Below are positions 1-38,159 of a stretch of 38,159 bases of DNA, piece by piece. The stretch spans positions 1-38,159 of IMG/VR virus record IMGVR_UViG_3300045988_123528. One strand, given 5' to 3'. How positions within the stretch are numbered: position 1 is the stretch's first letter; the number at the start of each line of letters is the position of its first letter. A program made the translations under genes and the position numbers. The notes below the pieces were generated by a model, which was given only the letters and a program-made list of their open reading frames with translations, was not told the DNA's origin and made no database searches. This stretch comes from a virus (lineage: Duplodnaviria > Heunggongvirae > Uroviricota > Caudoviricetes).

Positions 1-42
1 AATGTGAATTTTCCCTATAGCATGGAAGTTTTTACATAAAAG

Positions 43-69
43 AACCCAATATTGATTGGGTTCTTTTTT
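43..69 (+). terminator. Rho-independent terminator of an upstream host gene
   Basis: Hairpin GAACCCAAT / ATTGGGTTC followed by a T-run. Confidence 0.5.
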
Positions 70-361
70 CTCTATCAGTGCTATTAGCAGGGAGAGATAT
101 CACCGTAGTTTAATGTGTGATTTTTATTTATCGTCGAACCTGGATTGTTTATCATTGGCCTTAACAAAGCTAACGGCTAATAAGATTATTTCCATCACTT
201 CGTGAGAGCTTCATGCCTTGAGAGGATCTCAATTTTCTTTTGCAATGAGACAGGCGCTTCCTGTTGTTATGGTATAGTACCCCGCTATTGAGCCTCCTGA
301 ACAGTGATGCTGAATAACATAACCCCATGATATATCGATAAAATAATCTCTACATTTGAAA

Positions 362-484
362 ATGCACGGTAATTCTGAAATGCAAAAAATCAACCAAACC
401 AGCGCAATGCCTGAAAAAACTGACGTTCACTGGAGTGGTCGGTTTAGCGTTGCACCAATGCTCGATAGGATGTACCGTTTTTGA
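362..484 (+). pseudogene. dusA: Displaced original 5' end of dusA, truncated by prophage insertion
   Basis: Reads MHGNSEMQKINQTSAMPEKTDVHWSGRFSVAPMLD then unrelated residues and a stop; about 80% nt identity to the intact dusA start at 38009. Confidence 0.6.
439..465. repeat. attL core region (segment shared with attR, ends in ATGCTCGA)
   Basis: TCGGTTTAGC and ATGCTCGA are identical in both dusA 5' copies; sequence diverges into phage DNA immediately after. Confidence 0.5.
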
Positions 485-505
485 AAAACAACTAGTTATA
501 CACTT

Positions 506-530
506 TGTGGGAGCCTATTGGGAACCTGTT
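506..530. repeat. Putative integrase arm-type binding sites (GGGA[GA]CC motifs) next to attL
   Basis: TGTGGGAGCC and TGGGAACCTGT; the 11-mer TGGGAACCTGT recurs near attR at about 37956. Confidence 0.35.
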
Positions 531-719
531 ATTCTTAGAAAGCATCATTTGCTCATCACTTCAATTGACCATGGTTAAAGCCAGCTATAAACTTGACAAA
601 CGAGGTAACTGGTTGCTTAGGCCCAAGTGGGCACACCATAAGAAGCTCGTGTTGGTGATGAAGCAACCCATGAAGTATCGAGAATAATTATAAAGTTCAC
701 TATCTTTGAGGTTTCTTAT

Positions 720-1292
720 ATGTTTTGCGAAGAAAAAGTAGCTCAAATGGCTGCATACCTACTTCTTAAGCGAGGTGGGCGCATGGCATATCTGAAATTG
801 ATGAAGTTGCTCTATCTGTCTAACCGCCAGTCGATTTTGAAGCATGGCAGGATGATCGGCGAAGATAGCCTTTACTCTATGAAATTTGGACCAGTCATGT
901 CGAATACGCTGAACTTGATTCGCGGTAAGGCTGAAGGCATTGGTGACTACTGGTACAACTTGATAGAGACGAACGGGCATAATGTATCGTTGCGTTCAGA
1001 TCCGAGGGAAATGGATGCAGACGAGGTCTTTGATGAATTGAGTCGTGCAGATATCCGGATTTTAGATGAAATCTATTCTCGGTATGGGCATATGAACCGA
1101 TTTGATCTCGCAAATATGACGCATTTAGAAAGCGTTTGTCCAGAGTGGCACGATCCTGGCAATTCTCGTAAGCCTATAGACCTGAAAGAAATGCTGATCA
1201 GTGAGGGTAAAAGCGAGGATGAGGCTAATCGCATAATTGGCAAAATGGAAGAATCTCAGAAACTTAAGGAATTTTCTTTGCAATTATCATGA
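720..1292 (+). CDS. Panacea-domain (DUF4065, SocA/PanA-like) protein, putative antitoxin
   Basis: 190 aa; KLMKLLYL and MKFGPV motifs recognised as the Panacea pattern; SD GAGG upstream; stop overlaps next start (ATGA). Confidence 0.55.
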   Translation: MFCEEKVAQMAAYLLLKRGGRMAYLKLMKLLYLSNRQSILKHGRMIGEDSLYSMKFGPVMSNTLNLIRGKAEGIGDYWYNLIETNGHNVSLRSDPREMDADEVFDELSRADIRILDEIYSRYGHMNRFDLANMTHLESVCPEWHDPGNSRKPIDLKEMLISEGKSEDEANRIIGKMEESQKLKEFSLQLS

Positions 1293-1708
1293 CGGATTAT
1301 CAGCCATACAGGAAAGGAACTGTGCTTGCCCCAACTGGGCCATGCAATCATCTTCATGTGATTTGTAATGATCCTGTTTATTACCCCGTTAACGATTGTT
1401 ATTGTGTTTTAGTTGTTAATATTTCTAGTATCAAGGATGGTGTCCCCCACGATCCGTCTTGCGTCTTGAATTCTGGTGATCATCGCTTTATCAAGCATCC
1501 AAGTTATGTTGTTTACGCTGAAGCTATAATTTGGCGAGTGGATAACATGGTTAGAAAGCAGCGATCGGGTGAGATTTCTGTTCATGATGATATGCCAGAA
1601 GCTACATTCAATAGAATTCTGGACGGTTTTGATATCTCTGATGAAGTTACGCCAAAGAACCTTAAATTTAAAAATAAATATTGCGTATCATCTATTGATG
1701 ATGAGTAA
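1289..1708 (+). CDS. Hypothetical protein, candidate toxin partner of the Panacea protein
   Basis: 139 aa, translationally coupled by ATGA overlap; residue pattern loosely reminiscent of a MazF/PemK-type fold (inference only). Confidence 0.4.
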   Translation: MTDYQPYRKGTVLAPTGPCNHLHVICNDPVYYPVNDCYCVLVVNISSIKDGVPHDPSCVLNSGDHRFIKHPSYVVYAEAIIWRVDNMVRKQRSGEISVHDDMPEATFNRILDGFDISDEVTPKNLKFKNKYCVSSIDDE

Positions 1709-1747
1709 ACAACAGGAATTGTTTCGGTATAACTTCAGGAGTTTTCT

Positions 1748-1921
1748 ATGGAAGATCAAAAAGCAACCAAGCCACAGGTTAAGTTCGACACAATGAAAGC
1801 ATTCGCAGGTATGGGTGCTGCTGTTGAAGTTCTGATGAAGGCTGCTCCTAATGCGTTCACTCACGCTACTGTCTCTGGTAAAGAGCAGCAGGGTAAGCTT
1901 CGTCGTCGCAAAGCAGCATGA
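1748..1921 (+). CDS. Small hypothetical protein (57 aa), basic C-terminus
   Basis: Strong SD CAGGAG 7 nt upstream of ATG; followed by a terminator; below the ORF-track size cutoff. Confidence 0.35.
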   Translation: MEDQKATKPQVKFDTMKAFAGMGAAVEVLMKAAPNAFTHATVSGKEQQGKLRRRKAA

Positions 1922-1941
1922 TCATAGCTGGTGCTTTTTGA

Positions 1942-1967
1942 AAACCCGCCTTTAGGCGGGTTTTTTA
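1942..1967. terminator. Bidirectional intrinsic terminator
   Basis: CCCGCC TTTA GGCGGG hairpin flanked by A-run and T-run, between convergent genes. Confidence 0.7.
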
Positions 1968-1968
1968 T

Positions 1969-2250
1969 TTAGTGATGTTCTTTGCCCTTCTGTTTGCTTG
2001 TTCTGACCTGTTCCCACTCGATACGTCCTTCTTCTCGTCTTTTGTCTATGTATTCCGCAAGATCCTGAATATTGATGCAACGTTTTGCTTTTTGTGATGT
2101 GCCGATGCGATATGTTGGAACGGGCAACTTACAAGCGTTTGCTTTTGCTTCTGCCGTGGCTGGACTCATGCCAAAGTACTTTTGGCTAACTGCTGAGAGT
2201 TCAATGTTAGGGGTATTGAATTCAGCCATCAGTAAAAACAAGGTGTTCAT
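1969..2250 (-). CDS. PrtN/excisionase-like small DNA-binding protein
   Basis: MNTLFLLMAEF...YFGMSPATA...LPVP start typical of the PrtN-like family; SD GGAG before this ATG; track ORF extends to a GTG at 2277. Confidence 0.5.
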   Translation of the reverse strand: MNTLFLLMAEFNTPNIELSAVSQKYFGMSPATAEAKANACKLPVPTYRIGTSQKAKRCINIQDLAEYIDKRREEGRIEWEQVRTSKQKGKEHH

Positions 2251-2286
2251 AATTTTCTCCATCAAAACCGGCTGCACCCGGGAAAA

Positions 2287-2862
2287 TCATAATTCTGTGC
2301 TGGTGGCAGGAATTAATTTCTGCCAGATAGCGGAAACATATTTTGCCTGATGACGGGCATCAGCCAGGGCGTTGTGCCGTTCGCCATCGAAAGGCATGTC
2401 CATTTTGGGGTCGAATCCGATGGAACGCCCAAGCGTAACGATCGTGCGTACATCGTGGTCATTCCAGTATGCCCACGGGCAGATTTGTCCTGCTCGCTCA
2501 TAAGCTCCACGTAAAATTACGTTGTCGAAGGTGGCTCCGTTACCCCAGACTTTTAAATATTTCGTATTGTCTGCGTGCCGGTTAATGAAATGATTTAGTT
2601 CTGAGAGAGCATCGCTGATCGACAAAGTATCATCAATACAGATTGCAGCTCGTGCTTCAGGGCTTTGTTTCAACCACCACAGGATGGTATCGCCGTCAGG
2701 TGTAGCTCCTTGCCCCATAGCACTTTCCAGGCTAACAACCGTATAGAATTCTTGTCCGATGTCTCCGGTTTCTGGAGTGAAGAACACCGCGCCAATGGAA
2801 ACGATCGGTGCATCCTTATTTTTCCCCATCGTCTCAAGGTCGATCATTAAGTTGTTCATCAC
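2287..2862 (-). CDS. Phage 3'-5' exonuclease (DnaQ-like)
   Basis: 191 aa; N-terminal MIDLETMG exonuclease motif. Confidence 0.75.
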   Translation of the reverse strand: MMNNLMIDLETMGKNKDAPIVSIGAVFFTPETGDIGQEFYTVVSLESAMGQGATPDGDTILWWLKQSPEARAAICIDDTLSISDALSELNHFINRHADNTKYLKVWGNGATFDNVILRGAYERAGQICPWAYWNDHDVRTIVTLGRSIGFDPKMDMPFDGERHNALADARHQAKYVSAIWQKLIPATSTEL

Positions 2863-3668
2863 TTCACCTCTTGTGATGGTTTTGCTGCAAAATACTCGAT
2901 ACCTTTATCCCAGATAGATTTTATGGTCGACCACGTGACTGGCACTTTAATTTCAATACGTCCGCTCCCGTCACAGGTATCGCAATCATCATCGCCAAAG
3001 CATTCCAGGCAGCTTATAAACGTAGTTTCTGAAAATTCACCGGATAGCGCCCCCTTAGCGCCGTTCTCGGCTGTTAGTCTCTTCGGCACCATAACCCAAC
3101 CATCCGGAGTTACCGGAGAGTTGCCAGACAGTGCGTTCTGCAATCGTTCCAGCTTAACGTATTCCTGAACCCTGTTTCCGTCGCACGCCTGAAGCCATTG
3201 CACAGCCTTTTGCGCATCAGTGTGAAAGGCACAAGTGCGACCGTCATCAAATTGCATTTCGTAGAGGTCAGCAACCTGTTTAAACTGCGTTTGTGGCAAC
3301 TTGTAAGCCTGGCTTGCAGGTACGGCACCATAGAGCATGGCAGCGCGGCAGGCGTTCCAGCCTTCATCAAAACCGACTATGCCATTATTTAAAGACGGAC
3401 GAGCATCTGGCACCACCGGCACTGGCTTGGCTATATATAGCGGCTGAACATACCAGCCCTTTGATAACCAACTGTCAGCAATGTTTTTACTCCTGGTTAT
3501 TGCCGGAATACCTAAGCCATTGTCTGAATGCAGCCATGCCACCGGATCCTCTTCCAGCGATGCCAGAGCAATTTCATAAGCACGGCGCTCAACATTGTCT
3601 CGCACGTCCATGCTGCTGATTCGTTCTTTGATTTCTTTAATCAGTTCTTTATCGGTAAATGTGGTCAT
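2859..3668 (-). CDS. Hypothetical phage protein with C-terminal CxxC-x5-CxxC zinc-ribbon motif
   Basis: 269 aa ORF in operon context; CLECFGDDDCDTC near C-terminus. Confidence 0.5.
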   Translation of the reverse strand: MTTFTDKELIKEIKERISSMDVRDNVERRAYEIALASLEEDPVAWLHSDNGLGIPAITRSKNIADSWLSKGWYVQPLYIAKPVPVVPDARPSLNNGIVGFDEGWNACRAAMLYGAVPASQAYKLPQTQFKQVADLYEMQFDDGRTCAFHTDAQKAVQWLQACDGNRVQEYVKLERLQNALSGNSPVTPDGWVMVPKRLTAENGAKGALSGEFSETTFISCLECFGDDDCDTCDGSGRIEIKVPVTWSTIKSIWDKGIEYFAAKPSQEVK

Positions 3669-4030
3669 TATGCTCCAGCCTCCGGTGCTTTTGGCATTAC
3701 TGCCCAGTGAGTGATGTTGACGTTTTCAAGGTCCCCGACCTGAAATGTCCACTGCCATTCTCCGGTTTCTTTTTGCCCCCATGTATACCAGAGAGAACGC
3801 CAGCCAATCAGCCAGCCTTCTCCATTAGCATCAAATAACAGAACACTTTCATTCGCTGGCGGCAGTTCAGCTGACACTGGTATTACTTTGTTTTCCAGTG
3901 CTGCACATTTAGCTTCAAGCGCATCAAATTTACGCACCAGGTATTCAGCATCCGTTTCATTCACTTTCAGATCTCGCGGTACACATTTCCCGCGAAGAAA
4001 TCCTTCCATTTCGAAAACATTCATGCGCAT
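3668..4030 (-). CDS. Hypothetical phage protein, YfdS-like by size and position
   Basis: 120 aa, start/stop overlaps with neighbours in the leftward operon. Confidence 0.45.
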   Translation of the reverse strand: MRMNVFEMEGFLRGKCVPRDLKVNETDAEYLVRKFDALEAKCAALENKVIPVSAELPPANESVLLFDANGEGWLIGWRSLWYTWGQKETGEWQWTFQVGDLENVNITHWAVMPKAPEAGA

Positions 4031-4557
4031 TTTCGTAACTCCGATAATTCGTTAAAGCGTTCCATAAACATCCCGTAGGCATGGCCTGGAGCCAGTGGAA
4101 TCACGTTGAACATCTCTGTTGCCGGGATACCTTCCAGTACAGGCCAGAAAGAGCCATCATCAAGCCCGAGATCGCGGCGTTCGGTTGCCAGCATGATGAG
4201 ATCGGCATATTTCACGGGCGTACTCATAACTGGGGGTAACCCGTATTTCTCACGGATTACGGCGTCTATTTTTTCTTCCATTTGTTTATAGTCAGGAAGA
4301 AGGCGTTTCAGTGGTGCGGGAATGTCCTGGCAATACGCTTCTGTTGCATCATGCATTAACGCTTCAAAAGCAAATTCCTGCGGCACCAACTGGCTGCAAA
4401 GAACCGCATGTTGGGCGACGCTGTAGAAGTGCGAAAGATGACCGGCAAAGCGACAGATATTTGAAAGGGAAACCGCGATATCGTTAATATCGATGTCGTC
4501 TTTATTTATCCTGTCATAATAAAAATGCTTCCCAGAAAAAGTTTTGATAAATGACAT
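4021..4557 (-). CDS. HD-domain phosphohydrolase (YfdR-like)
   Basis: HxxxxxxxxxxxHD-type motif (HAVLCS...LMHDATEAY); start set at the internal ATG; track ORF extends to 4584. Confidence 0.65.
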   Translation of the reverse strand: MSFIKTFSGKHFYYDRINKDDIDINDIAVSLSNICRFAGHLSHFYSVAQHAVLCSQLVPQEFAFEALMHDATEAYCQDIPAPLKRLLPDYKQMEEKIDAVIREKYGLPPVMSTPVKYADLIMLATERRDLGLDDGSFWPVLEGIPATEMFNVIPLAPGHAYGMFMERFNELSELRKCA

Positions 4558-4684
4558 TTTGTTCTCCACGTATATGCGCTGCACCGCGCTGAATTCTGGT
4601 AAAAAGAATCCCTCACCATCCGGCGATTATTGAGTAAATTACGTTTCCATAAATGCCCCCGCAGGGGCATTTGCAGTAATGAAA

Positions 4685-5509
4685 TCAGGCGGTGAAAGTA
4701 CCAATAAAGGTTTCTACTTTGCTGTCCTTGAATTTCTCAACAAGCAGATCACGAAATTCGTTAGCCATTTCTTCCTGCACCGCCTCCAGCTGAATAATGC
4801 GCAGAACCAGTACAGGACGATCGCCAGTGATAATGCTGAGGCGTAATTTAAACGGACGTTCTTTCAGACCTTCAAACGGAACGCATTTAAATTCAAATGC
4901 CACTGGCATAATGTCTTTGGTCTTCGCTTCGACAGACTCCATCAGGGAGCGTTTGCCGCTGAAGTCATTGTCTTCAAAATCAGCGGTCTGGTTCGCTTCA
5001 ATTGTGATTTTACGGATCGCCGCAGCCGCTTTGGTTGCCTGAATGGCGTCACCATTAGCATCAAAGCCCACAAGGTAGTCGGCCCAGTCTTCAATCCATT
5101 CTGCCAGTGACTTCTGGGAGTTACGCTCGCCATTAACAGACAACAGAGCAGAGAACGGTGCTGTCTTTTTCAGTTTGAGAGTGGCGGTGTTATCTGCGTG
5201 ACCTGGTTCATCAATAGTACCCAGGTTAAGCACACTGACTGCTCGCATATTATCGGCATCGATAAAGCAGCGGGTGCCTTCATCTGCAAGATCTTTAGAA
5301 TAACGGGTAAAGTCATCGATGCTGGCAGTGGAAAGTGCACCACGGAAACGGAAGCGATTTAAATTAAATTTTTCCAGATCATGAATGCGGAAATTCTCAG
5401 GCAATGCCACAGCATCGGCACCAATATTATTGATAATTTCATTAACACCCTGAGCAGAAATAAGGGCATGGATTTGATTAATTGCGGTTGCGTCTAAGTT
5501 CTGAGACAT
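4685..5509 (-). CDS. DUF2303 / YfdQ-like prophage protein
   Basis: 274 aa, the size of E. coli CPS-53 YfdQ; SD GAGGA upstream. Confidence 0.55.
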
Positions 5510-5574
5510 AATAAGTCCTCACTATATAAAGATATTCAGTGATGAGATAAATAATCAGTTTATTAAAAGCGATA

Positions 5575-5937
5575 TTAACGACCTGCTGCGCGGAGTTTTC
5601 CGTCAGGTTCACCGGCAAGAGTCAGTAATTGTCCCTGGTCTTCCTGCAGAATAGTCAGGCGACCACCGCGATTGACATACATCGGCGTTTCGGTGGTGTC
5701 TTCTTCGGAAATTTTCCCGCGGTTAGTCGGGCGAACATATGAGAGTTTGTGTTTGATTTTCACACGGTTCTCATCAAATGGTTCGATTTCCAGGTTGAGC
5801 GAGACCTTACCTTTGGTTTTCGTGTTCATCACACCGGAAGCGACTTCACTGAGAACTGCGCCGATTTTGGTTTCAAATACGCCGCCGTCCAGCTCCCCAA
5901 TAAATGCCTGCACATCAGTACTGCGTTCGCTAGCCAT
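5575..5937 (-). CDS. YfdP-like hypothetical protein
   Basis: Start chosen at MASERSTD with SD GAGGAG 7 nt upstream; the track ORF extension to 6255 is GC-rich non-coding-looking. Confidence 0.55.
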   Translation of the reverse strand: MASERSTDVQAFIGELDGGVFETKIGAVLSEVASGVMNTKTKGKVSLNLEIEPFDENRVKIKHKLSYVRPTNRGKISEEDTTETPMYVNRGGRLTILQEDQGQLLTLAGEPDGKLRAAGR

Positions 5938-6374
5938 TTTGCTGCTCCTCATCATATCGACCCTGCAAGGCCGATTAGTTTCTCCACAAAACAGAGAAGA
6001 ACACCTGCGGCGGCAGCCGCCCGGATGGATTGGGTTATGAGCCCGTCGTCCGGTGATGCTCTTCTCTGTTTTGTAAAAAGGACGGTACCAGCCTGAAGCA
6101 AGGGTACAAACTGGTACCGCCAGGACTACACACAGCATAAAGTTGTGGTGCCGGGTGCCTCCCGGTGCCTGGCGAAGGTTGCACACCAGACGGGTGGGTA
6201 TCCACAGAAGGTCGACTGTCAGCCTCAACCTTAACCCGCGTGCGCTGAGCCGCATTCACCACAACGCTAAGGATTCTCTTTGGTTGAAAATACTTAGCTG
6301 TTATGTGCCTGTCTTTTCACCACTTCAGGCTCGGTGGTATCCTTTTAAGCCCGTATACATAAAAGGAAAATCAA
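5938..6374. other. Non-coding, hairpin-rich block (possible structured RNA or regulatory region)
   Basis: About 430 bp with no credible ORF; 17/18 bp inverted repeat at 5987-6003 / 6057-6074; perfect 9 bp inverted repeat CGGTACCAG / CTGGTACCG at 6083-6119; GCGGC..GCCGC hairpin. Confidence 0.4.
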
Positions 6375-6620
6375 ATGACTTTTGATGAAAAAGAACTTGA
6401 TAATGCAATTAATAAAATCATCGTAACGTCGCTCTTTTCCTGTCTCAGCGACACTCAGCAGAAACAGTTCTACGAATCGGCTTTCAACATGATCGAGCGT
6501 TGTTGTTTCTGCGATGCCGACGAGTTACCTGAAAAAATCAGGAAACAGTTGGCTGATGCTCTTCGAGTGCGACTTTCTGACCAATTTTCTGAAATGTACT
6601 CTCCGAATTTGGACAAATAG
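6375..6620 (+). CDS. Hypothetical small acidic protein, antisense to the leftward early operon
   Basis: 81 aa; SD AAGGA 6 nt upstream of ATG. Confidence 0.45.
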   Translation: MTFDEKELDNAINKIIVTSLFSCLSDTQQKQFYESAFNMIERCCFCDADELPEKIRKQLADALRVRLSDQFSEMYSPNLDK

Positions 6621-6813
6621 AAAAAGGCCATTTCCATTCAGGGTCTGATGGAAATACTTCAGCCTGTTCCAAAGCACGGCGTAAAGAGAACACAACTCCA
6701 GCCATAATCTGATGTTTCCCATTGGTCCAGCTATCGCCGCTCTGATCTACAGGGGCGGCTATGTCGTATGACCAAACGACTTCACAGTTATTGTTTAAAA
6801 TCTGGACTTTCAT
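6538..6813 (-). CDS. Hypothetical protein, first ORF downstream of PL (N-gene position)
   Basis: 91 aa; weak SD; overlaps 6375-6620 convergently by 83 bp, so one of the two may be spurious. Confidence 0.35.
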   Translation of the reverse strand: MKVQILNNNCEVVWSYDIAAPVDQSGDSWTNGKHQIMAGVVFSLRRALEQAEVFPSDPEWKWPFSICPNSESTFQKIGQKVALEEHQPTVS

Positions 6814-6931
6814 TTTGTTCTTTAACCTCCAGATACGGGCGTTTAATTGCCCCGCCGAACAGCTCTTTTCCGCAATAGCTGCAATGTCTTTCGCGAATCA
6901 GCCTGCGCATTCACCACAACTCTAAAAACAA

Positions 6932-6984
6932 ATGTAGGATATCCAACATGCAAGTGTCAAGAGTTTATGTTGGTTATCCTACAT
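6932..6984 (-). promoter_or_regulatory. OL/PL: two 18 bp operator palindromes flanking a leftward TTGACA -35
   Basis: ATGTAGGATATCCAACAT (6932-6949) and ATGTTGGTTATCCTACAT (6967-6984); TGTCAA at 6954-6959 is TTGACA on the minus strand. Confidence 0.65.
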
Positions 6985-7046
6985 GAAAAGATAGGCTCAT
7001 AAAAAAACCGGGGATACCCCGGTTTTGCGATAGTGAGGAAGATGTG

Positions 7047-7700
7047 TCAAAAATCCATTATTACTTGTTTGACAAGACCAACTATTCTGCAGTTCTCACC
7101 GCATTCAATAGTTTTATAGTTAGGATTTAGTGGGACGAGATACCTGTTCGGCCAGTCCTCAACAAATTTTTTGAGTGTCGCTTCTTGCCCACCATTGATA
7201 TGGGCAACAACGATTTTTCCGTTAATACACTCTGTATCAATAATATCTGGCTCTACGATAACGATAGAACCTTCTGGTATCGATGGTGAGCCGAGGGGAT
7301 TGGTCATTGAATCACCACGGACCCGTAGTGCAAATGCCATTTCTGATACAAGGGCGGTAGTATAAACCCACTCTTCAGCATCTTCTTTCCTGACACCAGG
7401 CTCCGTCATTGTCCATGAACCCGCCTGAACCCACGAGATGAGGGGGACTTTTTTAACTGCGAATATTTCAGGTTTTAGATTTATCTTTGGTTCAGGCGAG
7501 CCTTTTCCGCTAACAAGCCACAGAGGATCGCATTTAAGTGCGTTGGCTAGGGCTTGAAGGTTGGCTCCATTTGGTTGGTAGTCGTCCTTTTCCCATCCAG
7601 TAACCGTGACACGGTTCACACCAGTCAAATCAGCCAGTGCTTGTTGTGTCAGGTTCAGTTCTTTTCGCCTTTGGCGAATACGATCACTCATGTTCATCAT
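7047..7700 (-). CDS. cI: CI-type prophage repressor (N-terminal HTH, C-terminal S24 LexA-like peptidase)
   Basis: HTH LTQQALADLTGVNRVTV; Ala-Gly site (VQAGSW); GDSM Ser and LKKF Lys of the S24 dyad. Confidence 0.85.
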   Translation of the reverse strand: MMNMSDRIRQRRKELNLTQQALADLTGVNRVTVTGWEKDDYQPNGANLQALANALKCDPLWLVSGKGSPEPKINLKPEIFAVKKVPLISWVQAGSWTMTEPGVRKEDAEEWVYTTALVSEMAFALRVRGDSMTNPLGSPSIPEGSIVIVEPDIIDTECINGKIVVAHINGGQEATLKKFVEDWPNRYLVPLNPNYKTIECGENCRIVGLVKQVIMDF

Positions 7701-7763
7701 GTAGGCAATCCTACCACATGCCCATGTAGGATTCTTGACATTGGCATGTTGGATATCCTACAT
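7698..7763. promoter_or_regulatory. OR region with PR (rightward) and probable PRM
   Basis: Operator copies at about 7724-7741 (ATGTAGGATTCTTGACAT, contains TTGACA -35) and 7746-7763 (ATGTTGGATATCCTACAT); a degenerate third copy overlaps the cI start. Confidence 0.6.
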
Positions 7764-7795
7764 TTCTGCTTAACGTAATTTAACGGGAGACAGAA

Positions 7796-7993
7796 ATGCG
7801 GAAATCCGACGTGATTAATTATTTCGGCGGAGTTTGTAAAACCGCCGAAGCCCTAGGTATTAAGCATCCGTCTGTTTCAGAGTGGCCTGAGATTATTCCT
7901 GAAGGCCGAGCGTACCAGTTAGAAAAAATTACTAACGGGAAACTGAAAGTTGACGTGTCTTTATATCAAAAGACTAACAGTGCTGCGGCATAA
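7796..7993 (+). CDS. cro: Cro-like transcriptional regulator
   Basis: 65 aa, divergent from cI, SD GGGAGA; Cro/YdaS-like sequence. Confidence 0.65.
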   Translation: MRKSDVINYFGGVCKTAEALGIKHPSVSEWPEIIPEGRAYQLEKITNGKLKVDVSLYQKTNSAAA

Positions 7994-8020
7994 AAACACC
8001 ACAGAAATGAGGAATTAACC

Positions 8021-8605
8021 GTGGGTAAAGAACCTGAATGGAAAGTTGATAAACAACCAGCATGGCTGGTGGCAGCAATACGAAGAACGATTGCTGATTT
8101 ACCTCATGGCTATGAGGAAGCAGCAGAAATTCTTGGTTTGTATAAATCTGATGATATCACCCCAGCAAAAGATCAATTGCATAACAGACTGCGTAGCGGT
8201 GGGGATCAAATTTTTCCACTTGAGTGGGCCATGGTTTTACAGGATGCCAGTGGTACCAGGCATGTAACAGATGCAATAGCCCGTCGTAGTAATGGGGTGT
8301 TTGTGCCGCTGGTGGTCATTGATGACATTGACAATGGTGACATTAATCAGCGGCTGATGGAGTCAATAGAATGGATTGGCAAGCATTCCCAGTACTTACG
8401 CAAGGCAACTGCTGATGGAGTTATTGACCAGGCTGAGCGTGAGCAAATCGAAGAGAACAGCTACCAAGTAATGGCGAAGTGGCAGGAGCATTTAACACTG
8501 TTATTTCGTGTTTTTTGTGCGCCGGAAAAGAGTAACGCCCGCGAGTGTGCAGCTCCGGGCGTCGTGGCGTCGATTGCTTCTGGTTGTGGAGAAACTAACG
8601 CATGA
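8021..8605 (+). CDS. Putative early regulatory protein (CII/YdaT-like position)
   Basis: 194 aa directly downstream of cro; family assignment uncertain. Confidence 0.4.
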
Positions 8606-8940
8606 ACAGTTTAACAACACACTACCGTCGCTCGCAACTGATTGCACTTCCTGTACCGGGTGGAAAAGCGAAGGTGGAGTATTGCTATGCAGTGAATGTA
8701 CCAGGTGACAGGGAAATTGTAACCCACAGCTTTGCAGAGTGGGCTGTGGGTGATTTCAACCGGCAGAAGGAGACAGTCCTTTGCGACAAGTTAACCGCTG
8801 GTTCAAAGATCACTACGGAGTGCCCGTCAGAGTCATTCGTTGGGAGCCGGAAACACAACGGGTTATCTACCTCCGTGAAGGCTATGAACATGAATGCTTC
8901 AGTCCGGTCGAACAGTTTCGTCGTAAATTCAGGGAAATAG
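8602..8940 (+). CDS. Hypothetical protein, possibly the 5' part of a frameshift-split gene
   Basis: ATGA coupling to upstream gene; the C-terminal third looks non-protein-like. Confidence 0.3.
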
Positions 8941-8993
8941 AGGTCGGTCATGAGCCTGTTAATGACATCCCAGCCCATTGTGATAAATCGTGA
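8781..8993 (+). CDS. Hypothetical protein, possibly the 3' part of the same split gene
   Basis: Frame is -1 relative to 8602 ORF; TTG start with SD AAGGAG 7 nt upstream; protein-like composition. Confidence 0.35.
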
Positions 8994-9942
8994 TCTTGCA
9001 TGCCGTATTGGTCTGAATGAGGCAATTGTGTTGCAGCAGCTTCATTACTGGCTGAATGAAACGAATTCAGGCACTGAGCATGGCGGAATTCGCTGGGTTT
9101 ATAACACGACAGAACAGTGGCTGGAGCAGTTTCCGTTCTGGTCAGAGTCCACTCTGAAACGCACATTTGCAAGCCTGAAATCACTTGGGGTTTTGCGTCG
9201 CGAGCAACTCAATAAATCGAAGCGTGACATGACCAACTTCTACACGATCAACTATGAAAGTGAGCTTTTAGAAGAGGTCAAAGTGAACGAATCCATCAGG
9301 TCAAAATGCACTTCTCCATCTGGTCAAAGTGACCTGATGGATGGGCGCAAAATGACACGATCCATTGGTTCAAAACGACACGCTGTCATCGGGTCAAAAT
9401 GGCCCAATGATCTTACAGAGAATACAACAGAGATTACTACAGAGAATAAAACCTCTTCTCGTCCGGACGCTTCGCAACCGGACACGCAAACGGCTGAACA
9501 GGAGTTTTTAACTCGCCATCCTGATGCGGTTGTATTCAGCCCTAAAAAGCGCCAGTGGGGAACGCAGGATGATTTGACCTGCGCACAGTGGCTCTGGAAA
9601 AAAATCATCGCCCTGTACGAGCAAGCCGCCGAATGTGACGGCGAGGTGGTTCGTCCCAAAGAACCGAACTGGACAGCCTGGGCAAACGAAATTCGCCTGA
9701 TGTGTGTGCAGGATGGTCGTACTCACAAACAAATCTGCGAGATGTACAGCCGCGTCAGCCGCGATCCGTTCTGGTGCCGTAACGTGCTCAGCCCGTCGAA
9801 GCTGCGGGAAAAATGGGATGAGCTTTCCCTGCGCTTATCGCCGTCCGTAAGCACGTACACCGAAAAACGCGAAGACCCGTACTTCAAATCCAGTTACGAC
9901 AACGTGGACTACAGCCAGATCCCGGCAGGATTCAGGGGGTGA
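8950..9942 (+). CDS. Replication initiator (O-like) with central iteron-encoding linker and DnaT-like C-terminal domain
   Basis: 330 aa; iterons inside the gene; C-terminal domain resembles DnaT-type primosomal domains (recognition-based). Confidence 0.65.
   Translation: MSLLMTSQPIVINRDLACRIGLNEAIVLQQLHYWLNETNSGTEHGGIRWVYNTTEQWLEQFPFWSESTLKRTFASLKSLGVLRREQLNKSKRDMTNFYTINYESELLEEVKVNESIRSKCTSPSGQSDLMDGRKMTRSIGSKRHAVIGSKWPNDLTENTTEITTENKTSSRPDASQPDTQTAEQEFLTRHPDAVVFSPKKRQWGTQDDLTCAQWLWKKIIALYEQAAECDGEVVRPKEPNWTAWANEIRLMCVQDGRTHKQICEMYSRVSRDPFWCRNVLSPSKLREKWDELSLRLSPSVSTYTEKREDPYFKSSYDNVDYSQIPAGFRG
9271..9470. repeat. Putative replication origin: five GGTCAAA(A/G)TG-type iterons plus AT-rich repeat tract
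   Basis: Iteron cores at about 9276, 9299, 9322, 9367, 9391 (mostly 23 bp spacing), then ACAGAGA-rich AT tract. Confidence 0.6.
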
Positions 9943-10433
9943 TCATGAGTCTGTTAAATGACGTTCAGAAATTCATTGAAGCCCATCCGGGGTGTACTTC
10001 CGGAGACATTGCGGATGCTTTTGCAGGTTACTCACGGCAGCGCGTTCTGCAGTCAGCAAGCAAGTTACGTCAGAGTGGGCGTGTGGCTCACCGTTGTGAA
10101 GGAGATACACGCAGACATTTCCCACGCCTGACTGAGAGAGCGCAGGAGCCGGAACCACAACCAGTTCGTGAAACCAGACCTGTGCGCAATTTCTATGTCG
10201 GCACTAACGATCCCCGGGTGATTTTGTGCCTGACCCGCCAGGCGGAAGAACTGGAGTCCAGGGGCTTATACCGTCGTGCTGCAACGGTGTGGATGGCGGC
10301 ATTCCGTGAAAGCCACTCCCAGCCAGAACGAAACAATTTTCTGGCGCGTCGTGAGCAGTGTTTACGGAAAAGCAGCAAGCGCGCTGTATCGGGTGATGAG
10401 TGGTATCTGTCAGGGAATTACGTGGGGGCTTAA
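9939..10433 (+). CDS. PerC-like (Pch-like) regulator
   Basis: ELESRGLYRRAATVWMAAF recalled as the PerC-family signature; family call unverified. Confidence 0.4.
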   Translation: MIMSLLNDVQKFIEAHPGCTSGDIADAFAGYSRQRVLQSASKLRQSGRVAHRCEGDTRRHFPRLTERAQEPEPQPVRETRPVRNFYVGTNDPRVILCLTRQAEELESRGLYRRAATVWMAAFRESHSQPERNNFLARREQCLRKSSKRAVSGDEWYLSGNYVGA

Positions 10434-11086
10434 TGAGTAATAAATATTGCCAGGAGTTGGTGGAACTGCGGAACAAACCAGCCCATGAACTGAAGGAAGT
10501 GGGTGATCAGTGGCGCACGCCGGACAACATTTTCTGGGGAATTAACACCCTGTTTGGCCCGTTTGTTCTGGATCTGTTCACTGACGGTGATAACGCCAAA
10601 TGTGCTGCGTATTACACGGCGGAAGACAACGCGCTGGCGCATGACTGGTCAGAACGTCTTGCGGAGCTTAAAGGGGCTGCCTTTGGTAATCCCCCATACA
10701 GCCGCGCCAGTCAGCATGAGGGGCAATACATCACCGGCATGCGTTACATCATGAAACATGCCAGTGCCATGCGTGATAAGGGTGGGCGCTATGTTTTCCT
10801 GATCAAAGCTGCCACCAGCGAAGTGTGGTGGCCGGAAGATGCGGACCATATTGCTTTTATTCGCGGGCGTATTGGTTTTGAACTGCCTGCCTGGTTTATC
10901 CCGAAGGATGAGAAGCAGGTGCCGACAGGCGCTTTCTTCGCTGGTGCTATTGCTGTTTTCGACAAGACCTGGAAGGGACCGGCAATTAGCTACATCGGGC
11001 GCGATGAACTTGAGGCATGTGGTGAGGCGTTTCTGGCGCAGGTTCGCCAGCAGGCGGAAAAACTGGTCAGGGAGATGGCGGCATGA
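10433..11086 (+). CDS. Phage DNA N6-adenine methyltransferase (orphan, Dam-like)
   Basis: WRTPDNIF...DLFTDGDN...AFGNPPYS motifs; start ATG overlaps upstream stop. Confidence 0.75.
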   Translation: MSNKYCQELVELRNKPAHELKEVGDQWRTPDNIFWGINTLFGPFVLDLFTDGDNAKCAAYYTAEDNALAHDWSERLAELKGAAFGNPPYSRASQHEGQYITGMRYIMKHASAMRDKGGRYVFLIKAATSEVWWPEDADHIAFIRGRIGFELPAWFIPKDEKQVPTGAFFAGAIAVFDKTWKGPAISYIGRDELEACGEAFLAQVRQQAEKLVREMAA

Positions 11087-11409
11087 CGACGTTAACTCAA
11101 TGCCAGCAGCAGGTGCTGGATATGCTGATTTCTTACCAGCAAGAACGTGGCTTCCCGCCAACTAATCAGGAGGTGGCAACCATGCTGGGATACCGTTCAG
11201 TGAATGCAGCGGTGGAGCATCTTCGCGCACTGGAGAAAAAAGGCGTCATCACGATAAAGCGTGGCGTGGCCCGGGGGATAACGCTTCATACCGCGGTGAA
11301 GGACGACGACAGCGAGGCGGTCGGGATTATCCGCGCACTGCTTGCCGGTGAGGAAAACGCAAGGCTGCGTGCAACCCACTGGTTACATGAGAGGGACCTG
11401 AAAGTATGA
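11083..11409 (+). CDS. LexA N-terminal DNA-binding-domain-like protein lacking the S24 peptidase domain
   Basis: 108 aa; QQVLDMLISYQQERGFPPTNQEVATMLGYRSVNAAVEHLRALEKKGVI closely parallels the LexA DNA-binding domain; no Ala-Gly/Ser-Lys module. Confidence 0.6.
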   Translation: MTTLTQCQQQVLDMLISYQQERGFPPTNQEVATMLGYRSVNAAVEHLRALEKKGVITIKRGVARGITLHTAVKDDDSEAVGIIRALLAGEENARLRATHWLHERDLKV

Positions 11410-11795
11410 AGCTGATCCTGCCTTTTCCGCCCAGCGTGAACACGTACTGGAGACACCCCAACAAAGGGGCGTTTGCTGGTAAGAGCCTGATAAGCGCGGC
11501 GGGGCGAAAATTCCAGAGCGCGGCGTGCGCAGCAATAGTTGAGCAGTTACGTCGTCTGCCGAAACCAACGTCGGCACCTGCTTCAGTGGAGATCGTGTTA
11601 TTTCCTCCGGATAACCGGATCCGCGATCTGGACAACTATAACAAGGCGCTGTTTGACGCCCTGACCCACGCGGGTGTGTGGGAAGACGACAGTCAGGTGA
11701 AAAGAATGCTGGTGGAGTGGGGACCGGTTATCCCGGAAGGGAAGGTCGAGATCACTATCAGTAAGTACGAGAAAACGGCGGGTGCAGCCGCCTGA
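11406..11795 (+). CDS. rusA: RusA Holliday junction resolvase
   Basis: 129 aa; LPFPPSVNTYWRH and RDLDNYNKALFDALT match RusA signatures. Confidence 0.85.
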   Translation: MKLILPFPPSVNTYWRHPNKGAFAGKSLISAAGRKFQSAACAAIVEQLRRLPKPTSAPASVEIVLFPPDNRIRDLDNYNKALFDALTHAGVWEDDSQVKRMLVEWGPVIPEGKVEITISKYEKTAGAAA

Positions 11796-11814
11796 TCAAG
11801 AGGAGAAACGAAGT

Positions 11815-12624
11815 ATGAATAATCTGATGGTCATTGATGGTATTGAAGTTCGTCGTGATGCTTATGGGCGTTACAGCCTGAACGATCTGCATCGCGCAGC
11901 AGTAGCATCTGGTGCAAATGCCAGAACCAAGGAGCCGGGGAAGTTTCTTTCCAGCCAACAAACTGTTGAGCTTGTTCATGAATTGACCAACACCCAGAAT
12001 TTGGGTGTTGACCCGGTGAGTGTGATTCATGGGGGAAATGAACGGGGAACTTATGTCTGCAAGGAACTGGTGTATGCCTATGCAATGTGGATCAGCCCGT
12101 CATTCCATCTGAAGGTGATCCGTACTTTCGATATGGTAACCAGCGCACCGGAAAAATTATCCGGACAGGCTGCTGACAAGATGCAGGCTGGTGTGATTCT
12201 GCTGGACTTTATGCGCCGGGAGTTAAACCTGTCTAACTCTTCAGTGCTTGGTGCCTGTCAGAAACTCCAGGAGGCTGTTGGCTTACCGAATCTGGCACCG
12301 CGCTATGCCATTGATGCTCCTGCTGATGCACACGATGGCTCAAGTCGCCCGACACTGTCACTGAGTGCACTGCTGAAACAGTATGGTATCCGCCTGACGG
12401 CTAATCAGGCATATCACCAGATGGTGAAGCTGGGGATCGTCGAGCAGCGCGAACGATACAGCCGTACCGCGATTAACAACATCAAAAAATTCTGGTCGCT
12501 GACAGCGAAAGGCTGCATGTTCGGCAAGAACATCACCAGTCCCGCAAATCCGCGTGAGACGCAGCCGCATTTCTTCGAATCCCGATTCCCTGAGCTGTTA
12601 AAGCTGCTCGATACCGTTCATTGA
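11815..12624 (+). CDS. KilA-N domain protein with antirepressor-like C-terminal domain
   Basis: KilA-N motifs (YVCKELVYAYAMWISPSFHLKVIRTFD); SD GAGGAG upstream of this ATG. Confidence 0.65.
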   Translation: MNNLMVIDGIEVRRDAYGRYSLNDLHRAAVASGANARTKEPGKFLSSQQTVELVHELTNTQNLGVDPVSVIHGGNERGTYVCKELVYAYAMWISPSFHLKVIRTFDMVTSAPEKLSGQAADKMQAGVILLDFMRRELNLSNSSVLGACQKLQEAVGLPNLAPRYAIDAPADAHDGSSRPTLSLSALLKQYGIRLTANQAYHQMVKLGIVEQRERYSRTAINNIKKFWSLTAKGCMFGKNITSPANPRETQPHFFESRFPELLKLLDTVH

Positions 12625-12625
12625 G

Positions 12626-13621
12626 GTGACTGTGAGAGCACTACTGACCCCTGAAATTGCCCCGCGTATGGGGATCGTATTGTTCAGACCAGGTTCAGAG
12701 CTGATGCCCCTGTTTATGCAGGGGCGTGTCCTGCTGGAGCCTGAGCCGGAACGTTATTCATCTTTCGCCAGTGGTGCCGTTCCGGCGGCATCACAACCGC
12801 TGGCGGATGATCCTGCCGTTCGGGCCGTGTTCCGCAATGAGGCAGTGATCCGTCGTGCTGGTGGAGTGGAATGTCTTGAAAGCTGGTTACTTCGTGAAAA
12901 AGGCTGCCAGTGGCCTCATTCCGACTGGCACAGCGAGAACATGACCACAATGCGACACGCTCCGGGTGCAATCCGTCTGTGCTGGCACTGCGATAACCAG
13001 CTGCGCGATCAGTTCACGGAACGGCTGGAATCAATGGCAACGGATAACTGTGCCCGCTGGGTGTTATCTGTTGTGCGCCGTGATCTCGGTTTTGATGATA
13101 GTCACGTTGTGACAATGCCGGAACTGTGCTGGTGGCTGGTTCGTAATGACCTGGCTGATGCCTTACCGGAAAGTGCAGCCCGTAAGGCACTGAGATTACC
13201 GAAGCCTGTTGTGCCGTCTGTCACCCGGGAGAGTGACCTTGTTCCTTCGGTTCCTGCCACCAGCATTATCCAGGATAAAGCGAAAAAGGTGCTGGCGCTG
13301 AAAGTGGATCCAGAGTCGCCGGAGTCTTTTATGTTACGCCCAAAACGTCGCCGCTGGGTTAATGAAAAGTACACGCGCTGGGTTAAGACACAGCCGTGTG
13401 CATGTTGTGGAAAGCCTGCTGATGATCCCCATCACCTGATAGGCCACGGTCAGGGTGGAATGGGTACAAAAGCGCATGACCTCTTTGTGTTGCCTTTGTG
13501 CAGAAAGCATCACGACGAGCTGCATGCGGATACCGTGGCATTTGAAGAGATGTATGGTTCCCAGCTGGAGCTGATATTTCGTTTTATCGATCGTGCGCTG
13601 GCAATAGGCGTACTGGCGTAA
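12626..13621 (+). CDS. DUF968-family protein with C-terminal Cys/His cluster
   Basis: 331 aa; CACCGKPADDPHH...LCRKHHDELH; GTG start, exact start uncertain. Confidence 0.5.
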   Translation: MTVRALLTPEIAPRMGIVLFRPGSELMPLFMQGRVLLEPEPERYSSFASGAVPAASQPLADDPAVRAVFRNEAVIRRAGGVECLESWLLREKGCQWPHSDWHSENMTTMRHAPGAIRLCWHCDNQLRDQFTERLESMATDNCARWVLSVVRRDLGFDDSHVVTMPELCWWLVRNDLADALPESAARKALRLPKPVVPSVTRESDLVPSVPATSIIQDKAKKVLALKVDPESPESFMLRPKRRRWVNEKYTRWVKTQPCACCGKPADDPHHLIGHGQGGMGTKAHDLFVLPLCRKHHDELHADTVAFEEMYGSQLELIFRFIDRALAIGVLA

Positions 13622-13634
13622 GTGGAGAACGAGC

Positions 13635-14387
13635 ATGAACCTTGAAGCCTTACCAAAATATTACTCCCCAAAATCTCCAAAATTGAGCGATGACGCACCG
13701 GCGACAGGCTCAGGTGGTTTAACGATTACGGATGTGATGGCTGCGCAGGGGATGGTGCAGTCGAAAGCACCGCTTGGGTTTGCCTTATTCCTGGCAAAAG
13801 TTGGTGTTCAGGATCCTCAATTTGCGATTGAAGGTCTGCTCAATTACGCGATGGCACTGGATAACCCGACATTGAACAAATTGAGTGAAGAAACCCGGTT
13901 ACAGATCATCCCTTACCTTGTGAATTTTGCCTTTGCTGATTATTCCAGGTCTGCGGCAAGTAAGGCTCGCTGTGAGCATTGTGCTGGTACTGGATTTCAT
14001 AATGTATTGCGCGAAGTGGTGAAACACTCCAGAAGCGGGGAATCTGTTATCAAGGAAGAGTGGGTGAAGGAACTATGTCAGCATTGTCATGGTAAGGGAG
14101 AAGTCAGCACAGCGTGCAGAGGGTGTAAGGGTAAAGGTATTGTCCTGGATGAAAAAAGGACCCGGCTTCATGGCACGCCTGTTTATAAGATTTGTGGGCG
14201 TTGCAATGGAAATCGGTTTAGCCGTTTACCAACCACACTGGCGCGGCATCATGTCCAGAAGCTGGTACCAGACCTGACGGATTATCAGTGGTACAAAGGA
14301 TATGCAGATGTCATTGATAAACTGGTGACAAAGTGCTGGCAGGAAGAAGCATATGCTGAGGCGCAATTAAGAAAAGTGACGAGATAA
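13635..14387 (+). CDS. Late antitermination protein Q (QuuQ-like)
   Basis: 250 aa, Cys-rich zinc-finger motifs; sits immediately upstream of a PR'/tR' unit and the lysis genes. Confidence 0.7.
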   Translation: MNLEALPKYYSPKSPKLSDDAPATGSGGLTITDVMAAQGMVQSKAPLGFALFLAKVGVQDPQFAIEGLLNYAMALDNPTLNKLSEETRLQIIPYLVNFAFADYSRSAASKARCEHCAGTGFHNVLREVVKHSRSGESVIKEEWVKELCQHCHGKGEVSTACRGCKGKGIVLDEKRTRLHGTPVYKICGRCNGNRFSRLPTTLARHHVQKLVPDLTDYQWYKGYADVIDKLVTKCWQEEAYAEAQLRKVTR

Positions 14388-14418
14388 ATGATTTTCGCCG
14401 AAGATGGCGACATGATTC

Positions 14419-14447
14419 TTGCATTTTTCAAAAAATTTGGTTAGGAT
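14419..14447 (+). promoter_or_regulatory. Candidate late promoter PR'
   Basis: TTGCAT-17 bp-TAGGAT, about 60 nt upstream of a terminator (qut/short-transcript arrangement). Confidence 0.45.
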
Positions 14448-14493
14448 TCTCCTAACGATGGGCTTTGTGTGTCTACCGTTGATAATCTTCAAG

Positions 14494-14517
14494 AAACCGC
14501 CACCGAGCGGTTTTTTA
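14494..14517 (+). terminator. tR'-like intrinsic terminator
   Basis: AACCGC CACCGA GCGGTT hairpin plus TTTTTT. Confidence 0.65.
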
Positions 14518-14675
14518 TTGATGTCAATTGTGTTTTTAAGGCTCTCCTTCCTTAAAGTGTGTTGTACAAAAAACTGGCAGCCAGCTACGCTCATTTTGAA
14601 AAAGTGACACCCTTCAATGTTTCTTTTGAATGGAATTGCTACCCATAAATCTCTATCAAAAACAGGAGAGCATAT

Positions 14676-14918
14676 ATGGTGGATCGTTGTTCTGTTTGTG
14701 AGCAGTCATTAAGTTATTCACGAGAAGTTGAACAAGATGGCGTTGAATATAAATCTTGCCCAAAATGTTCTGCTGATGCCGGAGTGCACGTTTTTTATAA
14801 AACAATAGACTTTGGTTATAGGGATATGGGAGACGGAAGGCATATCGTTCAGTCATGGTGTCCGGCTTGTCGTTCTGGTGAAAAACCTTCTATACCACCA
14901 GCATTTAAATGTTGTTAA
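14676..14918 (+). CDS. Small Cys-rich (CxxC x3) zinc-ribbon protein, moron between Q and lysis genes
   Basis: 80 aa; CSVC, CPKC, CPAC motifs; SD AGGAG; own terminator downstream. Confidence 0.5.
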   Translation: MVDRCSVCEQSLSYSREVEQDGVEYKSCPKCSADAGVHVFYKTIDFGYRDMGDGRHIVQSWCPACRSGEKPSIPPAFKCC

Positions 14919-14937
14919 CTCAATGAATTATAAAAAG

Positions 14938-14963
14938 AGGCTGCCTGTGGGCGGCCTTTTTTG
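14938..14963 (+). terminator. Intrinsic terminator after the Cys-rich ORF
   Basis: GGCTGCC TGTG GGCGGCC hairpin plus TTTTTT. Confidence 0.55.
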
Positions 14964-15049
14964 TGCACTACGCAACTTTTGCGACTCAGCGCTATAACCA
15001 GCTTCTTTCCCTTCACTCGTTGCACTTCCGATAACCGGAGGTGGGAATT

Positions 15050-15391
15050 ATGAAAATGCATAACGATCCTCATTCCTGGTCTGACTTACTTGAATTGTTA
15101 CAGAGCTGGTGGCGTGGAGACACACCGCTGGGCGCAGTAATTATGTCGATCGTTATGGCTGGCTTGCGCATTGCCTATTTTGGCGGTGGTGGTGGCTGGA
15201 AGCGAAAAACGCTCGAGATTTTGCTCTGCGGCGCTCTGACGCTGACTTTTGCATCCGCTCTTGAGTATGTCGGATGGCCTAAATCGCTTTCTGTTGCCAT
15301 TGGTGGTGGTGTTGGGTTGATCGGTGTCGATGCTATTCGTGGGGCTGCAATGAGAGTAATCGGTAACAAGTTCGGTGGCTCTAAGGAGTAA
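15050..15391 (+). CDS. Class I holin with lambda-S-like dual-start motif (MKM)
   Basis: Three predicted TM segments; Met-Lys-Met start; SD GGAGG 7 nt upstream. Confidence 0.7.
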   Translation: MKMHNDPHSWSDLLELLQSWWRGDTPLGAVIMSIVMAGLRIAYFGGGGGWKRKTLEILLCGALTLTFASALEYVGWPKSLSVAIGGGVGLIGVDAIRGAAMRVIGNKFGGSKE

Positions 15392-15394
15392 TTT

Positions 15395-15871
15395 ATGCAG
15401 GTACTAAATTCCCAGCGTAAAGCTTTCCTCGATATGTTGGCGTGGTCAGAAGGAACGGATAACGGGCGACAGCCAACCCGCAATCACGGCTACGACGTTA
15501 TTGTAGGTGGTGAGTTATTCACGGATTACTCCGATCACCCTCGCAAACTTGTCACGCTAAACCCCAAACTCAAATCAACAGCAGCCGGACGTTACCAGCT
15601 TCTTTCCCGTTGGTGGGATGCCTATCGTAAGCAGCTTGGCCTGAAAGACTTCTCTCCAAAAAGCCAGGACGCTGTTGCACTGCAGCAGATTAAGGAGCGT
15701 GGCGCTTTACCGATGATTGATCGCGGTGACATCCGTCAGGCAATCGACCGTTGCAGCAATATCTGGGCTTCACTGCCGGGCGCTGGTTATGGCCAGTTCG
15801 AGCATAAGGCTGACAGCCTGATTGCAAAATTCAAAGAGGCTGGCGGAACGGTCAGAGAGATTGAGGTATGA
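15395..15871 (+). CDS. R: Endolysin, lambda R-type lytic transglycosylase
   Basis: 158 aa, near-identical over most of its length to lambda R as recalled ([21 protein letters not shown]...). Confidence 0.95.
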
Positions 15872-16335
15872 GCAGAGTCACCGCGATTATTTATGCTCTG
15901 GTTATCTGCATCATCGTCTGCCTGTCGTGGGCGGTCAATCATTACCGTGATAACGCCATCGCCTACAAAGAACAGCGTGATAAAAAAGTCAGTGAGCTGA
16001 AGCAGGCGACCGCCACCATTACTGACATGCAGATGCGTCAGCGTGATGTTGCTGCGCTCGATGCAAAATACACGAAGGAGTTAGCTGATGCGAAAGCTGA
16101 AAATGATGCTCTTCGGCGCAAGCTTGATAATGGTGGTCGGGTGCTCGTCAAAGGAAAATGCTCTGTGCCATCCTCAGCCGAAACCTCCAGCGCCTCCGGC
16201 ATGGGCAATGATGCCACCGTCGAACTCTCTCCAGTTGCTGGACGAAACGTTCTCGGTATCCGGGACGGAATTATCCGCGACCAAACAGCACTGAGAACGC
16301 TTCAGGAATACATCAGGACGCAATGCCTTCGATGA
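15868..16335 (+). CDS. Rz: Rz i-spanin
   Basis: N-terminus [30 protein letters not shown] matches lambda Rz. Confidence 0.9.
16088..16294 (+). CDS. Rz1: Rz1 o-spanin lipoprotein, embedded in Rz in the +1 frame
   Basis: KLKMML...VVGC lipobox followed by a proline-rich segment, wholly inside Rz. Confidence 0.85.
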
Positions 16336-16698
16336 TAGCGATAATTTTACTCATCATCCTTCACATTTGGCTCTGTAGACAGGGTGGTGATCACTTCTGG
16401 AGTGAATCCAGATTAAATATCTCATTGCTGATGCTTGATATTGAGCATCTTGCGCGCGGTAAGGGGCTGCGTTGAGATAAGAGCCAGTCATTACAAATAC
16501 CAGGATTTAGCCTCGTATTCGCGGGGCTTTTTATTGTCATTACAAAAGCCACTCCCTACAGAGTGGCTTTGATAATGGTTTATACCCTACACGGGATAAC
16601 TTAACTGATATCCCTTTTAACGGATAAACGGAGCCAACAATGGCAGAGAATGTCGGCATTATGGCAGTTAAATTTGGATAAATCGGAGATTAGTACAT

Positions 16699-17049
16699 AT
16701 GCCGCCACGAATCCCGAAAGCCTGCCGTGCTCGAGGTTGCCGTAATACCACCACTGACCCGTCAGGCTATTGCGAAAGCCACAAAAGCGAAGGCTGGAAG
16801 CAATACAAACCTGGACAATCCCGTCATCAGCGCGGCTACGGTTCGAAGTGGGACAGTATCCGCGCGCGTGTCCTGAAGCGTGACAAAGGCCTGTGTCAGT
16901 TATGTCTGCGTTCTGGTGTGGTGCGTGAGGCGAAAACTGTTGACCACATCATCCCTAAAGCGCATGGCGGCACTGATGCTGACAGTAATCTGCAGAGTCT
17001 GTGCTGGCCGTGTCATAAGGCGAAGACGGCCCGTGAACGGTTAAAGTGA
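16699..17049 (+). CDS. HNH endonuclease (terminase-associated)
   Basis: Cys-rich HNH motifs (CQLC...DHIIPKAHGG...CWPCH); directly upstream of the terminase genes. Confidence 0.8.
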   Translation: MPPRIPKACRARGCRNTTTDPSGYCESHKSEGWKQYKPGQSRHQRGYGSKWDSIRARVLKRDKGLCQLCLRSGVVREAKTVDHIIPKAHGGTDADSNLQSLCWPCHKAKTARERLK

Positions 17050-17174
17050 TAATAATTCTCAACTGTCTGAGGGGAGGGGCGGGTCAAATCCCTGTGACCT
17101 GACGTCTTCCGGACTGCCCGCCCCATCGTTTTTTTATACCCGCGAAAAATGAAATTTAACCAGGAGTGCCGCAT

Positions 17175-17660
17175 ATGGCTGGAACGGCGGGGCGTTCCGG
17201 GCGTCGCCCCAAGCCAACGGCGCGCAAGGCGCTGGCCGGAAACCCCGGCAAGCGAGCCCTGAATAAAGATGAACCTGTTTTTACGCCCATCAAAGGTGTT
17301 GAGCCACCGGAGTGGTTCGCTGAAGAAGATCTCCCTCTCGCCACGATCATGTGGCAACTGACAACCAAAGAACTCTGCGGTCAGGGCCTGCTGTGCGTGA
17401 CTGACCTGGCGGTACTTGAGCGGTGGTGTGTGGCCTATGAATTCTGGCGACGTGCCGTGAAAAATATTGCCAGACAGGGCAACACCATCACCGGTGCAAT
17501 GGGCGGCATGGTCAAAAATCCGGAGCTGACCGCCAAAAAAGAACAGGAGTCCGAGATGAGCAGCACGGGGGCAATGCTCGGACTCGACCCCAGCAGCCGC
17601 CAGCGTCTGATTGGCCTGGCGGGGAAGAAGAAAGCCACTAACCCGTTTCTGACAATCTGA
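17175..17660 (+). CDS. Terminase small subunit (P27-like)
   Basis: Position before the large terminase; SD AGGAG 8 nt upstream of this ATG (track ORF starts at a GTG abutting the SD). Confidence 0.7.
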
Positions 17661-17673
17661 AAATCATCGAATC

Positions 17674-19407
17674 ATGAGCCGGAAATCTTACCCCAACGTA
17701 AATGCAGCCAATCAGTATGCCCGTGATGTCGTGCGCGGAAAGATTGTGGCCTGCCAGTTTGTGATTCAGGCCTGCCAGCGCCATCTTGATGACCTGATGG
17801 CGGAAAAAAGTAAGTCGTTTCGTTACCGCTTCGACAAGGACCTGGCTGAACGGGCCGCCAAATTTATTCAGCTGTTGCCGCATACCAAGGGTGAGTGGGC
17901 ATTCAAACGGATGCCCATCACGCTGGAGCCGTGGCAGCTCTTTGTGATCTGCTGTGCGTTTGGCTGGGTCAATAAAGGTACCCGGCTGCGCCGCTTCCGG
18001 GAGGTGTATACCGAAATCCCCCGTAAGAACGGCAAATCGGCAATCTCTGCCGGTGTCGCCCTGTATTGTTTTGCCTGTGATAACGAGTTTGGCGCGGAAG
18101 TGTATTCCGGTGCCACGACAGAGAAACAGGCGTGGGAAGTCTTTCGCCCGGCGCGACTGATGTGTAAACGCACACCCATGCTGACGGAAGCGTTCGGGAT
18201 TGAGGTTAACGCCTCAAACATGAACCGTCCGGAGGATGGCGCGCGGTTTGAACCGCTGATCGGTAACCCCGGTGATGGTTCATCACCCCACTGTGCGGTG
18301 GTGGATGAATATCACGAGCACGCCACCGATGCGCTTTATACCACGATGCTTACCGGGATGGGGGCGCGACGTCAGCCACTGATGTGGGCCATCACCACCG
18401 CCGGGTACAACATTGAGGGGCCGTGCTACGACAAGCGGCGGGAAGTTATCGAGATGCTCAACGGTTCGGTACCCAACGATGAACTGTTCGGGATCATCTA
18501 TACCGTTGACGAAGGCGATGACTGGACCGACCCGCAGGTGCTGGAAAAAGCCAACCCGAATATTGGCGTGTCGGTTTATCGCGAATTTTTGTTAAGTCAG
18601 CAGCAGCGTGCGAAAAATAACGCCCGTCTGGCAAACGTCTTTAAAACAAAACACCTCAATATCTGGGTGTCGGCGCGTTCGGCGTATTTCAACCTGGTGA
18701 GCTGGCAGAGCTGCGAGGATAAATCACTGACCCTTGAGCAGTTCGAGGGGCAGCCGTGCATTCTGGCCTTTGACCTGGCGCGTAAGCTGGATATGAACAG
18801 CATGGCGCGACTTTATACCCGCGAGATTGACGGTAAAACGCATTACTACAGTGTGGCCCCGCGTTTCTGGGTACCGTATGACACGGTGTACAGCGTCGAG
18901 AAAAATGAAGATCGCCGGACAGCCGAACGCTTTCAGAAATGGGTGGAAATGGGCGTTCTGACTGTTACCGCTGGTGCGGAGGTGGATTATCGCTACATCC
19001 TCGAGGAGGCCAAAGCGGCGAACAAAATCAGCCCGGTCAGTGAGTCACCCATCGACCCCTTCGGGGCGACCGGGCTGTCGCATGACCTTGCTGATGAAGA
19101 CCTGAACCCCATCACCATCATTCAGAACTACACCAACATGTCCGATCCGATGAAAGAGCTGGAAGCGGCGATTGAATCGGGGCGCTTTCATCATGACGGC
19201 AATCCCATCATGACCTGGTGTATCGGCAACGTGGTCGGCAAAACCATTCCGGGTAACGATGATGTGGTGAAGCCTGTCAAGGAGCAGGCGGAAAACAAAA
19301 TCGATGGTGCGGTTGCACTGATTATGGCGATCGGTCGGGCAATGCTCAAAGAACCCGACGATTTCCTCTCATCTCTTGATCCGGACGATGTTCTCTTAAT
19401 TCTATGA
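17674..19407 (+). CDS. Terminase large subunit
   Basis: 577 aa; ATPase and nuclease regions typical of HK97-type large terminases. Confidence 0.9.
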
Positions 19408-19565
19408 AATCACTAATTGCTGATGTTATCGGGTTGGCTGGTTTTGGCCTGCTTACGTGCGGGTTTTACCTGCAGTTTGGTATGGCTCCGGCTCTGATGC
19501 TGTCCGGCGGTTTACTGCTGGTGGGCGCACTGGCTATGGCCAGAAGGGGGACGCGTGCTGCTTGA
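19404..19565 (+). CDS. Small membrane protein (53 aa, two hydrophobic segments)
   Basis: ATGA overlap with terminase stop; below the track size cutoff. Confidence 0.4.
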
Positions 19566-20781
19566 TGCTCTGTTCAGAAGTAAATCACTGGAGAATCCTT
19601 CCACCCCGATAACCGGGGATGCCGTTGATACTGATGGGCTGTTCCGGGCAGACGTTTATGTCAGTCCTGAAACTGCGATGAAACTGGCTGCGGTGTATTC
19701 CTGTATCTATGTCCTGTCTTCCAGCCTTGCCCAGATGCCGTTGCATGTTATGCGCAGGCACAATGGGAAGGTTGAGCCCGCACGCGATCATCCGGCGTTT
19801 TATCTGGTTCATGATGAGCCCAATACCTGGCAAACCAGTTACAAATGGCGCGAACTGAAGCAACGTCACATCCTTGGCTGGGGGAATGGGTATACCTGGG
19901 TGAAACGTAATCGTCGCGGTGAAGTCATATCCCTGGATTGCTGTATGCCGTGGGAAACGACGCTGATGAATACTGGTGGCCGATACACCTACGGTTTGTA
20001 CAACGAATATGGGGCGTTTGCGATCAGCCTCGACGATATGATCCACATCCGTGCGCTGGGTAATAATCAGAAGATGGGGCTGAGTCCGATTATGCAACAT
20101 GCCGAAACAATAGGCATGGGGATGAGCGGTCAGAAATACACAGAAAGCTTCTTCAGCGGTAATGCCCGTCCGGCGGGGATAGTATCCGTTAAAAGCGGAC
20201 TCAATAAGGACAGCTGGGGCTGGCTTAAAGATCAGTGGCAGAAGGCATCGCAGGCGTTACGCAGCCAGGAAAACAAAACCATGCTGCTGCCAGCCGATCT
20301 GGATTACAAGGCACTGACTGTGTCGCCAGTTGACGCTCAGATCATTGACATGATGAAACTGAACCGTTCAATGATTGCCGGTATTTTCAATATTCCTGCG
20401 CACATGATTAATGACCTCGAAAAAGCCACCTTCTCCAATATTTCTGCGCAGGCGATTCAGTTTGTCCGCTACACGATGATGCCGTGGGTGACGAACTGGG
20501 AGCAGGAGCTTAACCGTCGCTTGTTTACCCGCGCTGAGTTAGCCGCCGGGTATTACGTCAGGTTCAATCTGACGGGGCTTTTACGCGGAACTCCGCAGGA
20601 GCGCGCGCAATTCTATCACTTCGCTATTACCGATGGATGGATGAGCCGTAATGAGGCCCGCGCATTCGAGGATATGAATCCGGTTGAAGGGCTGGATGAG
20701 ATGCTGGTAAGCGTGAATGCTGCTAACCCGGCAGGAGATTTTAAGCCCCCAAAAAAAGATGAGGGAAAAACCAATGAATGA
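19555..20781 (+). CDS. Portal protein (HK97 family)
   Basis: 408 aa; N-terminal LLDALF...AVYSCI pattern typical of HK97-type portals; GTG start with SD AAGGGGG. Confidence 0.9.
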   Translation: MLLDALFRSKSLENPSTPITGDAVDTDGLFRADVYVSPETAMKLAAVYSCIYVLSSSLAQMPLHVMRRHNGKVEPARDHPAFYLVHDEPNTWQTSYKWRELKQRHILGWGNGYTWVKRNRRGEVISLDCCMPWETTLMNTGGRYTYGLYNEYGAFAISLDDMIHIRALGNNQKMGLSPIMQHAETIGMGMSGQKYTESFFSGNARPAGIVSVKSGLNKDSWGWLKDQWQKASQALRSQENKTMLLPADLDYKALTVSPVDAQIIDMMKLNRSMIAGIFNIPAHMINDLEKATFSNISAQAIQFVRYTMMPWVTNWEQELNRRLFTRAELAAGYYVRFNLTGLLRGTPQERAQFYHFAITDGWMSRNEARAFEDMNPVEGLDEMLVSVNAANPAGDFKPPKKDEGKTNE

Positions 20782-21376
20782 CCGTGAAATCCGTTGTTAC
20801 AGCGGTGAGGTGCGTGCTGAGCGGCATGACGATAACCCTGCGCACATTATCGGTTATGGATCGGTGTTTGACTGTCGTTCTGAGCTGATATTTGGTTCAT
20901 TCCGCGAAATCATCCGGCCCGGCGCTTTTGACGATGTGCTTGGTGATGATGTACGCGCACTGTTTAACCACGATCCTAATTTTATTCTTGGGCGTAGTGC
21001 AGCAGGCACGCTGAATCTTTCAGTTGATGAGCGCGGATTGCGCTATGACATCCAGGCTCCGGAGACACAGACCATTCGTGATCTGGTGCTGGCCCCGATG
21101 CAACGTGGAGATATTAACCAGTCATCTTTTGCTTTCCGTGTCGCCCGTGACGGCGAGGAGTGGTATCAGGATGAGGACGGGGTTGTTATTCGCGAGATAA
21201 CCCGCTTTTCCCGTCTGCTGGATGTCAGTCCTGTGACATATCCTGCCTATCAGGAGGCTGACTCGGCTGTTCGCTCCATGAAAGCATGGCAGGAGGCGCG
21301 CAACAGCGGCGCGCTACAGAAAGCCATTAATCAACGTATGGCGCGTGAGCGCGTCCTGACCCTTCTTAACGCGTAA
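20774..21376 (+). CDS. Prohead protease (HK97 family)
   Basis: Position between portal and capsid; start at ATG overlapping portal stop. Confidence 0.85.
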   Translation: MNDREIRCYSGEVRAERHDDNPAHIIGYGSVFDCRSELIFGSFREIIRPGAFDDVLGDDVRALFNHDPNFILGRSAAGTLNLSVDERGLRYDIQAPETQTIRDLVLAPMQRGDINQSSFAFRVARDGEEWYQDEDGVVIREITRFSRLLDVSPVTYPAYQEADSAVRSMKAWQEARNSGALQKAINQRMARERVLTLLNA

Positions 21377-21386
21377 AGGAAACATC

Positions 21387-22616
21387 ATGAAACTGCATGA
21401 ACTGAAACAGAAACGTAATACTATCGCAACTGACATGCGTGCCCTGAATGAAAAAATTGGTGATAACGCATGGACGGAAGAGCAGCGCACTGAGTGGAAC
21501 AAAGCAAAATCCGAACTGGAAGCGCTTGATGAACGAATTGCACGCGAAGAAGAACTGCGTCGTCAGGATCAGGCGTACATTGAAAGCAATGAGGAAGAGC
21601 AGCGTCAGAATCTTGATCCGGAAAACAATCCGCAACAGGATGAGAAACGAGCTCAGGTTTTTGATAAGTGGATGCGTCACGGTGCCAGTGAGCTGACATC
21701 AGAAGAACGAAAGGCGTTGCGTGAACTTCGTGCCCAGGGCGTAGCTCAGGATGAAAAGGGCGGATATACCGTACCAGAAACATTCCTGGCGAAAGTTGTT
21801 GAGAAGATGAAGTCCTACGGTGGCATCGCCAGTGTGGCGCAGATTCTTACCACTTCTGACGGTCGCACTATGGAGTGGGCAACAGCTGATGGTACTTCCG
21901 AAGTTGGTGTTCTGCTGGGCGAAAATGAAGAAGCCGGTGAAGAAGACACCGATTTCGGTATGGGAAGTCTTGGGGCGCTCAAAATGACATCGAAAATCAT
22001 TCGTGTGTCTAATGAGTTGCTGCAGGACAGCGCGATCGATATGGAAGCTTATCTTGCCCGTCGTATTGCTGAACGTATTGGTCGTGGTGAAGCCCGTTAT
22101 CTGATTCAGGGAACTGGTGCTGGTACGCCTAAACAACCCAAAGGGCTGGTCGCATCTGTGACCGGCACAACACAGACTGCCGCGGCAAATACGGTGAAGT
22201 GGCAGGAAATTCTGGCTCTGAAACACAGCATTGATCCTGCATATCGTCGCGGGCCGAAATTCCGCCTGGCGTTTAACGATAATACGCTGAAACTGATCAG
22301 TGAGATGGAAGACGGTCAGGGACGCCCTTTATGGTTGCCGGATATTGTTGGTGTGGCACCTGCTTCAGTGTTGAATGTACCGTATGTCATTGATCAGGAA
22401 ATTGATGATATCGGGGCGGGTAAAAAATTCATGTTCTGTGGTGACTTTGATCGCTTCATTATCCGTCGTGTGCGATACATGATTCTTAAACGTCTGGTTG
22501 AGCGTTACGCGGAATATGATCAGACCGGTTTTCTGGCCTTCCATCGTTTTGACTGTATCCTGGAAGACACCTCTGCCATTAAAGCGCTGGTGGGGAAAGG
22601 TAGCGTTGGTGGTTGA
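21387..22616 (+). CDS. Major capsid protein (HK97 fold) with N-terminal delta domain
   Basis: 409 aa; charged coiled-coil N-terminus then capsid domain; terminator downstream. Confidence 0.9.
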   Translation: MKLHELKQKRNTIATDMRALNEKIGDNAWTEEQRTEWNKAKSELEALDERIAREEELRRQDQAYIESNEEEQRQNLDPENNPQQDEKRAQVFDKWMRHGASELTSEERKALRELRAQGVAQDEKGGYTVPETFLAKVVEKMKSYGGIASVAQILTTSDGRTMEWATADGTSEVGVLLGENEEAGEEDTDFGMGSLGALKMTSKIIRVSNELLQDSAIDMEAYLARRIAERIGRGEARYLIQGTGAGTPKQPKGLVASVTGTTQTAAANTVKWQEILALKHSIDPAYRRGPKFRLAFNDNTLKLISEMEDGQGRPLWLPDIVGVAPASVLNVPYVIDQEIDDIGAGKKFMFCGDFDRFIIRRVRYMILKRLVERYAEYDQTGFLAFHRFDCILEDTSAIKALVGKGSVGG

Positions 22617-22641
22617 TTAGTCTTTTTACGTAATACAGCAC

Positions 22642-22684
22642 GCCGCGTAATGCGGTTTTTTTGTGCCCGCGTTCTGGCGGGCAC
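22642..22684 (+). terminator. Hairpins with T-run after the capsid gene (partial terminator)
   Basis: CCGC GTAAT GCGG plus T7, then TGCCCGC GTTCTG GCGGGCA. Confidence 0.45.
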
Positions 22685-22694
22685 AGGAGGTTTT

Positions 22695-23018
22695 ATGCTG
22701 TTAAAAATGGAAGAGATTAAGCTTCAGCTCCGTCTGGATGATGATTTCTCTGATGAAGATGAGTTGCTTGAACTGCTTGGTAAGGCCGCTCAGAGTCGTA
22801 CGGAAAACTTCCTTAACCGTAAGTTGTATGCAACCGCAGATGACAGGCCTGCGGATGATCCTGATGGGCTTGTGATATCTGATGATGTGAAGCTGGCGCT
22901 TCTGCTACTTGTCAGCCATTTCTACGAAAACCGCTCAACGGTTACAGACGTTGAGAAAATGGAGTTGCCAATGAGTTTTAACTGGTTGGTTGTTCCTTAT
23001 CGCCTTATACCACTATGA
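22695..23018 (+). CDS. Head-tail connector protein (gp6-like)
   Basis: SD AGGAGG before this ATG; position after capsid. Confidence 0.6.
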   Translation: MLLKMEEIKLQLRLDDDFSDEDELLELLGKAAQSRTENFLNRKLYATADDRPADDPDGLVISDDVKLALLLLVSHFYENRSTVTDVEKMELPMSFNWLVVPYRLIPL

Positions 23019-23425
23019 AAATTCGTCAGGCGCAGACCAGCGCAACCTACATTCTGCCGGACCCCGGCGAACTGAATAAACGCGTCCTGATCCGCCAGCG
23101 GGTGGATATGCCCGCGGATAACTTTGGCGTGGAGCCTCAATACCCGGTTGCGTTCCGGGCATGGGCGAAGGTTATCCAGACCAGTGCCACCACCTGGCAG
23201 GAAACCGCGCAGACCGGAGACGCCATCACCCATTACATCACCATTCGTTACCGCCGGGGGATCACCGCTGATTATGAGGTGGTCTGCGGTGACAGTGTGT
23301 ACCGGGTGAAACGTCAGCGCGATCTGAACGGAGCGCGGCGCTTTCTGCTGCTGGAGTGTACGGAGCTGGGCGAATGTAGGCAGAGTCACGGAGGCAACAA
23401 TGACGACTTCCTTTTTGCACGTTGA
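23015..23425 (+). CDS. Head closure / head-tail adaptor protein
   Basis: 136 aa, coupled to connector gene; position-based. Confidence 0.5.
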   Translation: MKIRQAQTSATYILPDPGELNKRVLIRQRVDMPADNFGVEPQYPVAFRAWAKVIQTSATTWQETAQTGDAITHYITIRYRRGITADYEVVCGDSVYRVKRQRDLNGARRFLLLECTELGECRQSHGGNNDDFLFAR

Positions 23426-23906
23426 TTTTCAGCAGCCCGCGGAGATGCGCTTTAACCGCGCCCATGTCCGGCGGGCGTTTGTCACGATTGGTCAGCGTCA
23501 TATGCGTGATGCCCGTCGGCTGGTGATGCGCCGTGCGCGGTCGGCACCGGGTGAAAACCCCGGTTATCAGACCGGACGCCTGGCTCGCTCAATTGGTTAC
23601 ATGGTACCCAGAGCCAGTAAACATCGCCCTGGTTTTATGGCACGTATAGCCCCTAACCAGCGTAATGGAGAGGGAAACCGCCGTATCACCGGTGATTTTT
23701 ATCCGGCTTTTTTGTTCTATGGCGTGAGGCGAGGGGCAAAGCGTCGTCGCGGCCATCATCGTGGTGCATCCGGTGGCAGCGGCTGGCGACTGGCTCCACG
23801 TAATAACTTCATGGTGGAAACTCTTGAAAAGAACCGCAGCTGGACACGCTATTTTCTGGCGCGGGAATTGCGTAAATCACTGAAGCCGGAGCGACGACAC
23901 AGATGA
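23400..23906 (+). CDS. HK97 gp10-like tail component
   Basis: 168 aa basic protein in the expected position. Confidence 0.55.
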   Translation: MTTSFLHVDFQQPAEMRFNRAHVRRAFVTIGQRHMRDARRLVMRRARSAPGENPGYQTGRLARSIGYMVPRASKHRPGFMARIAPNQRNGEGNRRITGDFYPAFLFYGVRRGAKRRRGHHRGASGGSGWRLAPRNNFMVETLEKNRSWTRYFLARELRKSLKPERRHR

Positions 23907-24463
23907 AACTGACGCCCGTTATTGCTGCACTGCGTGCCCGCTGTCCGTATTTTGAAAACCGGGTGGCAGGCGCGGCACAGTTCAAAAATCTGCCGGAGGT
24001 CGGAAAGCTGAGACTCCCGGCGGCGTATGTGGTACCGGGTGATGACTCTCCGGGAGAAAACAAAAGCCAGACCGACTACTGGCAGGAGCTGAAAGAGGGC
24101 TTCTCCGTGGTTGTCATACTGAGTAACGGGCGTGATGAGCGCGGTCAGTTTGCCTCGTATGATGTGGTGGACGATGTCCGGCAGATGCTCTTTAAGGCTC
24201 TGCTGGGCTGGAACCCGGAAGCGTGTGGTAACCCGATTACCTATGACGGCGGCACGCTGCTGGATCTGAATCGTCATGAGCTGATTTATCAGTTCGATTT
24301 TTCGGTCATCAGCGAGCTGACTGAAGACGATACCCGCCAGCAGGATGATCTGAACAGTCTGGATGAACTGCAAACGCTGGCGATTGATGTTGATTATCTC
24401 GAGCCCGGTAACGGGCCTGACGGCGATATCGAACATCACACCGAAATAACCCTTCCTTCCTGA
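23903..24463 (+). CDS. Tail completion/terminator-like protein (Mu-type tail module)
   Basis: 186 aa upstream of sheath; family call tentative. Confidence 0.45.
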   Translation: MKLTPVIAALRARCPYFENRVAGAAQFKNLPEVGKLRLPAAYVVPGDDSPGENKSQTDYWQELKEGFSVVVILSNGRDERGQFASYDVVDDVRQMLFKALLGWNPEACGNPITYDGGTLLDLNRHELIYQFDFSVISELTEDDTRQQDDLNSLDELQTLAIDVDYLEPGNGPDGDIEHHTEITLPS

Positions 24464-24471
24464 GGATCCTC

Positions 24472-24642
24472 ATGTTTGTCAAACCTGTTAAAGGGCGGTC
24501 AGTGCCTGACCCTGCCCGCGGCGACCTTTTGCCCGCCGAAGGGCGAAATGTTGACGAGAACAACTACTGGCTGCGCCGTGAAGCAGCGGGTGATATCCGG
24601 CGCGTGAATAAAAAGGTGAATACCGATGACGATAAGCTTTAA
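24472..24642 (+). CDS. Small hypothetical protein (56 aa) preceding the sheath gene
   Basis: SD GAGGA; overlaps the sheath start; below the track cutoff. Confidence 0.4.
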   Translation: MFVKPVKGRSVPDPARGDLLPAEGRNVDENNYWLRREAAGDIRRVNKKVNTDDDKL

Positions 24643-26122
24643 CACCATTCCGTCGAATACGCTGGTTCCGTTGTTTTATGCGGAAATGGATAACCAGGCG
24701 GCGAATACTGCACAGGACAGCGGAGCATCGCTGCTGATTGGTCATGCCAATAACGGTGCAGAGATTGTTGCCAACAGTCTGGTACTGATGCCGTCGGCAG
24801 ACTATGCACGCCAGATTTGTGGTGCGGGAAGTCAGCTGGCGCGTATGGTCGAGGCTTATCGCCAGACCGACCCGTTTGGCGAGCTGTATGTGATTGCCGT
24901 TCCTGAATCCACAGGCGCGGCGGCAACAGTTACGCTGACGGTGACCGGGGCAGCAACCGAAACCGGCACGGTGAATGTTTATGTGGGACGTACCCGCGTG
25001 CAGGCACCGGTGACCAACGGCGATAACGTCGCGACGATTGCCAGCAGTATCAAAGATGCCATCAATGCCGTTCCGGCCCTGCCGTTTACGGCCTCATCTT
25101 CGGCTGGTGTGGTTACATTGACCGCTCGCCATAAGGGGCTTTGCGGGAATGAAATTCCTGTCAGCCTCAATTACTACGGCTTCGGTGGGGGCGAAGTGCT
25201 GCCAGCGGGCGTACAGATTGCCGTGGCGACGGGGACCGCCGGAACGGGCGCTCCGGTTCTCACCGGCGCGGTGGCTGCAATGGCGGATGAGCCGTTTGAT
25301 TATATCGGTCTGCCGTTCAACGACACGGCCTCTGTTAACACGCTGGTGACCGAGATGAACGATACCAGCGGTCGCTGGAGCTATGCGCGTCAGCTGTATG
25401 GTCATGTGTATACGGCAAAGGCCGGCACACTGTCAGAACTGGTGAACGCAGGTGACCAGTTTAACCAGCAGCACATCACCCTGGCGGGGTACGAAAAAGA
25501 GACCCAGACGCCTGCCGACGAGCTGGCAGCCAGCCGTACCGCCCGCGCAGCGGTGTTTATCCGCAACGATCCGGCACGTCCCACGCAGACCGGTGAGATG
25601 GTGGGTATGCTGCCTGCGCCGAAGGGGAAACGGTTCACGATGACCGAACAACAGACCCTGCTGTCTCATGGCGTGGCAACGGCGTATGTCGAAAGCGGGG
25701 TACTGCGCATTCAGCGTGATGTCACCACGTACAGGAAAAACGCTTACGGGGTTGCGGATAACAGCTACCTCGACAGTGAGACACTGCATACCAGCGCGTA
25801 TGTACTGCGCAAACTGAAATCCGTCATTACCAGTAAGTACGGGCGTCACAAGCTTGCCAGTGACGGTACCCGCTTTGGTCCCGGTCAGGCGATTGTCACC
25901 CCGGCGGTGATCAAAGGGGAACTGCTGGCAACCTACCGTCAGCTTGAGCGTGCGGGGATCGTGGAAAACTACGAACTGTTTAAGCAGTACCTGGTTGTGG
26001 AGCGTGATGCCAGCGATCCGAACCGCCTGAACACGCTGTTCCCGCCTGACTATGTTAACCAGTTGCGTGTCTTTGCCGTGGTTAACCAGTTCCGTCTTCA
26101 GTATTCAGAGGAGTCTGCATAA
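24626..26122 (+). CDS. Contractile tail sheath protein (Mu L-like)
   Basis: 498 aa, Mu-type sheath size and sequence character. Confidence 0.85.
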   Translation: MTISFNTIPSNTLVPLFYAEMDNQAANTAQDSGASLLIGHANNGAEIVANSLVLMPSADYARQICGAGSQLARMVEAYRQTDPFGELYVIAVPESTGAAATVTLTVTGAATETGTVNVYVGRTRVQAPVTNGDNVATIASSIKDAINAVPALPFTASSSAGVVTLTARHKGLCGNEIPVSLNYYGFGGGEVLPAGVQIAVATGTAGTGAPVLTGAVAAMADEPFDYIGLPFNDTASVNTLVTEMNDTSGRWSYARQLYGHVYTAKAGTLSELVNAGDQFNQQHITLAGYEKETQTPADELAASRTARAAVFIRNDPARPTQTGEMVGMLPAPKGKRFTMTEQQTLLSHGVATAYVESGVLRIQRDVTTYRKNAYGVADNSYLDSETLHTSAYVLRKLKSVITSKYGRHKLASDGTRFGPGQAIVTPAVIKGELLATYRQLERAGIVENYELFKQYLVVERDASDPNRLNTLFPPDYVNQLRVFAVVNQFRLQYSEESA

Positions 26123-26478
26123 TGGCCCGTATCGGGGGAACCTGTTATTTCAAAATTGACGGTCAGCAGCTATCGCTGACCGGCGGCATTGAGGTGCCCA
26201 TGAACAGGACGGTCAATGATGACATCATCGGCCTGGACGGTTCAGTGGACCGCAAGGAAACTCACCGTGCGCCTTATGTCAAAGGGACCTTCAAGGTGCC
26301 GAAGAATTTTCCGGTGAACAAAATCACCTCGTCTGATGAGATGACAATCACTGCCGAGCTGGCGAACGGTCAGGTCTATGTACTGTCGTCTGCCTGGCTG
26401 CACGGCGAAGCGAACCATAATGCCGAAGAAGGCACGGTTGATCTTGAGTTCCACGGTGAAGAAGGGGATTACCAGTAA
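26122..26478 (+). CDS. Tail tube protein (Mu M-like)
   Basis: 118 aa immediately after sheath. Confidence 0.8.
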   Translation: MARIGGTCYFKIDGQQLSLTGGIEVPMNRTVNDDIIGLDGSVDRKETHRAPYVKGTFKVPKNFPVNKITSSDEMTITAELANGQVYVLSSAWLHGEANHNAEEGTVDLEFHGEEGDYQ

Positions 26479-26747
26479 TGAAAGAGCTTGAGTTAAAGAA
26501 ACCGATTACCGCTCATGGCGAGACACTCTCCGTACTGGAGTTTGATGAGCCCACCGGGAAAGATGTCCGCGAGCTGGGATATCCCTACCAGATGAATCAG
26601 GATGAGTCCGTCAGACTTCTGGCGCATGTGGTATCGAAATACATCGTGCGGCTGGCGAAAGTGCCGCAAAGCTCTGTCGACCAGATGTCTCCGGCAGACC
26701 TGAATGCAGCGGCGTGGCTTGTGGCCGGTTTTTTCCTCCAGGCCTGA
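26478..26747 (+). CDS. Tail assembly chaperone (short form)
   Basis: 89 aa upstream of tape measure; contains slippery TTTTTTC near its 3' end. Confidence 0.7.
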   Translation: MKELELKKPITAHGETLSVLEFDEPTGKDVRELGYPYQMNQDESVRLLAHVVSKYIVRLAKVPQSSVDQMSPADLNAAAWLVAGFFLQA

Positions 26748-26896
26748 CGGCTGAATACCTCACTGATCGCTTCTTTGACTGCGCCAGTTACTGGCGCATT
26801 AATCCTTTCGAATTGCTGAATATGCCGATCAGTGAAATTCCCTTACTGGTCAGTCAGGCAAACAGGATAGAGCAGGAGAAACGCACACATGGCTGA
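26478..26896 (+). CDS. Tail assembly chaperone, -1 frameshift-extended form
   Basis: Slippery heptamer T TTT TTC at about 26729-26735; the -1 frame stays open to 26896 and overlaps the tape measure start. Confidence 0.55.
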
Positions 26897-28724
26897 ATTT
26901 GAGCTTAAGGCGTTGATCACCGGTGTCGACAGGCTTTCTCCGGCGCTGTCGAAAATGCAAAAGAAAATCCGGGGATTTAAACGCCAGGCGGAAGAAGCGT
27001 CACAGGGTGGGCTGGCGCTTGGTGGCGGACTGGCAGCGGGTCTGACGCTTTCCCTGAAATCTTATGCCGATCAGGAAAACGCCGCCACCGGGCTGAAAGT
27101 CGCCATGATGGATGCGAACGGCGAGGTTGGAAAAAGCTTTCAGGACATCAATAAATTGGCTATTGGCCTGGGTAACCAGCTACCCGGTACAACGGCTGAT
27201 TTCCAGAACATGATGCAGATGCTGGTGCGTCAGGGGATCCCAGCAGAAAACATTCTGGGTGGTGTGGGTAAAGCGACAGCTTATCTTGCGGTACAACTGA
27301 AAAAAACACCGGAATCGGCAGCCGAGTTTGCTGCAAAGATGCAGGATGCTACCGGAACGGCGTCAGAAGACATGATGGGGCTGTTCGACACTATCCAGAA
27401 AGCGTTTTATCTGGGCGTTGACGATACCAACATGTTGTCCTTCTTCACTAAAACCAGTTCTGTTCTGAAGATGGTGAATAAGGACGGTCTTCAGGCTGCA
27501 CAGAGCCTTGCCCCTATCAGCGTCATGATGGATCAGATGGGGATGAACGGGGAGTCGGCAGGTAATGCCCTGCGAAAAGTTATTCAGTCCGGATTAAGCG
27601 TTAAGAAAATCAGGGACGTCAATAAAGTCATGGCCCGCCAGAAACTCGGAGTGCAGCTCGATTTTACTGACGGCAAAGGGAGTTTTGGCGGTCTTGATAA
27701 CATGTTCAGGCAACTGGCAAAGCTGCGAAAACTGACCGACGTTAAGCGAACAGGTGTACTTAAGGCAATATTTGGTGATGATGCCGAAACCCTTCAGGTG
27801 GTCAATGCACTAATCGATAAAGGAAAGGATGGCTACGATCAGATCCAGCAGAAGATGAATAAACAGGCCAGCCTGAATAAACGTGTTCAGGCCCAGCTTG
27901 GTACGCTGTCCAACCTGTGGGAGGCAATGACGGGGACCGCAACTAACGGCCTTGCGGCTATTGGCGGCGCATTTTCTGGTGACGCCAAAAATATCACGCA
28001 ATGGCTGGGGGAGTTGGGGGAGAAATTCACGAAGTTTGCGGATGAAAATCCCCGGGTTATTCGCGGCGTCGTCGGGCTTGCTGCCGGTCTTGCGATTCTG
28101 AAACTGGGATTGATGGGCGTTGGCGGTGCCATCAGTATTGTCAGCAGGATCATGTCGATGACGCCGATTGGCATGATTGCGACGGCGATAGCCCTGGCTG
28201 CGGGATTAATTATCACTAACTGGGATGTTGTCGGACCTTATTTTAAGAAACTCTGGGAAACCATTAGTCCTTATTTTGAGGCTGGCTGGGAACTTCTGAA
28301 GAAGGTTTTTGCCTGGTCGCCGCTGGGGATGGTGATCAATAACTGGGGACCGGTTGTTAAGTGGTTTCAGGATATGTGGGATAAGCTGAAGCCGATTATT
28401 GAATGGTTTACCGACAGTTCCGGTGACACGGTCGATGCCATTAACTCTGCGCAGTGGGGCGCGGGTGCTTATGATGCTTATGGGACGGGAATACCGGCGC
28501 GGGGATACAAACCTTATCCGGCGGTAGATCTGGCTCAGTCAAACAACGCCTCCGGTGCCACAGGCCCAAATCCCTTCATGATTAACAAAGCTTCTGCGCC
28601 AAAAGTTGATGGTGAGATCAAGGTCTCTTTTGTGAATTCGCCTCCGGGTATGCGGGTTATGGAAACGCGATCCAGCGGTTTTGATGTCAGCCATGATGTT
28701 GGCTATACGCGCTTTGGCAGGTAA
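26889..28724 (+). CDS. Tail tape measure protein
   Basis: 611 aa, Gly/Ala-rich hydrophobic stretches, position after chaperones. Confidence 0.85.
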   Translation: MAEFELKALITGVDRLSPALSKMQKKIRGFKRQAEEASQGGLALGGGLAAGLTLSLKSYADQENAATGLKVAMMDANGEVGKSFQDINKLAIGLGNQLPGTTADFQNMMQMLVRQGIPAENILGGVGKATAYLAVQLKKTPESAAEFAAKMQDATGTASEDMMGLFDTIQKAFYLGVDDTNMLSFFTKTSSVLKMVNKDGLQAAQSLAPISVMMDQMGMNGESAGNALRKVIQSGLSVKKIRDVNKVMARQKLGVQLDFTDGKGSFGGLDNMFRQLAKLRKLTDVKRTGVLKAIFGDDAETLQVVNALIDKGKDGYDQIQQKMNKQASLNKRVQAQLGTLSNLWEAMTGTATNGLAAIGGAFSGDAKNITQWLGELGEKFTKFADENPRVIRGVVGLAAGLAILKLGLMGVGGAISIVSRIMSMTPIGMIATAIALAAGLIITNWDVVGPYFKKLWETISPYFEAGWELLKKVFAWSPLGMVINNWGPVVKWFQDMWDKLKPIIEWFTDSSGDTVDAINSAQWGAGAYDAYGTGIPARGYKPYPAVDLAQSNNASGATGPNPFMINKASAPKVDGEIKVSFVNSPPGMRVMETRSSGFDVSHDVGYTRFGR

Positions 28725-28784
28725 TGAAAAATTAATCTGTTAATGAGTCCCACTCCGGTGGGATTTTTTATGTACGGAGTTTAT

Positions 28785-30113
28785 ATGACGTGGAAAGACA
28801 GACTTCAGGACGCGTCATTTCGAGGTGTGCCGTTTAAGGTTGAAGAAGAAAGTGCGGGAACCGGCCGTCGTGTGGAAACACACGAATATCCGAACCGCGA
28901 CAAACCCTATACCGAAGATCTGGGAAAAGTCACTTTCCGCCCGTCCATCACAGCTTATGTGGTGGGAGATGACTGCTTTGACCAGCGCGATCGCCTGATT
29001 GAAGCGCTGAATAAACCCGGTCCCGGCACGCTTGTCCATCCGACTTACGGTGAGCTGAAAGTCTGTGTTGACGGGGAAGTTCGGGTCAGCACATCGAAAA
29101 GTGAAGGACGTATTGTCCGCTTTGACCTGAAGTTTGTCGAAGCGGGAGAACTCTCTTACCCCACATCAGGTGCGGCGACGGCGCAGACGCTGATGTCATC
29201 CTGTTCTGCACTGGATGACTGCATCAGTGACAGTTTCAGTGGTTTCAGTATCGATGGCGTGGCAGATTTTGTGCAGAACGACGTCGTCGGTAATGCCGGC
29301 ACAATGCTTGGGTATATTTCTGATGCGATGAAAGTGGTGGATTCTGCCGTATCGGATGCCGCCAGGCTGTTGCAGGGGGATATCTCGGTACTTCTGCCGC
29401 CGCCATCGTCAGGCAAAAATTTCGTTGAGCTGGTGCAGAAAATGTGGCGTACCGGGAAACGCCTTTATGGTAACGCCAGCGACCTGGTCACCATGATCAA
29501 AACGCTTTCCGGTGTCAGCCTCGGCAGCGATCTGCAACCGCGCGGCGTCTGGAAAACGGACAGTAAAACCACCGCCACGGCGACGCAGCAGCGTAACGTG
29601 GTTGCCAGCACCCTTCGTACGACCGCAATCAGCGAAGCGGCGTATGCCGTCACCCGATTGCCTGCGCCAACAACTTCCGCGGTGATGCAGAATGCCGCAG
29701 TGGGGCAGGCAACAACACCCGCGCAGAGCACTGGCTGGCCTTCCGTCACGCATCCGGCACTGAACAATGCACCGGCGGTGAAAAACACGGTTGACCTGCC
29801 GACGTGGGAAGAACTGACTGACATTCGCGACACACTGAATACGGCAATTGATAAGGAGTTGTCCCGTACAACCAGCGATGCGCTGTTTCTGGCGCTGCGC
29901 CGGGTGAAAGCAGATCTGAATGCGGATATCAACACGCGCCTTGAACAGTCTGCACGGATCATTCAGCGCACACCGGATGAAGTTTTACCCGCGCTGGTGC
30001 TGGCGGCGACCTGGTTTGATAACGCGGCGCGTGACGCGGACATTATCCGGCGTAATGCCATTACGCATCCCGGCTTTGTGCCGGTGATCCCTCTGAAGGT
30101 GCCAGTGCAATGA
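28785..30113 (+). CDS. Mu N-like DNA circularisation protein
   Basis: WKDRLQDASFRGVPF...GRRVETHEYPNRDKPYTEDLG N-terminal signature; start at ATG with SD GGAG. Confidence 0.7.
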   Translation: MTWKDRLQDASFRGVPFKVEEESAGTGRRVETHEYPNRDKPYTEDLGKVTFRPSITAYVVGDDCFDQRDRLIEALNKPGPGTLVHPTYGELKVCVDGEVRVSTSKSEGRIVRFDLKFVEAGELSYPTSGAATAQTLMSSCSALDDCISDSFSGFSIDGVADFVQNDVVGNAGTMLGYISDAMKVVDSAVSDAARLLQGDISVLLPPPSSGKNFVELVQKMWRTGKRLYGNASDLVTMIKTLSGVSLGSDLQPRGVWKTDSKTTATATQQRNVVASTLRTTAISEAAYAVTRLPAPTTSAVMQNAAVGQATTPAQSTGWPSVTHPALNNAPAVKNTVDLPTWEELTDIRDTLNTAIDKELSRTTSDALFLALRRVKADLNADINTRLEQSARIIQRTPDEVLPALVLAATWFDNAARDADIIRRNAITHPGFVPVIPLKVPVQ

Positions 30114-31189
30114 ACGACAATGTCACGCTACGGGTAAATGGCCGGGAGTGGAATGGCTGGACATCGGTGCGCATCGGTGCCGGTATTGAACGGCTGGCGC
30201 GGGATTTCAGTGTGGAGATCACCCGCCAGTGGCCGGGAGATGAGGGTATCACCACGCTTCAGCCGCGCATTAAAAACGGTTCAAAAGTGGAAGTGCTGAT
30301 TGGTGATGAGCTGGTGATCACCGGCTGGGTGGAGGCGACGCCCGTTCGTTACGATTCCCGTTCGGTCAGCACCGGTATTGCCGGACGTAGTCTGACGGCT
30401 GACCTGATTGACTGTGCAGCCGAACCGACACAGTTTAACGGACGCTCGCTGGTGCAGATTGCGCAGGCGCTTGCTGCGCCTTTCGGCATTGAGGTGGTGA
30501 ACAGCGGTGCGCCGTCGGGTGTTATTCCTGATGTTCAGCCTGATCACGGTGAAACGGTGATTGAGGTAATCAACAAAATACTCGGTCAGCAGCAGGCACT
30601 GGCTTACGACGACCCGCACGGCAGGCTGGTGATTGGCGGTATTGGCTCAACGCGGGCACATACTGCGCTGGTACTCGGGGAAAACATCCTTTCCTGCGAT
30701 ACGGAGAAGAGTATCCGGGAGCGGTTTTCTGTTTACCAGGTGGCGGGGCAGCGTGCCGGAAACGACGATGATTTCGGTGAGGCCACCACCACCGCGCTGC
30801 GGGCCCGCACAGAGGACGCATTTATTGCCCGTTACCGTCCGATGTATATCAGGCAGACAGGGCAGGCTACGGGGGCAGGCTGTATTGCGCGTGCTGACTT
30901 TGAAGCCCGGCAACGGGCGGCGCGGACGGATGAAACCACCTATGTGGTGCAGGGCTGGCGACAGGGTAACGGTACGCTGTGGCAGCCCAACCAGCGGGTG
31001 ATTGTCTTTGATCCGGTCTGTGGTTTCGACAATACCGAACTGCTTGTTTCGGAAGTCACGTTTACTCAGGACCAGAACGGCACCCTGACGGAAATCCGTG
31101 TCGGCCCACCTGATGCTTATCTGCCTGAACCCGAAGCCCCCGGCGCGCGGAAAAAGAAAAAAGCCAGAGTACAGGAGGACCCGTTCTGA
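30110..31189 (+). CDS. Baseplate hub protein (Mu P-like)
   Basis: 359 aa in conserved Mu-type baseplate order. Confidence 0.65.
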   Translation: MNDNVTLRVNGREWNGWTSVRIGAGIERLARDFSVEITRQWPGDEGITTLQPRIKNGSKVEVLIGDELVITGWVEATPVRYDSRSVSTGIAGRSLTADLIDCAAEPTQFNGRSLVQIAQALAAPFGIEVVNSGAPSGVIPDVQPDHGETVIEVINKILGQQQALAYDDPHGRLVIGGIGSTRAHTALVLGENILSCDTEKSIRERFSVYQVAGQRAGNDDDFGEATTTALRARTEDAFIARYRPMYIRQTGQATGAGCIARADFEARQRAARTDETTYVVQGWRQGNGTLWQPNQRVIVFDPVCGFDNTELLVSEVTFTQDQNGTLTEIRVGPPDAYLPEPEAPGARKKKKARVQEDPF

Positions 31190-31737
31190 TGAGGACGATT
31201 GAAGCCATGCAGCGACAACTCCTCGGCCTGATTGGGCGGGCAGTGGTGAAAAGCATCAGTGCCGCCACGAAATGTCAGACCGTGGATGTGTCCCTGATTG
31301 CCGGTGAACCCAAAGCCGGGGTTGAACATCTTGAACCCTACGGTTTTACCGCAAGGGCAAACAGCGGTGCGGAAGCGGTGGTGTTGTTTCCGGATGGCGA
31401 CCGTTCTCATGCGGTGGTTGTTACGGTGTCGGACCGGCGCTACCGCCTGAAAGGGCTGCAGACGGGTGAGGTGGCTGTCTATGACGATCAGGGGCAGTCT
31501 GTGACGCTGACCCGGGAGGGGATCGTGGTGGACGGTGCAGGTAAAACGATCACGTTTCGCAATGCGCCCAGAGCACGTTTTGAAATGGACCTGGAAGTGA
31601 CCGGACAGGTGAAAGACCTGTGCGACTCCGGCGGTACCACCATGTCAGCGATGCGGCTTGCCTATAACGGGCATCGTCACAGAGAGAACGGTCAGGGCAG
31701 TAACACCGACAAACCTGATAAAGCGATGGAGGCATGA
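31189..31737 (+). CDS. Baseplate assembly protein V-like
   Basis: 182 aa, position and size. Confidence 0.6.
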   Translation: MRTIEAMQRQLLGLIGRAVVKSISAATKCQTVDVSLIAGEPKAGVEHLEPYGFTARANSGAEAVVLFPDGDRSHAVVVTVSDRRYRLKGLQTGEVAVYDDQGQSVTLTREGIVVDGAGKTITFRNAPRARFEMDLEVTGQVKDLCDSGGTTMSAMRLAYNGHRHRENGQGSNTDKPDKAMEA

Positions 31738-32162
31738 TGGAACTGTGGCTGACGGTGAACGGTAAACGCACCTGCGCCAGCGCACAGCTGGATCCGCTGA
31801 CCCGCGCCGTGGTGATTTCCCTGTTTACCTGGCGGCGGGCGGAGCCTGATGACAACGCCGATGTCCCGATGGGATGGTGGGGGGATACCTGGCCTGCGGT
31901 ACAGAATGACCGTTACGGCTCCCGACTGTGGCTGCTTCAGCGCAGCAAACTGACCAATCAGCTGGTGCAGACGGTAAGGGGGTATATCCGCGAATGCCTG
32001 CAATGGATGATTGATGACGGCGTGGTGTCCCGTATTGATCTGGATATCCGCCGCACCGGGATTAATGAACTGGGTAACAGTATCACTCTCTGGCGTCGTG
32101 ACGGACCGGTAATGATTTCTTTTGATGATCTGTGGAGTGCGATAACGCATGGCGGACAGTGA
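31734..32162 (+). CDS. Baseplate protein (Mu gp46-like)
   Basis: 142 aa, conserved order. Confidence 0.6.
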   Translation: MMELWLTVNGKRTCASAQLDPLTRAVVISLFTWRRAEPDDNADVPMGWWGDTWPAVQNDRYGSRLWLLQRSKLTNQLVQTVRGYIRECLQWMIDDGVVSRIDLDIRRTGINELGNSITLWRRDGPVMISFDDLWSAITHGGQ

Positions 32163-33207
32163 ATTTCAGCGCCCGACGCTGGCAGAAAATATCAGTATGC
32201 TCCGTAACGATTTATTCGCCAGGCTGGACGTCAGCGACACGCTCCGGCGCATGGATGAAGACGTGCGGGCAAAGGTGTATGCGGCGGCGCTGCATACGGT
32301 TTACGGTTACATCGATTATCTGGCAATGAACATGCTGCCTGACCTGTGCGATGAGTCCTGGCTGGCGCGACATGCTGCGATGAAACGGTGTCCGCGCAAG
32401 GGGGCCACGGCTGCCAGCGGGTATATGCGCTGGGAAGGTGTCAGCGATGGCCTGAAGGTGACCGCCGGGAGTGTTATTCAGCGCGATGACCTGGTGCAGT
32501 ACACGACAACTGACGATGCAACCAGCTCCGGTGGTGTCCTGCGCGTGCCGATCACTTGCTCAACTACAGGCGCGGTCGGTAACGCTGACGACGGTACGGC
32601 ATTAATCCTGGTCACGCCGGTGAATGGTCTGCCGTCTTCCGGTGTTGCAGATACCCTGACTGGCGGATTTGATACTGAAGAGCTGGAAACGTGGCGCGCC
32701 CGCGTCATTGAGCGGTATTACTGGACGCCTCAGGGCGGGGCTGACGGGGACTATGTCGTCTGGGCTAAAGAAGTGTCAGGCATTACCCGTGCATGGACAT
32801 ACCGCCACTGGATGGGAACGGGGACTGTCGGTGTGATGATTGCCAGCAGTGACCTGATTAATCCCATTCCGGAAGAATCAACGGAAACGGCGGCAAGACA
32901 ACACATTGAGCCACTGGCCCCGGTGGCAGGCTCTGATTTGTATGTATTCAGGCCGGTGGCGCATAAAGTGGATTTTCATATCCGCGTGACGCCGGACACA
33001 CCGGAAATACGGGCTGCCATCACCGCGGAGTTGCGTTCGTTCCTGCTGCGTGATGGTTATCCGCAGGGAGAACTGAAGGTATCGCGTATCAGTGAGGCGA
33101 TTTCCGGTGCGAACGGGGAATACAGCCATCAGTTGCTTGCACCGGCAGACAATATCTCCATTGCAAAAAATGAACTGGCGGTTCTGGGGACGATTTCATG
33201 GACGTGA
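32149..33207 (+). CDS. Baseplate J-like protein (Mu gp47-like)
   Basis: 352 aa, conserved order. Confidence 0.7.
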
Positions 33208-33782
33208 CAAACGATGATTACATCCGCCTGTTATCGGCACTGTTGCCGCCCGGTCCTGCATGGTCAGCCAGCGATCCGGCGATTGCCGGTGCGGCACCTT
33301 CATTAACCCGCGTTCATCAGCGTGCGGATGCCCTGATGCGGGAGCTGGATCCGCGCACCACCACTGAACTGATAAACCGCTGGGAGCGTCTGTGCGGTCT
33401 GCCGGATGAATGTATTCCCGCAGGGACACAGACCCTTCGCCAGCGTCAGCAACGGCTGGATGCGAAGGTTAATCTGGCGGGCGGCATCAATGAGGATTTT
33501 TACCTTGCACAGCTTGCTGCCCTGGGCAGACCAGACGCCACTATCACGCGATACGATAAAAGCACGTTCACCTGCTCATCGGCCTGTACTGACGCAGTGA
33601 ATGCGCCGGAATGGCGGTATTACTGGCAGGTCAACATGCCAGCCGCCACCAACACCACCTGGATGACATGTGGCGATCCCTGTGATTCCGCACTGCGTAT
33701 CTGGGGCGACACCGTTGTCGAGTGCGTGCTTAACAAACTCTGCCCTTCGCATACCTACGTAATTTTTAAATATCCGGAGTAA
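33198..33782 (+). CDS. DUF2313 / YmfQ-like tail protein (Mu gp48-like)
   Basis: 194 aa, the size of e14 YmfQ; precedes the tail fibre. Confidence 0.6.
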
Positions 33783-33785
33783 TCC

Positions 33786-34490
33786 ATGCATCGTATAGAC
33801 ACGAAAACCGCGCAGAAGGATAAGTTCGGCGCGGGTAAGAACGGTTTTACCCGTGGTAACCCCCAGACCGGCACACCTGCCACCGATCTGGATGATGACT
33901 ACTTTGACATGTTGCAGGAAGAACTTTGTAGCGTGGTGGAGGCCTCCGGTGCCAGCCTGGAGAAAGGGCGGCATGACCAGATGCTTACCGCACTTCGTGC
34001 GCTGCTGTTAAGCCGCAAGAATCCGTTTGGCGATATCAAATCGGATGGCACTGTGCAAACGGCTCTCGAAAACCTTAGTTTAGGAGAAGGCTCAGCATTG
34101 CCTGTTGGCGTACCTGTTCCGTGGCCTTCAGTCACACCGCCAACAGGCTGGCTGAAATGCAACGGTGCAGCTTTTTCTGCCGAAGAGTATCCGGAACTGG
34201 CAAAAGTTTATCCGACAAATAAATTGCCAGATTTACGCGGCGAATTCATTCGTGGGTGGGATGATGGAAGAGGAATTGATTCAGGACGGACTCTCCTGTC
34301 TGCTCAGGACGGGAGCATTGAGGCACACGGCCATGATTACAATGGGGCCATCTATACTTCTAGCGGTCCTTCCTGGGCTAATACGACGGATGCGGGACAC
34401 CGGGCATATTCGGGATTTACATCATCATATGGCGGGAGCGAAACCCGTCCACGAAATATTGCATTTAACTATATCGTGAGGGCTGCATAA
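33786..34490 (+). CDS. Tail fibre protein
   Basis: 234 aa; Gly-rich C-terminal region; followed by a tail fibre assembly gene. Confidence 0.7.
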
Positions 34491-35089
34491 TGGATAACGC
34501 CGTATTAAATAGCGAGCTTATTGCCACGAAGGCGGGGAATATTACTGTTTATAACTATGATGGTGAGACGCGGGAATATATTTCTGCATCAACTGAATAT
34601 CTTGCAGTGGGTGTCGGTATTCCAGCATATTCCTGTTTAGACGCTCCTGGTACATCTAAGGCTGGTTATACAATTTGCCGTTCTGTGGATTTAAAATCAT
34701 GGGAATATGTGTCAGACCATCGCGGTGAAATCGTCTATAACACCGAAACGGGAGAATCGAAAGAAATCACAGCTCCGGGTGATTATCCTGAAAATACAAC
34801 CACTATCGCCCCGTTAACGCCATACGATAAATGGGATGGTGAAAAATGGGTGACGGATATCAATGCTCAGCACGTAGCGGAAGTGGAAGCGGCAGAGCAA
34901 CAGAAATCTGTGCAGCTTCTGTTCGCAAAGGAAAAGATCATTCTTTGGCAGACTGAATTACAGCTGGGAATTATCAGCGACGAAGATAAAGAAAAACTAA
35001 TATCTTGGGTGAACTATATCAAAGCTGTTCAGGCAGTAGATACCCAGAAAGCTCACAATATCATCTGGCCTAAAAAACCATTCATATAA
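34490..35089 (+). CDS. Tail fibre assembly protein (Tfa)
   Basis: 199 aa, coupled to the fibre gene. Confidence 0.75.
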   Translation: MDNAVLNSELIATKAGNITVYNYDGETREYISASTEYLAVGVGIPAYSCLDAPGTSKAGYTICRSVDLKSWEYVSDHRGEIVYNTETGESKEITAPGDYPENTTTIAPLTPYDKWDGEKWVTDINAQHVAEVEAAEQQKSVQLLFAKEKIILWQTELQLGIISDEDKEKLISWVNYIKAVQAVDTQKAHNIIWPKKPFI

Positions 35090-35091
35090 AT

Positions 35092-35118
35092 AAACGCCCC
35101 TTATGGGGCGTATTTTGC
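35092..35118. terminator. Bidirectional terminator between tail genes and the acyltransferase
   Basis: ACGCCCC TTAT GGGGCGT hairpin plus T-run; overlaps the acyltransferase stop. Confidence 0.7.
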
Positions 35119-36270
35119 TGCTTGCACGTTATTCTTTGGAAGAATTTTATTTGATAAATAATTGGAAAATTTTATCGCGTTATCATCAATTAGCAATTTA
35201 AAAATTAAAGCTGCAAGTATTGAAGATAATAAAGTGATTGGGAAAGTAATAAGTAAAGACTTTCCGTATGAAACTCCTGCATCACCAAGCTTAATTACGA
35301 TCAAAGAAGATATTGAAGCTATTAATGGAAAATGCACCAGATAAAGAGAGTATGATACATCTCCAAGAAATTTACAGGTTTTTGTTTTGAATAAATTTGA
35401 GATAACTATTGATTTATCAATTGCTATAATAAGAAACATTGAACCAAAGGCTTGAGAAACAATTCTCAAATCAAAGTAAGTTATGTCACTGTTATTTATC
35501 CAGATACTATGTTCAGTTATAAAATATGGGTATGAACCTAGGTAACATCCTAGTAAAATAAACATAAAGATAATTGTGGTATTAATTTTCTTTATATTAA
35601 CTGAAACATCTGCACAAATCACCCCTAATATAAATCCTATTAGATGACTTGAGCTAAATACCACAATACCTAAAGTATAAAAAGCAAACCTAATTCTGGT
35701 AGTGCAAACTAGTGGGACCAGAACGAGTACAAGAATTGAGCCAACCAATTCGGTGTGAATGGTCCATAATACTGGGTTTAATGTTTGAACTCCGTAAAAA
35801 TATGTACCAATACCCCCTTCCCATACCGCATTCAGTAATGTCATTGTAGTTGGCATCGCTGGGATTACTTGTGATAAAGAGTACACTGCAGTTTCTGATG
35901 AATGAAATCCAATCGTTGTCATCAGAATAAAGGAAAATATAGTAGATGCAATGGTAGGTATTGCAAGACGTGGGTATCTCTTGATAATGGATTTAGAGTA
36001 CCATTCTAGCCCCTTCCCTTTGAAAAAGGGAATCGATAGAACCATTCCACTCAAAACGAAGAAAAGCATTACGGCAAAGTGACCATTATATAATATATTA
36101 AATGGAGTTTCACTTATGTATTTCTCTCCATAATGATCTATCTGATTTTGAACAAAAACAGATGGTAGAAAGAATTGCATGAAATGGCTTATTAAAACTA
36201 TCAAGCAAGCTATACCACGAATACCATCCAGTGCGTGATCTCGGGAAGGCGTCGTTAATTGTTGAACCAT
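35101..36270 (-). CDS. Acyltransferase family 3 integral membrane protein (OafA/Oac-like)
   Basis: LDGIRGIACLIVLISHF N-terminal motif and many TM segments; AT-rich relative to the rest of the prophage; SD GAGGA before this ATG. Confidence 0.8.
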   Translation of the reverse strand: MVQQLTTPSRDHALDGIRGIACLIVLISHFMQFFLPSVFVQNQIDHYGEKYISETPFNILYNGHFAVMLFFVLSGMVLSIPFFKGKGLEWYSKSIIKRYPRLAIPTIASTIFSFILMTTIGFHSSETAVYSLSQVIPAMPTTMTLLNAVWEGGIGTYFYGVQTLNPVLWTIHTELVGSILVLVLVPLVCTTRIRFAFYTLGIVVFSSSHLIGFILGVICADVSVNIKKINTTIIFMFILLGCYLGSYPYFITEHSIWINNSDITYFDLRIVSQAFGSMFLIIAIDKSIVISNLFKTKTCKFLGDVSYSLYLVHFPLIASISSLIVIKLGDAGVSYGKSLLITFPITLLSSILAALIFKLLIDDNAIKFSNYLSNKILPKNNVQAAKYAP

Positions 36271-36512
36271 CAATTCCTCACACATTGTAATAAAGTATTA
36301 AAATAAAATAGTAAAAGCAGAATATACAAATACGAAAAGCGGAATTATACTTTACAAGAGTGCTTGATGCTATTGTTTTGTCGAGATTTATAATCTGATC
36401 TTCTGTAGATGTTGTCCTGGCATTGTCCAATCATGATCTATGGGCTGGCTGGCGAACTTTCGATAGTGCGAGTATTGAATGATTTCCAGCCGTTACCGAT
36501 TTTACGTGTTAA

Positions 36513-36761
36513 TTAGTGAACAAACCACTCGTCAGCAGATTCCCAGGTATCTTTCAGAGTCTCCTGAACAAAAGTTTTTGCAGAATCCTTATCTGCGGTG
36601 CGTGTAACAGAAAGGCCATCGTTGCTGGTGGCTTTTACGATCACCTCTACATCGTCATAACGTTTACTGATGCGTCGGGTTAATTCTTCCTTTAACGCAT
36701 CCACAGCACCGGTTGGCATTTTAGTCATTTTTTCTTTGGCTATGCAGATTTCAATACGCAT
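36513..36761 (-). CDS. DinI-like protein
   Basis: 82 aa; MRIEICIAK...[11 protein letters not shown] closely matches DinI; SOS boxes in promoter. Confidence 0.85.
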
Positions 36762-36773
36762 AAAAGTCCCTCT

Positions 36774-36825
36774 ATACTGTGTTTGTATACAGTATTATTT
36801 TTAACTGTATGGATAAACAGTGTCA
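36774..36825 (-). promoter_or_regulatory. SOS-regulated promoter with two LexA boxes
   Basis: TACTGTGTTTGTATACAGTA and AACTGTATGGATAAACAGTG (CTGT-N8-ACAG); minus-strand TTGACA-17-TAAAAT; coordinates +/-2. Confidence 0.75.
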
Positions 36826-37920
36826 AGAGGTCTTATTTCTGCTCCTTTGGAGCTCTTCAAAACGATTATGTAAAGATTTCGGATACAGTTCGGTATATAC
36901 CTGCCATAGCACGTTTAATGAACGATGCCCTGTAACCTGGGCGACTTCCTCAATACTAAAACCAGCCTCAAATAAGCGACTTGCCCCTTCTCTACGCAAA
37001 TCATGGTATCGCAGATCTTTAATACCTAATTTGCTTCTTACCCTCTGGAATCCCGCAGTAACAGAAGTGCTGTTATATGGAAAAATGAATTCTGATTTTT
37101 TGGGTTGTCGTTGGACGATATCCCAGGCTTCCCCAAGCAAGGCTACTTTCATATGGTTGCCTTCCTTTTTACGTGGATCTTTCCTGTCTCTTACGAGTAT
37201 GGATTTTTGTTCCTGATCGAGATCCTCCCATCGTAATCGGCATACTTCACCGATTCGCATACATGACCACACAGAAAATTTGAGGATATCAACGAACGGA
37301 ATTTTTGAGCATTTATGTGTAGATCGTTGTTGAAGACCTTCAATGAGCATGTCCAGTTCATCAGATGCCGGTCTACGATTACGACGATTTGATTTACCAA
37401 TTAAACCAAGTTTAAGTAGATATGGACGAGCGGCTTTTGCTGGGTTTGATGTGTAATTAATTCCATATACAGGTTTGGCAGCATCCAGAACACTACCAAG
37501 ATAACTAACATCGTGGCTAACTGTAGCTGGACCTGCACCAGCGTTGTTTCTTAGCCTGCAATGTTCAATTACGTCATTTTCTGTCAGTTCAGATAGTTTG
37601 ATCGCGGAGATGTCACTATCCATAAGCAGTTCCAGCACATATCTTTTAGTACGGCCTGCTTTACCTCCGGCATTTGGGTCATTTAAATATTTGTGTAGTA
37701 AGTCACGGACTGTAAGTCCGTCAACTGCATTTGATGATGGAATGCCATATAGATCTAATTCCATCACTTTCTGTGTGCCCCATGTTTTGGCATGAGCATG
37801 TTTAGGGAATGTTTTGCTTTCCCTGTAAGTGATAACACCTTTTTCTTTGATAATCACATTACAGCGATAGCGTGGTGTGCCATCGGATTTTAGTCGTTTC
37901 TCTATGTTATAGTACGCCAT
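36823..37920 (-). CDS. int: Tyrosine integrase (dusA-associated integrase type)
   Basis: 365 aa; catalytic R..HDLRR..H...Y motifs; adjacent to the dusA junction. Confidence 0.9.
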   Translation of the reverse strand: MAYYNIEKRLKSDGTPRYRCNVIIKEKGVITYRESKTFPKHAHAKTWGTQKVMELDLYGIPSSNAVDGLTVRDLLHKYLNDPNAGGKAGRTKRYVLELLMDSDISAIKLSELTENDVIEHCRLRNNAGAGPATVSHDVSYLGSVLDAAKPVYGINYTSNPAKAARPYLLKLGLIGKSNRRNRRPASDELDMLIEGLQQRSTHKCSKIPFVDILKFSVWSCMRIGEVCRLRWEDLDQEQKSILVRDRKDPRKKEGNHMKVALLGEAWDIVQRQPKKSEFIFPYNSTSVTAGFQRVRSKLGIKDLRYHDLRREGASRLFEAGFSIEEVAQVTGHRSLNVLWQVYTELYPKSLHNRFEELQRSRNKTS

Positions 37921-37939
37921 TACACGACCTCGTTATTTC

Positions 37940-37976
37940 GGGTTCCCATAAAACGTGGGAACCTGTGCGGGAACCT
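37940..37976. repeat. Putative integrase arm-type sites next to attR
   Basis: GGGTTCCC, GTGGGAACCTGT and CGGGAACC clustered; the 11-mer is shared with the attL side. Confidence 0.4.
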
Positions 37977-38008
37977 AACGCGAGAAAAATAGCCTGAAAT
38001 GTTCAAAA

Positions 38009-38159
38009 ATGCACGATAATCATGAAACACAAAAAATTAATCAAACCAGCGTGATGCCTGAAAAAACTGGTGTTTACTGGAATTCTCGGTTTAGCATTGC
38101 TCCTATGCTCGACTGGACGGACAGACATTGCCGCTATTTCTTGCGTCTGCTTTCCCGCA
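38009..38159 (+). CDS. dusA: dusA 5' end (partial; continues beyond the window), phage-supplied replacement
   Basis: [50 protein letters not shown] is the conserved DusA N-terminus. Confidence 0.8.
38086..38112. repeat. attR core region
   Basis: Same TCGGTTTAGC...ATGCTCGA segment as attL. Confidence 0.5.

Follow-up and report, generated by a model that had tools for sequence, protein, structure and literature searches.

Two dusA starts at the ends of one prophage

How can a phage lie within the coding sequence of a bacterial gene while its host still encodes the full-length product? This question is raised by the window analyzed here, i.e., the whole 38,159-nt stretch of DNA, in which two diverged starts of the tRNA-modification gene dusA had been noticed near the two ends. 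Both copies were found at the stated places, 362-465 and 38009-38112, and it is almost certain that they result from the site-specific integration of a contractile-tailed temperate phage into the 5' end of the E. coli dusA gene, with the phage restoring the gene start.

Each copy begins with an ATG (362-364 and 38009-38011), and the two align without gaps at 86 of 104 positions (83%), with no indel and the frame kept. A repeat search of the whole window put the dusA pair at the top (117 nt, 81% identity, spacing of 37,647), and as the next two-copy family reaches merely 34 nt at 74%, this repeat stands far above chance. The left end comprises the following features:

1..361, + strand: host intergenic DNA 5' of dusA, with one mismatch to K-12 in its aligned part (252-361)
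38-67: terminator-like hairpin of the upstream DUF2713/yjbM gene, within the host intergenic DNA (terminator scan)
362..484, + strand: orphaned native dusA 5' end at attL, with 35 native codons followed by 5 phage-encoded codons and a TGA

The host DNA of the window is E. coli chromosome. Aligned with K-12, positions 252-465 cover the yjbM-dusA intergenic region and the start of dusA and contain one mismatch. As originally described, the left copy keeps its host upstream DNA (K-12 match to 465) before entering phage DNA and stopping at the TGA at 482-484; the resulting 40-aa ORF is labeled by PGAP as a partial tRNA-dihydrouridine synthase pseudogene. That the left copy might begin a different, intact gene, or that the repeat might be a chance or assembly duplication, has virtually no probability left: the ORF ends after 40 codons, the upstream DNA and the first 104 nt are those of the K-12 dusA locus, and the same arrangement occurs in many complete genomes, 167 of them with the same attL end and 742 with the attR junction. 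The repeat rank and the K-12 match lead us to reject both a chance repeat and another gene at the left copy.

The gene start supplied by the phage

38009..38104, + strand: phage-supplied dusA 5' end (codons 1-32, core follows), adjoining int in mEp460, SKA5, Lys8385Vzw and 1720a-02
38113..38159, + strand: host dusA continuation, identical to K-12, the gene extending past the window

The right copy had been described as lying beside a divergent integrase gene and continuing as an intact DusA, which proved to be the case. The int gene, divergent from dusA, starts at 37920, with 88 nt separating it from the ATG at 38009. The right copy comes from the phage, as phage genome records deposited separately have the same sequence beside int. 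The window carries only the first 151 nt of this copy; in NZ_AP022098.1, where the hybrid gene is complete, it encodes an intact protein of 345 aa. This hybrid DusA is 97% identical to the K-12 protein, all 9 differences falling within residues 1-30, and its Dus domain, which begins at residue 30, scores 350.8 bits, the same as in K-12. Of the differences between the phage and native sequences in the 34 codons preceding the crossover, 9 change the amino acid and 4 are silent. Among several phage variants, the dusA copy keeps its frame, its length and the beta-1 residues RFS[V/I]APMLD, which argues for selection on the translated product. Restoration of the 5' end of the gene by elements carrying a dusA integrase is, as had been put forward for this locus, a documented rule (Farrugia et al., 2015, PMC4482086; Balasubramanian et al., 2019, PMC6328086; Durand et al., 2021, PMC8409611).

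An 8-bp crossover

458..465, + strand: crossover (overlap) region ATGCTCGA, attL copy (last attL/attR difference at 457, first attL/attB difference at 466)
38105..38112, + strand: crossover region ATGCTCGA, attR copy (K-12 and phage attP comparison)
466..38104, no strand: complete prophage of ~37.6 kb (core-to-core spacing of 37,647 bp)
466..527, + strand: phage DNA forming the P' arm of attP; two TGGGARCC direct repeats at 508-515 and 519-526
37921..38008, + strand: int-dusA spacer (P arm), phage-derived, the same in phage attP records save 1 SNP in SKA5
37941-37948 (-), 37956-37963 (+) and 37967-37974 (+, first base C): three GGGAACC repeats in the P arm

The empty dusA site of K-12, taken as the uninterrupted locus, is identical to the left copy through 465 and to the right copy from 38105 onward. 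The two flanks are hence split at the 8-bp ATGCTCGA, to which the crossover is confined, 97-104 nt into the ORF. At 458-465, these 8 bp fall inside the attB string published for C. rodentium, which the core region GC[AT]CC[AT]ATGCTCGA[CT][TA]GGA matches (Balasubramanian et al., 2019, PMC6328086). Both the attB and the attP junctions exist: the empty attB in K-12 and attP in the genome records of mEp460, SKA5 and Lys8385Vzw, where int, the 88-bp spacer, the dusA-like 5' end, the core and then the sequence of 466-527 follow one another. In this attP, the left-hand portion of attR continues into the right-hand portion of attL.

The same comparison bears on RecA-dependent homologous recombination over the 104-nt dusA homology, instead of the action of Int at the core, which is highly improbable. 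The partners are indeed 83% identical over these 104 nt, but this level of identity, with short identical runs, makes a poor RecA substrate. Moreover, all of the 18 mismatches segregate, the host variants being at attL and the phage variants at attR, a clean segregation which places the exchange at the very 3' limit of the homologous stretch, inside the 8 bp; on this ground, we reject an insertion by homologous recombination. Furthermore, the same junction serves in C. rodentium, where the native gene start shows a far greater divergence from the phage copy (Balasubramanian et al., 2019, PMC6328086).

Regarding the arms, the sequence of 466-527 recurs, unchanged or almost so, in the attP of mEp460, SKA5 and Lys8385Vzw as well as in the final part of the 1720a-02 record, and homology to mEp460 and 1720a-02 stops directly past the last P'-arm repeat. 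Four of the 6 TGGGARCC matches in the 38 kb sit within 170 nt of the two cores, suggesting that these repeats are candidate arm-type protein-binding sites. The related phages are all ~97% identical in the int/att module, and conservation is therefore uninformative for both the arm sites and the promoters considered below.

Integrase and excision factor

36823..37920, - strand: dusA-associated tyrosine integrase, 365 aa (PF00589 at 1e-20)
1969..2250, - strand: PrtN/RdfN-type recombination directionality factor, or excisionase (PF11112 at 4e-23; phrog_1300 'excisionase' at 1e-39)

The catalytic set R-H-R-H-Y of the integrase is intact (R222, H306, R309, H332 and Y342, by alignment to XerA). Its sequence and that of the mEp460 integrase agree at 98% identity. 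The latter has been included among the phage-borne dusA-associated integrases (DAI) (Farrugia et al., 2015, PMC4482086), and by this transitive route the present integrase can be placed in the DAI class. The mEp460 record labels its integrase INT_Rci (cd00796), and Rci is the closest relative of the DAI clade (Farrugia et al., 2015, PMC4482086). Searched against NCBIfam, the integrase gave sub-threshold Xer/integron matches only, and the PrtN-like, Panacea and neighboring proteins gave no match. The PrtN/RdfN gene lies at the end of the prophage opposite to int, i.e., across attP, and its mEp460 homologue is annotated as an excisionase. Of note, RdfN is required for the excision of the dusA element IMEVchUSA3 (Durand et al., 2021, PMC8409611).

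On this reading, integration starts from an attP which, beside the divergent int, bears diverged dusA codons 1-35 ending in the ATGCTCGA common to the chromosome, and strand exchange by the tyrosine recombinase takes place within these 8 bp. At attL, the exchange strands the native promoter and the first 35 dusA codons, which now run into 5 phage codons and a stop, and at attR it joins the gene start brought by the phage, in frame, to the remainder of dusA. The lysogen still encodes a full-length DusA, with 9 substitutions in its first 30 residues, and dusA would be transcribed from phage DNA. Excision would require Int together with the PrtN/RdfN-type factor from the opposite prophage end and would restore the native dusA. 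The integration part of this scheme draws on the observed sequence architecture, the empty site, the attP of phage records, the intact catalytic residues and the intact hybrid ORF, and nothing in the evidence contradicts it.

Prophage content and mobility

720..1292, + strand: Panacea (SocA-like antitoxin) domain gene (PF13274 at 2.2e-19)
7047..7700, - strand: CI-like repressor, LexA/S24 family, divergent from cro (PGAP)
7796-7993, + strand: cro (PGAP)
16699..35089, + strand: late region (PGAP and ORF list)
35101..36270, - strand: acyltransferase-3 family gene (PF01757 at 6e-27)
36513..36761, - strand: DinI-like gene, downstream of int (PF06183 at 1e-19)

In NZ_AP022098.1, which contains the same region unchanged, the PGAP annotation shows an early region like that of SfV/mEp460/SKA5, a head of HK97 type and a contractile tail of Mu/SfV type. 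The late region encodes an HNH endonuclease, small and large terminase subunits, portal, protease, major capsid protein and connectors, and, for the tail, sheath, tube, tape measure, baseplate, tail fiber and tail fiber assembly proteins. The comparison of the prophage body with isolated phages covered positions 466-25000, which match them in a mosaic fashion (68% of the query at 96.7% identity; 61% at 98.0%). The Panacea gene and the ORFs at 1322-1708 and 1748-1921, which match only PHROGs of unknown function, make up accessory cargo in the same orientation as the stranded dusA start. The acyltransferase-3 gene is likely a lysogenic-conversion moron.

This prophage is probably still able to excise. 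A fixed prophage that retains its att sites and int but has lost excision or virion production is unlikely. The annotation does contain a frameshifted hypothetical gene and a small capsid-protein fragment, but these are the only two pseudogenes in an otherwise full gene complement, in which every module is present and intact, as are the Int catalytic residues, and RdfN is present. Likewise, the islands tested for excision gave frequencies below 1e-7 (Farrugia et al., 2015, PMC4482086), but close relatives with the same int/att module (among them SKA5, mEp460 and the PhiR series) have been deposited as phage genomes, and 1720a-02, whose int/att module is 99.8% identical, regenerates attP in vivo (Balasubramanian et al., 2019, PMC6328086).

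Expression of the reconstituted dusA

37905..37913, + strand: candidate extended -10 for the reconstituted dusA, TGTTATAGT, inside int codons 3-6 (looser motif scan)
270-278: candidate extended -10 of the native dusA, TGGTATAGT, with a putative promoter function (motif scan)

It had also been proposed that dusA is now expressed from phage-derived upstream sequence at 37921-38008. The phage origin of this DNA holds, the same spacer being present in phage attP records, and expression from it is plausible by analogy with the related Vibrio element IMEVchUSA3, which was shown experimentally to supply a new dusA promoter (Durand et al., 2021, PMC8409611). At the threshold used, a sigma-70 consensus scan found no site in 37921-38008 and none on the + strand across 37500-38159, and it returned just weak sites in the native dusA upstream region; such a scan is hence unable to locate either the native or the new dusA promoter. 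With the looser motif scan, a TGnTATAGT motif was found upstream of both dusA copies, at a similar distance from the ATG, as the sole candidate on each side. We infer that TGTTATAGT at 37905-37913, just outside 37921-38008, is the best promoter candidate for the hybrid dusA, a candidate found post hoc that overlaps int codons perhaps conserved for protein reasons.

Could the reconstituted dusA instead be silent or strongly under-expressed, the phage copy keeping the ORF open without an adequate promoter or translation start? We regard this as distinctly unlikely. The lack of a sigma-70 consensus upstream of 38009 and of any obvious Shine-Dalgarno sequence before either dusA ATG would fit such a situation, but the native upstream region is as poor by the same scan and TGnTATAGT is common to both. 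For IMEVchUSA3, integration gave lower dusA expression than in element-free cells, but a lacZ fusion demonstrated expression after integration (Durand et al., 2021, PMC8409611). The selection on a translated product suggested by the phage copy also speaks against silence.

Beyond an expressed hybrid dusA, integration might exchange promoters reciprocally and thereby affect regulation on both sides, a speculation to which we likewise give little credence. At attL, where there is no terminator-like site between the native dusA leader and the Panacea cluster, the orphaned native promoter and leader would read into this co-oriented cluster (720-1921), and the Panacea cargo would be driven by a host housekeeping promoter in the lysogen only. 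At attR, dusA would be transcribed from the extended -10 in the first int codons (37905-37913), with a 5' UTR containing the three GGGAACC sites, putatively bound by Int or RdfN. If this were true, the level of DusA, and hence the D20 modification of tRNA, would follow the state of the prophage recombination machinery.

Comparison with known dusA elements

The closest parallel is 1720a-02 (PhiStx2dact, KF030445), for which integration ~100 bp into dusA, with sequenced attL and attR, an in-frame phage-supplied 'PhidusA'' ORF and attP regeneration in vivo were established experimentally (Balasubramanian et al., 2019, PMC6328086). Its int-spacer-PhidusA' DNA is 99.8% identical to the int-attR of the present prophage, the crossover region is the same, and so is the P' arm up to the last TGGGAACC repeat. 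However, 1720a-02 is a 47-kb Stx2d-converting lambdoid phage that differs in cargo and virion genes, whereas the present prophage has 37.6 kb, no annotated stx, a contractile SfV/Mu-type tail and other genes adjoining the P' arm. The attP layout (dusA-like 5' end, core and arm repeats) is also common to mEp460 (NC_019716), SKA5, Lys8385Vzw and the PhiR40/47/55 series. With mEp460, the prophage further shares the PrtN-type excisionase across attP and, as with its relatives, large parts of the early region at 96-98% identity; in contrast, the phage-borne dusA copy of mEp460 differs at several positions, a lambda-type tail fiber protein is annotated and the genes past ~527 differ.

More broadly, DAI elements are described as having a tyrosine recombinase gene that diverges from the start of dusA, direct repeats at attL and attR that lie inside dusA and are semiconserved (21-bp consensus), a replaced dusA 5' end including the beta-1 strand and, in most islands, a PrtN homologue (Farrugia et al., 2015, PMC4482086). 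The present prophage, itself flanked by direct repeats, differs from them in nothing of kind and is a member from Escherichia, a genus over-represented in the same survey. IMEVchUSA3 and the SGI1-like dusA elements use the same target, with a replacement of 35 N-terminal residues in E. coli DusA, and in IMEVchUSA3 the genes for int and an RdfN-type excision factor lie on opposite sides of attP; yet these are mobilizable islands under the control of IncC AcaCD and not phages (Durand et al., 2021, PMC8409611). Compared with the native one, the replacement N-terminus is 61% identical in SGI1-like elements and identical at 26 of 35 residues (74%) in the present prophage.

Occurrence and annotation

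The dusA observation is thus real and its first reading correct, and it was already known. Its weight as a discovery is little, as the mechanism and the integrase family, along with the excision factor and even the int/attP module in exactly this form, had been published and tested experimentally. Its value lies in annotation: the prophage boundaries are fixed to an 8-bp crossover, and the 'partial tRNA-dihydrouridine synthase' pseudogene is explained as the orphaned native 5' end. When the K-12 attB was queried against E. coli genomes, the attL remnant alone covered more than 80% of it, which does not separate lysogens from non-lysogens, and the frequency was therefore taken from the count of attR junctions. 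By this count, ~14% of complete E. coli genomes carry a phage-derived DusA N-terminus.

The two dusA junctions and the crossover

The window is E. coli chromosomal DNA, both of its ends matching NZ_AP022098.1 and, likewise, several further complete genomes at 100% identity. In NZ_AP022098.1, about 60 phage genes are flanked by a DUF2713 (yjbM-like) gene and, at the opposite end, by dusA-pspG-qorA-dnaB; in K-12 MG1655, dusA is uninterrupted. As proposed in the original prediction, two diverged copies of the dusA 5' end are present, at 362-465 in the left junction (attL) and at 38009-38112 in the right junction (attR), each starting with an ATG (362 and 38009) and identical at 86 of 104 positions, gap-free and with the reading frame preserved. 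In a repeat search of the whole window, this pair was the largest direct repeat (117 nt, 81%, spacing 37,647) and far exceeded the next two-copy family (34 nt at 74%), so that chance need not be considered. As claimed, the left ORF runs from MHGNSEMQKINQTSAMPEKTDVHWSGRFSVAPMLD into phage sequence (RMYRF) and stops at 482-484; PGAP labels 362-466 a partial tRNA-dihydrouridine synthase pseudogene. The right ORF comprises 35 residues of the phage-copy start followed by WTDRHCRYF....

Comparison with an uninterrupted dusA, suggested at the outset, agreed with this reading: aligned with both junctions, K-12, which represents the empty site (attB), equals attL through 465 except for one upstream SNP, and attR from ATGCTCGA at 38105 onward. 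The last attR difference from attB and attL falls at 457/38104 and the first attL difference from attB and attR at 466/38113, so that strand exchange occurred inside the 8-bp ATGCTCGA (458-465 and 38105-38112). Eight base pairs is a size typical for the overlap region of tyrosine recombinases. Moreover, each of the 18 mismatches between the dusA copies can be assigned without ambiguity to a single junction, which favours site-specific recombination and argues against homologous recombination as the insertion route.

The attachment site in phages and its recombination proteins

Matches to the int-to-core DNA occur in 12 phage records. In mEp460, SKA5 and Lys8385Vzw, the module lies mid-record as int, an 88-nt spacer, a dusA-like 5' end, ATGCTCGA and the sequence of window 466-527 (P' arm), which is exactly the order that attL and attR predict for the phage attachment site (attP). 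The dusA start on the right is thus phage-borne, adjoining int in these attP sites, and the claim of a phage-supplied replacement 5' end holds. The resulting 123-nt ORF is annotated 'tRNA-dihydrouridine' in the SKA5 record. Along the P' arm, the window resembles mEp460 and 1720a-02 until just beyond the last TGGGAACC repeat, at ~527-529, which delimits attP at roughly 250 bp; mosaic breakpoints coincide with this module edge. In the attP of Lys8385Vzw (MT225100), the core ATGCTCGA occurs twice in tandem at about 3805-3825 (aligned to window 458-465), coinciding exactly with the crossover region deduced for the window prophage; this may be a circularisation artefact of prophage-derived sequence or a real duplication.

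Two genes are likely to be relevant to recombination:

36823-37920, - strand, integrase (int), 365 aa, PF00589 match
1969-2250, - strand, PrtN-family protein gene (PF11112, 4e-23; PHROG excisionase family, 1e-39), at the prophage end opposite int

The integrase contains R222, H306, R309, H332 and Y342 (alignment to XerA) and is 98% identical to that of mEp460, annotated as Rci-like in its record and named among phage-encoded dusA-associated integrases by Farrugia et al. (PMC4482086). A protein of the PrtN kind, RdfN, was shown by Durand et al. to act as excision factor for a dusA-specific element, with int and rdfN on opposite sides of attP (PMC8409611); the two genes are likewise placed across attP in the window prophage. 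TGGGARCC occurs six times in the 38-kb window versus 2.1 expected, with four of the six lying no more than 170 nt from the cores (at 508, 519, 37941 (inverted) and 37956) and a fifth near-copy, CGGGAACC, at 37967. These repeats are candidate arm-type Int or RdfN binding sites, the related phages being too similar for conservation to test this reading.

The best phage match is 1720a-02 (99.8% over int-attR), both record ends of which align with the att arms of the window. It is the prophage that Balasubramanian et al. describe as PhiStx2dact. According to their report, it is integrated 100 bp into dusA; they sequenced both junctions, attL and attR, and placed a short, fully conserved core within TCCAGTCGAGCATGGGAGC, which is GCTCCCATGCTCGACTGGA reverse-complemented. 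In their account, a phage ORF ('PhidusA'') continues in frame into the remainder of dusA, and reads from mouse stool show attP regenerated (PMC6328086). The general dusA rule comes from >200 genomes, Escherichia being over-represented (Farrugia et al. 2015; PMC4482086). The junction is also common: 742 complete E. coli genomes out of 5,426 cover >=80% of a 300-nt query that runs from int through the phage copy into host dusA. The species is well sampled, and the phenomenon, including this very int/attP module, is already known in it and hence of low interest as a finding.

The reconstituted DusA and its expression

The right-hand copy continues, as anticipated, as an intact DusA: in the parent genome, the hybrid gene encodes 345 aa, 97% identical to K-12 DusA, with all nine differences within residues 1-30. 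Its Pfam Dus match spans residues 30-340 (350.8 bits), the same as in K-12. The phage thus supplies the poorly conserved N-terminal extension and the first Dus-domain residues ([V/I]APMLD), a segment corresponding to the beta-1 strand discussed by Farrugia et al. (PMC4482086).

Regarding expression, dusA had been proposed to be driven from phage-derived 37921-38008 (P arm). Phage DNA does indeed make up the 88 nt that precede the new start and, int being divergent, there is no read-through from int into dusA. A consensus scan returned no sigma-70 site on the + strand of 37500-38159, and nothing convincing in the native dusA upstream region. A looser scan retrieved TGTTATAGT at 37905-37913 (+), within int codons 3-6 and ~95 nt before the phage-supplied ATG, so that the new promoter, as a candidate only, may fall just outside the interval. 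The same scan retrieved TGGTATAGT at 270-278 (+), ~85 nt before the native ATG. An extended -10-like TGnTATAGT is common to both, about 85-95 nt upstream of each dusA start; the copy at 37905-37913 may mimic a promoter or be coincidental. For a related element in E. coli K-12, work with a lacZ fusion has shown that an element-borne promoter keeps dusA expressed, though at a reduced level (PMC8409611). The observation underlying the original prediction is therefore confirmed and its interpretation supported, except that the new dusA promoter of the window prophage, like its position, is putative.

At 38-67 (+), directly after the upstream DUF2713/yjbM gene, a hairpin of 13 pairs precedes a T-run; it is probably the terminator of that gene, implying that dusA's own promoter lies within 68-361. 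Past the orphaned dusA start, three ORFs share its orientation:

720-1292, + strand, Panacea (SocA-like antitoxin) domain gene
overlapping 720-1292, + strand, ORF of 128-139 aa, phrog_19071, function unassigned
after the phrog_19071 ORF, within 720-1921, + strand, 57-aa ORF

A terminator scan gave no candidate between positions 484 and 720, and 720-1921 may be toxin-antitoxin or defence cargo readable from the native dusA promoter. A reciprocal promoter swap, by which this promoter would drive the Panacea-domain cluster at attL while Int/RdfN sites in the new leader would couple DusA level to prophage state, appears quite improbable.

The prophage body

The prophage measures 37,647 bp from core to core and looks functional from its annotation. 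CI/Cro, replication, Q antiterminator, lysis, HNH-terminase, HK97-type head, contractile tail with baseplate and tail-fibre modules are complete, and annotated pseudogenes are limited to a hypothetical gene with a frameshift and a small capsid fragment. Over 466-25000, the stretch compared, it is a mosaic of isolated phages (vB_EcoM-720R4, SKA5, mEp460 and SfV among them) at 96-98% identity. Four annotated features deserve mention:

35101-36270, - strand, acyltransferase-3 family gene, between the tail-fibre assembly gene and dinI/int
36445-36516, partial capsid protein pseudogene (72 nt), adjoining dinI
7047-7700, - strand, CI-like repressor, LexA family
11083-11409, + strand, 'LexA repressor', 108 aa, between Dam methylase and RusA

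The acyltransferase-3 family gene stands where O-antigen-modifying lysogenic-conversion genes usually lie in SfV- and Sf6-type phages. The capsid fragment is probably the scar of a past mosaic recombination. Two LexA-family proteins are thus annotated, on opposite strands, in a single prophage.

Follow-up and report, generated by a model that had tools for sequence, protein, structure and literature searches.

A predicted PanA-PanT toxin-antitoxin pair of PanT cluster T6 as cargo of a dusA-integrating Escherichia coli prophage

The window, that is, the whole stretch of 38,159 nucleotides that was analysed, contains a whole lambdoid prophage inserted in dusA. The first 2,400 bases (1-2400) are 100% identical to the E. 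coli chromosome (strain WP4-S18-ESBL-09 and others; NZ_AP022098). Close to the left prophage end lie two overlapping genes, here named panA (ORF1) and panT (ORF2). The features of the locus are as follows:

359-475, + strand: left prophage boundary, formed by the original 5′ end of dusA and including the attL crossover region (its translation is that of the DusA N-terminus, and the annotation reads partial tRNA-dihydrouridine synthase)
529-719, + strand: cassette-specific upstream region, beginning where homology to related dusA phages stops (~527)
720-1292, + strand: panA (ORF1), 190 aa, ATG start, Panacea (DUF4065) antitoxin by domain
1289-1708, + strand: panT (ORF2), 139 aa, ATG start, predicted toxin of MazF/Kid-like fold, placed by homology in PanT cluster T6
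1748-1921, + strand: orf57, 57 aa, small conserved phage-backbone gene (phrog_2741, E 8e-36)
1940-1965, + strand: intrinsic terminator closing the rightward panA-panT-orf57 unit (11-bp stem with 6 G-C pairs, followed by a T-run)
38006-38122, + strand: right prophage boundary at attR, a copy of the 5′ end of dusA carried by the phage (direct repeat whose alignment continues into the authentic dusA)

The two dusA segments (359-475 and 38006-38122) form a direct repeat of 117 nt with 81% identity, and the integrase ORF (36823-37920, minus strand) adjoins the copy at attR. The repeat and the adjacent integrase gene therefore set the extent of the prophage from about 466 to 38,100, a length of ~37.6 kb. 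Since the phage carries its own 5′ end of dusA, integration rebuilds the gene at attR, and the truncated original 5′ end is left behind at attL. Near-identical relatives of the prophage are the Escherichia phages SKA5 and Lys8385Vzw. The start of panA is located ~250 bp inside attL, and the gene pair lies between attL and the downstream xis, a PrtN-family gene, and exo. In a preliminary description of this DNA, the pair had been placed just inside attL and outside the core phage modules, and both placements are borne out by the repeat and by the point at which the relatives diverge.

Homology to the related dusA phages is lost at ~527 and resumes at 1735 in the case of mEp460, or at ~1998 in the cases of PhiR40_1 and 1720a-02. 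Each of these phages carries different genes in the corresponding interval. In detail, mEp460 has a 177-aa ORF of unassigned function (1755-2288 of the retrieved stretch), PhiR40_1 and PhiR55_1 have a 179-aa ORF together with an ORF carrying a YafO-toxin domain (Pfam E 2e-21; 222-1212 of the PhiR40_1 stretch), and 1720a-02 has a membrane-like 182-aa ORF (906-1454 of the retrieved stretch). The interval between attP and xis in this lineage of dusA phages is thus a variable cargo slot in which TA-like modules are swapped.

Further downstream, orf57 and the strong terminator at 1940-1965 belong to the phage backbone. The gene orf57, which has a good Shine-Dalgarno sequence, is probably cotranscribed with panA and panT. 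As a third component of the module it was rejected, because it is present in mEp460, which has no PanAT pair, and does not follow the pair in other phages and plasmids. A search of window positions 1-2600 against Rfam gave nothing above the gathering scores, and the sub-threshold matches at 1940-1965 were terminator-like only. Upstream of panA, the sole promoter-like site is TTGACC-17-TAAACT (565-593), in a sequence where the count of such sites is no higher than expected by chance. The palindrome TTGACCATGGTTAA (565-578) overlaps the −35-like hexamer of this site. A comparison of diverged cassettes revealed no shared operator or promoter upstream of panA, and neither the palindrome nor the 529-719 region was conserved.

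Both the ORF list and the raw sequence show that the two genes share the tetranucleotide ATGA (1289-1292) on the + strand, exactly as it had been read at the outset. In comparisons with homologues of 70-76% identity, dN is ~0.2 and dS is saturated for both ORFs, and dN/dS is at most 0.11 wherever it could be computed. Low dN combined with saturated dS indicates, at the sequence level, that both ORFs are under strong purifying selection and therefore that they are genuine genes and did not arise by chance. The same homologues keep the TCATGA junction. The RefSeq/PGAP annotation starts ORF2 at GTG 1322, resulting in a protein of 128 aa (WP_014640052.1). Because residues 1-11 (MTxYxPYRKGT) as well as the ATGA junction are conserved across homologues, ATG 1289 is probably the better start of ORF2 and the RefSeq start is probably wrong.

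The product of panA is a Panacea protein, as had been proposed. Its residues 27-137 match positions 1-109 of the 113 of Pfam PF13274 (SocA_Panacea) with 70.9 bits against a cut-off of 25.7 (E 2.2e-19), and PGAP names it "Panacea domain-containing protein." The GPV motif, which is reported as critical for neutralisation (PMC8832971), is located at G57-P58-V59 and is invariant in 14 diverse paired homologues. The protein consists of a single Panacea core (~27-137) and a helical-looking C-terminal extension of ~50 aa. PanA of C. doosanense carries Phd-C helices (PMC10440598), and by comparison we infer that PanT may be neutralised either through the Panacea core or through the extension. As a SocA equivalog (NCBIfam NF047745) PanA remains below threshold, with 14.4 bits against a cut-off of 190, and a search against PDB sequences gave no match.

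The pairing of the two genes is strict. In 29 of the 29 loci with upstream sequence, the gene immediately preceding the ORF2 homologue encodes PanA and is on the same strand; the Pseudomonas chromosome loci among them were chosen through PanA and are not independent. Phages, plasmids, and chromosomes of Alpha-, Gamma-, and Epsilonproteobacteria are represented. The phage loci belong to Escherichia, Yersinia, Klebsiella, Vibrio, and Pseudomonas phages and one Helicobacter prophage, the plasmid loci to Acinetobacter, Endozoicomonas, and Acetobacter, and the remaining loci are Pseudomonas chromosomes and IMG/VR contigs. The pair behaves as a mobile two-gene cassette, because its position varies among phage genomes (near int, near the terminase, or beside tail-fibre genes).

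Several observations were made on individual copies. In Proteus and Providencia, copies of the pair adjoin a tail-fibre gene (1-221 and 938-1908 of one prophage stretch), and an Abi_2 (abortive infection) gene neighbours the pair in one genome. Phage PhiR5_2 has an orphan PanA homologue (40% identity; 2028-2552 of the stretch) which adjoins ibrA/ibrB and has no downstream T6 partner. Many provirus predictions of IMG/VR start exactly at the start codon of panT or at panA, which means that automated prophage boundaries cut through the cassette.

Among 5,426 complete E. coli genomes, the cassette is found in 208 (~4%), including O103, O121, and APEC strains. It is chromosomal in all of them and full-length in 206. 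One truncated copy was examined, that of E. coli AR_0089, in which IS903B is inserted within panT, ~150 nt into the gene, and panA is intact (3250-4218 of the retrieved stretch). A broken panT next to an intact panA is in the direction expected if panT is harmful, as far as this one copy goes.

The partner family of these antitoxins has already been described. Kurata et al. (2022, PNAS; PMC8832971) gave DUF4065 the name Panacea, demonstrated 88 clusters of putative toxins as partners of PanA antitoxins, validated nine PanAT pairs, and classed such pairs as type II. One validated pair is that of Pseudomonas moraviensis, whose toxin is in cluster T6 and was predicted by HHpred to be EndoA/PemK/MazF-like. 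This PanT is toxic in E. coli and is rescued by its PanA, the two proteins are pulled down together as a complex, and the toxin selectively inhibits the incorporation of 35S-methionine, that is, protein synthesis (PMC8832971). The T6 pairs in Dataset S1 of the same work come from Proteus, Pluralibacter, Pantoea, Photorhabdus, Halomonas, and many others, P. reinekei being also listed, with overlaps of −4 or −1.

The published primers give the termini of the P. moraviensis proteins: MPGNIL and IRQNNF for the N- and C-terminus of PanT, and MIFSEQKVAQ for the N-terminus of PanA (PMC8832971), the corresponding end of the window PanA being MFCEEKVAQ. A genome scan for the PanA N-terminus with an ATG start gave nothing. 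Without the start codon, a degenerate DNA scan of one genome per species for IFSEQKVAQ found six Pseudomonas loci, including P. reinekei; the scan worked in this form because the starts there are GTG or TTG. In five of the six loci, a complete ORF of 132-133 aa follows panA with an overlap of 1 nt, and the P. reinekei locus, which is outside these five, ends with the retrieved stretch. Two of the five ORFs start with MPGNIL, and one of those two ends with LRQNGF. Close Pseudomonas relatives thus served as proxies, the P. moraviensis genome not being among the scan matches. The P. atacamensis PanT begins with MPGNIL, identical to the primer-derived N-terminus of P. moraviensis PanT.

The window PanT is 43% identical to that of P. 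atacamensis (E 4e-32), and the window PanA is 43% identical to its PanA (E 5e-49). Proteus and Pantoea proteins are also among the homologues of the window PanT, and the Proteus loci have PanA and a 4-nt overlap. On this homology ORF2 is assigned to PanT cluster T6, because it is related to the validated Pseudomonas group and shares Proteus and Pantoea homologues with the T6 table. The earlier proposal that the downstream protein is the toxin gains support from this relationship, at the level of homology. The statement that it has no nameable family stands only in part: Pfam, NCBIfam, and PADLOC gave no named family for ORF2, but the protein does belong, by the above relationship, to a published cluster. 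Membership in the non-toxic cluster T1 was considered and rejected, as tblastn gave no match in Salmonella phage Emek. No paper in the literature that was searched mentions WP_000458584, WP_014640052, or phrog_19071; the NetFlax supplements contain none of the searched accessions, and neither DUF4065 nor Panacea is named in the E. coli pangenome defence screen.

The sole family match of ORF2 is phrog_19071, whose function is unassigned. With a profile built from 24 homologues, the family comprises at least 2,671 clusters at 50% identity (E ≤ 0.001). An AlphaFold model of ORF2, made on the alignment of homologues, has a pLDDT of 89.3 and a pTM of 0.83 and consists of a beta-barrel followed by three helices. 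The best 35 Foldseek matches of this model are all toxins of the MazF family, and the best viral structural matches are "PemK-like" proteins. PanT is thus predicted to have the SH3-like beta-barrel toxin fold of the CcdB/MazF superfamily, and the loose guess of a MazF/PemK-type fold, made beforehand from the residue pattern, agrees with the model.

At the sequence level the relationship is far more distant. The window PanT does not match Pfam PemK_toxin (PF02452) at E ≤ 1, and the same HMM matches only 2 of the 129 members of the PanT family, weakly (best E 0.011). Against PDB sequences, the family profile gave chance-level matches only. The alignment of the PanT family with single MazF or Kid sequences, or with an alignment of five sequences, by hhalign was not significant (E 0.035-0.19). 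When the 129-sequence family was compared with a MazF/PemK alignment of 41 sequences (five sequences plus IMG/VR homologues), a match over 110 columns was obtained with E 0.001 and a weak probability of 21%. This same weak alignment places H21 of PanT on R29 of MazF and S/T46 on T52, which we take to be the two catalytic positions of E. coli MazF. Relative to MazF, the Thr position would be kept as S/T46, and the Arg position would be occupied by the invariant His21.

Besides H21 and S/T46-47, residues L22, D55, C58, G63, H65, F67, S72, Y76, G113, and S117 are found in at least 90% of the members of the family. His21, Asp55, Cys58, and His65 are retained in 126-128 of 129 diverse members, and the last three of them are without a counterpart in MazF. 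The pattern of these four residues resembles a metal-binding or catalytic set. As the Arg of MazF is not conserved and D55, C58, and H65 lack equivalents there, the chemistry of PanT may differ from that of MazF.

From the above, the pair is best read as a two-gene type II PanA-PanT module which forms an exchangeable cargo of a dusA-integrating lambdoid prophage, PanT being a predicted blocker of translation and PanA its inactivating binding partner. We assign to this reading a probability of roughly 0.8. In a lysogen, PanA and PanT would be produced from a single transcript, terminated at 1940-1965, with the translation of panT coupled to that of panA via the ATGA overlap. By analogy to the P. 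moraviensis pair, PanA would bind PanT directly and hold it inactive, and free PanT would arrest growth through a block of translation. PanT would most probably be a metal-independent endoribonuclease acting at the position of the MazF active site, with His21 and Ser/Thr46. The pay-off would probably be a lysogen defence of the abortive-infection type, the retention of the prophage, or both. The RNase chemistry, the catalytic residues, and the mode of neutralisation by PanA are what we infer for the window pair; the toxicity in E. coli, the inhibition of protein synthesis, and the complex with PanA are known for the P. moraviensis homologue and would apply here by analogy. For the defence module that had been offered at the outset as an alternative, the support is contextual: only the position in the cargo slot and the general knowledge of toxin-antitoxin systems suggest a role in defence or addiction. 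Searched against the defence models of PADLOC-DB 2.0, the products of panA, panT, and orf57 gave no family at E ≤ 1.

Alternatively, PanT may be a toxin controlled by PanA and yet not a MazF-type RNase, the barrel having a different active site; this is unlikely, even though the conserved residues without a MazF equivalent speak for it. In one variant, His21, Asp55, Cys58, and His65 would form a metal site or a catalytic centre of the Cys-His-Asp type, and in another the protein would act stoichiometrically on a component of the translation machinery, as CcdB acts on gyrase. Similarly, there is a modest chance, slightly greater though still well on the doubtful side, that the T6 PanT family forms a catalytic branch of its own within the MazF fold, with a new active or metal site and a different target or chemistry, and that the E. 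coli pair might also be a prophage abortive-infection sensor-effector, in which the Panacea protein senses an incoming phage.

It is quite improbable that the pair is no working TA in E. coli, with ORF2 either non-toxic or serving another conserved phage function and PanA being its sensor or regulator. Pairing with PanA is not by itself a proof of toxicity, since 8 of the 25 tested partners were non-toxic in E. coli, including the cluster T1 pairs of an E. coli prophage and of Salmonella phage Emek (PMC8832971), and orphan PanA genes such as that of PhiR5_2 occur. However, the window protein falls in T6 and not in T1, and the T6 member that was tested is toxic in E. coli itself (PMC8832971). 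The best structural matches of ORF2 are toxins, the pairing is strict with a conserved start/stop overlap, and in the sole disrupted copy examined it is the toxin gene that is broken and panA that is intact. Least probable of all, and very much so, is a type VI arrangement in which PanA would be an adaptor delivering the toxin to degradation by ClpXP, as SocA of Caulobacter does for SocB. SocA is the founding Panacea-domain protein, after which the Pfam domain is named, and according to Kurata et al. (PMC8832971) the two modes need not exclude each other. Against it, PanA is far from the SocA equivalog cut-off, PanT has a predicted MazF fold and is unrelated to SocB, which is the toxin of cluster T10, and for the P. 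moraviensis homologues a stable complex was seen in pull-downs, within a class described as type II (PMC8832971).

The preferred PanA-PanT reading can be set beside the known systems. The closest is the P. moraviensis pair (PMC8832971), which shares the two-gene order, the single-domain PanA upstream, and the start/stop overlap; both window proteins are homologous to it, as judged from the 43% identity of each to the near-identical P. atacamensis pair, and the two PanT proteins have in common a predicted MazF/PemK-like fold. The two pairs differ in context, that of P. moraviensis being a chromosomal "NotPhage" locus and that of the window being carried by an E. coli dusA-integrating lambdoid prophage. 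They also differ in the overlap, which is ATGA in the window and 1 nt in the P. moraviensis type, and in PanT itself, whose N-terminus is somewhat longer in the window and which carries there C26, at a position occupied by Met in the Pseudomonas proteins.

In comparison with MazEF and Kis-Kid (PemIK), the window PanT is outside PF02452, with a sequence identity of 7-17%. The catalytic Arg29 of MazF would correspond to the invariant His in the PanT family, and unlike MazF and Kid the family has an extra conserved loop (residues 48-66) with D55, C58, and H65. In place of the DNA-binding antitoxin of the MazE/Kis type (AbrB-like), the window pair has a Panacea protein. With SocAB, the type VI TA of Caulobacter crescentus, the antitoxin shares the Pfam domain SocA_Panacea, but PanA is not an orthologue of SocA, the toxin is not related to SocB, and direct binding rather than ClpXP-mediated degradation is expected. 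The placement of the pair between attP and xis is the same as in the "moron" or cargo slots next to the attachment site of lambdoid prophages. Such slots carry TA and defence genes, whereas the cargo of the window matches no PADLOC model.

The kind of system to which the PanA-PanT pair belongs was known before. Its partner family has been described, with one member validated by experiment; new are the predicted pair itself and its carrier, an E. coli prophage. A protein annotated in RefSeq as hypothetical is now placed in a published, experimentally validated toxin family, and the dusA-integrating lambdoid phages are seen to have a cargo slot beside attP that exchanges TA-like modules. For a MazF-fold family without a Pfam model, H21, S/T46-47, D55, C58, and H65 provide a short list of conserved residues on which work on the mechanism can draw. 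The residual interest lies in the active site of this very large MazF-fold family and in the role that the pair may have in prophage defence.

Follow-up and report, generated by a model that had tools for sequence, protein, structure and literature searches.

STnc100 (RF02076), which is EcOnc27 or sRNA103 in EHEC, and PasD1 and PasD2 of EPEC E2348/69 are the described RNAs to which the element reported here is related. In the literature, STnc100, PasD and EcOnc27 figure as prophage-borne, Hfq-dependent small RNAs, and the location of copies beside Shiga-toxin genes makes them of interest. Both STnc100/EcOnc27 and PasD1/2 are abundant RNAs that are bound by Hfq or depend on it, carry terminators and have many RIL-seq partners (PMC4104026, PMC8550237, PMC12370729, PMC12711010, bioRxiv 10.64898/2026.05.13.724894), and their size is consistent with about 200 nt (PMC4104026, PMC8550237, PMC12711010, bioRxiv 10.64898/2026.05.13.724894). 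PasD1 and PasD2 are reported to be structurally related to STnc100 (Zhu, Shabalina and Storz, bioRxiv 2026); both are prophage-encoded, terminator-ended and abundant, and their stability is Hfq-dependent (PMC8550237). The element described below is, in a broad sense, a relative of STnc100 and PasD that differs from the canonical copies in its first hairpin (H1), in its genomic position (the pL operon) and in having a P0 hairpin instead of a promoter.

The element lies in a stretch of 38,159 nt (hereafter the window; IMG/VR record IMGVR_UViG_3300045988_123528, positions 1 to 38,159), which is an E. coli lambdoid prophage. The block at 5938-6374 is identical to the corresponding region of strain WP4-S18-ESBL-09 and 99.5% identical to that of Shigella phage SfV, and it is located between yfdP (SfV orf32, minus strand, ATG at 5937) and a small variable region adjoining a cI-like repressor gene (7047-7700, minus strand). 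On the yfdP side, the yfdP RBS (GAGGAG, 5950-5945) and a short hairpin were read from the sequence at 5938-5985 (minus strand). To the right of the block are two overlapping candidate ORFs (6375-6620 on the plus strand, 6538-6813 on the minus strand), each of which matched only four near-identical phage records by tblastn. A promoter scan identified pL (TTGACA-18-TACATT, 6960-6931, minus strand), which drives the strand of the RNA module and has operator palindromes at 6932-6949 and 6967-6984 (an 18-bp palindrome with three occurrences). The hexamers and the 18-bp operator palindrome of pR (7735-7764) are the same as those of pL, and a 40-nt stretch of the pL region has an 88% inverted match to the pR region (7733-7772). 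Because of these correspondences between the upstream minus-strand promoter and pR, the placement of the block in the early-left operon, as given in the preliminary description of this DNA, is borne out. No promoter was evident inside the module by promoter scan and inspection, so that the RNA should be silent in a repressed lysogen, unlike PasD.

Three inverted repeats had been noticed in the block beforehand, and a repeat search recovered all three in place: arms of 25 nt at 5986-6010 and 6050-6074 that are 84% complementary (17/18 in the inner 18 nt, with a spacer of 53 nt), a perfect 9-bp repeat at 6083-6091 and 6111-6119 with a separation of 19 nt, and a GCGGC..GCCGC hairpin at 6007-6020. 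These hairpins are real, but they are not the main content of the block, as the preliminary description had taken them to be; the main element is a 124-nt core at 6142-6265, between and to the right of them. The same description was right in calling the block a structured RNA but left the informative strand unidentified, which is the minus (pL-sense) strand. Fold prediction, proposed there as a check, revealed structure beyond chance that was much stronger on this strand (-183.9 kcal/mol, z = -7.0, equalled by 0 of 100 shuffles) than on the plus strand (z = -3.6 only). Its statement that none of the hairpins has a terminator-style U-tract was wrong, since on the minus strand the 9-bp hairpin is a 15-pair stem followed by UCCUUUUUAC. 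The block is a composite RNA module on the pL-sense strand, not a gene.

All parts of the module are given here as read on the minus strand. The right-hand edge of this mobile module is a flank hairpin, CCACC..GUGG (6338-6319), at which the homology to SfIV, PhiR29, L057 and L124 ends (phage BLAST). Cronobacter phage phiES15 has this hairpin too. After it comes GGCACAUAACAG (6309-6298). The P0 hairpin (inverted repeat I2, CUAAGUAUUUUC / GAGAAUCCUUAG, 6298-6266) abuts the core, and its arms covary between subtypes (AAGAGCAUUCU / GGAAUGCUCUU in phage P1, AUGAAGCGCAUUUC / GGAAUGCGCUUCAU in phiES15 and a 15-bp version in L078). The core (6265-6142), a 124-nt RNA domain of the STnc100/PasD superfamily (SfV/P1 “type S”), is followed by a single-stranded linker of 20 nt (UUUAUGCUGUGUGUAGUCCU, 6141-6122), in which the motif UGCUGUGUG[U/A]AGUC is conserved in SfV, ST64B and phiES15 despite their differing terminators. 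The linker is a candidate seed or Hfq-contact region.

A Rho-independent terminator is located at 6121-6075 (stem 6121-6107 with 6097-6083, U-tract 6079-6075; -24.4 kcal/mol, z = -4.9). Its G+C-rich stem of 15 pairs (GGCGGUACCAG..CUGGUACCGUC) runs into CUUUUU, i.e., into a U5 tract as in intrinsic terminators, and the 3′ end of the RNA is predicted near 6075. With a loop of more than 8 nt, it escaped the simple terminator scan. ST64B and phiES15 have non-homologous stems at this position, each with a U-tract. The RfaH ops element was also considered for the terminator arm (GGCGGTAC vs. ops GGCGGTAG) and rejected by eye, the critical G8 being lost. A long three-way-junction hairpin of about 90 nt (6074-5986; arms of 25 bp, with GCGGC..GCCGC as one of the two apical hairpins) adjoins the yfdP RBS segment; it folds to -54.7 kcal/mol (z = -8.6), its base overlaps the terminator U-tract, and it differs from the ST64B version by one G:C to A:U compensation. 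Its lead-in ACA[A/C]AACAG (ACAAAACAG) and AAGAGCAU are like those of the P0 hairpins and of the lambda late leader. Terminator, long hairpin and yfdP are common to mEp460, cdtI and many Stx2 phages, and at the same position mEp460 carries a more divergent “type M” copy (26.8 bits with our own covariance model).

The fold of the core was determined from a MAFFT alignment of 71 diverse cores by RNAalifold and explicit pair counting. Five nested helices were supported (P1, H1, P2, B and P4), and all variable helices covary among the 71 cores. In the window, the closing helix P1 pairs 6265-6257 with 6150-6142 and is followed by the junction AAU (6256-6254), by H1 (6253-6249 with 6243-6238, A6241 bulged) and by P2 (6237-6234 with 6195-6192); helix B pairs 6191-6184 with 6174-6167, and P4 (CCGGG-AGGCA-CCCGG, 6165-6161 with 6155-6151, loop AGGCA) abuts the 3′ strand of P1. 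Over the 26 nested pairs, 93.4% of the cells were paired (38-47% in slid controls), 243 cells were double changes (35-93 in slid controls) and the covariation score was 0.379 (at most 0.118 in slid controls); 0 of 500 shuffles reached the observed values. Because the search pattern prescribed the P4 stem and the four inner pairs of P1, their invariance in this alignment is by construction; P4 was nearly invariant also in the first scan, where the pattern constrained the 5′ motif only. The commonest polymorphism, at window position 6190, is a G:U to G:C toggle (in either direction) in helix B. The order of the helices is like that of a class-II tRNA cloverleaf.

In addition to the nested helices, a strand just after H1 (strand A, AAGGUUG, 6232-6226) pairs with the loop of helix B (CAACCUU, 6181-6175) to form a pseudoknot. 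The corresponding duplexes are AAGGCUG / CAGCCUU in phiES15, UGGUUAU / AUAACCA in phage P1, UGGUUAA / UUAACCA in L041 and UGGUUAG / CUAACCA in L118, and they are quite different again in the canonical copies. In a test limited to the region after H1, with cross-sequence controls, a pseudoknot run of at least 6 bp was present in 84% of the sequences compared to 28% of the controls (126 distinct combinations; Mann-Whitney p = 1e-35), and 70 different compensating duplex sequences support the pairing. A per-sequence shuffle test across the whole upstream region was uninformative. The earlier suggestion of a structured RNA rather than junk is thus strongly supported by the covariation in the 71 homologues, by the pseudoknot and by the homology to STnc100, and the conservation of the structure in relatives, which had been named as a point to check, holds across these diverse sequences.

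The Rfam search, likewise proposed beforehand, gave no match in the window at gathering thresholds; in E-value mode, however, STnc100 (RF02076) matched minus-strand 6287-6072 over its full length (model 1-206 of 206; 39.5 bits, E 1.1e-6), with a score below the curated gathering score of 47. Relatives in phage P1, phiES15 and L087 also match STnc100 (33-41 bits). GGUGAAU, H1 with its bulged A and CACCGGGAGGCACCCGGCACC are shared with STnc100 in the 71-copy alignment A2. As judged from these sequence and structure matches, the core is, in a broad sense, a divergent member of the STnc100 family, to which the small RNAs PasD and EcOnc27 of E. coli belong. Our own covariance model, built from canonical and SfV-type copies, gave the window core 82.4 bits (the window row is in the seed, and the E-values of this model are rough because of a short calibration). 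With filters off, the model found no second intact copy in the window (next best, 11 bits).

BLAST against phages recovered the central part of the block in the Salmonella phages ST64B and 118970_sal3. The core is also present upstream of kil in Cronobacter phage phiES15 and, in the P1-like phages P1 and SJ46, just upstream of tciA in the C1-controlled ban operon. Scanning IMG/VR with a pattern made from the 5′ motif yielded 120 loci with 41 distinct cores, and a looser pattern applied to one genome per species added at least 120 further loci. Combined, the scans comprise at least 251 loci and at least 153 distinct cores in Enterobacterales (Kosakonia, Enterobacter, Klebsiella, Raoultella, Citrobacter, Pantoea, Erwinia, Rahnella, Buttiauxella and others), i.e., a family far broader than the Rfam model.

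One further family member lies in the window itself, between pL and the intact core. It is a truncated “type M” (mEp460-type) remnant of 85 nt (6829..6913, minus strand) that begins 15 nt past the pL -10 hexamer and differs by one base from the full mEp460 copy over the first 85 nt of the latter. It has retained GAAU, the variable hairpin, the 5′ strand of P1 and, in damaged form, H1; the 3′ strand of P1 is missing, as are helix B and P4, and our covariance model left the remnant unscored. The order in the window is thus pL, type-M remnant, orf33 region and intact core. In L105, which has the same immunity region, pL is fused 15 nt from an intact core, which is followed by the terminator, the long hairpin and yfdP. 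The arrangement in L105 implies that an early-left transcript can begin with the core itself, and the arrangement in the window looks like the result of recombination between two family members.

The explanation that we favor, and to which we would give about an even chance, is that the module specifies a stable, terminated, Hfq-type trans-acting sRNA and, in addition, acts as a read-through gate into yfdP-int. After prophage induction, RNA polymerase starting from pL would transcribe through the module, and many transcripts would end at the intrinsic terminator, 20 nt past the core. The 5′ end would be trimmed near the P0 hairpin, or, in relatives whose core directly adjoins pL or a late promoter, transcription would begin right there. 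The product would be a U-tailed RNA of about 190-260 nt, compact and resistant to nucleases, which would bind Hfq and act on other RNAs like its characterised relatives. Polymerases that read through would go on into yfdP and the rest of the early-left operon, and the long hairpin would then form at the new 5′ region of the read-through message, probably as a processing or stability element. The sRNA reading derives from the literature on the relatives and from the terminator present here; from these we infer that a discrete RNA accumulates, binds Hfq and acts in trans, and that the long hairpin has the role just given. In favor of the model are features observed directly at the locus, namely the strand and the fold, the STnc100 match with its broad family membership, the terminator and the pL operon context, together with the fusion in L105, the strong terminators that many canonical copies have 7-45 nt past the core, and the published work on relatives. 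Against it, the module has no evident promoter of its own, invariant junction nucleotides and a pseudoknot are unusual for a base-pairing small RNA, and the Rfam score is below the curated threshold. Furthermore, since the core is conserved without terminator or U-tail (upstream of P1 tciA, in L087 and in kdgM 5′UTRs), an Hfq-type 3′ module cannot be the reason for the existence of the core.

That last observation bears on a second explanation, a serious rival although somewhat doubtful in our view, according to which the core acts in cis as a leader domain that sets downstream transcription or translation, whether in the manner of a riboswitch, by binding a protein or by modifying RNA polymerase/Nus, the short RNAs being by-products. 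The positions of the family members relative to transcription starts argue for it. Besides the core 15 nt after pL in L105, where the early-left operon has no room for a protein ahead of its first terminator, canonical copies have a -10 hexamer that ends 4-15 nt (mode 8) before GGUGAAU in 23 of the 33 loci with a promoter-like site (160-nt search space); in SfV/P1-type copies the P0 hairpin is found at the place of the promoter. Among the loci listed, Q antiterminators (three Pfam families) and DUF1133 make up 10 of 85 upstream ORFs and holins (four Pfam families) 17 of 87 downstream ORFs, and the layout of copies between them (Q, late promoter, leader, terminator, holin) is that of lambda. 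The terminator and ORF scans of the flanks were crude and noisy and were used only for strong recurrent cases.

Other copies precede a gene without any terminator. P1-type copies are located 30-36 nt before the start of an ORF (36 nt for P1 tciA) and have no terminator, and in at least 17 species the core is part of the 5′UTR of a chromosomal kdgM-type porin gene, 37-204 nt upstream of it. In the porin loci examined for their surroundings (L150 and L161) the neighbors are non-phage genes, among them a pectate lyase gene past the porin in L150 and, nearby in L161, typA; none of six loci inspected had a strong terminator separating the core from the porin gene. These settings show that the family is not tied to a terminator, nor even to prophages. 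The persistence of the core without any terminator also speaks for this explanation. The combination of one core with varying downstream “platforms” (terminator, RBS or none) corresponds to the pattern of riboswitch classes; a conserved, aptamer-like pseudoknotted core is present beside the transcription start, and the pseudoknot and invariant junctions of this core suggest a pocket for binding more than they do a seed. On the other hand, no alternative pairing between core and terminator was found by inspection to be conserved across subtypes (a weak similarity between B-stem and terminator in SfV is absent in phiES15), the downstream genes have no common function (holins, porins, TerB, Kil, yfdP), an element that antiterminated autonomously downstream of Q would turn on the lysis genes of a lysogen, and one copy lies directly before a tRNA gene.

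That copy (L087) is situated inside a tRNA array between tRNA-Thr and tRNA-Ser, 5 nt before the latter, and it introduces a third explanation, in which the core is a processed stable RNA released in a tRNA-like manner from polycistronic phage transcripts that serves as a mimic, decoy or protein sponge independent of Hfq and of its neighbors. Such a role would also suit the core after a tRNA in L078, the tRNA-containing ban operon of P1 and SJ46, the T-arm-like remnants before several copies, the tandem arrangement of two copies in some loci, the class-II tRNA-like helix order with P4 abutting the 3′ strand of P1 like a T-arm on an acceptor stem, and a subfamily that ends ..CACAC[G/A]CCA. We nevertheless consider it quite improbable, as the core is not recognised by ARAGORN or by the Rfam tRNA/tmRNA models, has no T-loop or D-loop signature and mostly lacks CCA, and the CCA-ending subfamily is itself the 5′UTR element of porin genes. 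A tRNA or tmRNA proper was rejected as a candidate: ARAGORN found none in the window or over the cores, and the Rfam tRNA models matched only the flanking true tRNAs.

Very unlikely, in our estimation, is a put-like processive antiterminator, i.e., a nascent RNA that binds RNA polymerase and lets it ignore the adjacent terminator and later ones as in HK022. The position immediately after pL, which the core takes in L105 and the remnant in the window, is that of HK022 putL (PMC9378689), a terminator follows the core with no N-like gene before it, and the ST64B repressor is annotated as similar to HK022 cI. However, our covariance model finds nothing in the whole HK022 genome (E <= 0.1, filters off), put has about 70 nt and two stems as against 124 nt, five helices and a pseudoknot in the core, the window holds a single intact copy with none in the pR operon and a truncated remnant at pL, and autonomous antitermination by the members downstream of Q would be lethal in lysogens. 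A lambda-type nut site would have the boxA consensus (C/U)GCUCUU(U)A upstream of a short boxB hairpin. The 3′ P0 arm has the sequence UGCUCUUU in lambda, L087 and P1-type copies and AAUCCUUAG in the window, and this arm is base-paired; there is no boxB-like hairpin.

Annotations of the block are discordant. PGAP places a “frameshifted” pseudogene over window 5952-6262, the SfIV annotation extends yfdP across the block, the PhiR29 annotation has a plus-strand ORF there, and in SfV the block is empty except for a “putative terminator” at its right edge. The statement of the preliminary description that there is no credible ORF agrees with our results: the 75-aa minus-strand ORF has no Pfam or PHROG match, the only match of a 49-aa ORF is phrog_33599 (an unannotated 62-aa PHROG over the conserved hairpin), and the changes among relatives keep helices, not frames. 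That the block is the wreck of a protein-coding gene with incidental hairpins is hardly credible, even with the PGAP call, the “hypothetical protein” calls in several phage records and the phrog_33599 match, because the 75-aa ORF has no family, the annotations disagree in strand and frame, substitutions are compensatory in helices (e.g., window 6190), and the domain recurs between tRNAs and in 5′UTRs without such an ORF; this shows that the frameshifted-pseudogene and over-extended yfdP calls at the locus are artefacts.

The family has a five-helix pseudoknotted fold with near-invariant junctions and often forms the first part of repressor- or Q-controlled transcripts. The breadth, the fold, the independence of a terminator and the position at transcript starts together point to a specific molecular partner that has not yet been looked for. 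It may be, although we regard this as rather unlikely, that the STnc100/PasD “small RNAs” are leaders cut short by termination, and that they belong to a widespread class of pseudoknotted cis-regulatory RNAs, not recognised before, that bind a ligand or factor. If so, a cis-acting RNA would make up the first ~125 nt of pL transcripts, Q-controlled late transcripts and chromosomal kdgM porin transcripts across Enterobacterales and would decide whether polymerase or ribosomes proceed, and the SfV-type core would gate the whole early-left operon, replacing the N/nut or put of other lambdoid phages.

With the terminated sRNA plus read-through gate as our preferred reading, the module can be compared with five known systems. 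DicF of the Qin prophage resembles it as a small RNA that precedes a cell-division inhibitor gene in an early operon under repressor control; in phiES15 the core is upstream of kil. The 5′ arm of the terminator (UGGCGGUACCAGUUU) agrees at 14 of 15 positions with UGGCGGUAUCAGUUU, which we take to be the DicF sequence. DicF (RF00039) was nevertheless rejected as an identification, because the match (15.7 bits vs. a gathering score of 48, E = 3) covers the terminator hairpin only and the core has no DicF counterpart. HK022 putL/putR are alike in being structured RNA at the start of the pL transcript, before terminators and with no N gene between (PMC9378689), but differ in size and fold, and the HK022 genome holds no sequence or structure match and our element no pR-operon copy.

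The lambda late leader (pR′-6S RNA-tR′ and the segment ahead of S) has the succession of Q gene, promoter, leader RNA of ~200 nt, terminator and holin that is seen in many copies of the family. Just after tR′ are CACAACAG, a P0-like hairpin (GUAAGAGCAUUGAG..CCAGUGCUCUUUC) and a helix GUUGUGCUGAAU..CAGCACAAC, in which the closing helix shows a compensatory G:C to C:G change, so that, on sequence grounds, the leader appears to carry a reduced relative there, at only 9 bits with our own model. It differs from the core in that the interior has only 64 nt, without H1, B and P4, and in that the element comes after the terminator, not before it.

Closest are PasD and STnc100. The PasD genes, likened here by description only, are near Q and LpxR in the late region, whereas the window copy is in the pL operon. 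From STnc100, the window core differs in H1 (GCGGCUCAGCGCACGC vs. CCCCCUAAGCGGAGGGG), in its location in the pL operon upstream of yfdP and not downstream of stx2 or Q, and in being preceded by the P0 hairpin and not by a promoter, and the structure line of the Rfam model (as in the alignment) has no pseudoknot. The two nevertheless have in common the same closing helix with GAAU, the first hairpin with its bulged A, CACCGGGAGGCACCCGGCACC, an intrinsic terminator at the 3′ end and a prophage setting.

A truncated second member of the RNA family, of the more divergent mEp460 type (type M), was identified in the window at 6829-6913 (-), and it starts 15 nt past the -10 hexamer of pL, the early-left promoter. 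Its 3' break coincides with the ribosome-binding site of orf33, and a single base change weakens its H1 stem, one of the core helices. At L105, an IMG/VR locus, the immunity region is as in the window, but an intact SfV-type core is fused directly to pL. This arrangement, together with the truncated type-M copy in the window, makes the orf33 region of about 650 bp look like an insertion that would have arisen by recombination between two family members. Tandem family copies 150-450 nt apart were found at seven loci (L156, L157, L168, L169, L186, L191 and L225) and at L041, where a type-M and a type-S copy (the SfV/P1 type) are adjacent and each has a separate P0 hairpin, the hairpin abutting the core.

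Two convergent candidate ORFs with an overlap of 83 bp lie in this region: 6375-6620 (+), annotated by PGAP, with a full-length match to phrog_3311, and orf33 itself at 6538-6813 (-), annotated by the SfV authors, with a full-length match to phrog_3195 (both PHROG families of unknown function). A tblastn search with each of them returned only four near-identical phage records. The stretch at 6621-6656 (-), within orf33 and exactly at the end of the plus-strand ORF, holds a hairpin resembling a terminator (UAUUUCCAU..AUGGAAAUG, then GCCUUUUU); it would argue against orf33 or else may be a site where the pL transcript is attenuated. Further along, an 18-bp palindromic operator (ATGTTGGATATCCTACAT) is repeated in three copies, two at pL (6932-6949 and 6967-6984) and one at pR (7746-7763), and the end of the cI gene carries a clean predicted terminator (AAAACCGGGGTATCCCCGGTTTTTTT, about 7002-7027 (-)).

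In P1-like IMG/VR contigs the core is situated within or adjoining tRNA arrays in the order Asn, Tyr, Thr, P0 plus core, 5 nt, Ser, and T-arm-like remnants (e.g., GGUUCGAUUCC in phage 118970_sal3) occur 5' of several lambdoid copies; the loci concerned are L087 (4263-4809), L078 (5346-6007) and L006 (about 2390-2420). Both settings suggest a phage tRNA cluster as the possible origin of the module. One subfamily is chromosomal and non-prophage (L136, L147, L148, L150, L151, L159, L161, L166, L183, L195, L204, L211-L213, L216, L222 and L246); most of its copies have [G/A]CCA directly after the closing helix, and the core is part of the 5'UTR of a gene for a kdgM-type oligogalacturonate porin, downstream of which L150 has a pectate lyase gene. 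The upstream sequence AAAACATCATTTCATTTT resembles what we take to be the KdgR operator.

Resemblances to other known elements were also noted. The 5' arm of the terminator 3' of the core (UGGCGGUACCAGUUU, 6107-6121 (-)) agrees at 14 of 15 positions with what we assume to be the DicF sequence, and it includes GGCGGTA, bases 1-7 of the RfaH ops element. Both identities were rejected: the DicF comparison gave 15.7 bits, position 8 of the ops-like stretch is C, not G, and the defining features of either element are missing. The rightward early region of ST64B (L003) encodes a bona fide isrK RNA at 5231-5307 (+), which scores 64.3 bits with Rfam RF01394 and so passes the gathering score.

The P0 3' arm reads (A/G)UGCUCUUU(C), and is base-paired, in P1 (L004, about 1566-1576), L087, L041, L118, L078 and lambda (L252, 1047-1056); this is the core of boxA, the sequence to which NusB/NusE binds in nut sites and rrn operons. 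The window copy has a degenerate version of the arm (AAUCCUUAG). In lambda (L252, phage lambda 43800-45400; 980-1145), CACAACAG directly follows the tR' U-tract, and after it come, in turn, a P0-like hairpin (GUAAGAGCAUUGAG..CCAGUGCUCUUUC) and the stretch GUUGUGCUGAAU..64 nt..CAGCACAAC. These elements of the untranslated late leader look like a relative of the module in reduced form; under our covariance model they score only 9 bits.

Follow-up and report, generated by a model that had tools for sequence, protein, structure and literature searches.

Why should a prophage carry two near-identical direct repeats on either side of a pair of convergent small genes, immediately after its early-left promoter? 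The question arises in the virus record IMGVR_UViG_3300045988_123528, of which positions 1 to 38,159 were analysed (the window). An earlier note, made from the sequence alone, had described repeats of ~24 bp bracketing a segment of about 650 bp, and had read them either as the bounds of an inserted module or as paired cis elements.

The repeat pair and its surroundings

The direct repeats are real, with slightly corrected coordinates: the left repeat, AGCCGCATTCACCACAACGCTAA, lies at 6248-6270 and the right repeat, AGCCTGCGCATTCACCACAACTCTAA, at 6900-6925. Their ungapped core (6251-6270 and 6906-6925) is identical at 19 of 20 positions with a start-to-start distance of 655 nt, and alignment of the AGCC upstream of the core needs a 3-nt indel. 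When up to three mismatches are allowed, the 20-mer core has these two sites only on both strands of the 38 kb, and in 100 dinucleotide shuffles it did not occur by chance. Read on the minus strand, which is the sense of the PL transcript, each repeat gives GUUGUGGUGAAUGCG. In a structured RNA this sequence makes up the 5′ side of the closing helix, and the two repeats are probably the homologous, conserved 5′ ends of two copies of an STnc100-related prophage RNA, one intact and one truncated. The features on which this reading draws are as follows.

5986-6074, minus strand: long hairpin with 25-nt arms, an inverted repeat of the leader, past the terminator and ahead of the yfdP start at 5937.
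6072-6287, minus strand: complete B-type structured RNA, with a 9-bp closing helix around several hairpins, then an intrinsic terminator.
6075-6121, minus strand: terminator-like hairpin GGCGGUACCAG...CUGGUACCGUC, with the stem-loop at 6080-6121 and then UUUUU at 6075-6079.
6142-6150, minus strand: 3′ strand of the closing helix, RNA CACCACAAC, assigned from the inverted repeat, fold and covariation; the sole such strand in the window.
6248-6270, minus strand: left repeat, RNA UUAGCGUUGUGGUGAAUGCGGCU, the closing-helix 5′ strand plus a conserved GAAUGCG, in the intact B-type STnc100-like RNA.
6307-6346, plus strand: conserved dyad with a promoter-like element (TTCACC-16-TATCCT, by eye), directly upstream of the plus-strand gene.
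6375-6620, plus strand: 81-aa gene, PHROG 3311, convergent with the 91-aa gene.
6538-6813, minus strand: 91-aa gene that opens the PL operon, PHROG 3195, with SfV orf33 as its equivalent.
6835-6923, minus strand: truncated A-type scaffold, with the 5′ helix strand, a mismatched hairpin 1 (GCGCA/UUCGC) and ~60 nt of a Lys8385Vzw-type centre.
6900-6925, minus strand: right repeat, again the 5′ helix strand with GAAUGCG, at a predicted position of ~+4 in the PL transcript; the truncated A-type 5′ end.
6931-6984, minus strand: PL promoter-like site (10 of 12 matches) and two OL operator-like members of the palindrome families.

The right repeat does sit just downstream of PL, as had been noted: the minus-strand hexamers TTGACA-18-TACATT (10/12) occupy 6960-6931, and they are mirrored on the plus strand at 7735-7764. 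Three 18-bp operator-like palindromes are present (6932-6949, 6967-6984 and 7746-7763), and the PL-like site, its mirror and the palindromes flank a LexA/CI-type repressor gene (7047-7700, minus strand) and a P22_Cro-family gene (7796-7993, plus strand). Transcription would be expected to start near A6923, which would place GUUGUG at ~+4.

The left copy is a complete STnc100-like RNA

STnc100 (RF02076), the overlapping EcOnc27/sRNA103, and PasD are Hfq-associated sRNAs of E. coli and Salmonella prophages (PMC5331693, PMC12711010, bioRxiv 10.64898/2026.05.13.724894). Rfam at its gathering thresholds matched nothing in the window, and STnc100 was found by permissive search only, in which 6287-6072 on the minus strand aligned with all of the model (positions 1-206 of 206) at 39.5 bits, below the gathering score of 47 that would place the left element in the family, with E between 3e-7 and 2.5e-5 depending on the search space. 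The left repeat coincides with the conserved UGGUGAAU helix strand of the model. The element has a fold energy of -88.6 kcal/mol (z = -3.2), and its minimum-energy fold contains the 9-bp helix of 6265-6257 with 6142-6150 as well as the terminator hairpin.

The likeness to STnc100/PasD therein lies in the full-length model alignment, in the UGGUGAAU 5′ strand that pairs with CACCA, in the terminal hairpin CCGGGAGGCACCCGG beside the 3′ strand, in the stem-loop and U-run at the 3′ end, and in residence in lambdoid prophages with several copies per genome. The UGGUG...CACCA closing helix around several hairpins, of which the last adjoins the 3′ strand, is seen in alignment, fold and covariation alike, and the intrinsic terminator at 6075-6121 is common to A-type relatives and forms the 3′ end of the Rfam alignment. 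A consensus scan had overlooked this terminator because its loop exceeds 8 nt.

The element differs from STnc100 in its score below the gathering threshold, in a helix that is extended by GUUGUG...CACAAC, and in having an A-type counterpart (the scaffold of the right repeat) that the model does not detect. The hypervariable centre and the tRNA association described below are likewise unmentioned in the papers on STnc100/PasD (PMC5331693, PMC12711010, bioRxiv 10.64898/2026.05.13.724894). The location also differs: canonical STnc100/EcOnc27 copies are in the late region, downstream of stx2B (PMC12370729, PMC12711010), and STnc100/PasD copies generally are found there or near Q and the lysis genes, whereas the B-type element occupies the leader of the early-left operon, between PL and yfdP. 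STnc100-like RNAs are thus found also at the very beginning of the early-left transcript in N-less lambdoid prophages, including e14 of K-12. One practical consequence is that the 226-aa ORF at 5575-6255, and 'ymfH' of K-12, overlie structured RNA and should not be taken for protein-coding over that stretch.

For canonical STnc100/PasD copies a discrete, Hfq-bound small transcript has been reported (PMC5331693, PMC12711010). The intact element may similarly yield an Hfq-type or processed RNA of ~150-200 nt that ends at the terminator, with part of PL transcription presumably continuing past it into yfdP, xis and int. A search for antisense targets of the RNA bodies within the prophage gave none below E ~0.08.

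The right copy is a truncated A-type scaffold

The right copy comprises only the first ~90 nt of a second RNA type that is intact in Lys8385Vzw and mEp460, where the first part of the element matches the right repeat exactly. The intact A-type RNA of Lys8385Vzw has the same fold as the B-type element (closing helix plus terminator hairpin); against the STnc100 model the A-type element of relatives gave no match at E ≤ 0.01. Likeness between the A and B bodies did not rise above that of shuffles (47/500), and homology of the bodies was rejected. A second scaffold 3′ half was sought across the window and not found. In related phages, the intact A-type version would begin where PL transcription starts; in the window, the 3′ half of this version appears to have been replaced, at an illegitimate joint at 6834/6835, by a block like that of SfV and e14, which would consist of the convergent two-gene cassette, its promoter-like flank and the B-type element. 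Because of that replacement, the right copy is most likely a relic, which the 91-aa gene would now have as its 5′ UTR. This double-copy architecture is rare, being found in 37 of 5,426 complete E. coli genomes. E. coli WP4-S18-ESBL-09 is identical (100%) to the window over 5940-7050.

The bracketed ORFs are a conserved convergent gene pair

The two ORFs are as the earlier note described them, with 81 aa at 6375-6620 (plus strand), 91 aa at 6538-6813 (minus strand) and an 83-bp overlap at 6538-6620; a GGAGG at 6826-6830 precedes the 91-aa ORF. In three relatives, the cassette keeps an ATG-to-ATG distance of 439 nt without gaps at 67% nucleotide identity. Differences at codon positions 1/2/3 from these relatives are 17/11/31, 16/8/37 and 21/10/34 for the 91-aa gene and 13/9/31, 14/5/30 and 12/10/35 for the non-overlapping part of the 81-aa gene, such that in the non-overlapping parts of both genes position-3 differences outnumber those at position 2 by 3- to 6-fold, the pattern of purifying selection. 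Judged by this conservation, both ORFs are genuine genes and form a conserved convergent pair. Pfam gave no match to either small protein, PHROGs matches were to families of 'unknown function' only, and AlphaFold2 models of both were of low confidence (mean pLDDT 47.8 and 59.5).

The dyad at 6307-6346 precedes three unrelated plus-strand genes, namely that of the window, ymfI of e14 and the gene of locus L008, and it is also upstream of the 81-aa homologues in loci L040-L045; it may act as a promoter. The ymfI-ymfJ convergent pair of e14 has been listed as an 'excludon' (PMC12288877). The present locus resembles e14 in its order of repressor, PL and a small gene on the minus strand overlapping a convergent one on the plus strand, after which come the shared promoter-like dyad and the shared B-type RNA (annotated ymfH in K-12), but it differs in the proteins encoded: YmfI, YmfJ and the 63-aa protein of locus L008 were considered as relatives of the 81-aa and 91-aa proteins, and no similarity was found.

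Mosaic recombination probably brought the two copies together

The earlier note had named both ORFs being syntenic in relatives that lack the repeats as the outcome that would count against its inference, and this is what is found: the cassette is syntenic and conserved, without any repeat, in Salmonella and other prophages, and the repeats are therefore not its ends. Joints with most relatives fall at 6122/6123, 6815/6816 and 6834/6835 rather than at the repeats, and the bracketed DNA is a composite of 65 nt of truncated RNA, the 439-bp gene cassette and the cassette's promoter-like flank. In Lys8385Vzw and mEp460, the right repeat leads without a break into a body, with a 3′ strand and the same terminator after it, and window positions 6123-6834 are missing; the homology of mEp460 stops at 6920. 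SfV shares the left copy and both ORFs but has another PL, and locus L008 has an A body joined to a B-type upstream flank. Either repeat without the other is found in ~1,200-2,900 E. coli genomes, in each case as part of an RNA.

Part of the inserted-module proposal did stand, in that an empty, repeat-to-repeat form exists. In 9 of 5,426 complete E. coli genomes (strain M8 and eight others), the same PL is joined to the left element through a single shared GCATTCACCACAAC, and these genomes are exactly the window minus 655 bp. P1-like plasmids furnish a parallel case, in which a 196-nt unit is present or absent and its edges coincide exactly with a 17-nt direct repeat of this motif, with P1 and RCS47 differing by one unit. 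What did not stand is the block as a single travelling unit whose repeats arise only on insertion, given the repeat-free syntenic cassette and the joints elsewhere.

These observations bear on the suggestion that the 655 bp are an insertion or deletion unit bounded by the repeats and gained or lost by recombination between the copies, like members of a cassette array, which we regard as unlikely. It would accommodate the PL-GCATTCACCACAAC-B body arrangement of the nine genomes, the plasmid unit bounded exactly by CTTACCGTTGTGATGAA, and the two same-orientation 5′-arm motifs seen in 5 of 23 IMG/VR loci (four pairs spaced 256-853 nt and one spaced 3.8 kb). The block is heterogeneous, however, combining a truncated A scaffold, a homology-free joint at 6834/6835 and a cassette that is repeat-free elsewhere; the M8 form could equally come from an exchange between Lys8385Vzw-type and e14/SfV-type phages at the shared motif; and neither a recombinase nor a terminal structure is associated with the block. 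Readings of the repeats as a target-site duplication or as att-like sites are rejected on the basis of the non-unitary block, the occurrence of each repeat singly as part of an RNA, the repeat-free cassette and the internal joint at 6834/6835.

We favor phage mosaic recombination, which probably placed the two copies around a real two-gene cassette, rather than their being the ends of an inserted element. The repeats are no mobile-element signature; the locus is an ordinary mosaic scar within an incompletely described RNA family, and the PL leader of this prophage is recombinant. The motif is conserved and marks the sharp 5′ edge of an RNA module, and for these reasons it probably acts as a homology patch at which phages swap or lose modules. 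Where modules join, mosaic lambdoid phages (HK97/HK022 and P22-group comparisons) carry short boundary or linker sequences that are conserved. The motif is like these in being a crossover point exactly where the homology of relatives starts or stops, but unlike them in that the conserved patch has its own function as an RNA helix strand, which would explain its conservation.

Covariation of the helices and interchangeable centres

The closing helix was examined in 15 elements from E. coli, a P1-like plasmid and eight other genera, and 91.9% of its cells are paired, a value that favours pairing somewhat in that the alignments were anchored on GUUGUG/CACAAC and partly hand-curated, and for which the shuffles (3-4/500) give modest support. 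Compensatory changes include G-C to A-U three times and U-A to C-G twice, and all seven one-sided changes leave G·U on the RNA (minus) strand. For the A-scaffold, 95.7% of cells are paired and four pairs show compensatory change in 18 sequences, which none of 500 shuffles reached. A relaxed automatic choice of 3′ anchors took wrong partners, for which reason the arms were hand-curated, and the helix statistics are to be read with this in mind. The terminal hairpin shows compensation as well (CCGGG-AGGCA-CCCGG versus GGUGG-AGGCA-CCACC). Together, the compensatory changes and those that yield only G·U, seen across genera, support the helices.

Between identical ends, ~15 unrelated centres were found in IMG/VR contigs. 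The scaffold is also present in tRNA arrays of P1-like plasmids and other phages, and in Phytobacter the helix serves as the acceptor stem of a tRNA-Ile-like gene. The conserved ends of STnc100-like RNAs thus frame unrelated centres and serve as crossover points. A broader interpretation, which we offer tentatively and think may well be wrong, is that GUUGUG(GUGAAU)...CACAAC is the frame of a widespread phage 'RNA cassette' system, a tRNA-derived family with a tRNA-acceptor-like closing helix and interchangeable cargo that includes STnc100/PasD. The ends would form the closing helix with hairpin 1 and the terminal hairpin, and the cargo could be any of at least 15 unrelated centres, STnc100-type bodies, mini versions, or real or tRNA-like genes. 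Such units would reside in the early-operon leaders and tRNA arrays of P1-like plasmids and lambdoid prophages; recombination at the frame would shuffle them, and tRNA-type processing might free them from long transcripts. STnc100/PasD would then be one branch on a tRNA-derived scaffold, and the diversifying centres could be seeds or decoys. Were the family such a frame for exchangeable RNA cargo, K-12 would offer a tractable model for the origin and diversification of prophage sRNAs, and also for how such phages pass the terminator after PL.

Structured RNAs cut from early leader transcripts are familiar from P1/P7 (C4) and P4 (CI). The elements described here are similar in being structured RNAs with a long closing helix inside an early operon leader. 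C4 and isrK were found in the PR operons of relatives, and no C4-family match was found at the locus or elsewhere in the window.

Other functions for the repeats

The scaffold RNA could alternatively be a put-like, protein-independent antiterminator at the start of the PL transcript that modifies RNA polymerase to pass the nearby terminator, with the repeats as two such sites. It shares with HK022 putL/putR the position of a cis RNA within a few nucleotides of the PL start (putL likewise starts at ~+2/+3), upstream of terminators, in an N-less lambdoid phage (PMC9378689). The short relatives have no N-like gene and run from PL through the RNA and a strong terminator to yfdP...xis/int, and ymfJ and intE of e14, which flank the element, are co-induced late in the SOS response (PMC11002266). 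Against this, the HK022 immunity region, home of putL and putR, shows no sequence similarity to the scaffold, and the RNA is a closed multi-branch structure of 100-135 nt with a hypervariable centre rather than two stem-loops of ~70 nt. Moreover, the PR operon of the window has no copy, the copies being in the minus-strand PL leader only, the same scaffold is within tRNA arrays of P1-like plasmids and other phages, and the canonical relatives are Hfq-bound sRNAs (PMC12711010). We consider a put-like role improbable.

The suggestion of paired cis elements holds insofar as the repeats are cis RNA elements (helix strands), but they are most likely not a working pair, and a 3′ partner exists for the left one only. 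It is very unlikely that the two 5′ arms are a functional pair that competes for the single 3′ strand and so couples the way the B element and its terminator fold to how the cassette is transcribed or translated. Each arm is complementary to 6142-6150, and when the 859-nt leader is folded as a whole at equilibrium, the right arm takes that strand with a probability of ~1.0. This closure would have to reach over 770 nt, past a gene under translation and the transcript convergent with it, whereas the left arm is 110 nt away, and long-range closure is under-penalised in the energy model; in addition, the architecture is as rare as noted above, hairpin 1 of the right copy is broken, and its 3′ half is missing.

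That the repeats are instead DNA sites (CATTCACCACAAC duplex) for a regulatory or recombination protein is scarcely credible, since, even with the 5′ motif better conserved than its partner (one versus four changes in six core positions), pairing is kept on one RNA strand only (each G·U would be A·C on the other), the repressor operators are a different 18-bp palindrome, and the motif is found in tRNA arrays and plasmids without this immunity region. As a separate observation on the leader, the long hairpin upstream of yfdP recurs, by eye, in many genera with changed arm sequences.

RNA structure of the repeats

The core CGCATTCACCACAAC[G/T]CTAA recurs at 6251-6270 and 6906-6925 with 19 of 20 positions identical, and if the AGCC beside it and a 3-nt indel are counted the copies extend over 6248-6270 and 6900-6925, so that the direct repeat of about 24 bp described in the earlier note is borne out, as are its two convergent ORFs and their 83-bp overlap. 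Further copies of the core with up to three mismatches were found on neither strand of the window, and none are expected in shuffled sequence. The window represents an SfV/CPS-53/e14-type lambdoid prophage, with 98.7% identity to Escherichia phage vB_EcoM-720R4 over 5500-7800 by sequence comparison and 100% identity to the E. coli WP4-S18-ESBL-09 chromosome over 5940-7050, and three 18-bp operator-like palindromes lie alongside PL and PR. Features of this region are as follows.

7796-7993, plus strand: P22_Cro-family gene, divergent from the repressor gene
7735-7764, plus strand: promoter-like PR, mirroring PL
7047-7700, minus strand: LexA/CI-type repressor gene, divergent from the P22_Cro-family gene
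6960-6931, minus strand: promoter-like PL, TTGACA-18-TACATT
start 5937, minus strand: yfdP, leftward of PL
beyond yfdP, leftward: yfdQ (DUF2303) and yfdR

The right repeat starts about 4 nt past the inferred PL start, and both repeats read GUUGUGGUGAAUGCG on the minus strand. In a permissive Rfam search the entire STnc100 model (RF02076, positions 1-206) aligned to 6287-6072(-) at 39.5 bits (E = 3e-7), which is under the gathering score of 47, with the left repeat mapping onto the conserved UGGUGAAU of the model, the 5' strand of its closing helix. This element, which we term B-type, folds alone into a closing helix of 6265-6257 with 6142-6150 that contains several hairpins (z = -3.2), and it is followed by a 15-bp hairpin and UUUUU; the window holds one such element intact.

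Relatives were collected via yfdP in one genome per species, from E. coli genomes, phages and plasmids, and by a pattern scan of IMG/VR. The closing-helix set comprised 15 distinct elements from E. coli, a P1-like plasmid, Buttiauxella, Atlantibacter, Leclercia, Superficieibacter, Phytobacter, Kosakonia and Scandinavium, together with contigs that bear the doubtful organism names Martelella and Chryseobacterium. Across these elements 91.9% of cells in the 9-bp helix are paired, with compensatory changes from G-C to A-U (three times) and from U-A to C-G (twice), and all seven one-sided changes yield G·U on the PL-transcript strand, which is therefore the functional strand, notwithstanding that the helix alignments were anchored on GUUGUG/CACAAC and in part curated by hand. 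The scaffold of the second version, the A-type element, was tested on 18 sequences as the closing helix, hairpin 1 (GCGCA-GGCUGA-UGCGC) and a terminal hairpin (CCGG-AGAUCAGCA-CCGG); its three helices are 95.7% paired with compensatory change at four pairs, a result reached by none of 500 shuffles. The B-type terminal hairpin also covaries around an unchanged AGGCA loop. These helices exist and operate in the RNA.

In the case of Buttiauxella (L014, 2816-3000), a B-type element stands immediately 5' of the yfdP ribosome-binding site without a terminator hairpin or a long leader hairpin; because the terminator hairpin is missing there, RNA and terminator are separable.

Origin of the right repeat

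In Lys8385Vzw and mEp460 the PL-proximal sequence of the right repeat runs on into a different body, then a 3' strand UCACCACAAC, then the same terminator, and 60 nt of these phages are replaced in the window by 712 bp (6123-6834). SfV matches the window over 5500-6815, with the left element and both ORFs present and a PL of its own, and the A-type 3' half was found nowhere in the window. Of its two elements the window therefore carries the B-type intact and, of the A-type, just the initial ~90 nt, in which the first hairpin has a mismatch against Lys8385Vzw. The joint at 6834/6835, from which the arrangement originated, lies inside the A-type centre without homology, and no more than 37 of the 5,426 complete E. 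coli genomes have this junction; about 1,200 have the 5' piece of the A-type by itself, 239 of the places being on plasmids, and 5940-7050 is matched at least partly in about 2,900, the B-type block being the commonest part. Most likely the right copy persists as a relic in the role of a 5' UTR, and a finding of this kind is what phage mosaicism ordinarily produces.

The RNA lies at the PL start in A-type relatives and after the cassette of convergent ORFs in B-type ones, with a terminator-like hairpin and a mosaic history. Judging by family resemblance, an intact element would yield a stable terminator-ended RNA upon induction, from PL or a weak promoter of its own, and a fraction of the transcription from PL would continue into yfdP, xis and int. 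EcOnc27, an sRNA that binds Hfq, overlaps canonical STnc100 (PMC12711010), several STnc100 copies of EDL933 are abundantly transcribed and one was confirmed by northern blot (PMC5331693), and PasD has been described as structurally related (bioRxiv 10.64898/2026.05.13.724894). An antiterminator role of the put kind is conceivable, but sequence similarity lends it no support. That right and left arms vie for the single 3' strand has low probability: an equilibrium fold does join the right arm to that strand, but we consider this pairing an artefact of the way energy models treat long-range contacts.

One arm of a 19-nt inverted repeat with 89% complementarity (TGAAAAGACAGGC / TGAAAAGATAGGC, 6301-6319 and 6984-7002) adjoins a conserved dyad; its other arm falls between OL and the terminator of the repressor. 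The PR operons of three relatives contain isrK and C4 antisense RNA genes of a P1/P7 immI-type module above Rfam thresholds (L001 4311-4496, L002 5925-6113, L003 5613-5769); Rfam placed neither gene in the window.

The bracketed genes and their flank

Salmonella and metagenomic prophages carry the cassette at about 67% nucleotide identity with exactly 439 nt from ATG to ATG in a gapless alignment, and substitutions are concentrated on third codon positions wherever the two genes do not overlap; both ORFs are real genes. The cassette comes first after PL in those prophages, followed by kilR, gam and others, and since no GUUGUGGUG or GGUGAAU motif flanks it there, the repeats are not its ends. 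Of the earlier note's interpretation, an inserted module or paired cis elements, what stands is that module edges coincide with the motif and that recombination can take place there; the motif is an RNA helix strand and not an insertion scar, and the cassette is independent of it. Neither the 81-aa nor the 91-aa protein has a Pfam family, and their AlphaFold2 models are of low confidence. At the same place e14 (ymfJ/ymfI) and locus L008 have unrelated convergent pairs; ymfI-ymfJ is in a list of convergent excludons (PMC12288877), and induction of ymfJ and intE comes late in the SOS response (PMC11002266). Two flanking features are conserved.

6307-6346, plus strand: dyad CACCACTTCAGGCTCGGTGG with promoter-like TTCACC-16-TATCCT, immediately 5' of the plus-strand gene; same dyad at about 2860-2900 in K-12 e14 (L005), 2370-2405 in L008 and 3470-3510 in prophages with 81-aa homologues (L040-L045)
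5986-6074, minus strand: long hairpin, each arm 25 nt, lying 3' of the terminator and 5' of the yfdP ribosome-binding site

The dyad precedes three unrelated small plus-strand genes (the 81-aa gene, e14 ymfI and a 63-aa gene of L008) as well as the 81-aa homologues in Salmonella-type prophages, and its presence in all these cassettes suggests that the plus-strand gene may have its own promoter; the dyad probably marks a promoter or operator common to genes that run antisense to PL. The hairpin, with a conserved apical part (CCGGGCGACGGGCUCAUAACCCAAUCC...) and stems that vary while keeping complementarity, lies 5' of yfdP in many genera and may be a processing or translation-control site.

L008 also contains an unannotated distant homologue of the 91-aa protein (2626-2847(-), 35% identity), convergent with the annotated 63-aa gene and with a small 'ClpX C4-type zinc finger' gene upstream of it. 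A 226-aa ORF (5575-6255(-)) that extends yfdP upstream covers the structured RNA, terminator and leader hairpin, and the K-12 ymfH CDS (L005 2502-2813), a frameshifted pseudogene in the annotation of other genomes, has the same overlap; both are probably non-coding there.

Module edges and exchangeable centres

Homology of mEp460 to the window ends exactly at 6920, and L008 joins an A-type body to an upstream flank that in the window goes with the B-type. Nine E. coli genomes, for example strain M8, join the window's PL to the B body via GCATTCACCACAAC, equivalent to the window minus 655 bp, and P1 differs from P1-like plasmids (RCS47-like) by a 196-nt unit edged by the 17-nt direct repeat CTTACCGTTGTGATGAA. 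On these sequence comparisons the motif is a module edge and crossover point.

Likeness between A and B bodies is not above that of shuffled sequence (47/500). Among the IMG/VR matches listed, the A-type ends (5' GUUGUGGUGAAUGCGCAGGCUGAUGCGC, 3' AAGCCGGAGAUCAGCACCGGCCACCACAAC) enclose at least about 15 unrelated centres of 34-75 nt, and mini versions of about 45 nt occur in Kosakonia, Atlantibacter and P1. Two same-orientation 5' motifs are present in 5 of 23 viral loci, so direct repeats of the motif a few hundred nucleotides apart recur in the family. tRNA genes adjoin the unit on the same strand in 9 of the 23, and in Phytobacter ursingii (L024 2722-2800, L029 1186-1264) the slot 5' of yfdP is filled by a tRNA-Ile(aat)-like gene of 79 nt, in which the GUUGUGGC/GCCGCAAC helix forms the acceptor stem. 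To our knowledge the literature describes only part of this family, in which a tRNA-like frame is conserved, the centres vary and there are ties to tRNA arrays.

In P1-like plasmids (L006 2300-2680(-), and L047, phage P1 69,181-69,325), tRNA-Asn/tRNA-Thr genes are followed by an array that runs CACAAC, a GGUAAGGG...CCCUUACC hairpin with a T-arm-like remnant, GUUGUG, an A-type unit (missing from P1 itself), a further spacer hairpin and a mini unit, and its closing helix shows a compensatory G-C to A-U change. Two further loci (L054 2863-2992, L096 about 957-1087(-)) have 130-nt units in the same frame, with a D-arm-like AGCUCAAUGGCGAGCU and T-arm GGUUCGAUUCC, and because these tRNA-like parts adjoin real tRNA genes, they hint that the frame derived from tRNA genes.

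Follow-up and report, generated by a model that had tools for sequence, protein, structure and literature searches.

A lambda-O-like phage initiator with a predicted internal origin and a DnaT-type C-terminal tail as a candidate dock for the host helicase loader

Introduction

How does a temperate phage bring a replicative helicase to an origin that lies within its own initiator gene, when no gene for a helicase loader follows? This question is raised by a stretch of 38,159 nucleotides of Caudoviricetes DNA (IMG/VR record IMGVR_UViG_3300045988_123528; hereafter the window), for which a preliminary description had proposed an iteron origin of the ori-lambda kind inside an initiator gene with a DnaT-like C-terminus, and had suggested that the C-terminal domain recruits the host primosome directly. 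Here we find that the underlying observation holds overall, with corrections to the origin, to the extent of the likeness to DnaT and to the probable partner. The locus can be read, with roughly even confidence, as a replication module from a temperate phage of the SfV/mEp460 type, built like lambda O and ori-lambda, but without a phage helicase loader. The origin itself is of an ordinary lambda-style design, and it is the tail of the initiator that is the unusual part. This DnaT-type tail probably lets the initiator borrow the helicase-loading machinery of the host.

Results

Architecture of the initiator

The ORF listing gives the initiator 330 amino acids followed by a stop codon, as described previously, and the start MSLL is common to all of its homologues (coordinates of all features are collected in Table 1). 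The protein takes its name from PHROGs alone, where it matches phrog_391 ('replication initiation O-like', E 1e-101); single-sequence searches of Pfam and NCBIfam returned no family, and sequence searches of the PDB, by phmmer and with a profile, returned no match. At the nucleotide level the gene is 98.6% identical to mEp460_4F5, which is annotated as 'Primosomal protein I'.

The protein is composed of an N-terminal winged helix, a linker, a lambda-O-type C-terminal domain and a flexible tail. The full-length AF2 model is poor overall (pLDDT 53.5) and served only to place the domain boundaries and to assess the fold of the N-domain, which appears, with moderate confidence, to be an initiator-type winged helix resembling the WH domain of an initiator. 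Comparison of the N-domain with PF04492 (Phage_rep_O) gave no Pfam match at E ≤ 10 except noise. Residues 109–180 of the linker have pLDDT values below 50 and are predicted to be disordered, and the mosaic breakpoint relative to genes of the SfII/SfIV type falls at about nucleotide 491 of the gene, just past the AT-rich tract described below.

The C-terminal domain aligns with that of lambda O both by BLASTP (33% identity, E 1e-26) and by hhalign (probability 100%, E 2e-41), and belongs to a family of 2665 representatives at 50% identity. This homology, together with the location of the iterons and the AT-rich tract in the linker codons, bears out the proposed likeness to ori-lambda within gene O. 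The AF2 model of the domain is all helical (pLDDT 76.8) and found no match among PDB folds, DnaT being absent among the hits. A DnaT-like C-terminal domain of about 130 residues, as envisaged in the preliminary description, was not recovered: Pfam PF17948 gave no match even at E ≤ 10, the phmmer and profile searches of the PDB did not retrieve DnaT, and hhalign of a 123-sequence profile of the C-domain against a DnaT profile aligned only the last 14 residues. Rather, the likeness to DnaT is confined to the last 9–11 residues, whereas the globular C-terminal domain is of the lambda O type.

Table 1. Features of the replication module, in window coordinates
Feature	Position	Strand	Basis or remark
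Initiator gene, lambda-O-like, with the origin inside	8950..9942	+	ORF, phrog_391, mEp460_4F5 identity
Winged-helix DNA-binding N-domain codons (aa 1-108)	8950..9273	+	Putative iteron reader
Disordered interdomain linker codons (aa 109-189), origin-bearing	9274..9516	+	AF2 pLDDT, mosaic breakpoint
Lambda-O-type C-terminal helical domain codons (aa ~190-296)	9517..9837	+	BLASTP, hhalign, AF2
Flexible C-terminal tail codons (aa 297-330)	9838..9939	+	DnaT-type end, pLDDT below 50
Iteron 1 core GGTCAAAGTGAAC	9276..9288	+	Exact motif
Iteron 2 core GGTCAAAATGCAC	9299..9311	+	Exact motif
Iteron 3 core GGTCAAAGTGACC, perfect dyad GGTCA/TGACC	9322..9334	+	Exact motif
Iteron 4 core GCGCAAAATGACA, degenerate; relatives have GGTCAAAATGA	9345..9357	+	Repeat search, relatives
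Iteron 5 core GTTCAAAACGACA	9368..9380	+	Register, relatives
Iteron 6 core GGTCAAAATGGCC	9392..9404	+	Exact motif, relatives
AT-rich tract, three 12-bp repeats ACAGAGAATAC / ACAGAGATTAC / ACAGAGAATAA	9411..9454		Putative DNA-unwinding element
Small palindrome CGTCCGGACG	9460..9469		Right of the AT-rich tract, read from the sequence
wHTH and PerC-like gene, in the P/dnaC position of relatives, not a loader	9945..10433	+	Pfam, PHROG

A predicted iteron origin within the linker codons

The predicted origin lies inside the initiator gene, within the codons of the disordered linker, and consists of six iterons followed by an AT-rich tract of 12-mers. When both strands of the window were searched, exact copies of GGTCAAARTG were found four times, at 9276, 9299, 9322 and 9392, all on the plus strand, and two degenerate units occupy the same 23-bp register at 9345 (GCGCAAAATG) and 9368 (GTTCAAAACG). 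Together these form an array of six units (9276–9404) with spacings of 23/23/23/23/24 bp; the 23-bp phasing that had been reported thus stands, and the reported count of five iterons becomes six. The clustering is far beyond chance, in that the looser motif GKYCAAARYG has five matches inside 130 bp and the largest cluster in 2000 simulated Markov-1 windows was 2. With one mismatch allowed, GGTCAAARTG is found 8 times across the window against 5.6 expected, which is not significant; the iteron signal is carried by exact copies that are clustered and phased. The core of the iteron is an imperfect 13-bp dyad, GGTCA-AAR-TGACC, which is perfect in the copy at 9322.

The AT-rich tract extends over 44 bp with a GC content of 0.318, compared with 0.501 for the window, and is made up of 12-bp repeats of the form ACAGAGAWTAC. 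An AT-rich tract had been placed earlier at 9271–9470, an interval that is only mildly AT-rich (GC 0.455). By composition alone the tract falls only within the lowest ~2% of 44-mers, and its significance lies instead in where it is placed and in how little it varies among relatives. Indeed, in seven relatives with genes that are only 58–77% identical, the tract is nearly invariant, with 3–4 copies of the repeat, and the phasing of the iterons, their cores and the 12-mers are kept. The DUE of lambda, of ~40 bp, is located on the same side of the iterons (PMC12661323). At the small palindrome to the right of the tract, TCGTCCGGA is kept in 5 of the 7 relatives.

Among relatives, sequence comparison reveals that the type of iteron switches with the type of N-domain. 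The GGTCAAAATG array is kept in relatives with the same N-domain, and relatives with an HTH_36 N-domain have other repeats: SfII and SfIV combine HTH_36 with 15-bp TCAAAATCTGACCCG repeats and the same C-domain as in the window, and SfV differs again. The specificity of the N-domain appears to be matched to its own iterons, consistent with a putative binding of these repeats by the winged helix.

No recognizable loader gene

An iterated lambda-P HMM and phmmer queries with E. coli DnaC and DnaB, run against the window's ORFs of ≥40 aa in all six frames, gave no match at E ≤ 1, and no helicase or loader was detected among the early genes with Pfam or PHROG, in agreement with the earlier statement that no P/DnaC-like gene follows. 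Homologues of P, DnaC and DnaB are also absent from the complete genome of SfV. SfIV was isolated as a functional phage (PMC3851460).

The gene that follows the initiator encodes a wHTH/PerC-like protein (Pfam PerC, E 1e-9; phrog_1324 'transcriptional activator'), and the junction between the two (GGATTCAGGGGGTGAtcATG) has a stop + 2 nt + ATG layout as in dnaT-dnaC. A phage loader could be present in an unrecognizable form, as lambda P itself is without general fold relatives, and the PerC-like protein would be an example, being the constant companion of the tail type found in the window (T1); moreover, the block of DNA homology with SfV, mEp460 and others begins within the tail and runs into the PerC-like gene. 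However, the protein matches families of transcription activators, and other loci with DnaT-type tails carry unrelated genes and no PerC-like gene, as seen beside such initiators in Klebsiella and HannyBb. We therefore judge the PerC-like gene unlikely to be a hidden loader, and consider a disguised phage loader of any kind highly improbable.

A DnaT-type peptide at the extreme C-terminus

The initiator ends in DYSQIPAGFRG-COOH (residues 320–330, nucleotides 9907–9939), where SQIPAGFRG is identical at 8 of 9 positions to SQIPPGFRG of E. coli DnaT, at the extreme C-terminus in both proteins. No similarity between the initiator and DnaT beyond the tail was detected by BLASTP, and the terminal motif is conserved across DnaT orthologues. 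The tail is predicted by AF2 to be disordered (pLDDT below 50), and the last ~20 residues of DnaT form a flexible tail (PMC5778457). The T1 type of the window retains no more than about 11 residues of that tail, and in related initiators the similarity covers DnaT residues 160–179.

Tails of the DnaT type are present on at least eight initiator architectures, at the extreme C-terminus every time. The phage architectures comprise that of the window, HTH_36 with a lambda-O CTD (SfII), SfV orf39, mEp390 (Phg_2220_C), Gifsy-1 (Phage_rep_O) and SPN1S, which has a full DnaT domain (PF17948), and further bearers are a Serratia Rep3 plasmid initiator and Klebsiella RPA plasmid initiators. SfV orf39, with an identical tail of 24 residues, and mEp390 gp42, with a related tail, both lack the lambda-O C-domain. 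With the last 20 residues of DnaT as the query, 49 phage records were retrieved, all annotated as replication initiators bar a few that are unannotated or generically named. The tail, in some phages along with dnaC, was apparently acquired from a host dnaT-dnaC operon.

Arginine is encoded by AGR in every copy of the motif, and the two final codons (AGR GGN) double as the Shine-Dalgarno sequence of the next gene, so that part of the conservation of 'RG' may be at the nucleotide level. Extended to the whole conserved C-terminus, such a constraint (the RBS of the next gene or its translational coupling, or else a recombination junction) would take the place of protein function, as the AGGGGG or AGAGGG in these codons, 7–10 nt before the downstream ATG, and the conserved stop + 2 nt + ATG layout might suggest. 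We regard this extension as extremely improbable, since the codons for I/V, P, G and the final G vary synonymously without change to the peptide, no Shine-Dalgarno sequence extends over IPxGF, and plasmid Rep proteins and SPN1S have retained the peptide with the next gene starting 5–120 nt away.

Tail class predicts the neighbouring loader gene

Scanning genome contigs with a six-sequence alignment yielded 80 Enterobacterales loci from different species (48 clusters at 80% identity), whereas a scan of viral contigs gave only near-identical C-domains, which are uninformative for tail diversity. Across these 80 loci, the C-terminal tail of the initiator predicts the next gene. A lambda-P gene is next in 48 of 48 loci with L (lambda-O-type), W or other tails and in none of the 32 with T (DnaT-type) or K tails (Fisher p 5e-23, a value that ignores the kinship of these phylogenetically non-independent loci). 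None of the 20 T tails is followed by a lambda-P gene, and three have a DnaC homologue immediately downstream, an arrangement also found in Gifsy-1; the genes after other T-tail initiators encode a methyltransferase, Ren-like and ParB-like proteins, RusA and a LexA-DBD protein. In the reverse direction, an ORF ending in RDxNx[IV]SxPDxxIPxGFRG precedes 74 of 76 phage dnaC genes; the 76 loci are similarly non-independent, with DnaC identity nowhere below 82%. The junction in Gifsy-1 (GGATTCAGGGGGTAACGATGAAAAACG) is one base off that of E. coli dnaT-dnaC.

A natural swap is provided by locus P0016, which has an N-domain, iterons and C-domain of the window type (76–80% identity), but a W tail and then a P gene, and P0404 and P0461 display the same behaviour. 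The tail of these relatives behaves as a 'loader code' that can be exchanged, with L and W tails accompanying phage P, and T tails accompanying a phage DnaC homologue or no loader.

Candidate partners of the tail

Deletion of residues 154–179 weakens ssDNA binding by DnaT about 2–3-fold, and dT30 is bound less cooperatively by DnaT84-153 than by DnaT84-179 (PMC4132743), so that the DnaT tail may have a DNA-related role. By extension, the tail of the initiator might serve not in recruitment but in ssDNA binding or oligomerisation, as proposed for DnaT, with the helicase being obtained by another route, for example through contact of the lambda-O-type C-domain with DnaB-DnaC or through host DnaA. 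This appears improbable to us, because it leaves unexplained both the exact prediction by tail class of P, DnaC or no loader and the grafting of the tail onto eight unrelated initiators, including the Rep3 and RPA plasmid proteins. In addition, the strictly C-terminal IPxGFRG looks like a docking motif.

A tail that mimics DnaT might instead contact PriA, PriB, PriC, SSB-interacting factors or DnaB alone, which would link the initiator to the restart primosome, as the preliminary description had suggested, and not directly to DnaC-DnaB. The tail is indeed common to a primosome protein, DnaT, for whose tail the literature assigns no partner, and the succession of acidic residues, IP and an aromatic residue presumably bears a loose likeness to the C-terminal tip of SSB. 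Yet the tail is tightly tied to phage dnaC, as seen from the reciprocal 74 of 76, the three of 20 T-tail loci and Gifsy-1, and it adjoins dnaC in the host operon too. Moreover, cryo-EM has PriB on the acidic linker of DnaT and PriA on the folded CTD of DnaT, and, to our knowledge, a melted origin bubble is no substrate for PriA. We therefore hold a partner of this kind to be rather unlikely. The proposal that the initiator recruits host factors directly has strong comparative evidence in its favour, namely that tail class correlates with loader gene, that the tail is portable and that it is linked to dnaC, with DnaC or DnaB-DnaC, judging from these sequence relationships, a more likely partner than the primosome as a whole.

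Discussion

We suggest that a lambda-like origin and initiator are combined here with a tail that mimics DnaT to recruit host DnaB-DnaC, a reading that we put at about an even chance and whose partner is drawn from gene linkage only. Winged-helix dimers would bind the six iterons and build an O-some-like complex, which would melt the AT-rich 12-mers beside them. Projecting from this complex in large number, the DnaT-type tails would act as docking peptides for host DnaC-DnaB, the partner that the same tail is proposed to recruit in DnaT. Docking of host DnaC-DnaB would thereby lead host DnaC to load host DnaB at the phage origin, without a P-type hijacker.

A broader proposal, which we advance tentatively and with somewhat less than even confidence, is that the tail of DnaT (…PDxxIPxGFRG-COOH) is the recruiter of DnaC-DnaB in the PriA-PriB-DnaT preprimosome, and that it has been copied repeatedly onto unrelated enterobacterial phage and plasmid initiators to load the host helicase without a loader of their own. 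The last ~10–20 residues of initiators of the lambda-O family would then constitute an exchangeable loader code, in which L and W tails dock loaders of the lambda-P type and T tails those of the DnaC type. Papers from 2024–2026 treat the handover from the restart primosome, and from DnaT in particular, to DnaB-DnaC as an unsolved step (PMC11087952, PMC13377028), and the means by which DnaT recruits DnaB-DnaC is likewise given as unknown in the second of these. [quoted passage not shown] The linkage of the tail to dnaC could also reflect simple capture as one block.

For the handover from DnaT to DnaB-DnaC, the record of phages and plasmids points to one short DnaT peptide as a small and testable candidate. 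The same peptide would explain single-gene replication in a large group of temperate phages that includes SfV, SfII, SfIV, mEp460, ST64B, cdtI and several Stx-converting phages. The other tail classes are strictly paired with P genes, and this predicts the site at which lambda O contacts lambda P, an interface not resolved by recent cryo-EM (PMC12661323), and this contact would be pinpointed if the reading of the tail as a loader code is true. Tail class would also supply a simple annotation rule for predicting the host-factor dependence of prophage and plasmid replication.

Modules in which an origin-binding initiator has no adjacent helicase or loader gene, as in the window, are reportedly termed 'initiator-solo' in the 2006 classification of phage replication modules by Weigel and Seitz. 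A mechanism based on a DnaT-type C-terminal peptide was not found among proposals for such modules in the searchable literature, and searches on the tail motif, 'DnaT-like', 'DnaT homolog' and 'initiator-solo' returned nothing relevant.

The closest overall counterpart is lambda O with ori-lambda, which shares with the window an origin in the interdomain linker codons of the initiator gene, dyad tandem iterons with an AT-rich tract of about 40 bp after them on the same side, a homologous C-terminal globular domain, and a unit of N-domain and iterons that is exchangeable as a mosaic module. The two differ in that lambda has four iterons at about 20–24 bp spacing compared with six spaced by 23 bp in the window, where, in addition, the AT-rich tract is composed of 12-mer repeats, the N-domain is not PF04492 and no P gene is next. 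Lambda O ends in ...LDLTNTDWIYGVDL, in contrast to the DnaT-type tail of the window.

E. coli DnaT (primosomal protein i) shares the C-terminal nonapeptide at 8 of 9 positions, and the dnaT-dnaC gene junction recurs in some phages. However, the window protein lacks the three-helix-bundle ssDNA-binding domain, the N-terminal oligomerisation domain and the acidic PriB-binding linker of DnaT, and is a putative sequence-specific origin binder, whereas DnaT is an adaptor for fork restart. Modules of the Gifsy-1/Gifsy-2 type have an O-like initiator with a DnaT-type tail at the same position in the early operon, but with a PF04492 N-domain, a different C-domain and a DnaC homologue of their own; the window module has lost, or never had, the dnaC gene. 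Similarly, the initiator of the Uetakevirus (epsilon15-like) SPN1S ends in a ...PEPDSEIPPGFRG tail with no annotated loader nearby, although there the tail is preceded by the whole DNA-binding domain of DnaT (PF17948, E 4e-18), and in the window by a lambda-O C-domain.

A predicted origin within a lambda-O-like initiator gene

The window represents a nearly complete temperate E. coli/Shigella phage of the SfV/mEp460-like type, with the Escherichia phages vB_EcoM-720R4 and SKA5, mEp460 and SfV as its top DNA matches. The initiator ORF of the preliminary description proves real, being matched across all 330 aa by the 'replication initiation O-like' family phrog_391 (E 1e-101). The PerC-like gene that follows it is succeeded, in order, by genes for a Dam methylase, a LexA-DBD protein, RusA, KilA-N/Ant, a DUF968/HNH protein and Q.

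Features of the window, with supporting matches
Feature	Position	Strand	Remarks
SocA/Panacea antitoxin-domain protein	720-1292	+	Pfam E 2e-19; the next ORF, 139 aa and without known function, overlaps it (span 720-1708) at the prophage end; possible toxin-antitoxin or defence pair
DUF551 gene	3668-4030	-	yfdQ/yfdR/yfdS-like cluster (3668-5509)
YfdR-like gene	4021-4584	-	same cluster
DUF2303 gene	4685-5509	-	same cluster
Mechanical ORF, 226 aa	5575-6255	-	phrog_204 matches limited to aa 101-225; true start probably ~300 nt downstream of first start codon
cI-like repressor	7047-7700	-	ORF listing, family matches
cro	7796-7993		ORF listing, family matches
CII(CP76)-like gene	8021-8605		ORF listing, family matches
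First small ORF before initiator, 112 aa	8602-8940	+	phrog_1170 full length, E 1e-69; 63-aa family phrog_20047 covers aa 1-63 only
Second small ORF before initiator, 70 aa	8781-8993	+	Pfam DUF4222, E 2e-18; other frame, 160-nt overlap with first ORF, which could reflect a mis-called long ORF or a frameshift product; 44-nt overlap with initiator start
Initiator	8950-9942	+	predicted origin inside gene
Exact iterons	9276, 9299, 9322, 9392	+	GGTCAAARTG
Degenerate iterons	9345, 9368		in register
AT-rich 12-mer tract	9411-9454		GC 0.318
wHTH/PerC-like gene	9945-10433		directly after initiator
LexA DNA-binding domain only, 108 aa	11083-11409	+	Pfam E 3e-19; lacks S24 peptidase domain; kept beside RusA in SfV, SfII, mEp390
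Q antiterminator	13635-14387	+	DnaJ-type CXXCXGXG zinc-finger match (Pfam E 3e-7) N-terminal to Antiterm domain
Acyl_transf_3 family protein	35101-36285	-	E 6e-27; adjoins tail-fibre genes; like O-antigen acetyltransferase morons of serotype-converting Shigella phages

A search of both strands of the 38 kb finds the exact iteron four times, and two degenerate copies lie in the 23-bp register of the exact ones, giving an array of six units with spacings of 23/23/23/23/24 bp. Matches to the degenerate pattern number five within 130 bp, compared with a largest cluster of two across 2000 simulated windows. The 13-bp core of the iterons forms an imperfect dyad, GGTCA-AAR-TGACC (perfect in the copy at 9322), as would suit recognition by a dimeric binder. 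The AT-rich tract comprises three 12-bp repeats, ACAGAGAWTAC, and encodes the repetitive peptide TENTTEITTEN. The array first described as five iterons mostly 23 bp apart stands with a count of six, and the AT-rich tract is present but narrower than the 9271-9470 assigned to it, a span with a GC of 0.455.

An alignment of seven relatives, with DNA identities of only 58–77% in the initiator gene, shows the phasing of the six iteron cores to be retained and the 12-mer tract to be nearly unchanged at three or four copies (four in the relatives L112 and L114), a pattern that reads as the signature of a cis-acting DNA element over coding sequence. The differing copy number supports a function at the DNA level, and the predicted disorder of the peptide encoded by the origin region (aa 109–180, pLDDT < 50) is expected if DNA, not protein, constrains the sequence. 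In SfII and SfIV, an HTH_36 N-domain is accompanied by 15-bp TCAAAATCTGACCCG repeats at the same place, the C-terminal half being 97% identical, and SfV is different again. Since relatives with another N-domain have other repeats, N-domain and iterons move together as a specificity module, as they do in lambdoid phages.

A lambda O C-terminal domain ending in a DnaT-type tail

Sequence and profile comparisons assign the globular C-domain of the initiator (aa ~190–296) to the C-terminal domain of lambda O (33% identity, E 1e-26; hhalign probability 100%), a family of 2665 representatives at 50% identity that is joined to at least three N-domain types (none-in-Pfam, HTH_36 and Phage_rep_O). A DnaT-like fold for this domain was rejected: Pfam PF17948 gives no match at E<=10, PDB sequence and profile searches do not retrieve DnaT, no DnaT chain is among the structure-search matches of the pLDDT-77 model, and a profile of 123 family members aligns with the DnaT profile over the last 14 residues only. 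Lacking the DnaT domain, the initiator is not a DnaT family member, and the DnaT-like C-terminus of the preliminary description holds not for the globular domain but for the last nine residues, SQIPAGFRG, which are 8/9 identical to the equally C-terminal SQIPPGFRG of E. coli DnaT. The database label 'Primosomal protein I' reflects this similarity, picked up automatically and without interpretation.

The terminal motif is kept in DnaT orthologues. The last ~20 residues of DnaT form a flexible tail (PMC5778457), which lies outside the modelled units of the 2026 preprimosome structure (4OU7, residues 84–153), and the initiator tail is predicted to be disordered too. Alternatively to docking a loader, such a tail may act in ssDNA binding or oligomerisation; indeed, DnaT84-153 binds ssDNA 2–3-fold worse than DnaT84-179 (PMC4132743). 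A constraint on the nucleotides themselves is a further, less likely explanation for the conserved C-terminus. The codons of the motif vary synonymously; its Arg codon is always AGR and the final two codons also form the Shine-Dalgarno of the next gene, which is a caveat for the final 'RG' alone.

The tail is portable, as its 24 residues are identical on SfV orf39 and closely related on mEp390 gp42, both of which lack the lambda-O C-domain. A phage search with the last 20 residues of DnaT yields 49 records, all annotated matches being replication initiators save a few generically named or unannotated ones, and the plasmid matches, dnaT itself aside, are Rep proteins. The motif is the extreme C-terminus in all four cases checked: SPN1S (Uetakevirus; ...RDVNAVPEPDSEIPPGFRG), a Rep3 (WH1/WH2) initiator of a Serratia plasmid (L184, 1125-2063; ...KRDINEISEPDTQIPPGFRG), an RPA-type initiator of a Klebsiella plasmid (L185, 1047-2057; ...NPGEPDSEIPPGFRG) and Gifsy-1, with a Phage_rep_O N-domain (...GRDVNHISAPDKTIPTGFRG). 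The two plasmid initiators extend the tail beyond phages. The epsilon15-like SPN1S initiator (L183, 1748-2563) carries the complete DnaT DNA-binding domain (PF17948, E 4e-18) together with the tail on an unrelated N-domain, indicating that some phages copied the whole C-terminal half of DnaT and others the terminal peptide only.

Tail classes and helicase-loader genes

No P/DnaC-like gene follows the initiator, as noted previously, and the six-frame ORFs of the window contain no match to lambda P, DnaC or DnaB at E<=1 (iterated lambda-P HMM; phmmer with E. coli DnaC and DnaB), and the same search of the complete 37-kb SfV genome gives none. SfIV, a phage with the same module, has been isolated in functional form (PMC3851460). 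The C-termini of the lambda-O C-domain family fall into recurrent tail classes, and the gene families just downstream were scored in 80 loci, one genome per species.

Tail class of the initiator and loader genes just downstream
Tail	C-terminus	Loci	Full-length lambda-P gene	DnaC homologue	No P, DnaC or DnaB
L	...LDxxNTDWxxG... (lambda O's own)	23	23	0	0
W	...WNxxEAWExx	21	21	0	0
Other	three are STEW variants of L	4	4	0	0
T	DnaT-type	20	0	3	17 (one with a 78-aa P remnant)
K	longer extension	12	0	0	12

Tail class and loader gene are strongly associated (Fisher's exact p = 5e-23, for non-independent loci that form 48 clusters at 80% identity). Natural swaps speak against an explanation by phylogeny alone: the relative P0016 combines an N-domain, iterons and C-domain of the window type (76–80% identity) with a W tail and has a P gene next to it downstream, and the same pattern is seen in P0404 (L tail) and P0461 (W tail). 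L, W and other tails precede a lambda-P-family gene in 48/48 cases (loci L102-L176), and lambda O itself (L087, gene 687-1586) ends in the L-class sequence KPKLDLTNTDWIYGVDL. From the constant pairing of L/W tails with a P gene, the P-docking peptide of O is predicted to be its last ~15 residues. The tail peptide is also a candidate for the lambda O-P contact, which recent cryo-EM of DnaB-P does not resolve (PMC12661323).

The genes after T-tail initiators are unrelated (PerC-like, methyltransferase, Ren-like, ParB-like or DnaC), and these initiators have no constant phage partner, an observation that counts against the alternative of a hidden phage loader. The K tail, a fourth class on lambda-O-family initiators, is a ~70-aa extension ending ...RRMSEFxGRxAWxxIWxQAxEQAA, found in Providencia, Proteus, Morganella, Edwardsiella and Sodalis (loci L128-L139, L154, L159, L169); with P, DnaC and DnaB genes absent near all 12 loci, it may be another loader-independent solution.

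In the three T-tail loci with a DnaC homologue, as in Gifsy-1, this gene (48–51% identical to E. coli DnaC) lies directly downstream. The window shares the stop+2nt+ATG layout of the E. coli dnaT-dnaC (GGATTCAGAGGGTAACGATGAAAAACG) and Gifsy-1 (GGATTCAGGGGGTAACGATGAAAAACG) junctions, with another downstream gene. Among viral contigs with a Gifsy-type dnaC, 74/76 have an upstream ORF ending RDxNx[IV]SxPDxxIPxGFRG, and none of the upstream ORFs has the lambda-O C-domain. Together with the survey, this linkage pairs P-type loaders with L/W tails and DnaC-type loaders with T tails. The tail, together with dnaC, looks like a capture from a host dnaT-dnaC operon.

Proposed recruitment of the host loader

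Alongside the observed anatomy, homologies, absence of a loader gene and tail-loader correlation, we propose that WH-domain dimers would bind the six iterons to form an O-some-like complex, which would melt the 12-mer AT tract, and that the clustered DnaT-type tails would dock host DnaC-DnaB, the host loader thereby placing DnaB on the phage origin. The earlier observation is confirmed with corrections, and its interpretation, direct recruitment of the host primosome by the C-terminal domain, is partly supported. How DnaT and the preprimosome recruit DnaB-DnaC has been stated to be unknown (PMC4129139, PMC11087952, PMC13377028), and the short peptide offers a testable candidate to fill this long-standing gap in replication restart. 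The authors of the 2026 preprimosome structure favour the DnaT N-domain as the recruiter (PMC13377028), which counts against a tail reading of DnaT and has no bearing on the phage data. Alternatively, the tail may dock another host partner, such as PriA or PriB.

In E. coli, YfdR contacts domain I of DnaA (Phe46), in competition with DnaB-DnaC at oriC (PMC4776307). A similar activity of the YfdR-like protein would fit a loader-less phage that needs host DnaB-DnaC diverted to its own origin.

Comparison with lambda O and ori-lambda

A description of the tail-loader relation was not found in the searchable literature, and it is the DnaT-type terminal peptide, with its exclusive relation to loader genes, that is the new element. 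The origin and initiator are of the lambda O/ori-lambda kind, as the preliminary description recognised: the origin lies inside the gene, the C-domain is shared and the N-domain matches its iterons as a module (binding predicted), whereas, unlike lambda, the initiator has no PF04492 N-domain and is accompanied by no P gene.

Follow-up and report, generated by a model that had tools for sequence, protein, structure and literature searches.

The window analysed here is the whole stretch of 38,159 nucleotides of the IMG/VR record IMGVR_UViG_3300045988_123528 (Caudoviricetes). It contains a yfdN-type gene on the plus strand at 9945..10433, coding for 162 amino acids plus stop, as read from the ORF list and the sequence. 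When read from GTG 9939 the same ORF codes for 164 amino acids, and it is intact up to the TAA stop at 10431-10433 on the plus strand. The ORF list and the sequence thus bear out the ORF that an earlier note on this DNA had placed at 9939-10433. The start called by PGAP is GTG 9939. ATG 9945 is nevertheless the more likely start, because a Shine-Dalgarno-like AGGGGG (9934..9939, plus strand) lies 5 nt before it and because 17 of 25 distant homologues have the N-terminus MS[LIM]; residues are numbered here according to this 162-aa form. The product shows 96% amino acid identity to YfdN of E. coli K-12 (b2357, cryptic prophage CPS-53) over all 164 residues and matches phrog_1324 over its full length (E 4e-78), while the DNA is 97-99% identical to the copies in phages mEp460, SfV and SfIV and in Stx2c phages. 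The ORF is best explained as a yfdN-type gene from a temperate phage resembling SfV, mEp460 and CPS-53.

The gene follows directly on a replication gene (8950..9942, plus strand). In the phages that match, this neighbour is labelled replication protein or O, and its counterparts in relatives carry the HTH_36 and Phg_2220_C domains. Iteron-like repeats were seen at 9291-9452. The stop codon of the replication gene, TGA 9940-9942, lies between the Shine-Dalgarno-like sequence and ATG 9945, and this arrangement suggests translational coupling of the two genes. On the other side, the ATG of a Dam-family N6-adenine methyltransferase gene (10433..11086, plus strand; PF05869 at 156 bits, MTase_II in PADLOC) overlaps the yfdN stop codon as TAATG. 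YfdN itself matched no defence system in PADLOC; the neighbouring methyltransferase alone was matched. Further downstream lie the genes for LexA-like, RusA, KilA-N, DUF968 and Q proteins. The earlier note had assigned the gene to the replication/nin region, and its place between the replication gene and the row running from the Dam-type methyltransferase to Q agrees with that. The order is kept in divergent relatives as replication gene, YfdN-like gene and adenine methyltransferase gene, usually followed by LexA-like, RusA, (KilA-N), DUF968 and Q. In K-12, too, yfdN of CPS-53/KpLE1 stands between the replication remnant yfdO and the methyltransferase gene yfdM. No material difference from K-12 YfdN was seen, except that the gene lies here in an apparently complete prophage and there in a decayed one.

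A consensus scan of the plus strand from 7121 to 15000 found one promoter-like site, TTGACA, 18 nt, TACATT at 7735..7764, and none separate for yfdN. This pR-like site is overlapped by the palindrome I2 (7746-7763) and lies next to a divergent cI-like repressor gene with HTH_3 and Peptidase_S24 domains (7047-7700, minus strand). Transcription of the operon with yfdN probably starts from this site. Since yfdN lies inside this putatively repressor-controlled early-right operon, it is probably made only after induction and not in the quiescent lysogen. A repeat scan found no repeats or palindromes within yfdN that might be binding sites of its own product.

RefSeq and Pfam already record the gene, together with its family label and its wide occurrence. 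RefSeq carries the label "yfdN: PerC family transcriptional regulator", and the K-12 RefSeq entry for YfdN describes the protein as uncharacterized. Of 5426 complete E. coli genomes, 2674 carry yfdN DNA, about half, with K-12 among them, and many phages of the lambdoid, Stx and Shigella groups have it too. Its carriers include Stx2a and Stx2c phages from O157 as well as O26, O103 and O111-type genomes. Our literature search found no experiment on any YfdN-type protein, nor any published test of one on LEE1/ler or on H-NS silencing. Uhlich et al. did delete yfdN from a K-12 ler-lacZ reporter strain, but for precaution only (PMC5931665).

YfdN is a conserved two-domain protein. A predicted winged helix is followed by a linker that is disordered and variable, then by a basic core of three helices that shares homology with the N-terminal ~55 residues of PerC/Pch, and last by a short conserved tail unique to the subfamily. 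The first domain comprises residues 1-60 (9945..10124, plus strand). In the AF2 model it has helices at 3-13, 19-25 and 31-44 and a hairpin at 47-52/55-60 (pLDDT 83-91), so that three helices are followed by a beta-hairpin wing, the topology of a winged helix-turn-helix (wHTH). Foldseek matched residues 1-60 to PDB structures of SmtB/ArsR, MarR/MepR, BlaI/MecI, DsrD and Z-alpha (rmsd 2-3 A over about 60 residues, probability 1.0), with E values of only 0.03-0.1. Against viral predicted structures it found only winged-helix matches and no full-length analogue. At the sequence level PHROG gave a weak MarR match (phrog_1687, E 6.5e-5). YfdN itself passed no curated HTH profile in the Pfam search, while among 25 divergent representatives (23-47% identity) six match Penicillinase_R and five match MarR_2, weakly (best E 2.2e-5). 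In these representatives basic residues are kept in helix 3 and in the wing. The predicted topology taken together with the conserved basic residues is most simply read as that of a DNA-binding domain. In topology and size residues 1-60 resemble minimal winged-helix domains such as those of MarR/MepR, ArsR/SmtB, BlaI/MecI, F-93 and PapI/FaeA. However, YfdN has no dimerisation helices of the kind seen in MarR/ArsR proteins, so that any dimerisation would have to come from the PerC-like core. Lambda Ren occupies the same slot as the first gene after the replication genes, and the Ren-like PHROG family phrog_142 gave a weak match to residues 3-67 (E 0.015; hhalign probability 13%); Ren, unlike YfdN, has no PerC-like part.

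The winged helix is joined to the core by a linker of residues 61-89 (10125..10211, plus strand), which is rich in Pro and Glu and predicted to be disordered (pLDDT below 50 at residues 63-84 in AF2). It is variable in both length and sequence, measuring 9-31 residues in the 25 representatives with no conserved column. At the other end of the protein, a tail of residues 150-162 (10392..10430, plus strand) stands where PerC and Pch have their C-terminal third. It carries W-Y-L-S-G-N-Y-V-G at 10401-10427 (plus strand), which corresponds to the subfamily motif W-x-L-[SA]-G-x-[YF]-x-G. The tail has low pLDDT; its G157 is found in 20 and its G161 in 22 of the 25 representatives. The whole architecture, from winged helix and variable linker to core and tail, recurs in all 25, and each of them matches PF06069 with E 0.1 or better. 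Both domains carry a net basic charge in nearly all members.

The core spans residues 90-149 (10212..10391, plus strand), as delimited by Pfam PF06069 and the AF2 helices at 90-105, 109-122 and 126-149 (pLDDT about 90). The PerC-family signature noticed earlier was located in the ORF as the peptide ELESRGLYRRAATVWMAAF, residues 102-120 of the translation (10248..10304, plus strand). It lies within the Pfam PerC match (residues 98-151; 10236-10397, plus strand) and is aligned by BLASTP with YLEEKGFYRRAADRWAEIM of EPEC PerC. The Pfam profile search proposed as a check in the earlier note returned PF06069 at 39.0 bits (E 1e-9), well above the gathering cut-off of 22.6. BLASTP gave 32% identity to EPEC PerC (pMAR2) over 56 residues (E 2e-7), and 39% over 51 residues (E 1e-8) to a 104-aa PerC-family protein of the O55:H7 plasmid pDEC5B-4, which is Pch-like by its length and profile score and may not be PchA, B or C. 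The 50%-cluster representatives P0250, P0212 and P0246 were ruled out as canonical Pch by their cluster names and by tblastn. In the alignments to PerC and the Pch-like protein the core signature residues LE-x-x-GL-x-RRAA, W and RR-x-x-C are present. Among the 25 representatives L103, R111, A112 and R136 are invariant, and C139 is kept in all except one. A PDB sequence search found nothing relevant and no solved homologue of the core, and Foldseek with the isolated core gave weak, generic TPR/MIT-like three-helix matches (E at least 0.28), which we do not take as evidence of homology.

PerC, Pch and YfdN all lie on mobile elements and have in common a homologous core of about 55 residues, LE-x-[KR]-G-L/F-x-RRAA...W, then ER, then RR-x-x-C, with 32-39% identity. 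YfdN covers positions 5-58 of the 90 in the PerC profile (54 positions), leaving 59-90 unmatched, whereas EPEC PerC covers 1-90 at 143 bits and the 104-aa Pch-like protein covers 1-89, both scoring 136-143 bits. PerC and Pch consist of one domain, measure 89-104 residues, match the whole profile and carry a C-terminal ...MG[LIM]...FR segment. In contrast, YfdN has 162 residues, carries a predicted winged helix and linker at its N-terminus and ends in a tail of its own, the C-terminal third of PerC/Pch being absent. As far as these alignments go, YfdN is not a PerC/Pch look-alike, and only the short helical core is shared. The description of the gene as PerC-like (Pch-like) therefore holds for a core of about 50 residues and fails for the rest, and on the same sequence comparison the label "PerC family transcriptional regulator" exaggerates the similarity.

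The core also points to a second family. The NCBIfam profile ANR_neg_reg (NF033650) matched YfdN at 22.5 bits (E 7.5e-5), below its cut-off of 32. This profile likewise matched EPEC PerC and the Pch-like protein below its threshold, together with four more members of the PerC family (E 5e-7 to 2e-3). The ANR family works by protein contacts with H-NS and AraC-type activators (PMC5570504). The ANR proteins (Aar, Rnr, Cnr) resemble YfdN in having a three-helix core of similar length and a conserved cysteine in the last helix; a highly conserved Cys has been reported in ANR (PMC4038620), and the near-invariant C139 of YfdN parallels it. They differ in their small size (39-80 residues), their usual location beside an AraC-family activator gene and their lack of a DNA-binding domain, whereas YfdN has 162 residues, a predicted wHTH, no AraC neighbour and a score below the family cut-off. 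Profiles were run on ten ORFs from 7047 to 14387, and none of them is an AraC-family gene; they are those for the cI-like repressor and a CII-like protein, an unassigned ORF of 112 residues, the replication gene and those for Dam, LexA-like, RusA, KilA-N, DUF968 and Q.

The reading that we prefer, and to which we give about an even chance, is that YfdN is an early regulator of the phage, tethered to DNA, and that its PerC/ANR-like core serves to remodel complexes of nucleoid proteins or regulators. Transcription would start at the repressor-controlled pR-like promoter, so that the product would appear early after induction or infection. The winged helix would bind DNA, and the core could oligomerise, contact nucleoid-associated or regulatory proteins, or do both. 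Because a DNA-binding winged helix would be combined with an oligomerising or contacting core, YfdN could act as a DNA-tethered transcription modulator or anti-silencer, mainly for the phage's own programme, and host genes would be affected only incidentally while the phage is induced. Pch is known to associate with DNA, to displace H-NS/StpA/Hha complexes and to relieve their silencing (PMC4764244), and Aar, another precedent, binds H-NS and the activator AggR (PMC5570504). In the work of Fukui et al. H-NS was not co-precipitated by PchA (PMC4764244), so that direct contact with H-NS is not established even for Pch.

It could also be that YfdN acts like an ANR protein, by protein contacts only. 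The core would then sequester a regulator of the host or of a competing element (of the H-NS family, of the AraC family or a repressor), and the N-terminal domain would serve as a partner-binding or dimerisation module. The sub-threshold ANR matches across the PerC family are in line with this, as is the weak TPR/MIT-like character of the three-helix core, a typical peptide-binding fold. Aar, a protein of three helices without a DNA-binding domain, acts by binding AggR and H-NS (PMC5570504), and a PerC-like protein of EcCIMP1 works as a repressor (PMC11773190). However, the ANR score lies below the cut-off, the ORFs profiled between 7047 and 14387 lack the AraC-family gene of typical ANR loci (PMC4038620), and the full wHTH topology with its basic helix 3 and wing is more simply read as DNA binding. 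We regard this explanation as unlikely.

Quite improbable is that YfdN is no general transcription regulator but an accessory factor of its neighbours, which might control the downstream adenine methyltransferase or modulate the replication initiator. It is true that yfdN is closely coupled on its 5' side to the replication gene and on its 3' side to the methyltransferase gene, and that in divergent relatives the slot after the YfdN-like gene is filled by three unrelated adenine-methyltransferase families (Dam PF05869, MT-A70 and MethyltransfD12). But lambdoid gene order is positionally conserved anyway, and the upstream gene can be of the lambda-P type instead. Distant two-domain members occur in PICI-like and recET contexts, where neither neighbour is found. 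Many E. coli prophages, moreover, have the LexA-like gene directly after yfdN without a methyltransferase, and a strict link to the latter was downgraded for this reason. A role as helicase loader in place of lambda P was rejected on account of a relative in which a lambda-P gene lies directly upstream of the YfdN-like gene.

The probability is similarly low that YfdN is an activator of the PerC/Pch type, by which the prophage would turn on virulence loci of its host, for instance the LEE via ler. This would fit the significant PerC profile match with its common core motif and the occurrence of the same gene in the Stx phages of O157 and in the O26, O103 and O111-type genomes mentioned above, and Uhlich et al. 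did judge yfdN worth deleting from their ler-lacZ strain. Against it stand the match to just 54 of 90 profile positions, the missing C-terminal third, the location inside a repressed early operon and the presence of the gene in about half of the complete E. coli genomes, K-12 included. Furthermore, ler is activated by PerC and the group-1 Pch proteins (A, B and C) only and not by PchD or PchE (PMC6265319), and a PICI-encoded protein of the PerC family represses LEE1 (PMC11773190). PchD and PchE have been described as smaller variants, borne on the islands OI-43/48 and the P4-like OI-51 (PMC3378721). Among the five Pch proteins tested there thus appears to be none of the YfdN type. As the core alone is shared, LEE-type function should not be transferred to yfdN-type genes, for instance to those in Stx phages. 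Thus, the earlier PerC reading stands for the family at the level of the core, where it repeats the existing RefSeq label, and nothing was found in favour of the proposed cross-talk with host virulence. LEE-type cross-talk is unlikely to be a conserved role of yfdN; the idea of it is a stock guess from annotation.

A more specific form of the preferred DNA-tethered reading can be put forward as a tentative possibility, one that we believe rather less than the general form. The YfdN-type proteins could be a distinct phage/satellite subfamily, undescribed in the literature searched, in which a winged-helix-tethered PerC/ANR module with the W-x-L-[SA]-G-x-[YF]-x-G tail is an early product that locally dismantles H-NS-type or other regulator complexes on phage DNA. 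If this is true, PerC, Pch and ANR would derive from an anti-silencing module of phages as trimmed and domesticated forms, or would be related to it. The arrangement of wHTH, linker, PerC/ANR core and tail at a fixed slot of the early operon in many Enterobacterales phages provides a testable handle on the poorly understood PerC/ANR module, and YfdN is easy to study because it is present in K-12.

The ORF at 9939-10433 (+), seen both in the ORF list and in the sequence itself, is an intact coding sequence. Translation can start at GTG 9939, giving 164 aa (the choice of PGAP), or at ATG 9945, giving 162 aa; the latter is favoured because an AGGGGG Shine-Dalgarno sequence lies ahead of it at 9934-9939 and 17 of 25 distant homologues begin with MS[LIM]. 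The PerC-signature peptide ELESRGLYRRAATVWMAAF, which the earlier note had recognised in this ORF, was found at aa 102-120 (10248-10304). The check that the note had named as able to refute it turned out in its favour, the Pfam PerC profile PF06069 matching aa 98-151 (39.0 bits, E 1e-9; cut-off 22.6). Membership of the PerC family thus holds, at the level of a core only, and the proposed cross-talk with host virulence loci was unsupported. Neither the gene nor its family label is new; both are already annotated. Full-length comparison with YfdN (b2357), encoded by cryptic prophage CPS-53 of K-12, gave 96% identity; there yfdO (a replication remnant), yfdN and yfdM (a methyltransferase remnant) present the same neighbours as the window. 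Identical DNA of other strains carries the RefSeq/PGAP label "yfdN: PerC family transcriptional regulator", and the K-12 RefSeq product name is "uncharacterized protein". The 495-bp query matched 2674 of 5426 complete E. coli genomes, and 49 phage records matched at >=95%, including mEp460 (99.2%), Stx2a and Stx2c phages and Shigella phage SfIV; in a whole-window search the yfdN region of phage SfV was also matched. In the literature, yfdN has been called "the K12 unique PerC homologue" and was deleted as a precaution from a ler-lacZ reporter strain (PMC5931665). The other mentions found are screen or table entries only: a clone with altered glycogen phenotype in an ASKA overexpression screen, multi-gene hit regions in UTI89 screens, and a CFT073 nitric-oxide transcriptome table that lists it with other prophage genes.

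AlphaFold2 modelling from 16 full-length homologues (mean pLDDT 76.9) divides YfdN into four parts. Residues 1-60 form three helices and a beta-hairpin (pLDDT 83-91), for which Foldseek returned the winged-helix DNA-binding domains of SmtB/ArsR, MarR/MepR/SlyA, BlaI/MecI, DsrD, Z-alpha and SSV1 F-93 (rmsd 2-3 A over about 60 residues, probability 1.0, E 0.03-0.1); viral predicted structures gave the same kind of matches. A disordered Pro/Glu-rich linker (aa 63-84) leads to the PerC-homologous core (aa 90-149), three helices with pLDDT of about 90 that were predicted again when the core was modelled alone, and a tail of low model confidence (aa 150-162) follows. The core gave weak TPR/MIT-like matches only (E >=0.28), and a PDB sequence search found no solved relative of it. 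A profile search over 1.84 billion cluster representatives returned only 153 clusters at E <=0.001, roughly 30 of them two-domain proteins of 133-165 aa and the remainder mostly core-only proteins of 55-118 aa. Among 25 aligned two-domain representatives (23-47% identity to YfdN), the N-terminal domain is kept in all, with P15 and G16 nearly invariant and with conserved hydrophobic core positions and, in helix 3 and the wing, basic ones; linker length ranges between 9 and 31 aa. L103, R111, A112 and R136 of the core are invariant, A100, G107 and C139 nearly so, and the tail glycines G157 and G161 occur in 20 and 22 members. All 25 match PF06069 at E <=0.1, six match Penicillinase_R and five MarR_2, and both domains carry net basic charge in nearly all. 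Conservation of this kind shows that YfdN-type genes encode a real two-domain protein under purifying selection. Among the yfdN variants in public collections there are many frameshifted or read-through ones (proteins P0099, P0023/P0024, P0034/P0035 and P0240), fused to Dam or RusA frames or internally frame-shifted, which suggests that cryptic copies of the locus often decay or are misassembled.

The likeness to PerC is partial. EPEC PerC (89 aa; pMAR2, adjoining perA/perB) scores 143 bits over PF06069 positions 1-90, and a 104-aa PerC-family protein of the O55:H7 plasmid pDEC5B-4 scores 136 bits over positions 1-89, whereas the 162-aa YfdN scores 39 bits over positions 5-58. YfdN lacks the C-terminal third common to PerC and Pch-type proteins (...A..T...MG[LIM]....FR) and has W-x-L-[SA]-G-x-[YF]-x-G in its place. 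The NCBIfam profile ANR_neg_reg (NF033650) matched the core with 22.5 bits, below the cut-off of 32 (E 7.5e-5); EPEC PerC, the pDEC5B-4 Pch-like protein and four other PerC-family members gave sub-threshold matches equally. These matches, together with the parallel between C139 and the conserved cysteine of ANR proteins (PMC4038620), suggest, without proving it, that a single small three-helix module is probably common to PerC, Pch, YfdN and ANR. Pch activates LEE1 only via relief of H-NS/StpA/Hha silencing, and is associated with DNA at many loci (PMC4764244). The winged helix of YfdN would bind DNA, its basic PerC/ANR-like core would oligomerise and/or contact proteins that are nucleoid-associated or regulatory, and the tail might serve as a short docking motif. 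YfdN as a DNA-tethered regulator or anti-silencer has, in our judgement, about an even chance of being right. A purely protein-binding, ANR-like anti-regulator is rather unlikely. Aar, with AggR and H-NS as partners, has three helices and no DNA-binding domain (PMC5570504).

The replication gene (8950-9942, +), yfdN and a Dam-family methyltransferase gene directly 3' of it (10433-11086, +) look translationally coupled, since the TGA of the first (9940-9942) lies at the yfdN start and the methyltransferase ATG overlaps the yfdN stop (TAATG, 10431-10435). Divergent relatives keep the order of replication gene (HTH_36 + Phg_2220_C type, or lambda P), YfdN-like gene and adenine methyltransferase, then usually LexA-like, RusA, (KilA-N), DUF968 and Q. 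The slot directly 3' of the YfdN-like gene, in the window and at four loci of relatives (L005, L006, L007, L008), holds Dam (PF05869), MT-A70 (PF05063) or MethyltransfD12 (PF02086), three unrelated families in different phages; in many E. coli prophages the methyltransferase is absent, and the most distant two-domain members lie in a PICI-like element (integrase, AlpA) and beside recET genes. YfdN-like genes therefore associate with phage and satellite early regions generally and not with one partner gene. An accessory role of YfdN for the neighbouring replication or methylation gene, as its tight coupling to both might suggest, is improbable given these shifting neighbours.

The window comprises an entire prophage of the SfV/mEp460 kind. 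A cI-like repressor gene (HTH + S24 peptidase; 7047-7700, -) diverges from a pR-like promoter found by consensus scan (TTGACA, 18 nt, TACATT; 7735-7764, +). The palindrome ATGTTGGATATCCTACAT (7746-7763), with which the -10 region of this promoter overlaps, is likely the operator for the repressor. A CII-like gene lies between promoter and replication gene. Within the latter, three copies of CATC-N-GGTCAAAATG and one inverted copy (9291-9342) and three TACAGAGAATAC-like units with 12-nt spacing (9414-9452) form iteron-like repeats (9291-9452), suggestive of a lambda-style origin inside the initiator gene. After the methyltransferase gene the early operon encodes a 108-aa protein with essentially the LexA DNA-binding domain only (11083-11409, +; PF01726, 69 bits, aa 1-65); lacking an S24 peptidase domain, it would be non-cleavable, and it might bind SOS boxes. 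Its counterparts at this position in relatives have 105-162 aa. RusA, KilA-N and DUF968 genes precede the Q antiterminator (13635-14387), and lysis, HNH endonuclease, terminase, head and tail genes follow it. Because the consensus scan found no further promoter-like site on the + strand from pR to Q, we infer delayed-early expression of yfdN: kept off by repression in the lysogen, the gene would be switched on upon induction, and YfdN would act early in the lytic programme. At the right end an Oac-like acyltransferase gene (Acyl_transf_3; 35101-36285, -) lies beside the integrase gene (36823-37920, -), much as intS of CPS-53 is followed by the cell-surface-modification cargo yfdG/H/I. Near the left end a SocA/Panacea antitoxin-like gene (720-1292, +) overlaps a 139-aa ORF (1289-1708, +) with no family match; as a pair they may serve as toxin and antitoxin or in defence, and PADLOC gave no hit on them (720-1708). 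In the closely related prophage of E. coli PK8241 (locus L001) a 'GrlR family regulatory protein' gene lies between the lysis and HNH endonuclease genes (17841-18161); the matching gap of the window, about 16335-16699, has no ORF >=60 aa.

Activation of LEE-type virulence genes, to which the earlier note pointed, is improbable for YfdN: activation of ler is confined to PerC and PchA-C, with PchD and PchE inactive on it (PMC6265319), and a PICI PerC-like protein represses LEE1 (PMC11773190). PchE represses the curli genes csgD and csgA and lowers adhesion to HEp-2 cells (PMC6265319), an effect which on over-expression runs through fliC, i.e. flagella (PMC7369912). No tested Pch protein appears to be YfdN-type, because PchD and PchE are located on OI-43/48 and the P4-like OI-51 and have been described as smaller variants (PMC3378721). 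"PerC family" on yfdN-type genes should not mean "LEE activator". As a possible DNA-tethered regulator or anti-silencer, YfdN offers a defined two-domain architecture that is easily testable in K-12.

Follow-up and report, generated by a model that had tools for sequence, protein, structure and literature searches.

LexA of E. coli dimerises through its C-terminal domain, and a non-cleavable form of the protein (lexA3 Ind-) imposes a dominant block on SOS. The isolated N-terminal fragment of LexA is said to remain able to bind operators, dimerising on DNA. The residues of E. coli LexA listed as DNA-contacting are S39, N41, A42, E44 and E45 (PMC3091678). [quoted passage not shown] Although gp6 is 44% identical to host LexA, its palindrome differs from the LexA box (PMC6182141) and is located at -43.5 of the late promoter P3, overlapping the -35 (Fornelos et al. 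2018, PMC6182141). The dinI-antirepressor operon of Gifsy prophages was shown experimentally to be LexA-repressed and SOS-induced (PMC3121763, PMC8072944), and Gifsy induction is blocked by lexA(Ind-) (PMC3121763).

The window analysed here, the whole 38,159-nucleotide stretch of IMG/VR record IMGVR_UViG_3300045988_123528 (Caudoviricetes), encodes a LexA-DBD-only protein of 108 aa. Such a protein is not new as an object, being already catalogued as PHROG 362; what appears to be new is a sister clade of the family whose gene takes the place of irsA in an SOS operon of Gifsy type.

LexA winged helix, linker and tail

The open reading frame starts with an ATG that is the first start codon following a stop, and is preceded by a Shine-Dalgarno-like motif (Table 1). 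Residues 1-65 matched all 65 positions of PF01726 (LexA_DNA_bind; E=2.6e-19, 69 bits against a cut-off of 23.7), and comparisons with homologues gave pN of 0.21-0.42 against pS of 0.66-0.78, indicating purifying selection; on these grounds the gene called in the first-pass annotation was accepted as real. The top PDB sequence match was 1lea, the N-terminal domain of E. coli LexA (E=6e-16), and the AlphaFold model was superposed by Foldseek on 3jso_B (LexA with DNA) with an rmsd of 1.3 Å (68 residues, 50% identical). Helices were predicted at residues 6-22, 28-35 and 40-52, the last being the recognition helix RSVNAAVEHLRAL, followed by a beta-hairpin wing at residues 56-68.

The protein stops at residue 108 and returned no Peptidase_S24 match in a Pfam search, and TIGR00498 (lexA) was matched below threshold (70.3 bits against a cut-off of 110.95) at profile positions 1-91 only. 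The catalytic Ser/Lys domain is therefore missing; the C-terminal S24 peptidase/dimerisation domain and its Ser119-Lys156 dyad are absent, as had been proposed from the first reading of this prophage protein. The same reading had denied it a cleavage site, a statement that stands only in part. HMMER and MAFFT aligned A88-G89-E90 with the LexA cleavage site A84-G85-E86; the equivalents in homologues vary (LLANE, LLVGE, VERE, SGG; dipeptides AN, VG, ER, TR, SG and others), so the dipeptide was rejected as a selected remnant of the site and a conserved Ala84-Gly85 autocleavage site was scored as absent. A88-G89 falls inside a predicted helix.

The acidic linker at the LexA hinge position varies in length and sequence among homologues and was modelled with pLDDT <50 at residues 71-74. 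It leads into two predicted helices (residues 75-87 and 93-102; mean pLDDT 86-88 for residue blocks 81-100). This tail had been called unrelated, which proved wrong: it is conserved in the family to about 40% identity, the pattern E..hhR.LL....A..RA..WL is kept in homologues down to 38-49% identity, and profile searches match the whole protein with the tail included. The tail may be a dimerisation element; the AlphaFold model is a monomer (pTM 0.51). A further suggestion, that the protein poisons LexA dimers, was abandoned because it has no C-terminal domain for a heterodimer and nothing in its tail resembles this domain of LexA.

Table 1. Coordinates of features in the window (position 1 is its first nucleotide).
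Feature	Position	Strand	Basis and remarks
Candidate pR promoter TTGACA-18-TACATT	7735..7764	+	Promoter/terminator scan; would drive cro through Q, including the LexA-DBD-only gene
Dam-type N6-adenine methyltransferase gene, upstream	10433..11086	+	PF05869 E=9.7e-46; PGAP annotation of identical prophage
Shine-Dalgarno-like GGGAGA	11070..11075	+	Direct sequence reading; 7 nt 5' of the LexA-DBD-only ATG
LexA-DBD-only gene (PHROG 362 family)	11083..11409	+	ORF list, PF01726, PHROG 362; 108 aa
Winged helix-turn-helix, residues 1-68	11083..11286	+	AF2 secondary structure; Foldseek 3jso_B
Acidic linker, residues 69-74 (HTAVKD, then DD), at LexA hinge position	11287..11304	+	pLDDT, alignments
Two-helix tail, residues 75-108	11305..11406	+	AF2; homologue alignments
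RusA Holliday-junction resolvase gene, downstream	11406..11795	+	PF05866 E=6.1e-15
DinI-family gene, 82 aa, adjoining integrase gene, SOS boxes just upstream	36513..36761	-	PF06183 E=1.1e-19
Perfect SOS box 1 CTGTGTTTGTATACAG, dinI-like promoter	36777..36792	.	Pattern search; candidate target, predicted binding
Perfect SOS box 2 CTGTATGGATAAACAG, dinI-like promoter	36805..36820	.	Pattern search; candidate target, predicted binding

Family distribution and operon setting

PHROG 362, annotated "LexA family transcriptional regulator", was matched over its full length with the tail included (about 106-108 aa; residues 1-108 against profile positions 1-106 of 106, E=6e-59). Identity to ORFs of phages SfV, SfII, cdtI, mEp460 and Stx2a/2c was 95-99%, and copies 100% identical to the window protein were found in E. 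coli chromosomes under the label "LexA repressor / LexA family protein". Altogether 2233 of 5426 complete E. coli genomes (41%) carried a PHROG 362-type gene. The literature search returned inventories of the family and no functional study. In a tblastn search of 50,697 phage records (E<=1e-3) the window protein matched enterobacterial and a few unclassified phages and no Bacillus phage; by this search no sequence relationship to gp6 or tectiviruses was detectable, and the two proteins therefore appear to be independent lineages.

The ATG of the gene overlaps the TGA stop of the Dam methylase gene (ATGA), its own TGA overlaps the ATG of rusA, and translational coupling is accordingly predicted on both sides. 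It is located in the early-right region between the replication genes and Q, directly 5' of rusA, and the same order (replication genes, LexA-like gene, rusA, Q) was found in homologous loci. The promoter/terminator scan gave zero plus-strand promoter matches between candidate pR and the gene and zero plus-strand terminator-like sites from about 8600 to 13000; the consensus scan gave no internal promoter from which a lysogen could express the gene, and Rfam returned no RNA element on either strand of the window. The gene is thus probably a promoterless member of the early-right (pR) operon. Since the gene lacks its own promoter and lies in a repressed operon, the protein would be expected only after derepression or infection, and the earlier proposal that it tunes induction in the lysogen became doubtful. 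As its repressor the prophage encodes a cleavable S24 protein, and late transcription is served by the Q antiterminator.

A truncated LexA with an alignable relic of the hinge/cleavage region (HMMER) could be taken for a functionless, decaying remnant of a captured lexA. This was judged very improbable: purifying selection is strong, length and tail are conserved across genera, intact copies number in the thousands (in the 41% of complete E. coli genomes given above), and the gene overlaps its neighbours at both ends. As judged from sequence, the conservation data effectively refute the remnant reading.

SOS boxes, sister clade and DNA-contact residues

The two perfect SOS boxes that the first-pass annotation had reported at a DinI-like gene were confirmed upstream of the PF06183 gene, and were the only perfect CTGT-N8-ACAG boxes in the window (2 against a chance expectation of 0.42). 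In the mEp460 record the homologue is annotated as a DinI-like protein with its promoter over the boxes, and the pair recurs in mEp460 and phiSTEC1575-Stx2k; an SOS-boxed dinI-like gene was thus present in 3 of 3 complete genomes of the window clade examined (the window, mEp460 and phiSTEC1575-Stx2k). Perfect boxes numbered 5-6 per genome in both complete phage genomes examined. The pR operon of the window has no SOS box near the LexA-DBD-only gene, the dinI-like gene and its boxes being 25 kb away. One-mismatch boxes (17 against 12.2 expected) and other spacings (CTGT-N2-16-ACAG, 5 against 6.7 expected) were not enriched in the window, and further SOS-like sites beyond the two dinI boxes were rejected. 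The search for intergenic palindromes in the window gave, besides the SOS boxes, only operators of cI/Cro type at pL and pR.

Sister-clade proteins are 38-41% identical to the window protein and have the tail in common. Their genes follow the order perfect SOS box, dinI (or a RecA C-terminal fragment), small ORF, LexA-DBD gene, ORF67, RusA, DUF968, and a perfect SOS box heads the operon in 68 of 80 sister-clade loci; the window gene does not belong to an operon of this kind, with an SOS-box promoter, dinI and a small antirepressor-like ORF. The box overlaps a -10-like TATACT and is followed by dinI or the RecA_C fragment. A conserved -35/TATA-CTGT layout was seen on alignment; the strict promoter scanner confirmed 1 of 4 sister-clade promoters read by eye. 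DinI is 63% and ORF67 37% identical to the Gifsy proteins (ORF67 to STM1021.1n), by which the operon frame is homologous to the Gifsy dinI-antirepressor operon. IrsA itself was considered as a family member and rejected: the Gifsy-2 irsA homologue STM1020 is an unrelated DUF1367 protein, so only the frame is common to Gifsy-2 and the sister clade. Taken over both clades, the whole LexA-DBD-only family is tied to SOS circuitry, by the SOS-boxed dinI-like gene of the window prophage and by the dinI operon of the sister clade.

Gene order bears on another role, that of a DNA-binding accessory of the recombination/repair module (RusA, DUF968/HNH, methylase), for example in targeting or modulating junction resolution. 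An analogous role in junction resolution has been suggested for lambda NinH, which lies beside Rap. Among 10 informative contexts at 38-100% identity, 9 had RusA downstream, either immediately or within two genes, usually with a stop/start overlap, and unrelated DNA methyltransferase families recur upstream (Dam PF05869; PF00145+PF02086). This order may, however, reflect only a nin-region layout conserved in one phage lineage: RusA is absent from L099 and most sister-clade loci, where DUF968 directly follows ORF67, and the upstream neighbour varies (PerC, replication protein or methylase). A C-protein-like coupling to the Dam methylase was found unsupported, the upstream gene being PerC, a replication protein or one of several unrelated methylases. 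RusA is a self-sufficient homodimeric resolvase, and the fold of the protein is that of a sequence-specific repressor, its base-contact residues being conserved. An accessory role was accordingly considered improbable.

The window protein retains S39, N41, A42 and E45 (4 of the 5 listed LexA contacts), with E44 replaced by Val. S39 and N41 are invariant in alignments spanning the whole family; K53, R64, G65 and I66 are invariant in at least one of these alignments. Over 49 sister-clade sequences S39, N41, A42, H46, K53, R64 and G65 are invariant, while position 44 is Glu in 0 of 49 and E45 is replaced by Leu in 36 of 49. Positions 44 and 45 are variable in more distant members too, and by these substitutions DNA specificity may have drifted. 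Recognition of SOS boxes (CTGT-N8-ACAG) by the LexA-DBD-only protein is predicted from these residues.

The captured domain could alternatively serve as a dedicated phage transcription factor with its own, non-SOS operator, maybe as an activator like gp6. That precedent makes the SOS-box assumption unsafe, since gp6 is itself a truncated LexA homologue that activates from a palindrome other than the LexA box. Variation at the base-contact positions (V44 here; L45, T45 or S45 in most sister-clade members) is in keeping with an operator of its own, as is the generic label "transcriptional repressor" in PHROG and RefSeq. However, S39, N41 and A42 do not vary, and the clade of the window keeps E45; the intergenic regions of the window offer no other conserved palindrome besides the cI/Cro operators and SOS boxes; the late transcription that such an activator might serve already has Q; and the family is found consistently within LexA-box operons. 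An operator of its own was rated the main, though rather unlikely, alternative.

Proposed role and comparison with known systems

The reading tentatively preferred, at somewhat less than an even chance, is that the LexA-DBD-only protein is an uncleavable, tail-dimerised surrogate of LexA that rebinds SOS boxes. The N-terminal winged helix, with its LexA base-contact residues, would read CTGT-type half-sites, and the two-helix tail would stand in for the LexA C-terminal domain as dimeriser, allowing a dimer to occupy 16-bp SOS boxes. Through the pR early operon the protein would be made only when the cI-type repressor is inactivated or upon infection. Being insensitive to RecA, the surrogate could re-impose repression at promoters under LexA control despite the cleavage of host LexA and the continued presence of RecA*; its targets may include the dinI-like gene of the phage, SOS genes of the host and, in co-resident prophages, antirepressors controlled by LexA.

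The LexA surrogate reading is suggested by the LexA DBD identity with 4 of 5 contacts kept and the S24 domain absent, and by the acidic linker and conserved, high-confidence helical hairpin found where LexA has its hinge and its dimerisation domain. It gains from guilt by association (the sister clade in SOS-box operons at 68 of 80 loci), from the SOS-boxed dinI-like gene in all three window-clade genomes examined, and from the dominance of lexA3 together with the reported operator binding by the LexA N-terminal fragment. Against it stand the replacement of E44 by Val, the sister-clade changes at positions 44 and 45 and the gp6 precedent, as well as the lack of an SOS box near the gene and of any enrichment of one-mismatch boxes or other spacings in the window. 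The DNA specificity of the protein, its dimerisation, its action as a repressor and its physiological target are predicted properties, and the advantage that a phage would draw from shutting SOS is conjectural.

If SOS boxes are rebound in this way, a large share of the prophages of E. coli, Shigella, Klebsiella and Salmonella, Shiga-toxin phages among them, would carry an internal SOS off-switch that acts whatever the RecA activity. Stx phage induction dynamics, SOS mutagenesis and antibiotic persistence would then be affected, as would cross-talk between co-resident prophages with LexA-controlled antirepressors. The protein would also exemplify natural capture of a regulator followed by removal of its signal-sensing domain, complementing gp6, whose captured domain was retargeted. 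If it binds elsewhere, it would be an ordinary small phage regulator.

A wider and more speculative proposal, considered rather unlikely, places the protein in a phage "anti-SOS" toolkit, as its DNA-binding arm beside DinI-like proteins and RecA C-terminal fragments. As a trans-dominant, RecA*-proof LexA replacement it would re-silence the host SOS regulon in lytic growth, along with the LexA-controlled antirepressors or bacteriocins that competing mobile elements carry. Relatives of Gifsy type would gain from it a negative-feedback pulse built into the SOS-induced antirepressor operon. Were this so, the occurrence of the gene in about 40% of complete E. coli genomes, Stx2 phages included, would make the protein a widely distributed and overlooked influence on SOS-dependent mutagenesis, persistence and prophage cross-induction.

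Among known systems the DBD of E. coli LexA (1LEA; 3JSO) is one of the closest. The winged-helix fold, the S-x-N-A-A-x-E-H-L recognition helix, K53, the R64-G65 wing and an acidic hinge past residue 68 are alike in both. Unlike LexA, the phage protein has no S24 autoprotease/dimerisation domain, conserved Ala-Gly cleavage site or Ser119/Lys156 dyad, carries a 34-residue two-helix tail and Val in place of E44, and is encoded in an early operon, whereas LexA is encoded in the autoregulated lexA-dinF operon. The predicted functional analogue is non-cleavable LexA (lexA3 Ind-, G85D; S119A), a RecA*-proof binder by which SOS promoters are dominantly shut; those are host proteins of full length that carry a point mutation, whereas the protein described here is natural, phage-borne and domain-deleted, and is a predicted DNA binder.

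GIL01 gp6 is likewise phage-encoded and essentially a LexA DBD, expressed early after SOS derepression by a phage wired to host LexA. It is shorter (winged helix only), acts as an activator and belongs to a tectivirus of a Gram-positive host; the E. coli protein, in contrast, adds a conserved tail and keeps host-LexA contact residues. The Gifsy-type dinI-antirepressor-irsA operon (Lemire et al. 2011, PMC3121763) has a frame homologous to that of the sister clade (terminator, SOS box, dinI, small ORF, X, ORF67, resolvase, Q), and in both the phage repressors have no S24 domain. In Gifsy-2, slot X is occupied by the LexA-unrelated IrsA/STM1020 (DUF1367), whereas in the sister clade it holds the LexA-DBD gene; the window gene differs from both in lying in a pR operon, in a prophage whose repressor is a cleavable S24 protein.

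Domain content, fold and DNA-contact residues

LexA_DNA_bind (PF01726) matched residues 1–65 of the 108-aa LexA-like protein over the complete profile and far above chance level (E=2.6e-19), and among solved structures E. coli LexA came closest, both as its N-terminal domain and at full length (E ~1e-15). An AlphaFold2 model was built with 23 homologues as input (mean pLDDT 77). Helices 6–22, 28–35 and 40–52 and a beta-hairpin (56–68) formed a winged helix, followed by a disordered linker (69–74) and two extra helices (75–87 and 93–102). Residues 1–68 were superposed on LexA of the LexA-DNA crystal 3jso at 1.3 Å and 50% identity, bearing out the LexA-type winged helix proposed in the first-pass annotation. 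No S24 peptidase domain was found by Pfam/NCBIfam domain search, and the NCBIfam lexA equivalog scored 70 bits (cut-off 111), covering profile positions 1–91 only. The protein therefore has the DNA-binding domain of LexA but not its autocleavage domain. A canonical LexA orthologue was ruled out, as the S24 domain with its dyad is absent and no cleavage site is conserved.

The tail had been described as unrelated; in alignments it is kept among homologues as far as ~40% identity. The further claim, that cleavage site and Ser/Lys dyad are both missing, held for the dyad and needs amending for the site: LLA88-G89-E was aligned to the LexA cleavage site VAA84-G85-E by both HMMER and MAFFT. Because homologues carry LLANE, LLVGE, VERE or LSGG there, A88-G89 is at most a relic. 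Against homologues, pN was 0.21–0.42 and pS 0.66–0.78; pN far under pS indicates purifying selection, and these conservation data contradict a decaying lexA remnant, which we consider very improbable.

Helix 3 of E. coli LexA is reported to contact DNA through S39, N41, A42, E44 and E45 (PMC3091678). The LexA-like protein has S39, N41, A42, V44 and E45 at these positions, then H46 and L47 as in LexA, and also keeps K53 and R64-G65 of the wing. Among 49 distinct sequences of a sister clade (relatives 38–41% identical, with the same two-helix tail), S39, N41, A42, H46, K53, R64 and G65 were invariant; position 45 was Leu in 36 and Glu in only 10, and position 44 was never Glu. The LexA reading head thus keeps its core throughout the family, and the window's clade is more LexA-like than the sister clade. 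Given the drift at positions 44 and 45, identical specificity is not to be assumed. This variation would also suit a regulator that recognises an operator of its own and may be an activator. A precedent is gp6 of GIL01, a Bacillus tectivirus: this truncated LexA homologue shares 44% identity with its host LexA and activates the late promoter, where it binds a palindrome of its own at -43.5 (PMC6182141). Such a role is unlikely, though worth weighing, since S39, N41 and A42 are invariant and the window holds no other conserved palindrome.

Operon position and distribution

The window is an SfV/mEp460-like prophage. Its + strand carries, in order, cro, a CII-like gene (Phage_CP76), DUF4222, a 330-aa replication-region protein, PerC-family YfdN, Dam methylase (PF05869), the LexA-like gene, RusA, a KilA-N protein, DUF968/HNH and the Q antiterminator, then lysis and morphogenesis genes. 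The ATG of the LexA-like gene overlaps the TGA of the gene before, its own TGA overlaps the next ATG, and a ribosome-binding site (GGGAGA) lies 7 nt 5'. On the + strand, scans matched no promoter in the interval from the pR-like promoter to the gene and no terminator-like site at ~8600–13000. The simplest reading is that the gene belongs to the early-right operon, has no promoter of its own and is translationally coupled. The minus strand encodes a repressor of the cleavable cI type (HTH_3 and Peptidase_S24), and the layout suggests that the LexA-like gene is silent in the lysogen and on after derepression or infection. Inverted repeats flanking the divergent promoters (ATGTAGGATATCCAACAT / ATGTTGGTTATCCTACAT; ACATGCCCATGT / ACATTGGCATGT) are probably cI/Cro operators. 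No Rfam element was matched in the window.

A copy identical to the window prophage adjoins a truncated dusA (tRNA-dihydrouridine synthase) in E. coli WP4-S18-ESBL-09, with the host lexA-dinF operon ~4 kb away; such nearness is probably a coincidence of attachment site. At the left prophage end, an overlapping 139-aa ORF without Pfam match comes after a SocA/Panacea-domain gene (PF13274, E=2e-19), and the pair resembles a PanA-type toxin-antitoxin or defence moron. In the interval from the tail-fibre genes to the dinI-like/integrase module lies a gene for a 394-aa Acyl_transf_3 protein (PF01757). Its product probably acetylates O-antigen, making the gene a serotype-conversion moron of the kind carried by the Shigella SfV/SfII phage group.

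Feature coordinates (window positions unless a genomic locus, L-number, is named)
Feature	Positions	Strand	Detail
SocA/Panacea gene and overlapping ORF	720–1708		left prophage end
Divergent pL-/pR-like promoters	6931–6984, 7716–7764		common hexamers TTGACA-18-TACATT
pR-like promoter	7735–7764	+	promoter scan
LexA-like gene	11083–11409	+	ORF listing; ATG start
Acyl_transf_3 gene	35101–36285	-	
Perfect SOS boxes	36777–36792, 36805–36820		
Integrated prophage, E. coli WP4-S18-ESBL-09	L001 4708–9384		truncated dusA
SOS box CTGTATTTATGAACAG	L047 10767–10782		also L026, L060, L062, L065, L070, L083, L089, L090
SOS box CTGTAAAAATAAACAG	L094 (mEp460) 41023–41038; L097 10741–10756		at or just before late-region DNA methylase start, downstream of Q
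Sister-clade operon	L099 515–1718		other loci L102–L181 (IMG/VR), L010, L097, L100
RecA_C protein gene	L100 4975–5262		first gene after SOS box
AcrVA2-like and Cas1 matches	L097 11794–13390	-	Salmonella prophage

Of 5426 complete E. coli genomes, 2233 carried the gene at 95–100% DNA identity. It also occurs in 51–63 deposited phage genomes, including SfV, SfII, SfIV, cdtI, mEp460 and Ayreon; Stx2a, Stx2c and Stx2k converting phages also carry it. The protein matched PHROG 362 ('transcriptional repressor') end to end (E=6e-59) as a full member. Depositors have labelled it 'LexA family transcriptional regulator', 'LexA DNA binding domain protein', 'LexA-like protein', 'unknown' (SfV orf42) or, wrongly, 'SOS-response repressor and protease LexA'. 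The PHROG match and these labels mean that it is already catalogued. In the literature searched, inventories (e.g., pham 237 in 15 Stx phages; PMC8136144) and no functional study of this phage family were found.

When 1.84 billion representative proteins were searched with a profile, 11,290 matched; most were LexA proteins, with a subset of 105–135-aa proteins matching over the full length, tail included. All ten of these relatives whose genomic places were looked up lay in a lambdoid early-right operon. The upstream gene varied (Dam methylase, C5+D12 methylase fusion, PerC or replication protein); RusA lay downstream in 9/10 informative contexts, directly or past one small or reverse-oriented ORF, followed by DUF968 and a Q-type antiterminator. 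This adjacency would suit a protein that binds DNA as an accessory to the RusA/DUF968 recombination module; RusA is absent from most sister-clade loci and the protein folds like a sequence-specific repressor, which makes such a role improbable. Many 140–230-aa proteins (P0127, P0128, P0133, P0135, P0136, P0144, P0150, P0159) matched the profile twice in separate stretches and appear to be tandem LexA winged helices (single-chain pseudo-dimers), another route around the LexA dimerisation domain.

SOS boxes and the sister-clade operon

Only two perfect CTGT-N8-ACAG boxes occur in the 38 kb (0.42 expected by chance), confirming the pair placed earlier at the DinI-like gene. Both directly precede a minus-strand gene for an 82-aa DinI-family protein, which neighbours the integrase gene. 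Boxes with one mismatch were at chance level in the window, as were CTGT/ACAG pairs with other spacings. The same boxed dinI gene is found in mEp460 and phiSTEC1575-Stx2k, with 5–6 perfect boxes apiece. SOS boxes, dinI-like gene and LexA-like gene are thus all present in the window's clade, but unlinked. Among 80 E. coli viral loci, a further perfect box (CTGTATTTATGAACAG) lies directly downstream of rusA in nine, with a terminator-like hairpin and ~110 nt upstream of a KilA-N-type gene, in an insert absent from the window; this suggests that LexA controls a KilA-N or antirepressor gene beside the LexA-like gene. Another recurrent perfect box (CTGTAAAAATAAACAG) has 22 copies in these loci.

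Four sister-clade proteins (P0130, P0132, P0138 and P0140; 38–41% identical to the window protein, with a short N-terminal extension; hosts named include Enterobacter/Cedecea, Klebsiella and Salmonella) are each encoded after an intergenic perfect SOS box. IMG/VR was scanned with their alignment, giving 80 loci and the 49 distinct sequences, and a perfect box lay ≤1.5 kb upstream of the gene in 68/80 loci. The usual order is a terminator-like hairpin, a TTGAAC/TTGACC/TTGATC -35, a TATA-CTGT...ACAG box, dinI (PF06183) or, in some loci, a 95-aa RecA_C fragment, a conserved ~75-aa ORF (phrog_1813), LexA-DBD (the LexA-like gene), a ~67-aa ORF (phrog_1212), RusA in some loci and DUF968, with a Q-type antiterminator next in annotated contexts. 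In aligned boxes CTGT and ACAG are fixed, and the central 8 bp and flanks have diverged. Phage repressors visible in two loci are short HTH proteins without S24 domain. This SOS-operon setting is new in this analysis.

In L100, the first gene encodes a 95-aa protein with little beyond the RecA C-terminal domain (PF21096, E=9e-10; relatives in L118, L128, L142, L146 and L168), which could, like DinI, act as a modulator of RecA filaments. In a Salmonella prophage of the sister clade (L097), genes with AcrVA2-like (PF26125) and Cas1 (PF01867) matches neighbour each other between the late-region methylase and lysis genes.

Possible action and likeness to known systems

The window protein is viewed as a phage-captured LexA DNA-binding domain with a retained LexA reading head and a putative dimerisation tail of its own, and we tentatively favour its action as an uncleavable LexA surrogate. 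The earlier suggestion that it poisons LexA dimers fails because the LexA dimer interface lies in the C-terminal domain, missing here. A tail-mediated dimer would instead bring two LexA-type winged helices to SOS boxes, and with no S24 domain active RecA (RecA*) would be unable to inactivate it. The window protein also lacks the C-terminal ...VAA end by which the N-terminal fragment of cleaved LexA is targeted to ClpXP. LexA cleavage exposes degradation signals (PMC3159453). Expressed from pR after induction or infection, this surrogate would re-repress LexA-controlled promoters (the phage dinI-like gene, host SOS genes and other prophages' SOS-controlled antirepressors), to the possible benefit of the phage; the sister clade would add feedback on its own SOS-box promoter.

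The Gifsy operon (dinI, a small antirepressor starting at GUG, and irsA) is proven LexA-repressed and SOS-induced (Lemire et al., PMC3121763), and expression data exist for Gifsy dinI homologues (PMC8072944). The sister-clade operon has the same architecture, with DinI 63% identical and ORF67 (phrog_1212) 37% identical to Gifsy-2 STM1021.1n (E=1e-15). These similarities indicate a homologous frame, so the LexA-DBD gene of the large sister clade sits in the irsA slot of an SOS-induced operon; by analogy, its product would be made exactly while host LexA is being destroyed. ORF75 (phrog_1813) occupies the antirepressor position, yet is not similar to GftA. IrsA as a LexA-like protein was rejected, as Gifsy-2 STM1020 is DUF1367 with no similarity to LexA-DBD. 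The LexA-DBD gene is ordinary and already annotated, yet extremely widespread, and the Gifsy-type link yields a concrete hypothesis of phage control over the SOS response. The single characterised analogue is gp6, to which likeness in function would be by analogy, with relatedness limited to the DNA-binding domain; the predicted action of the window protein resembles that of lexA(Ind-).
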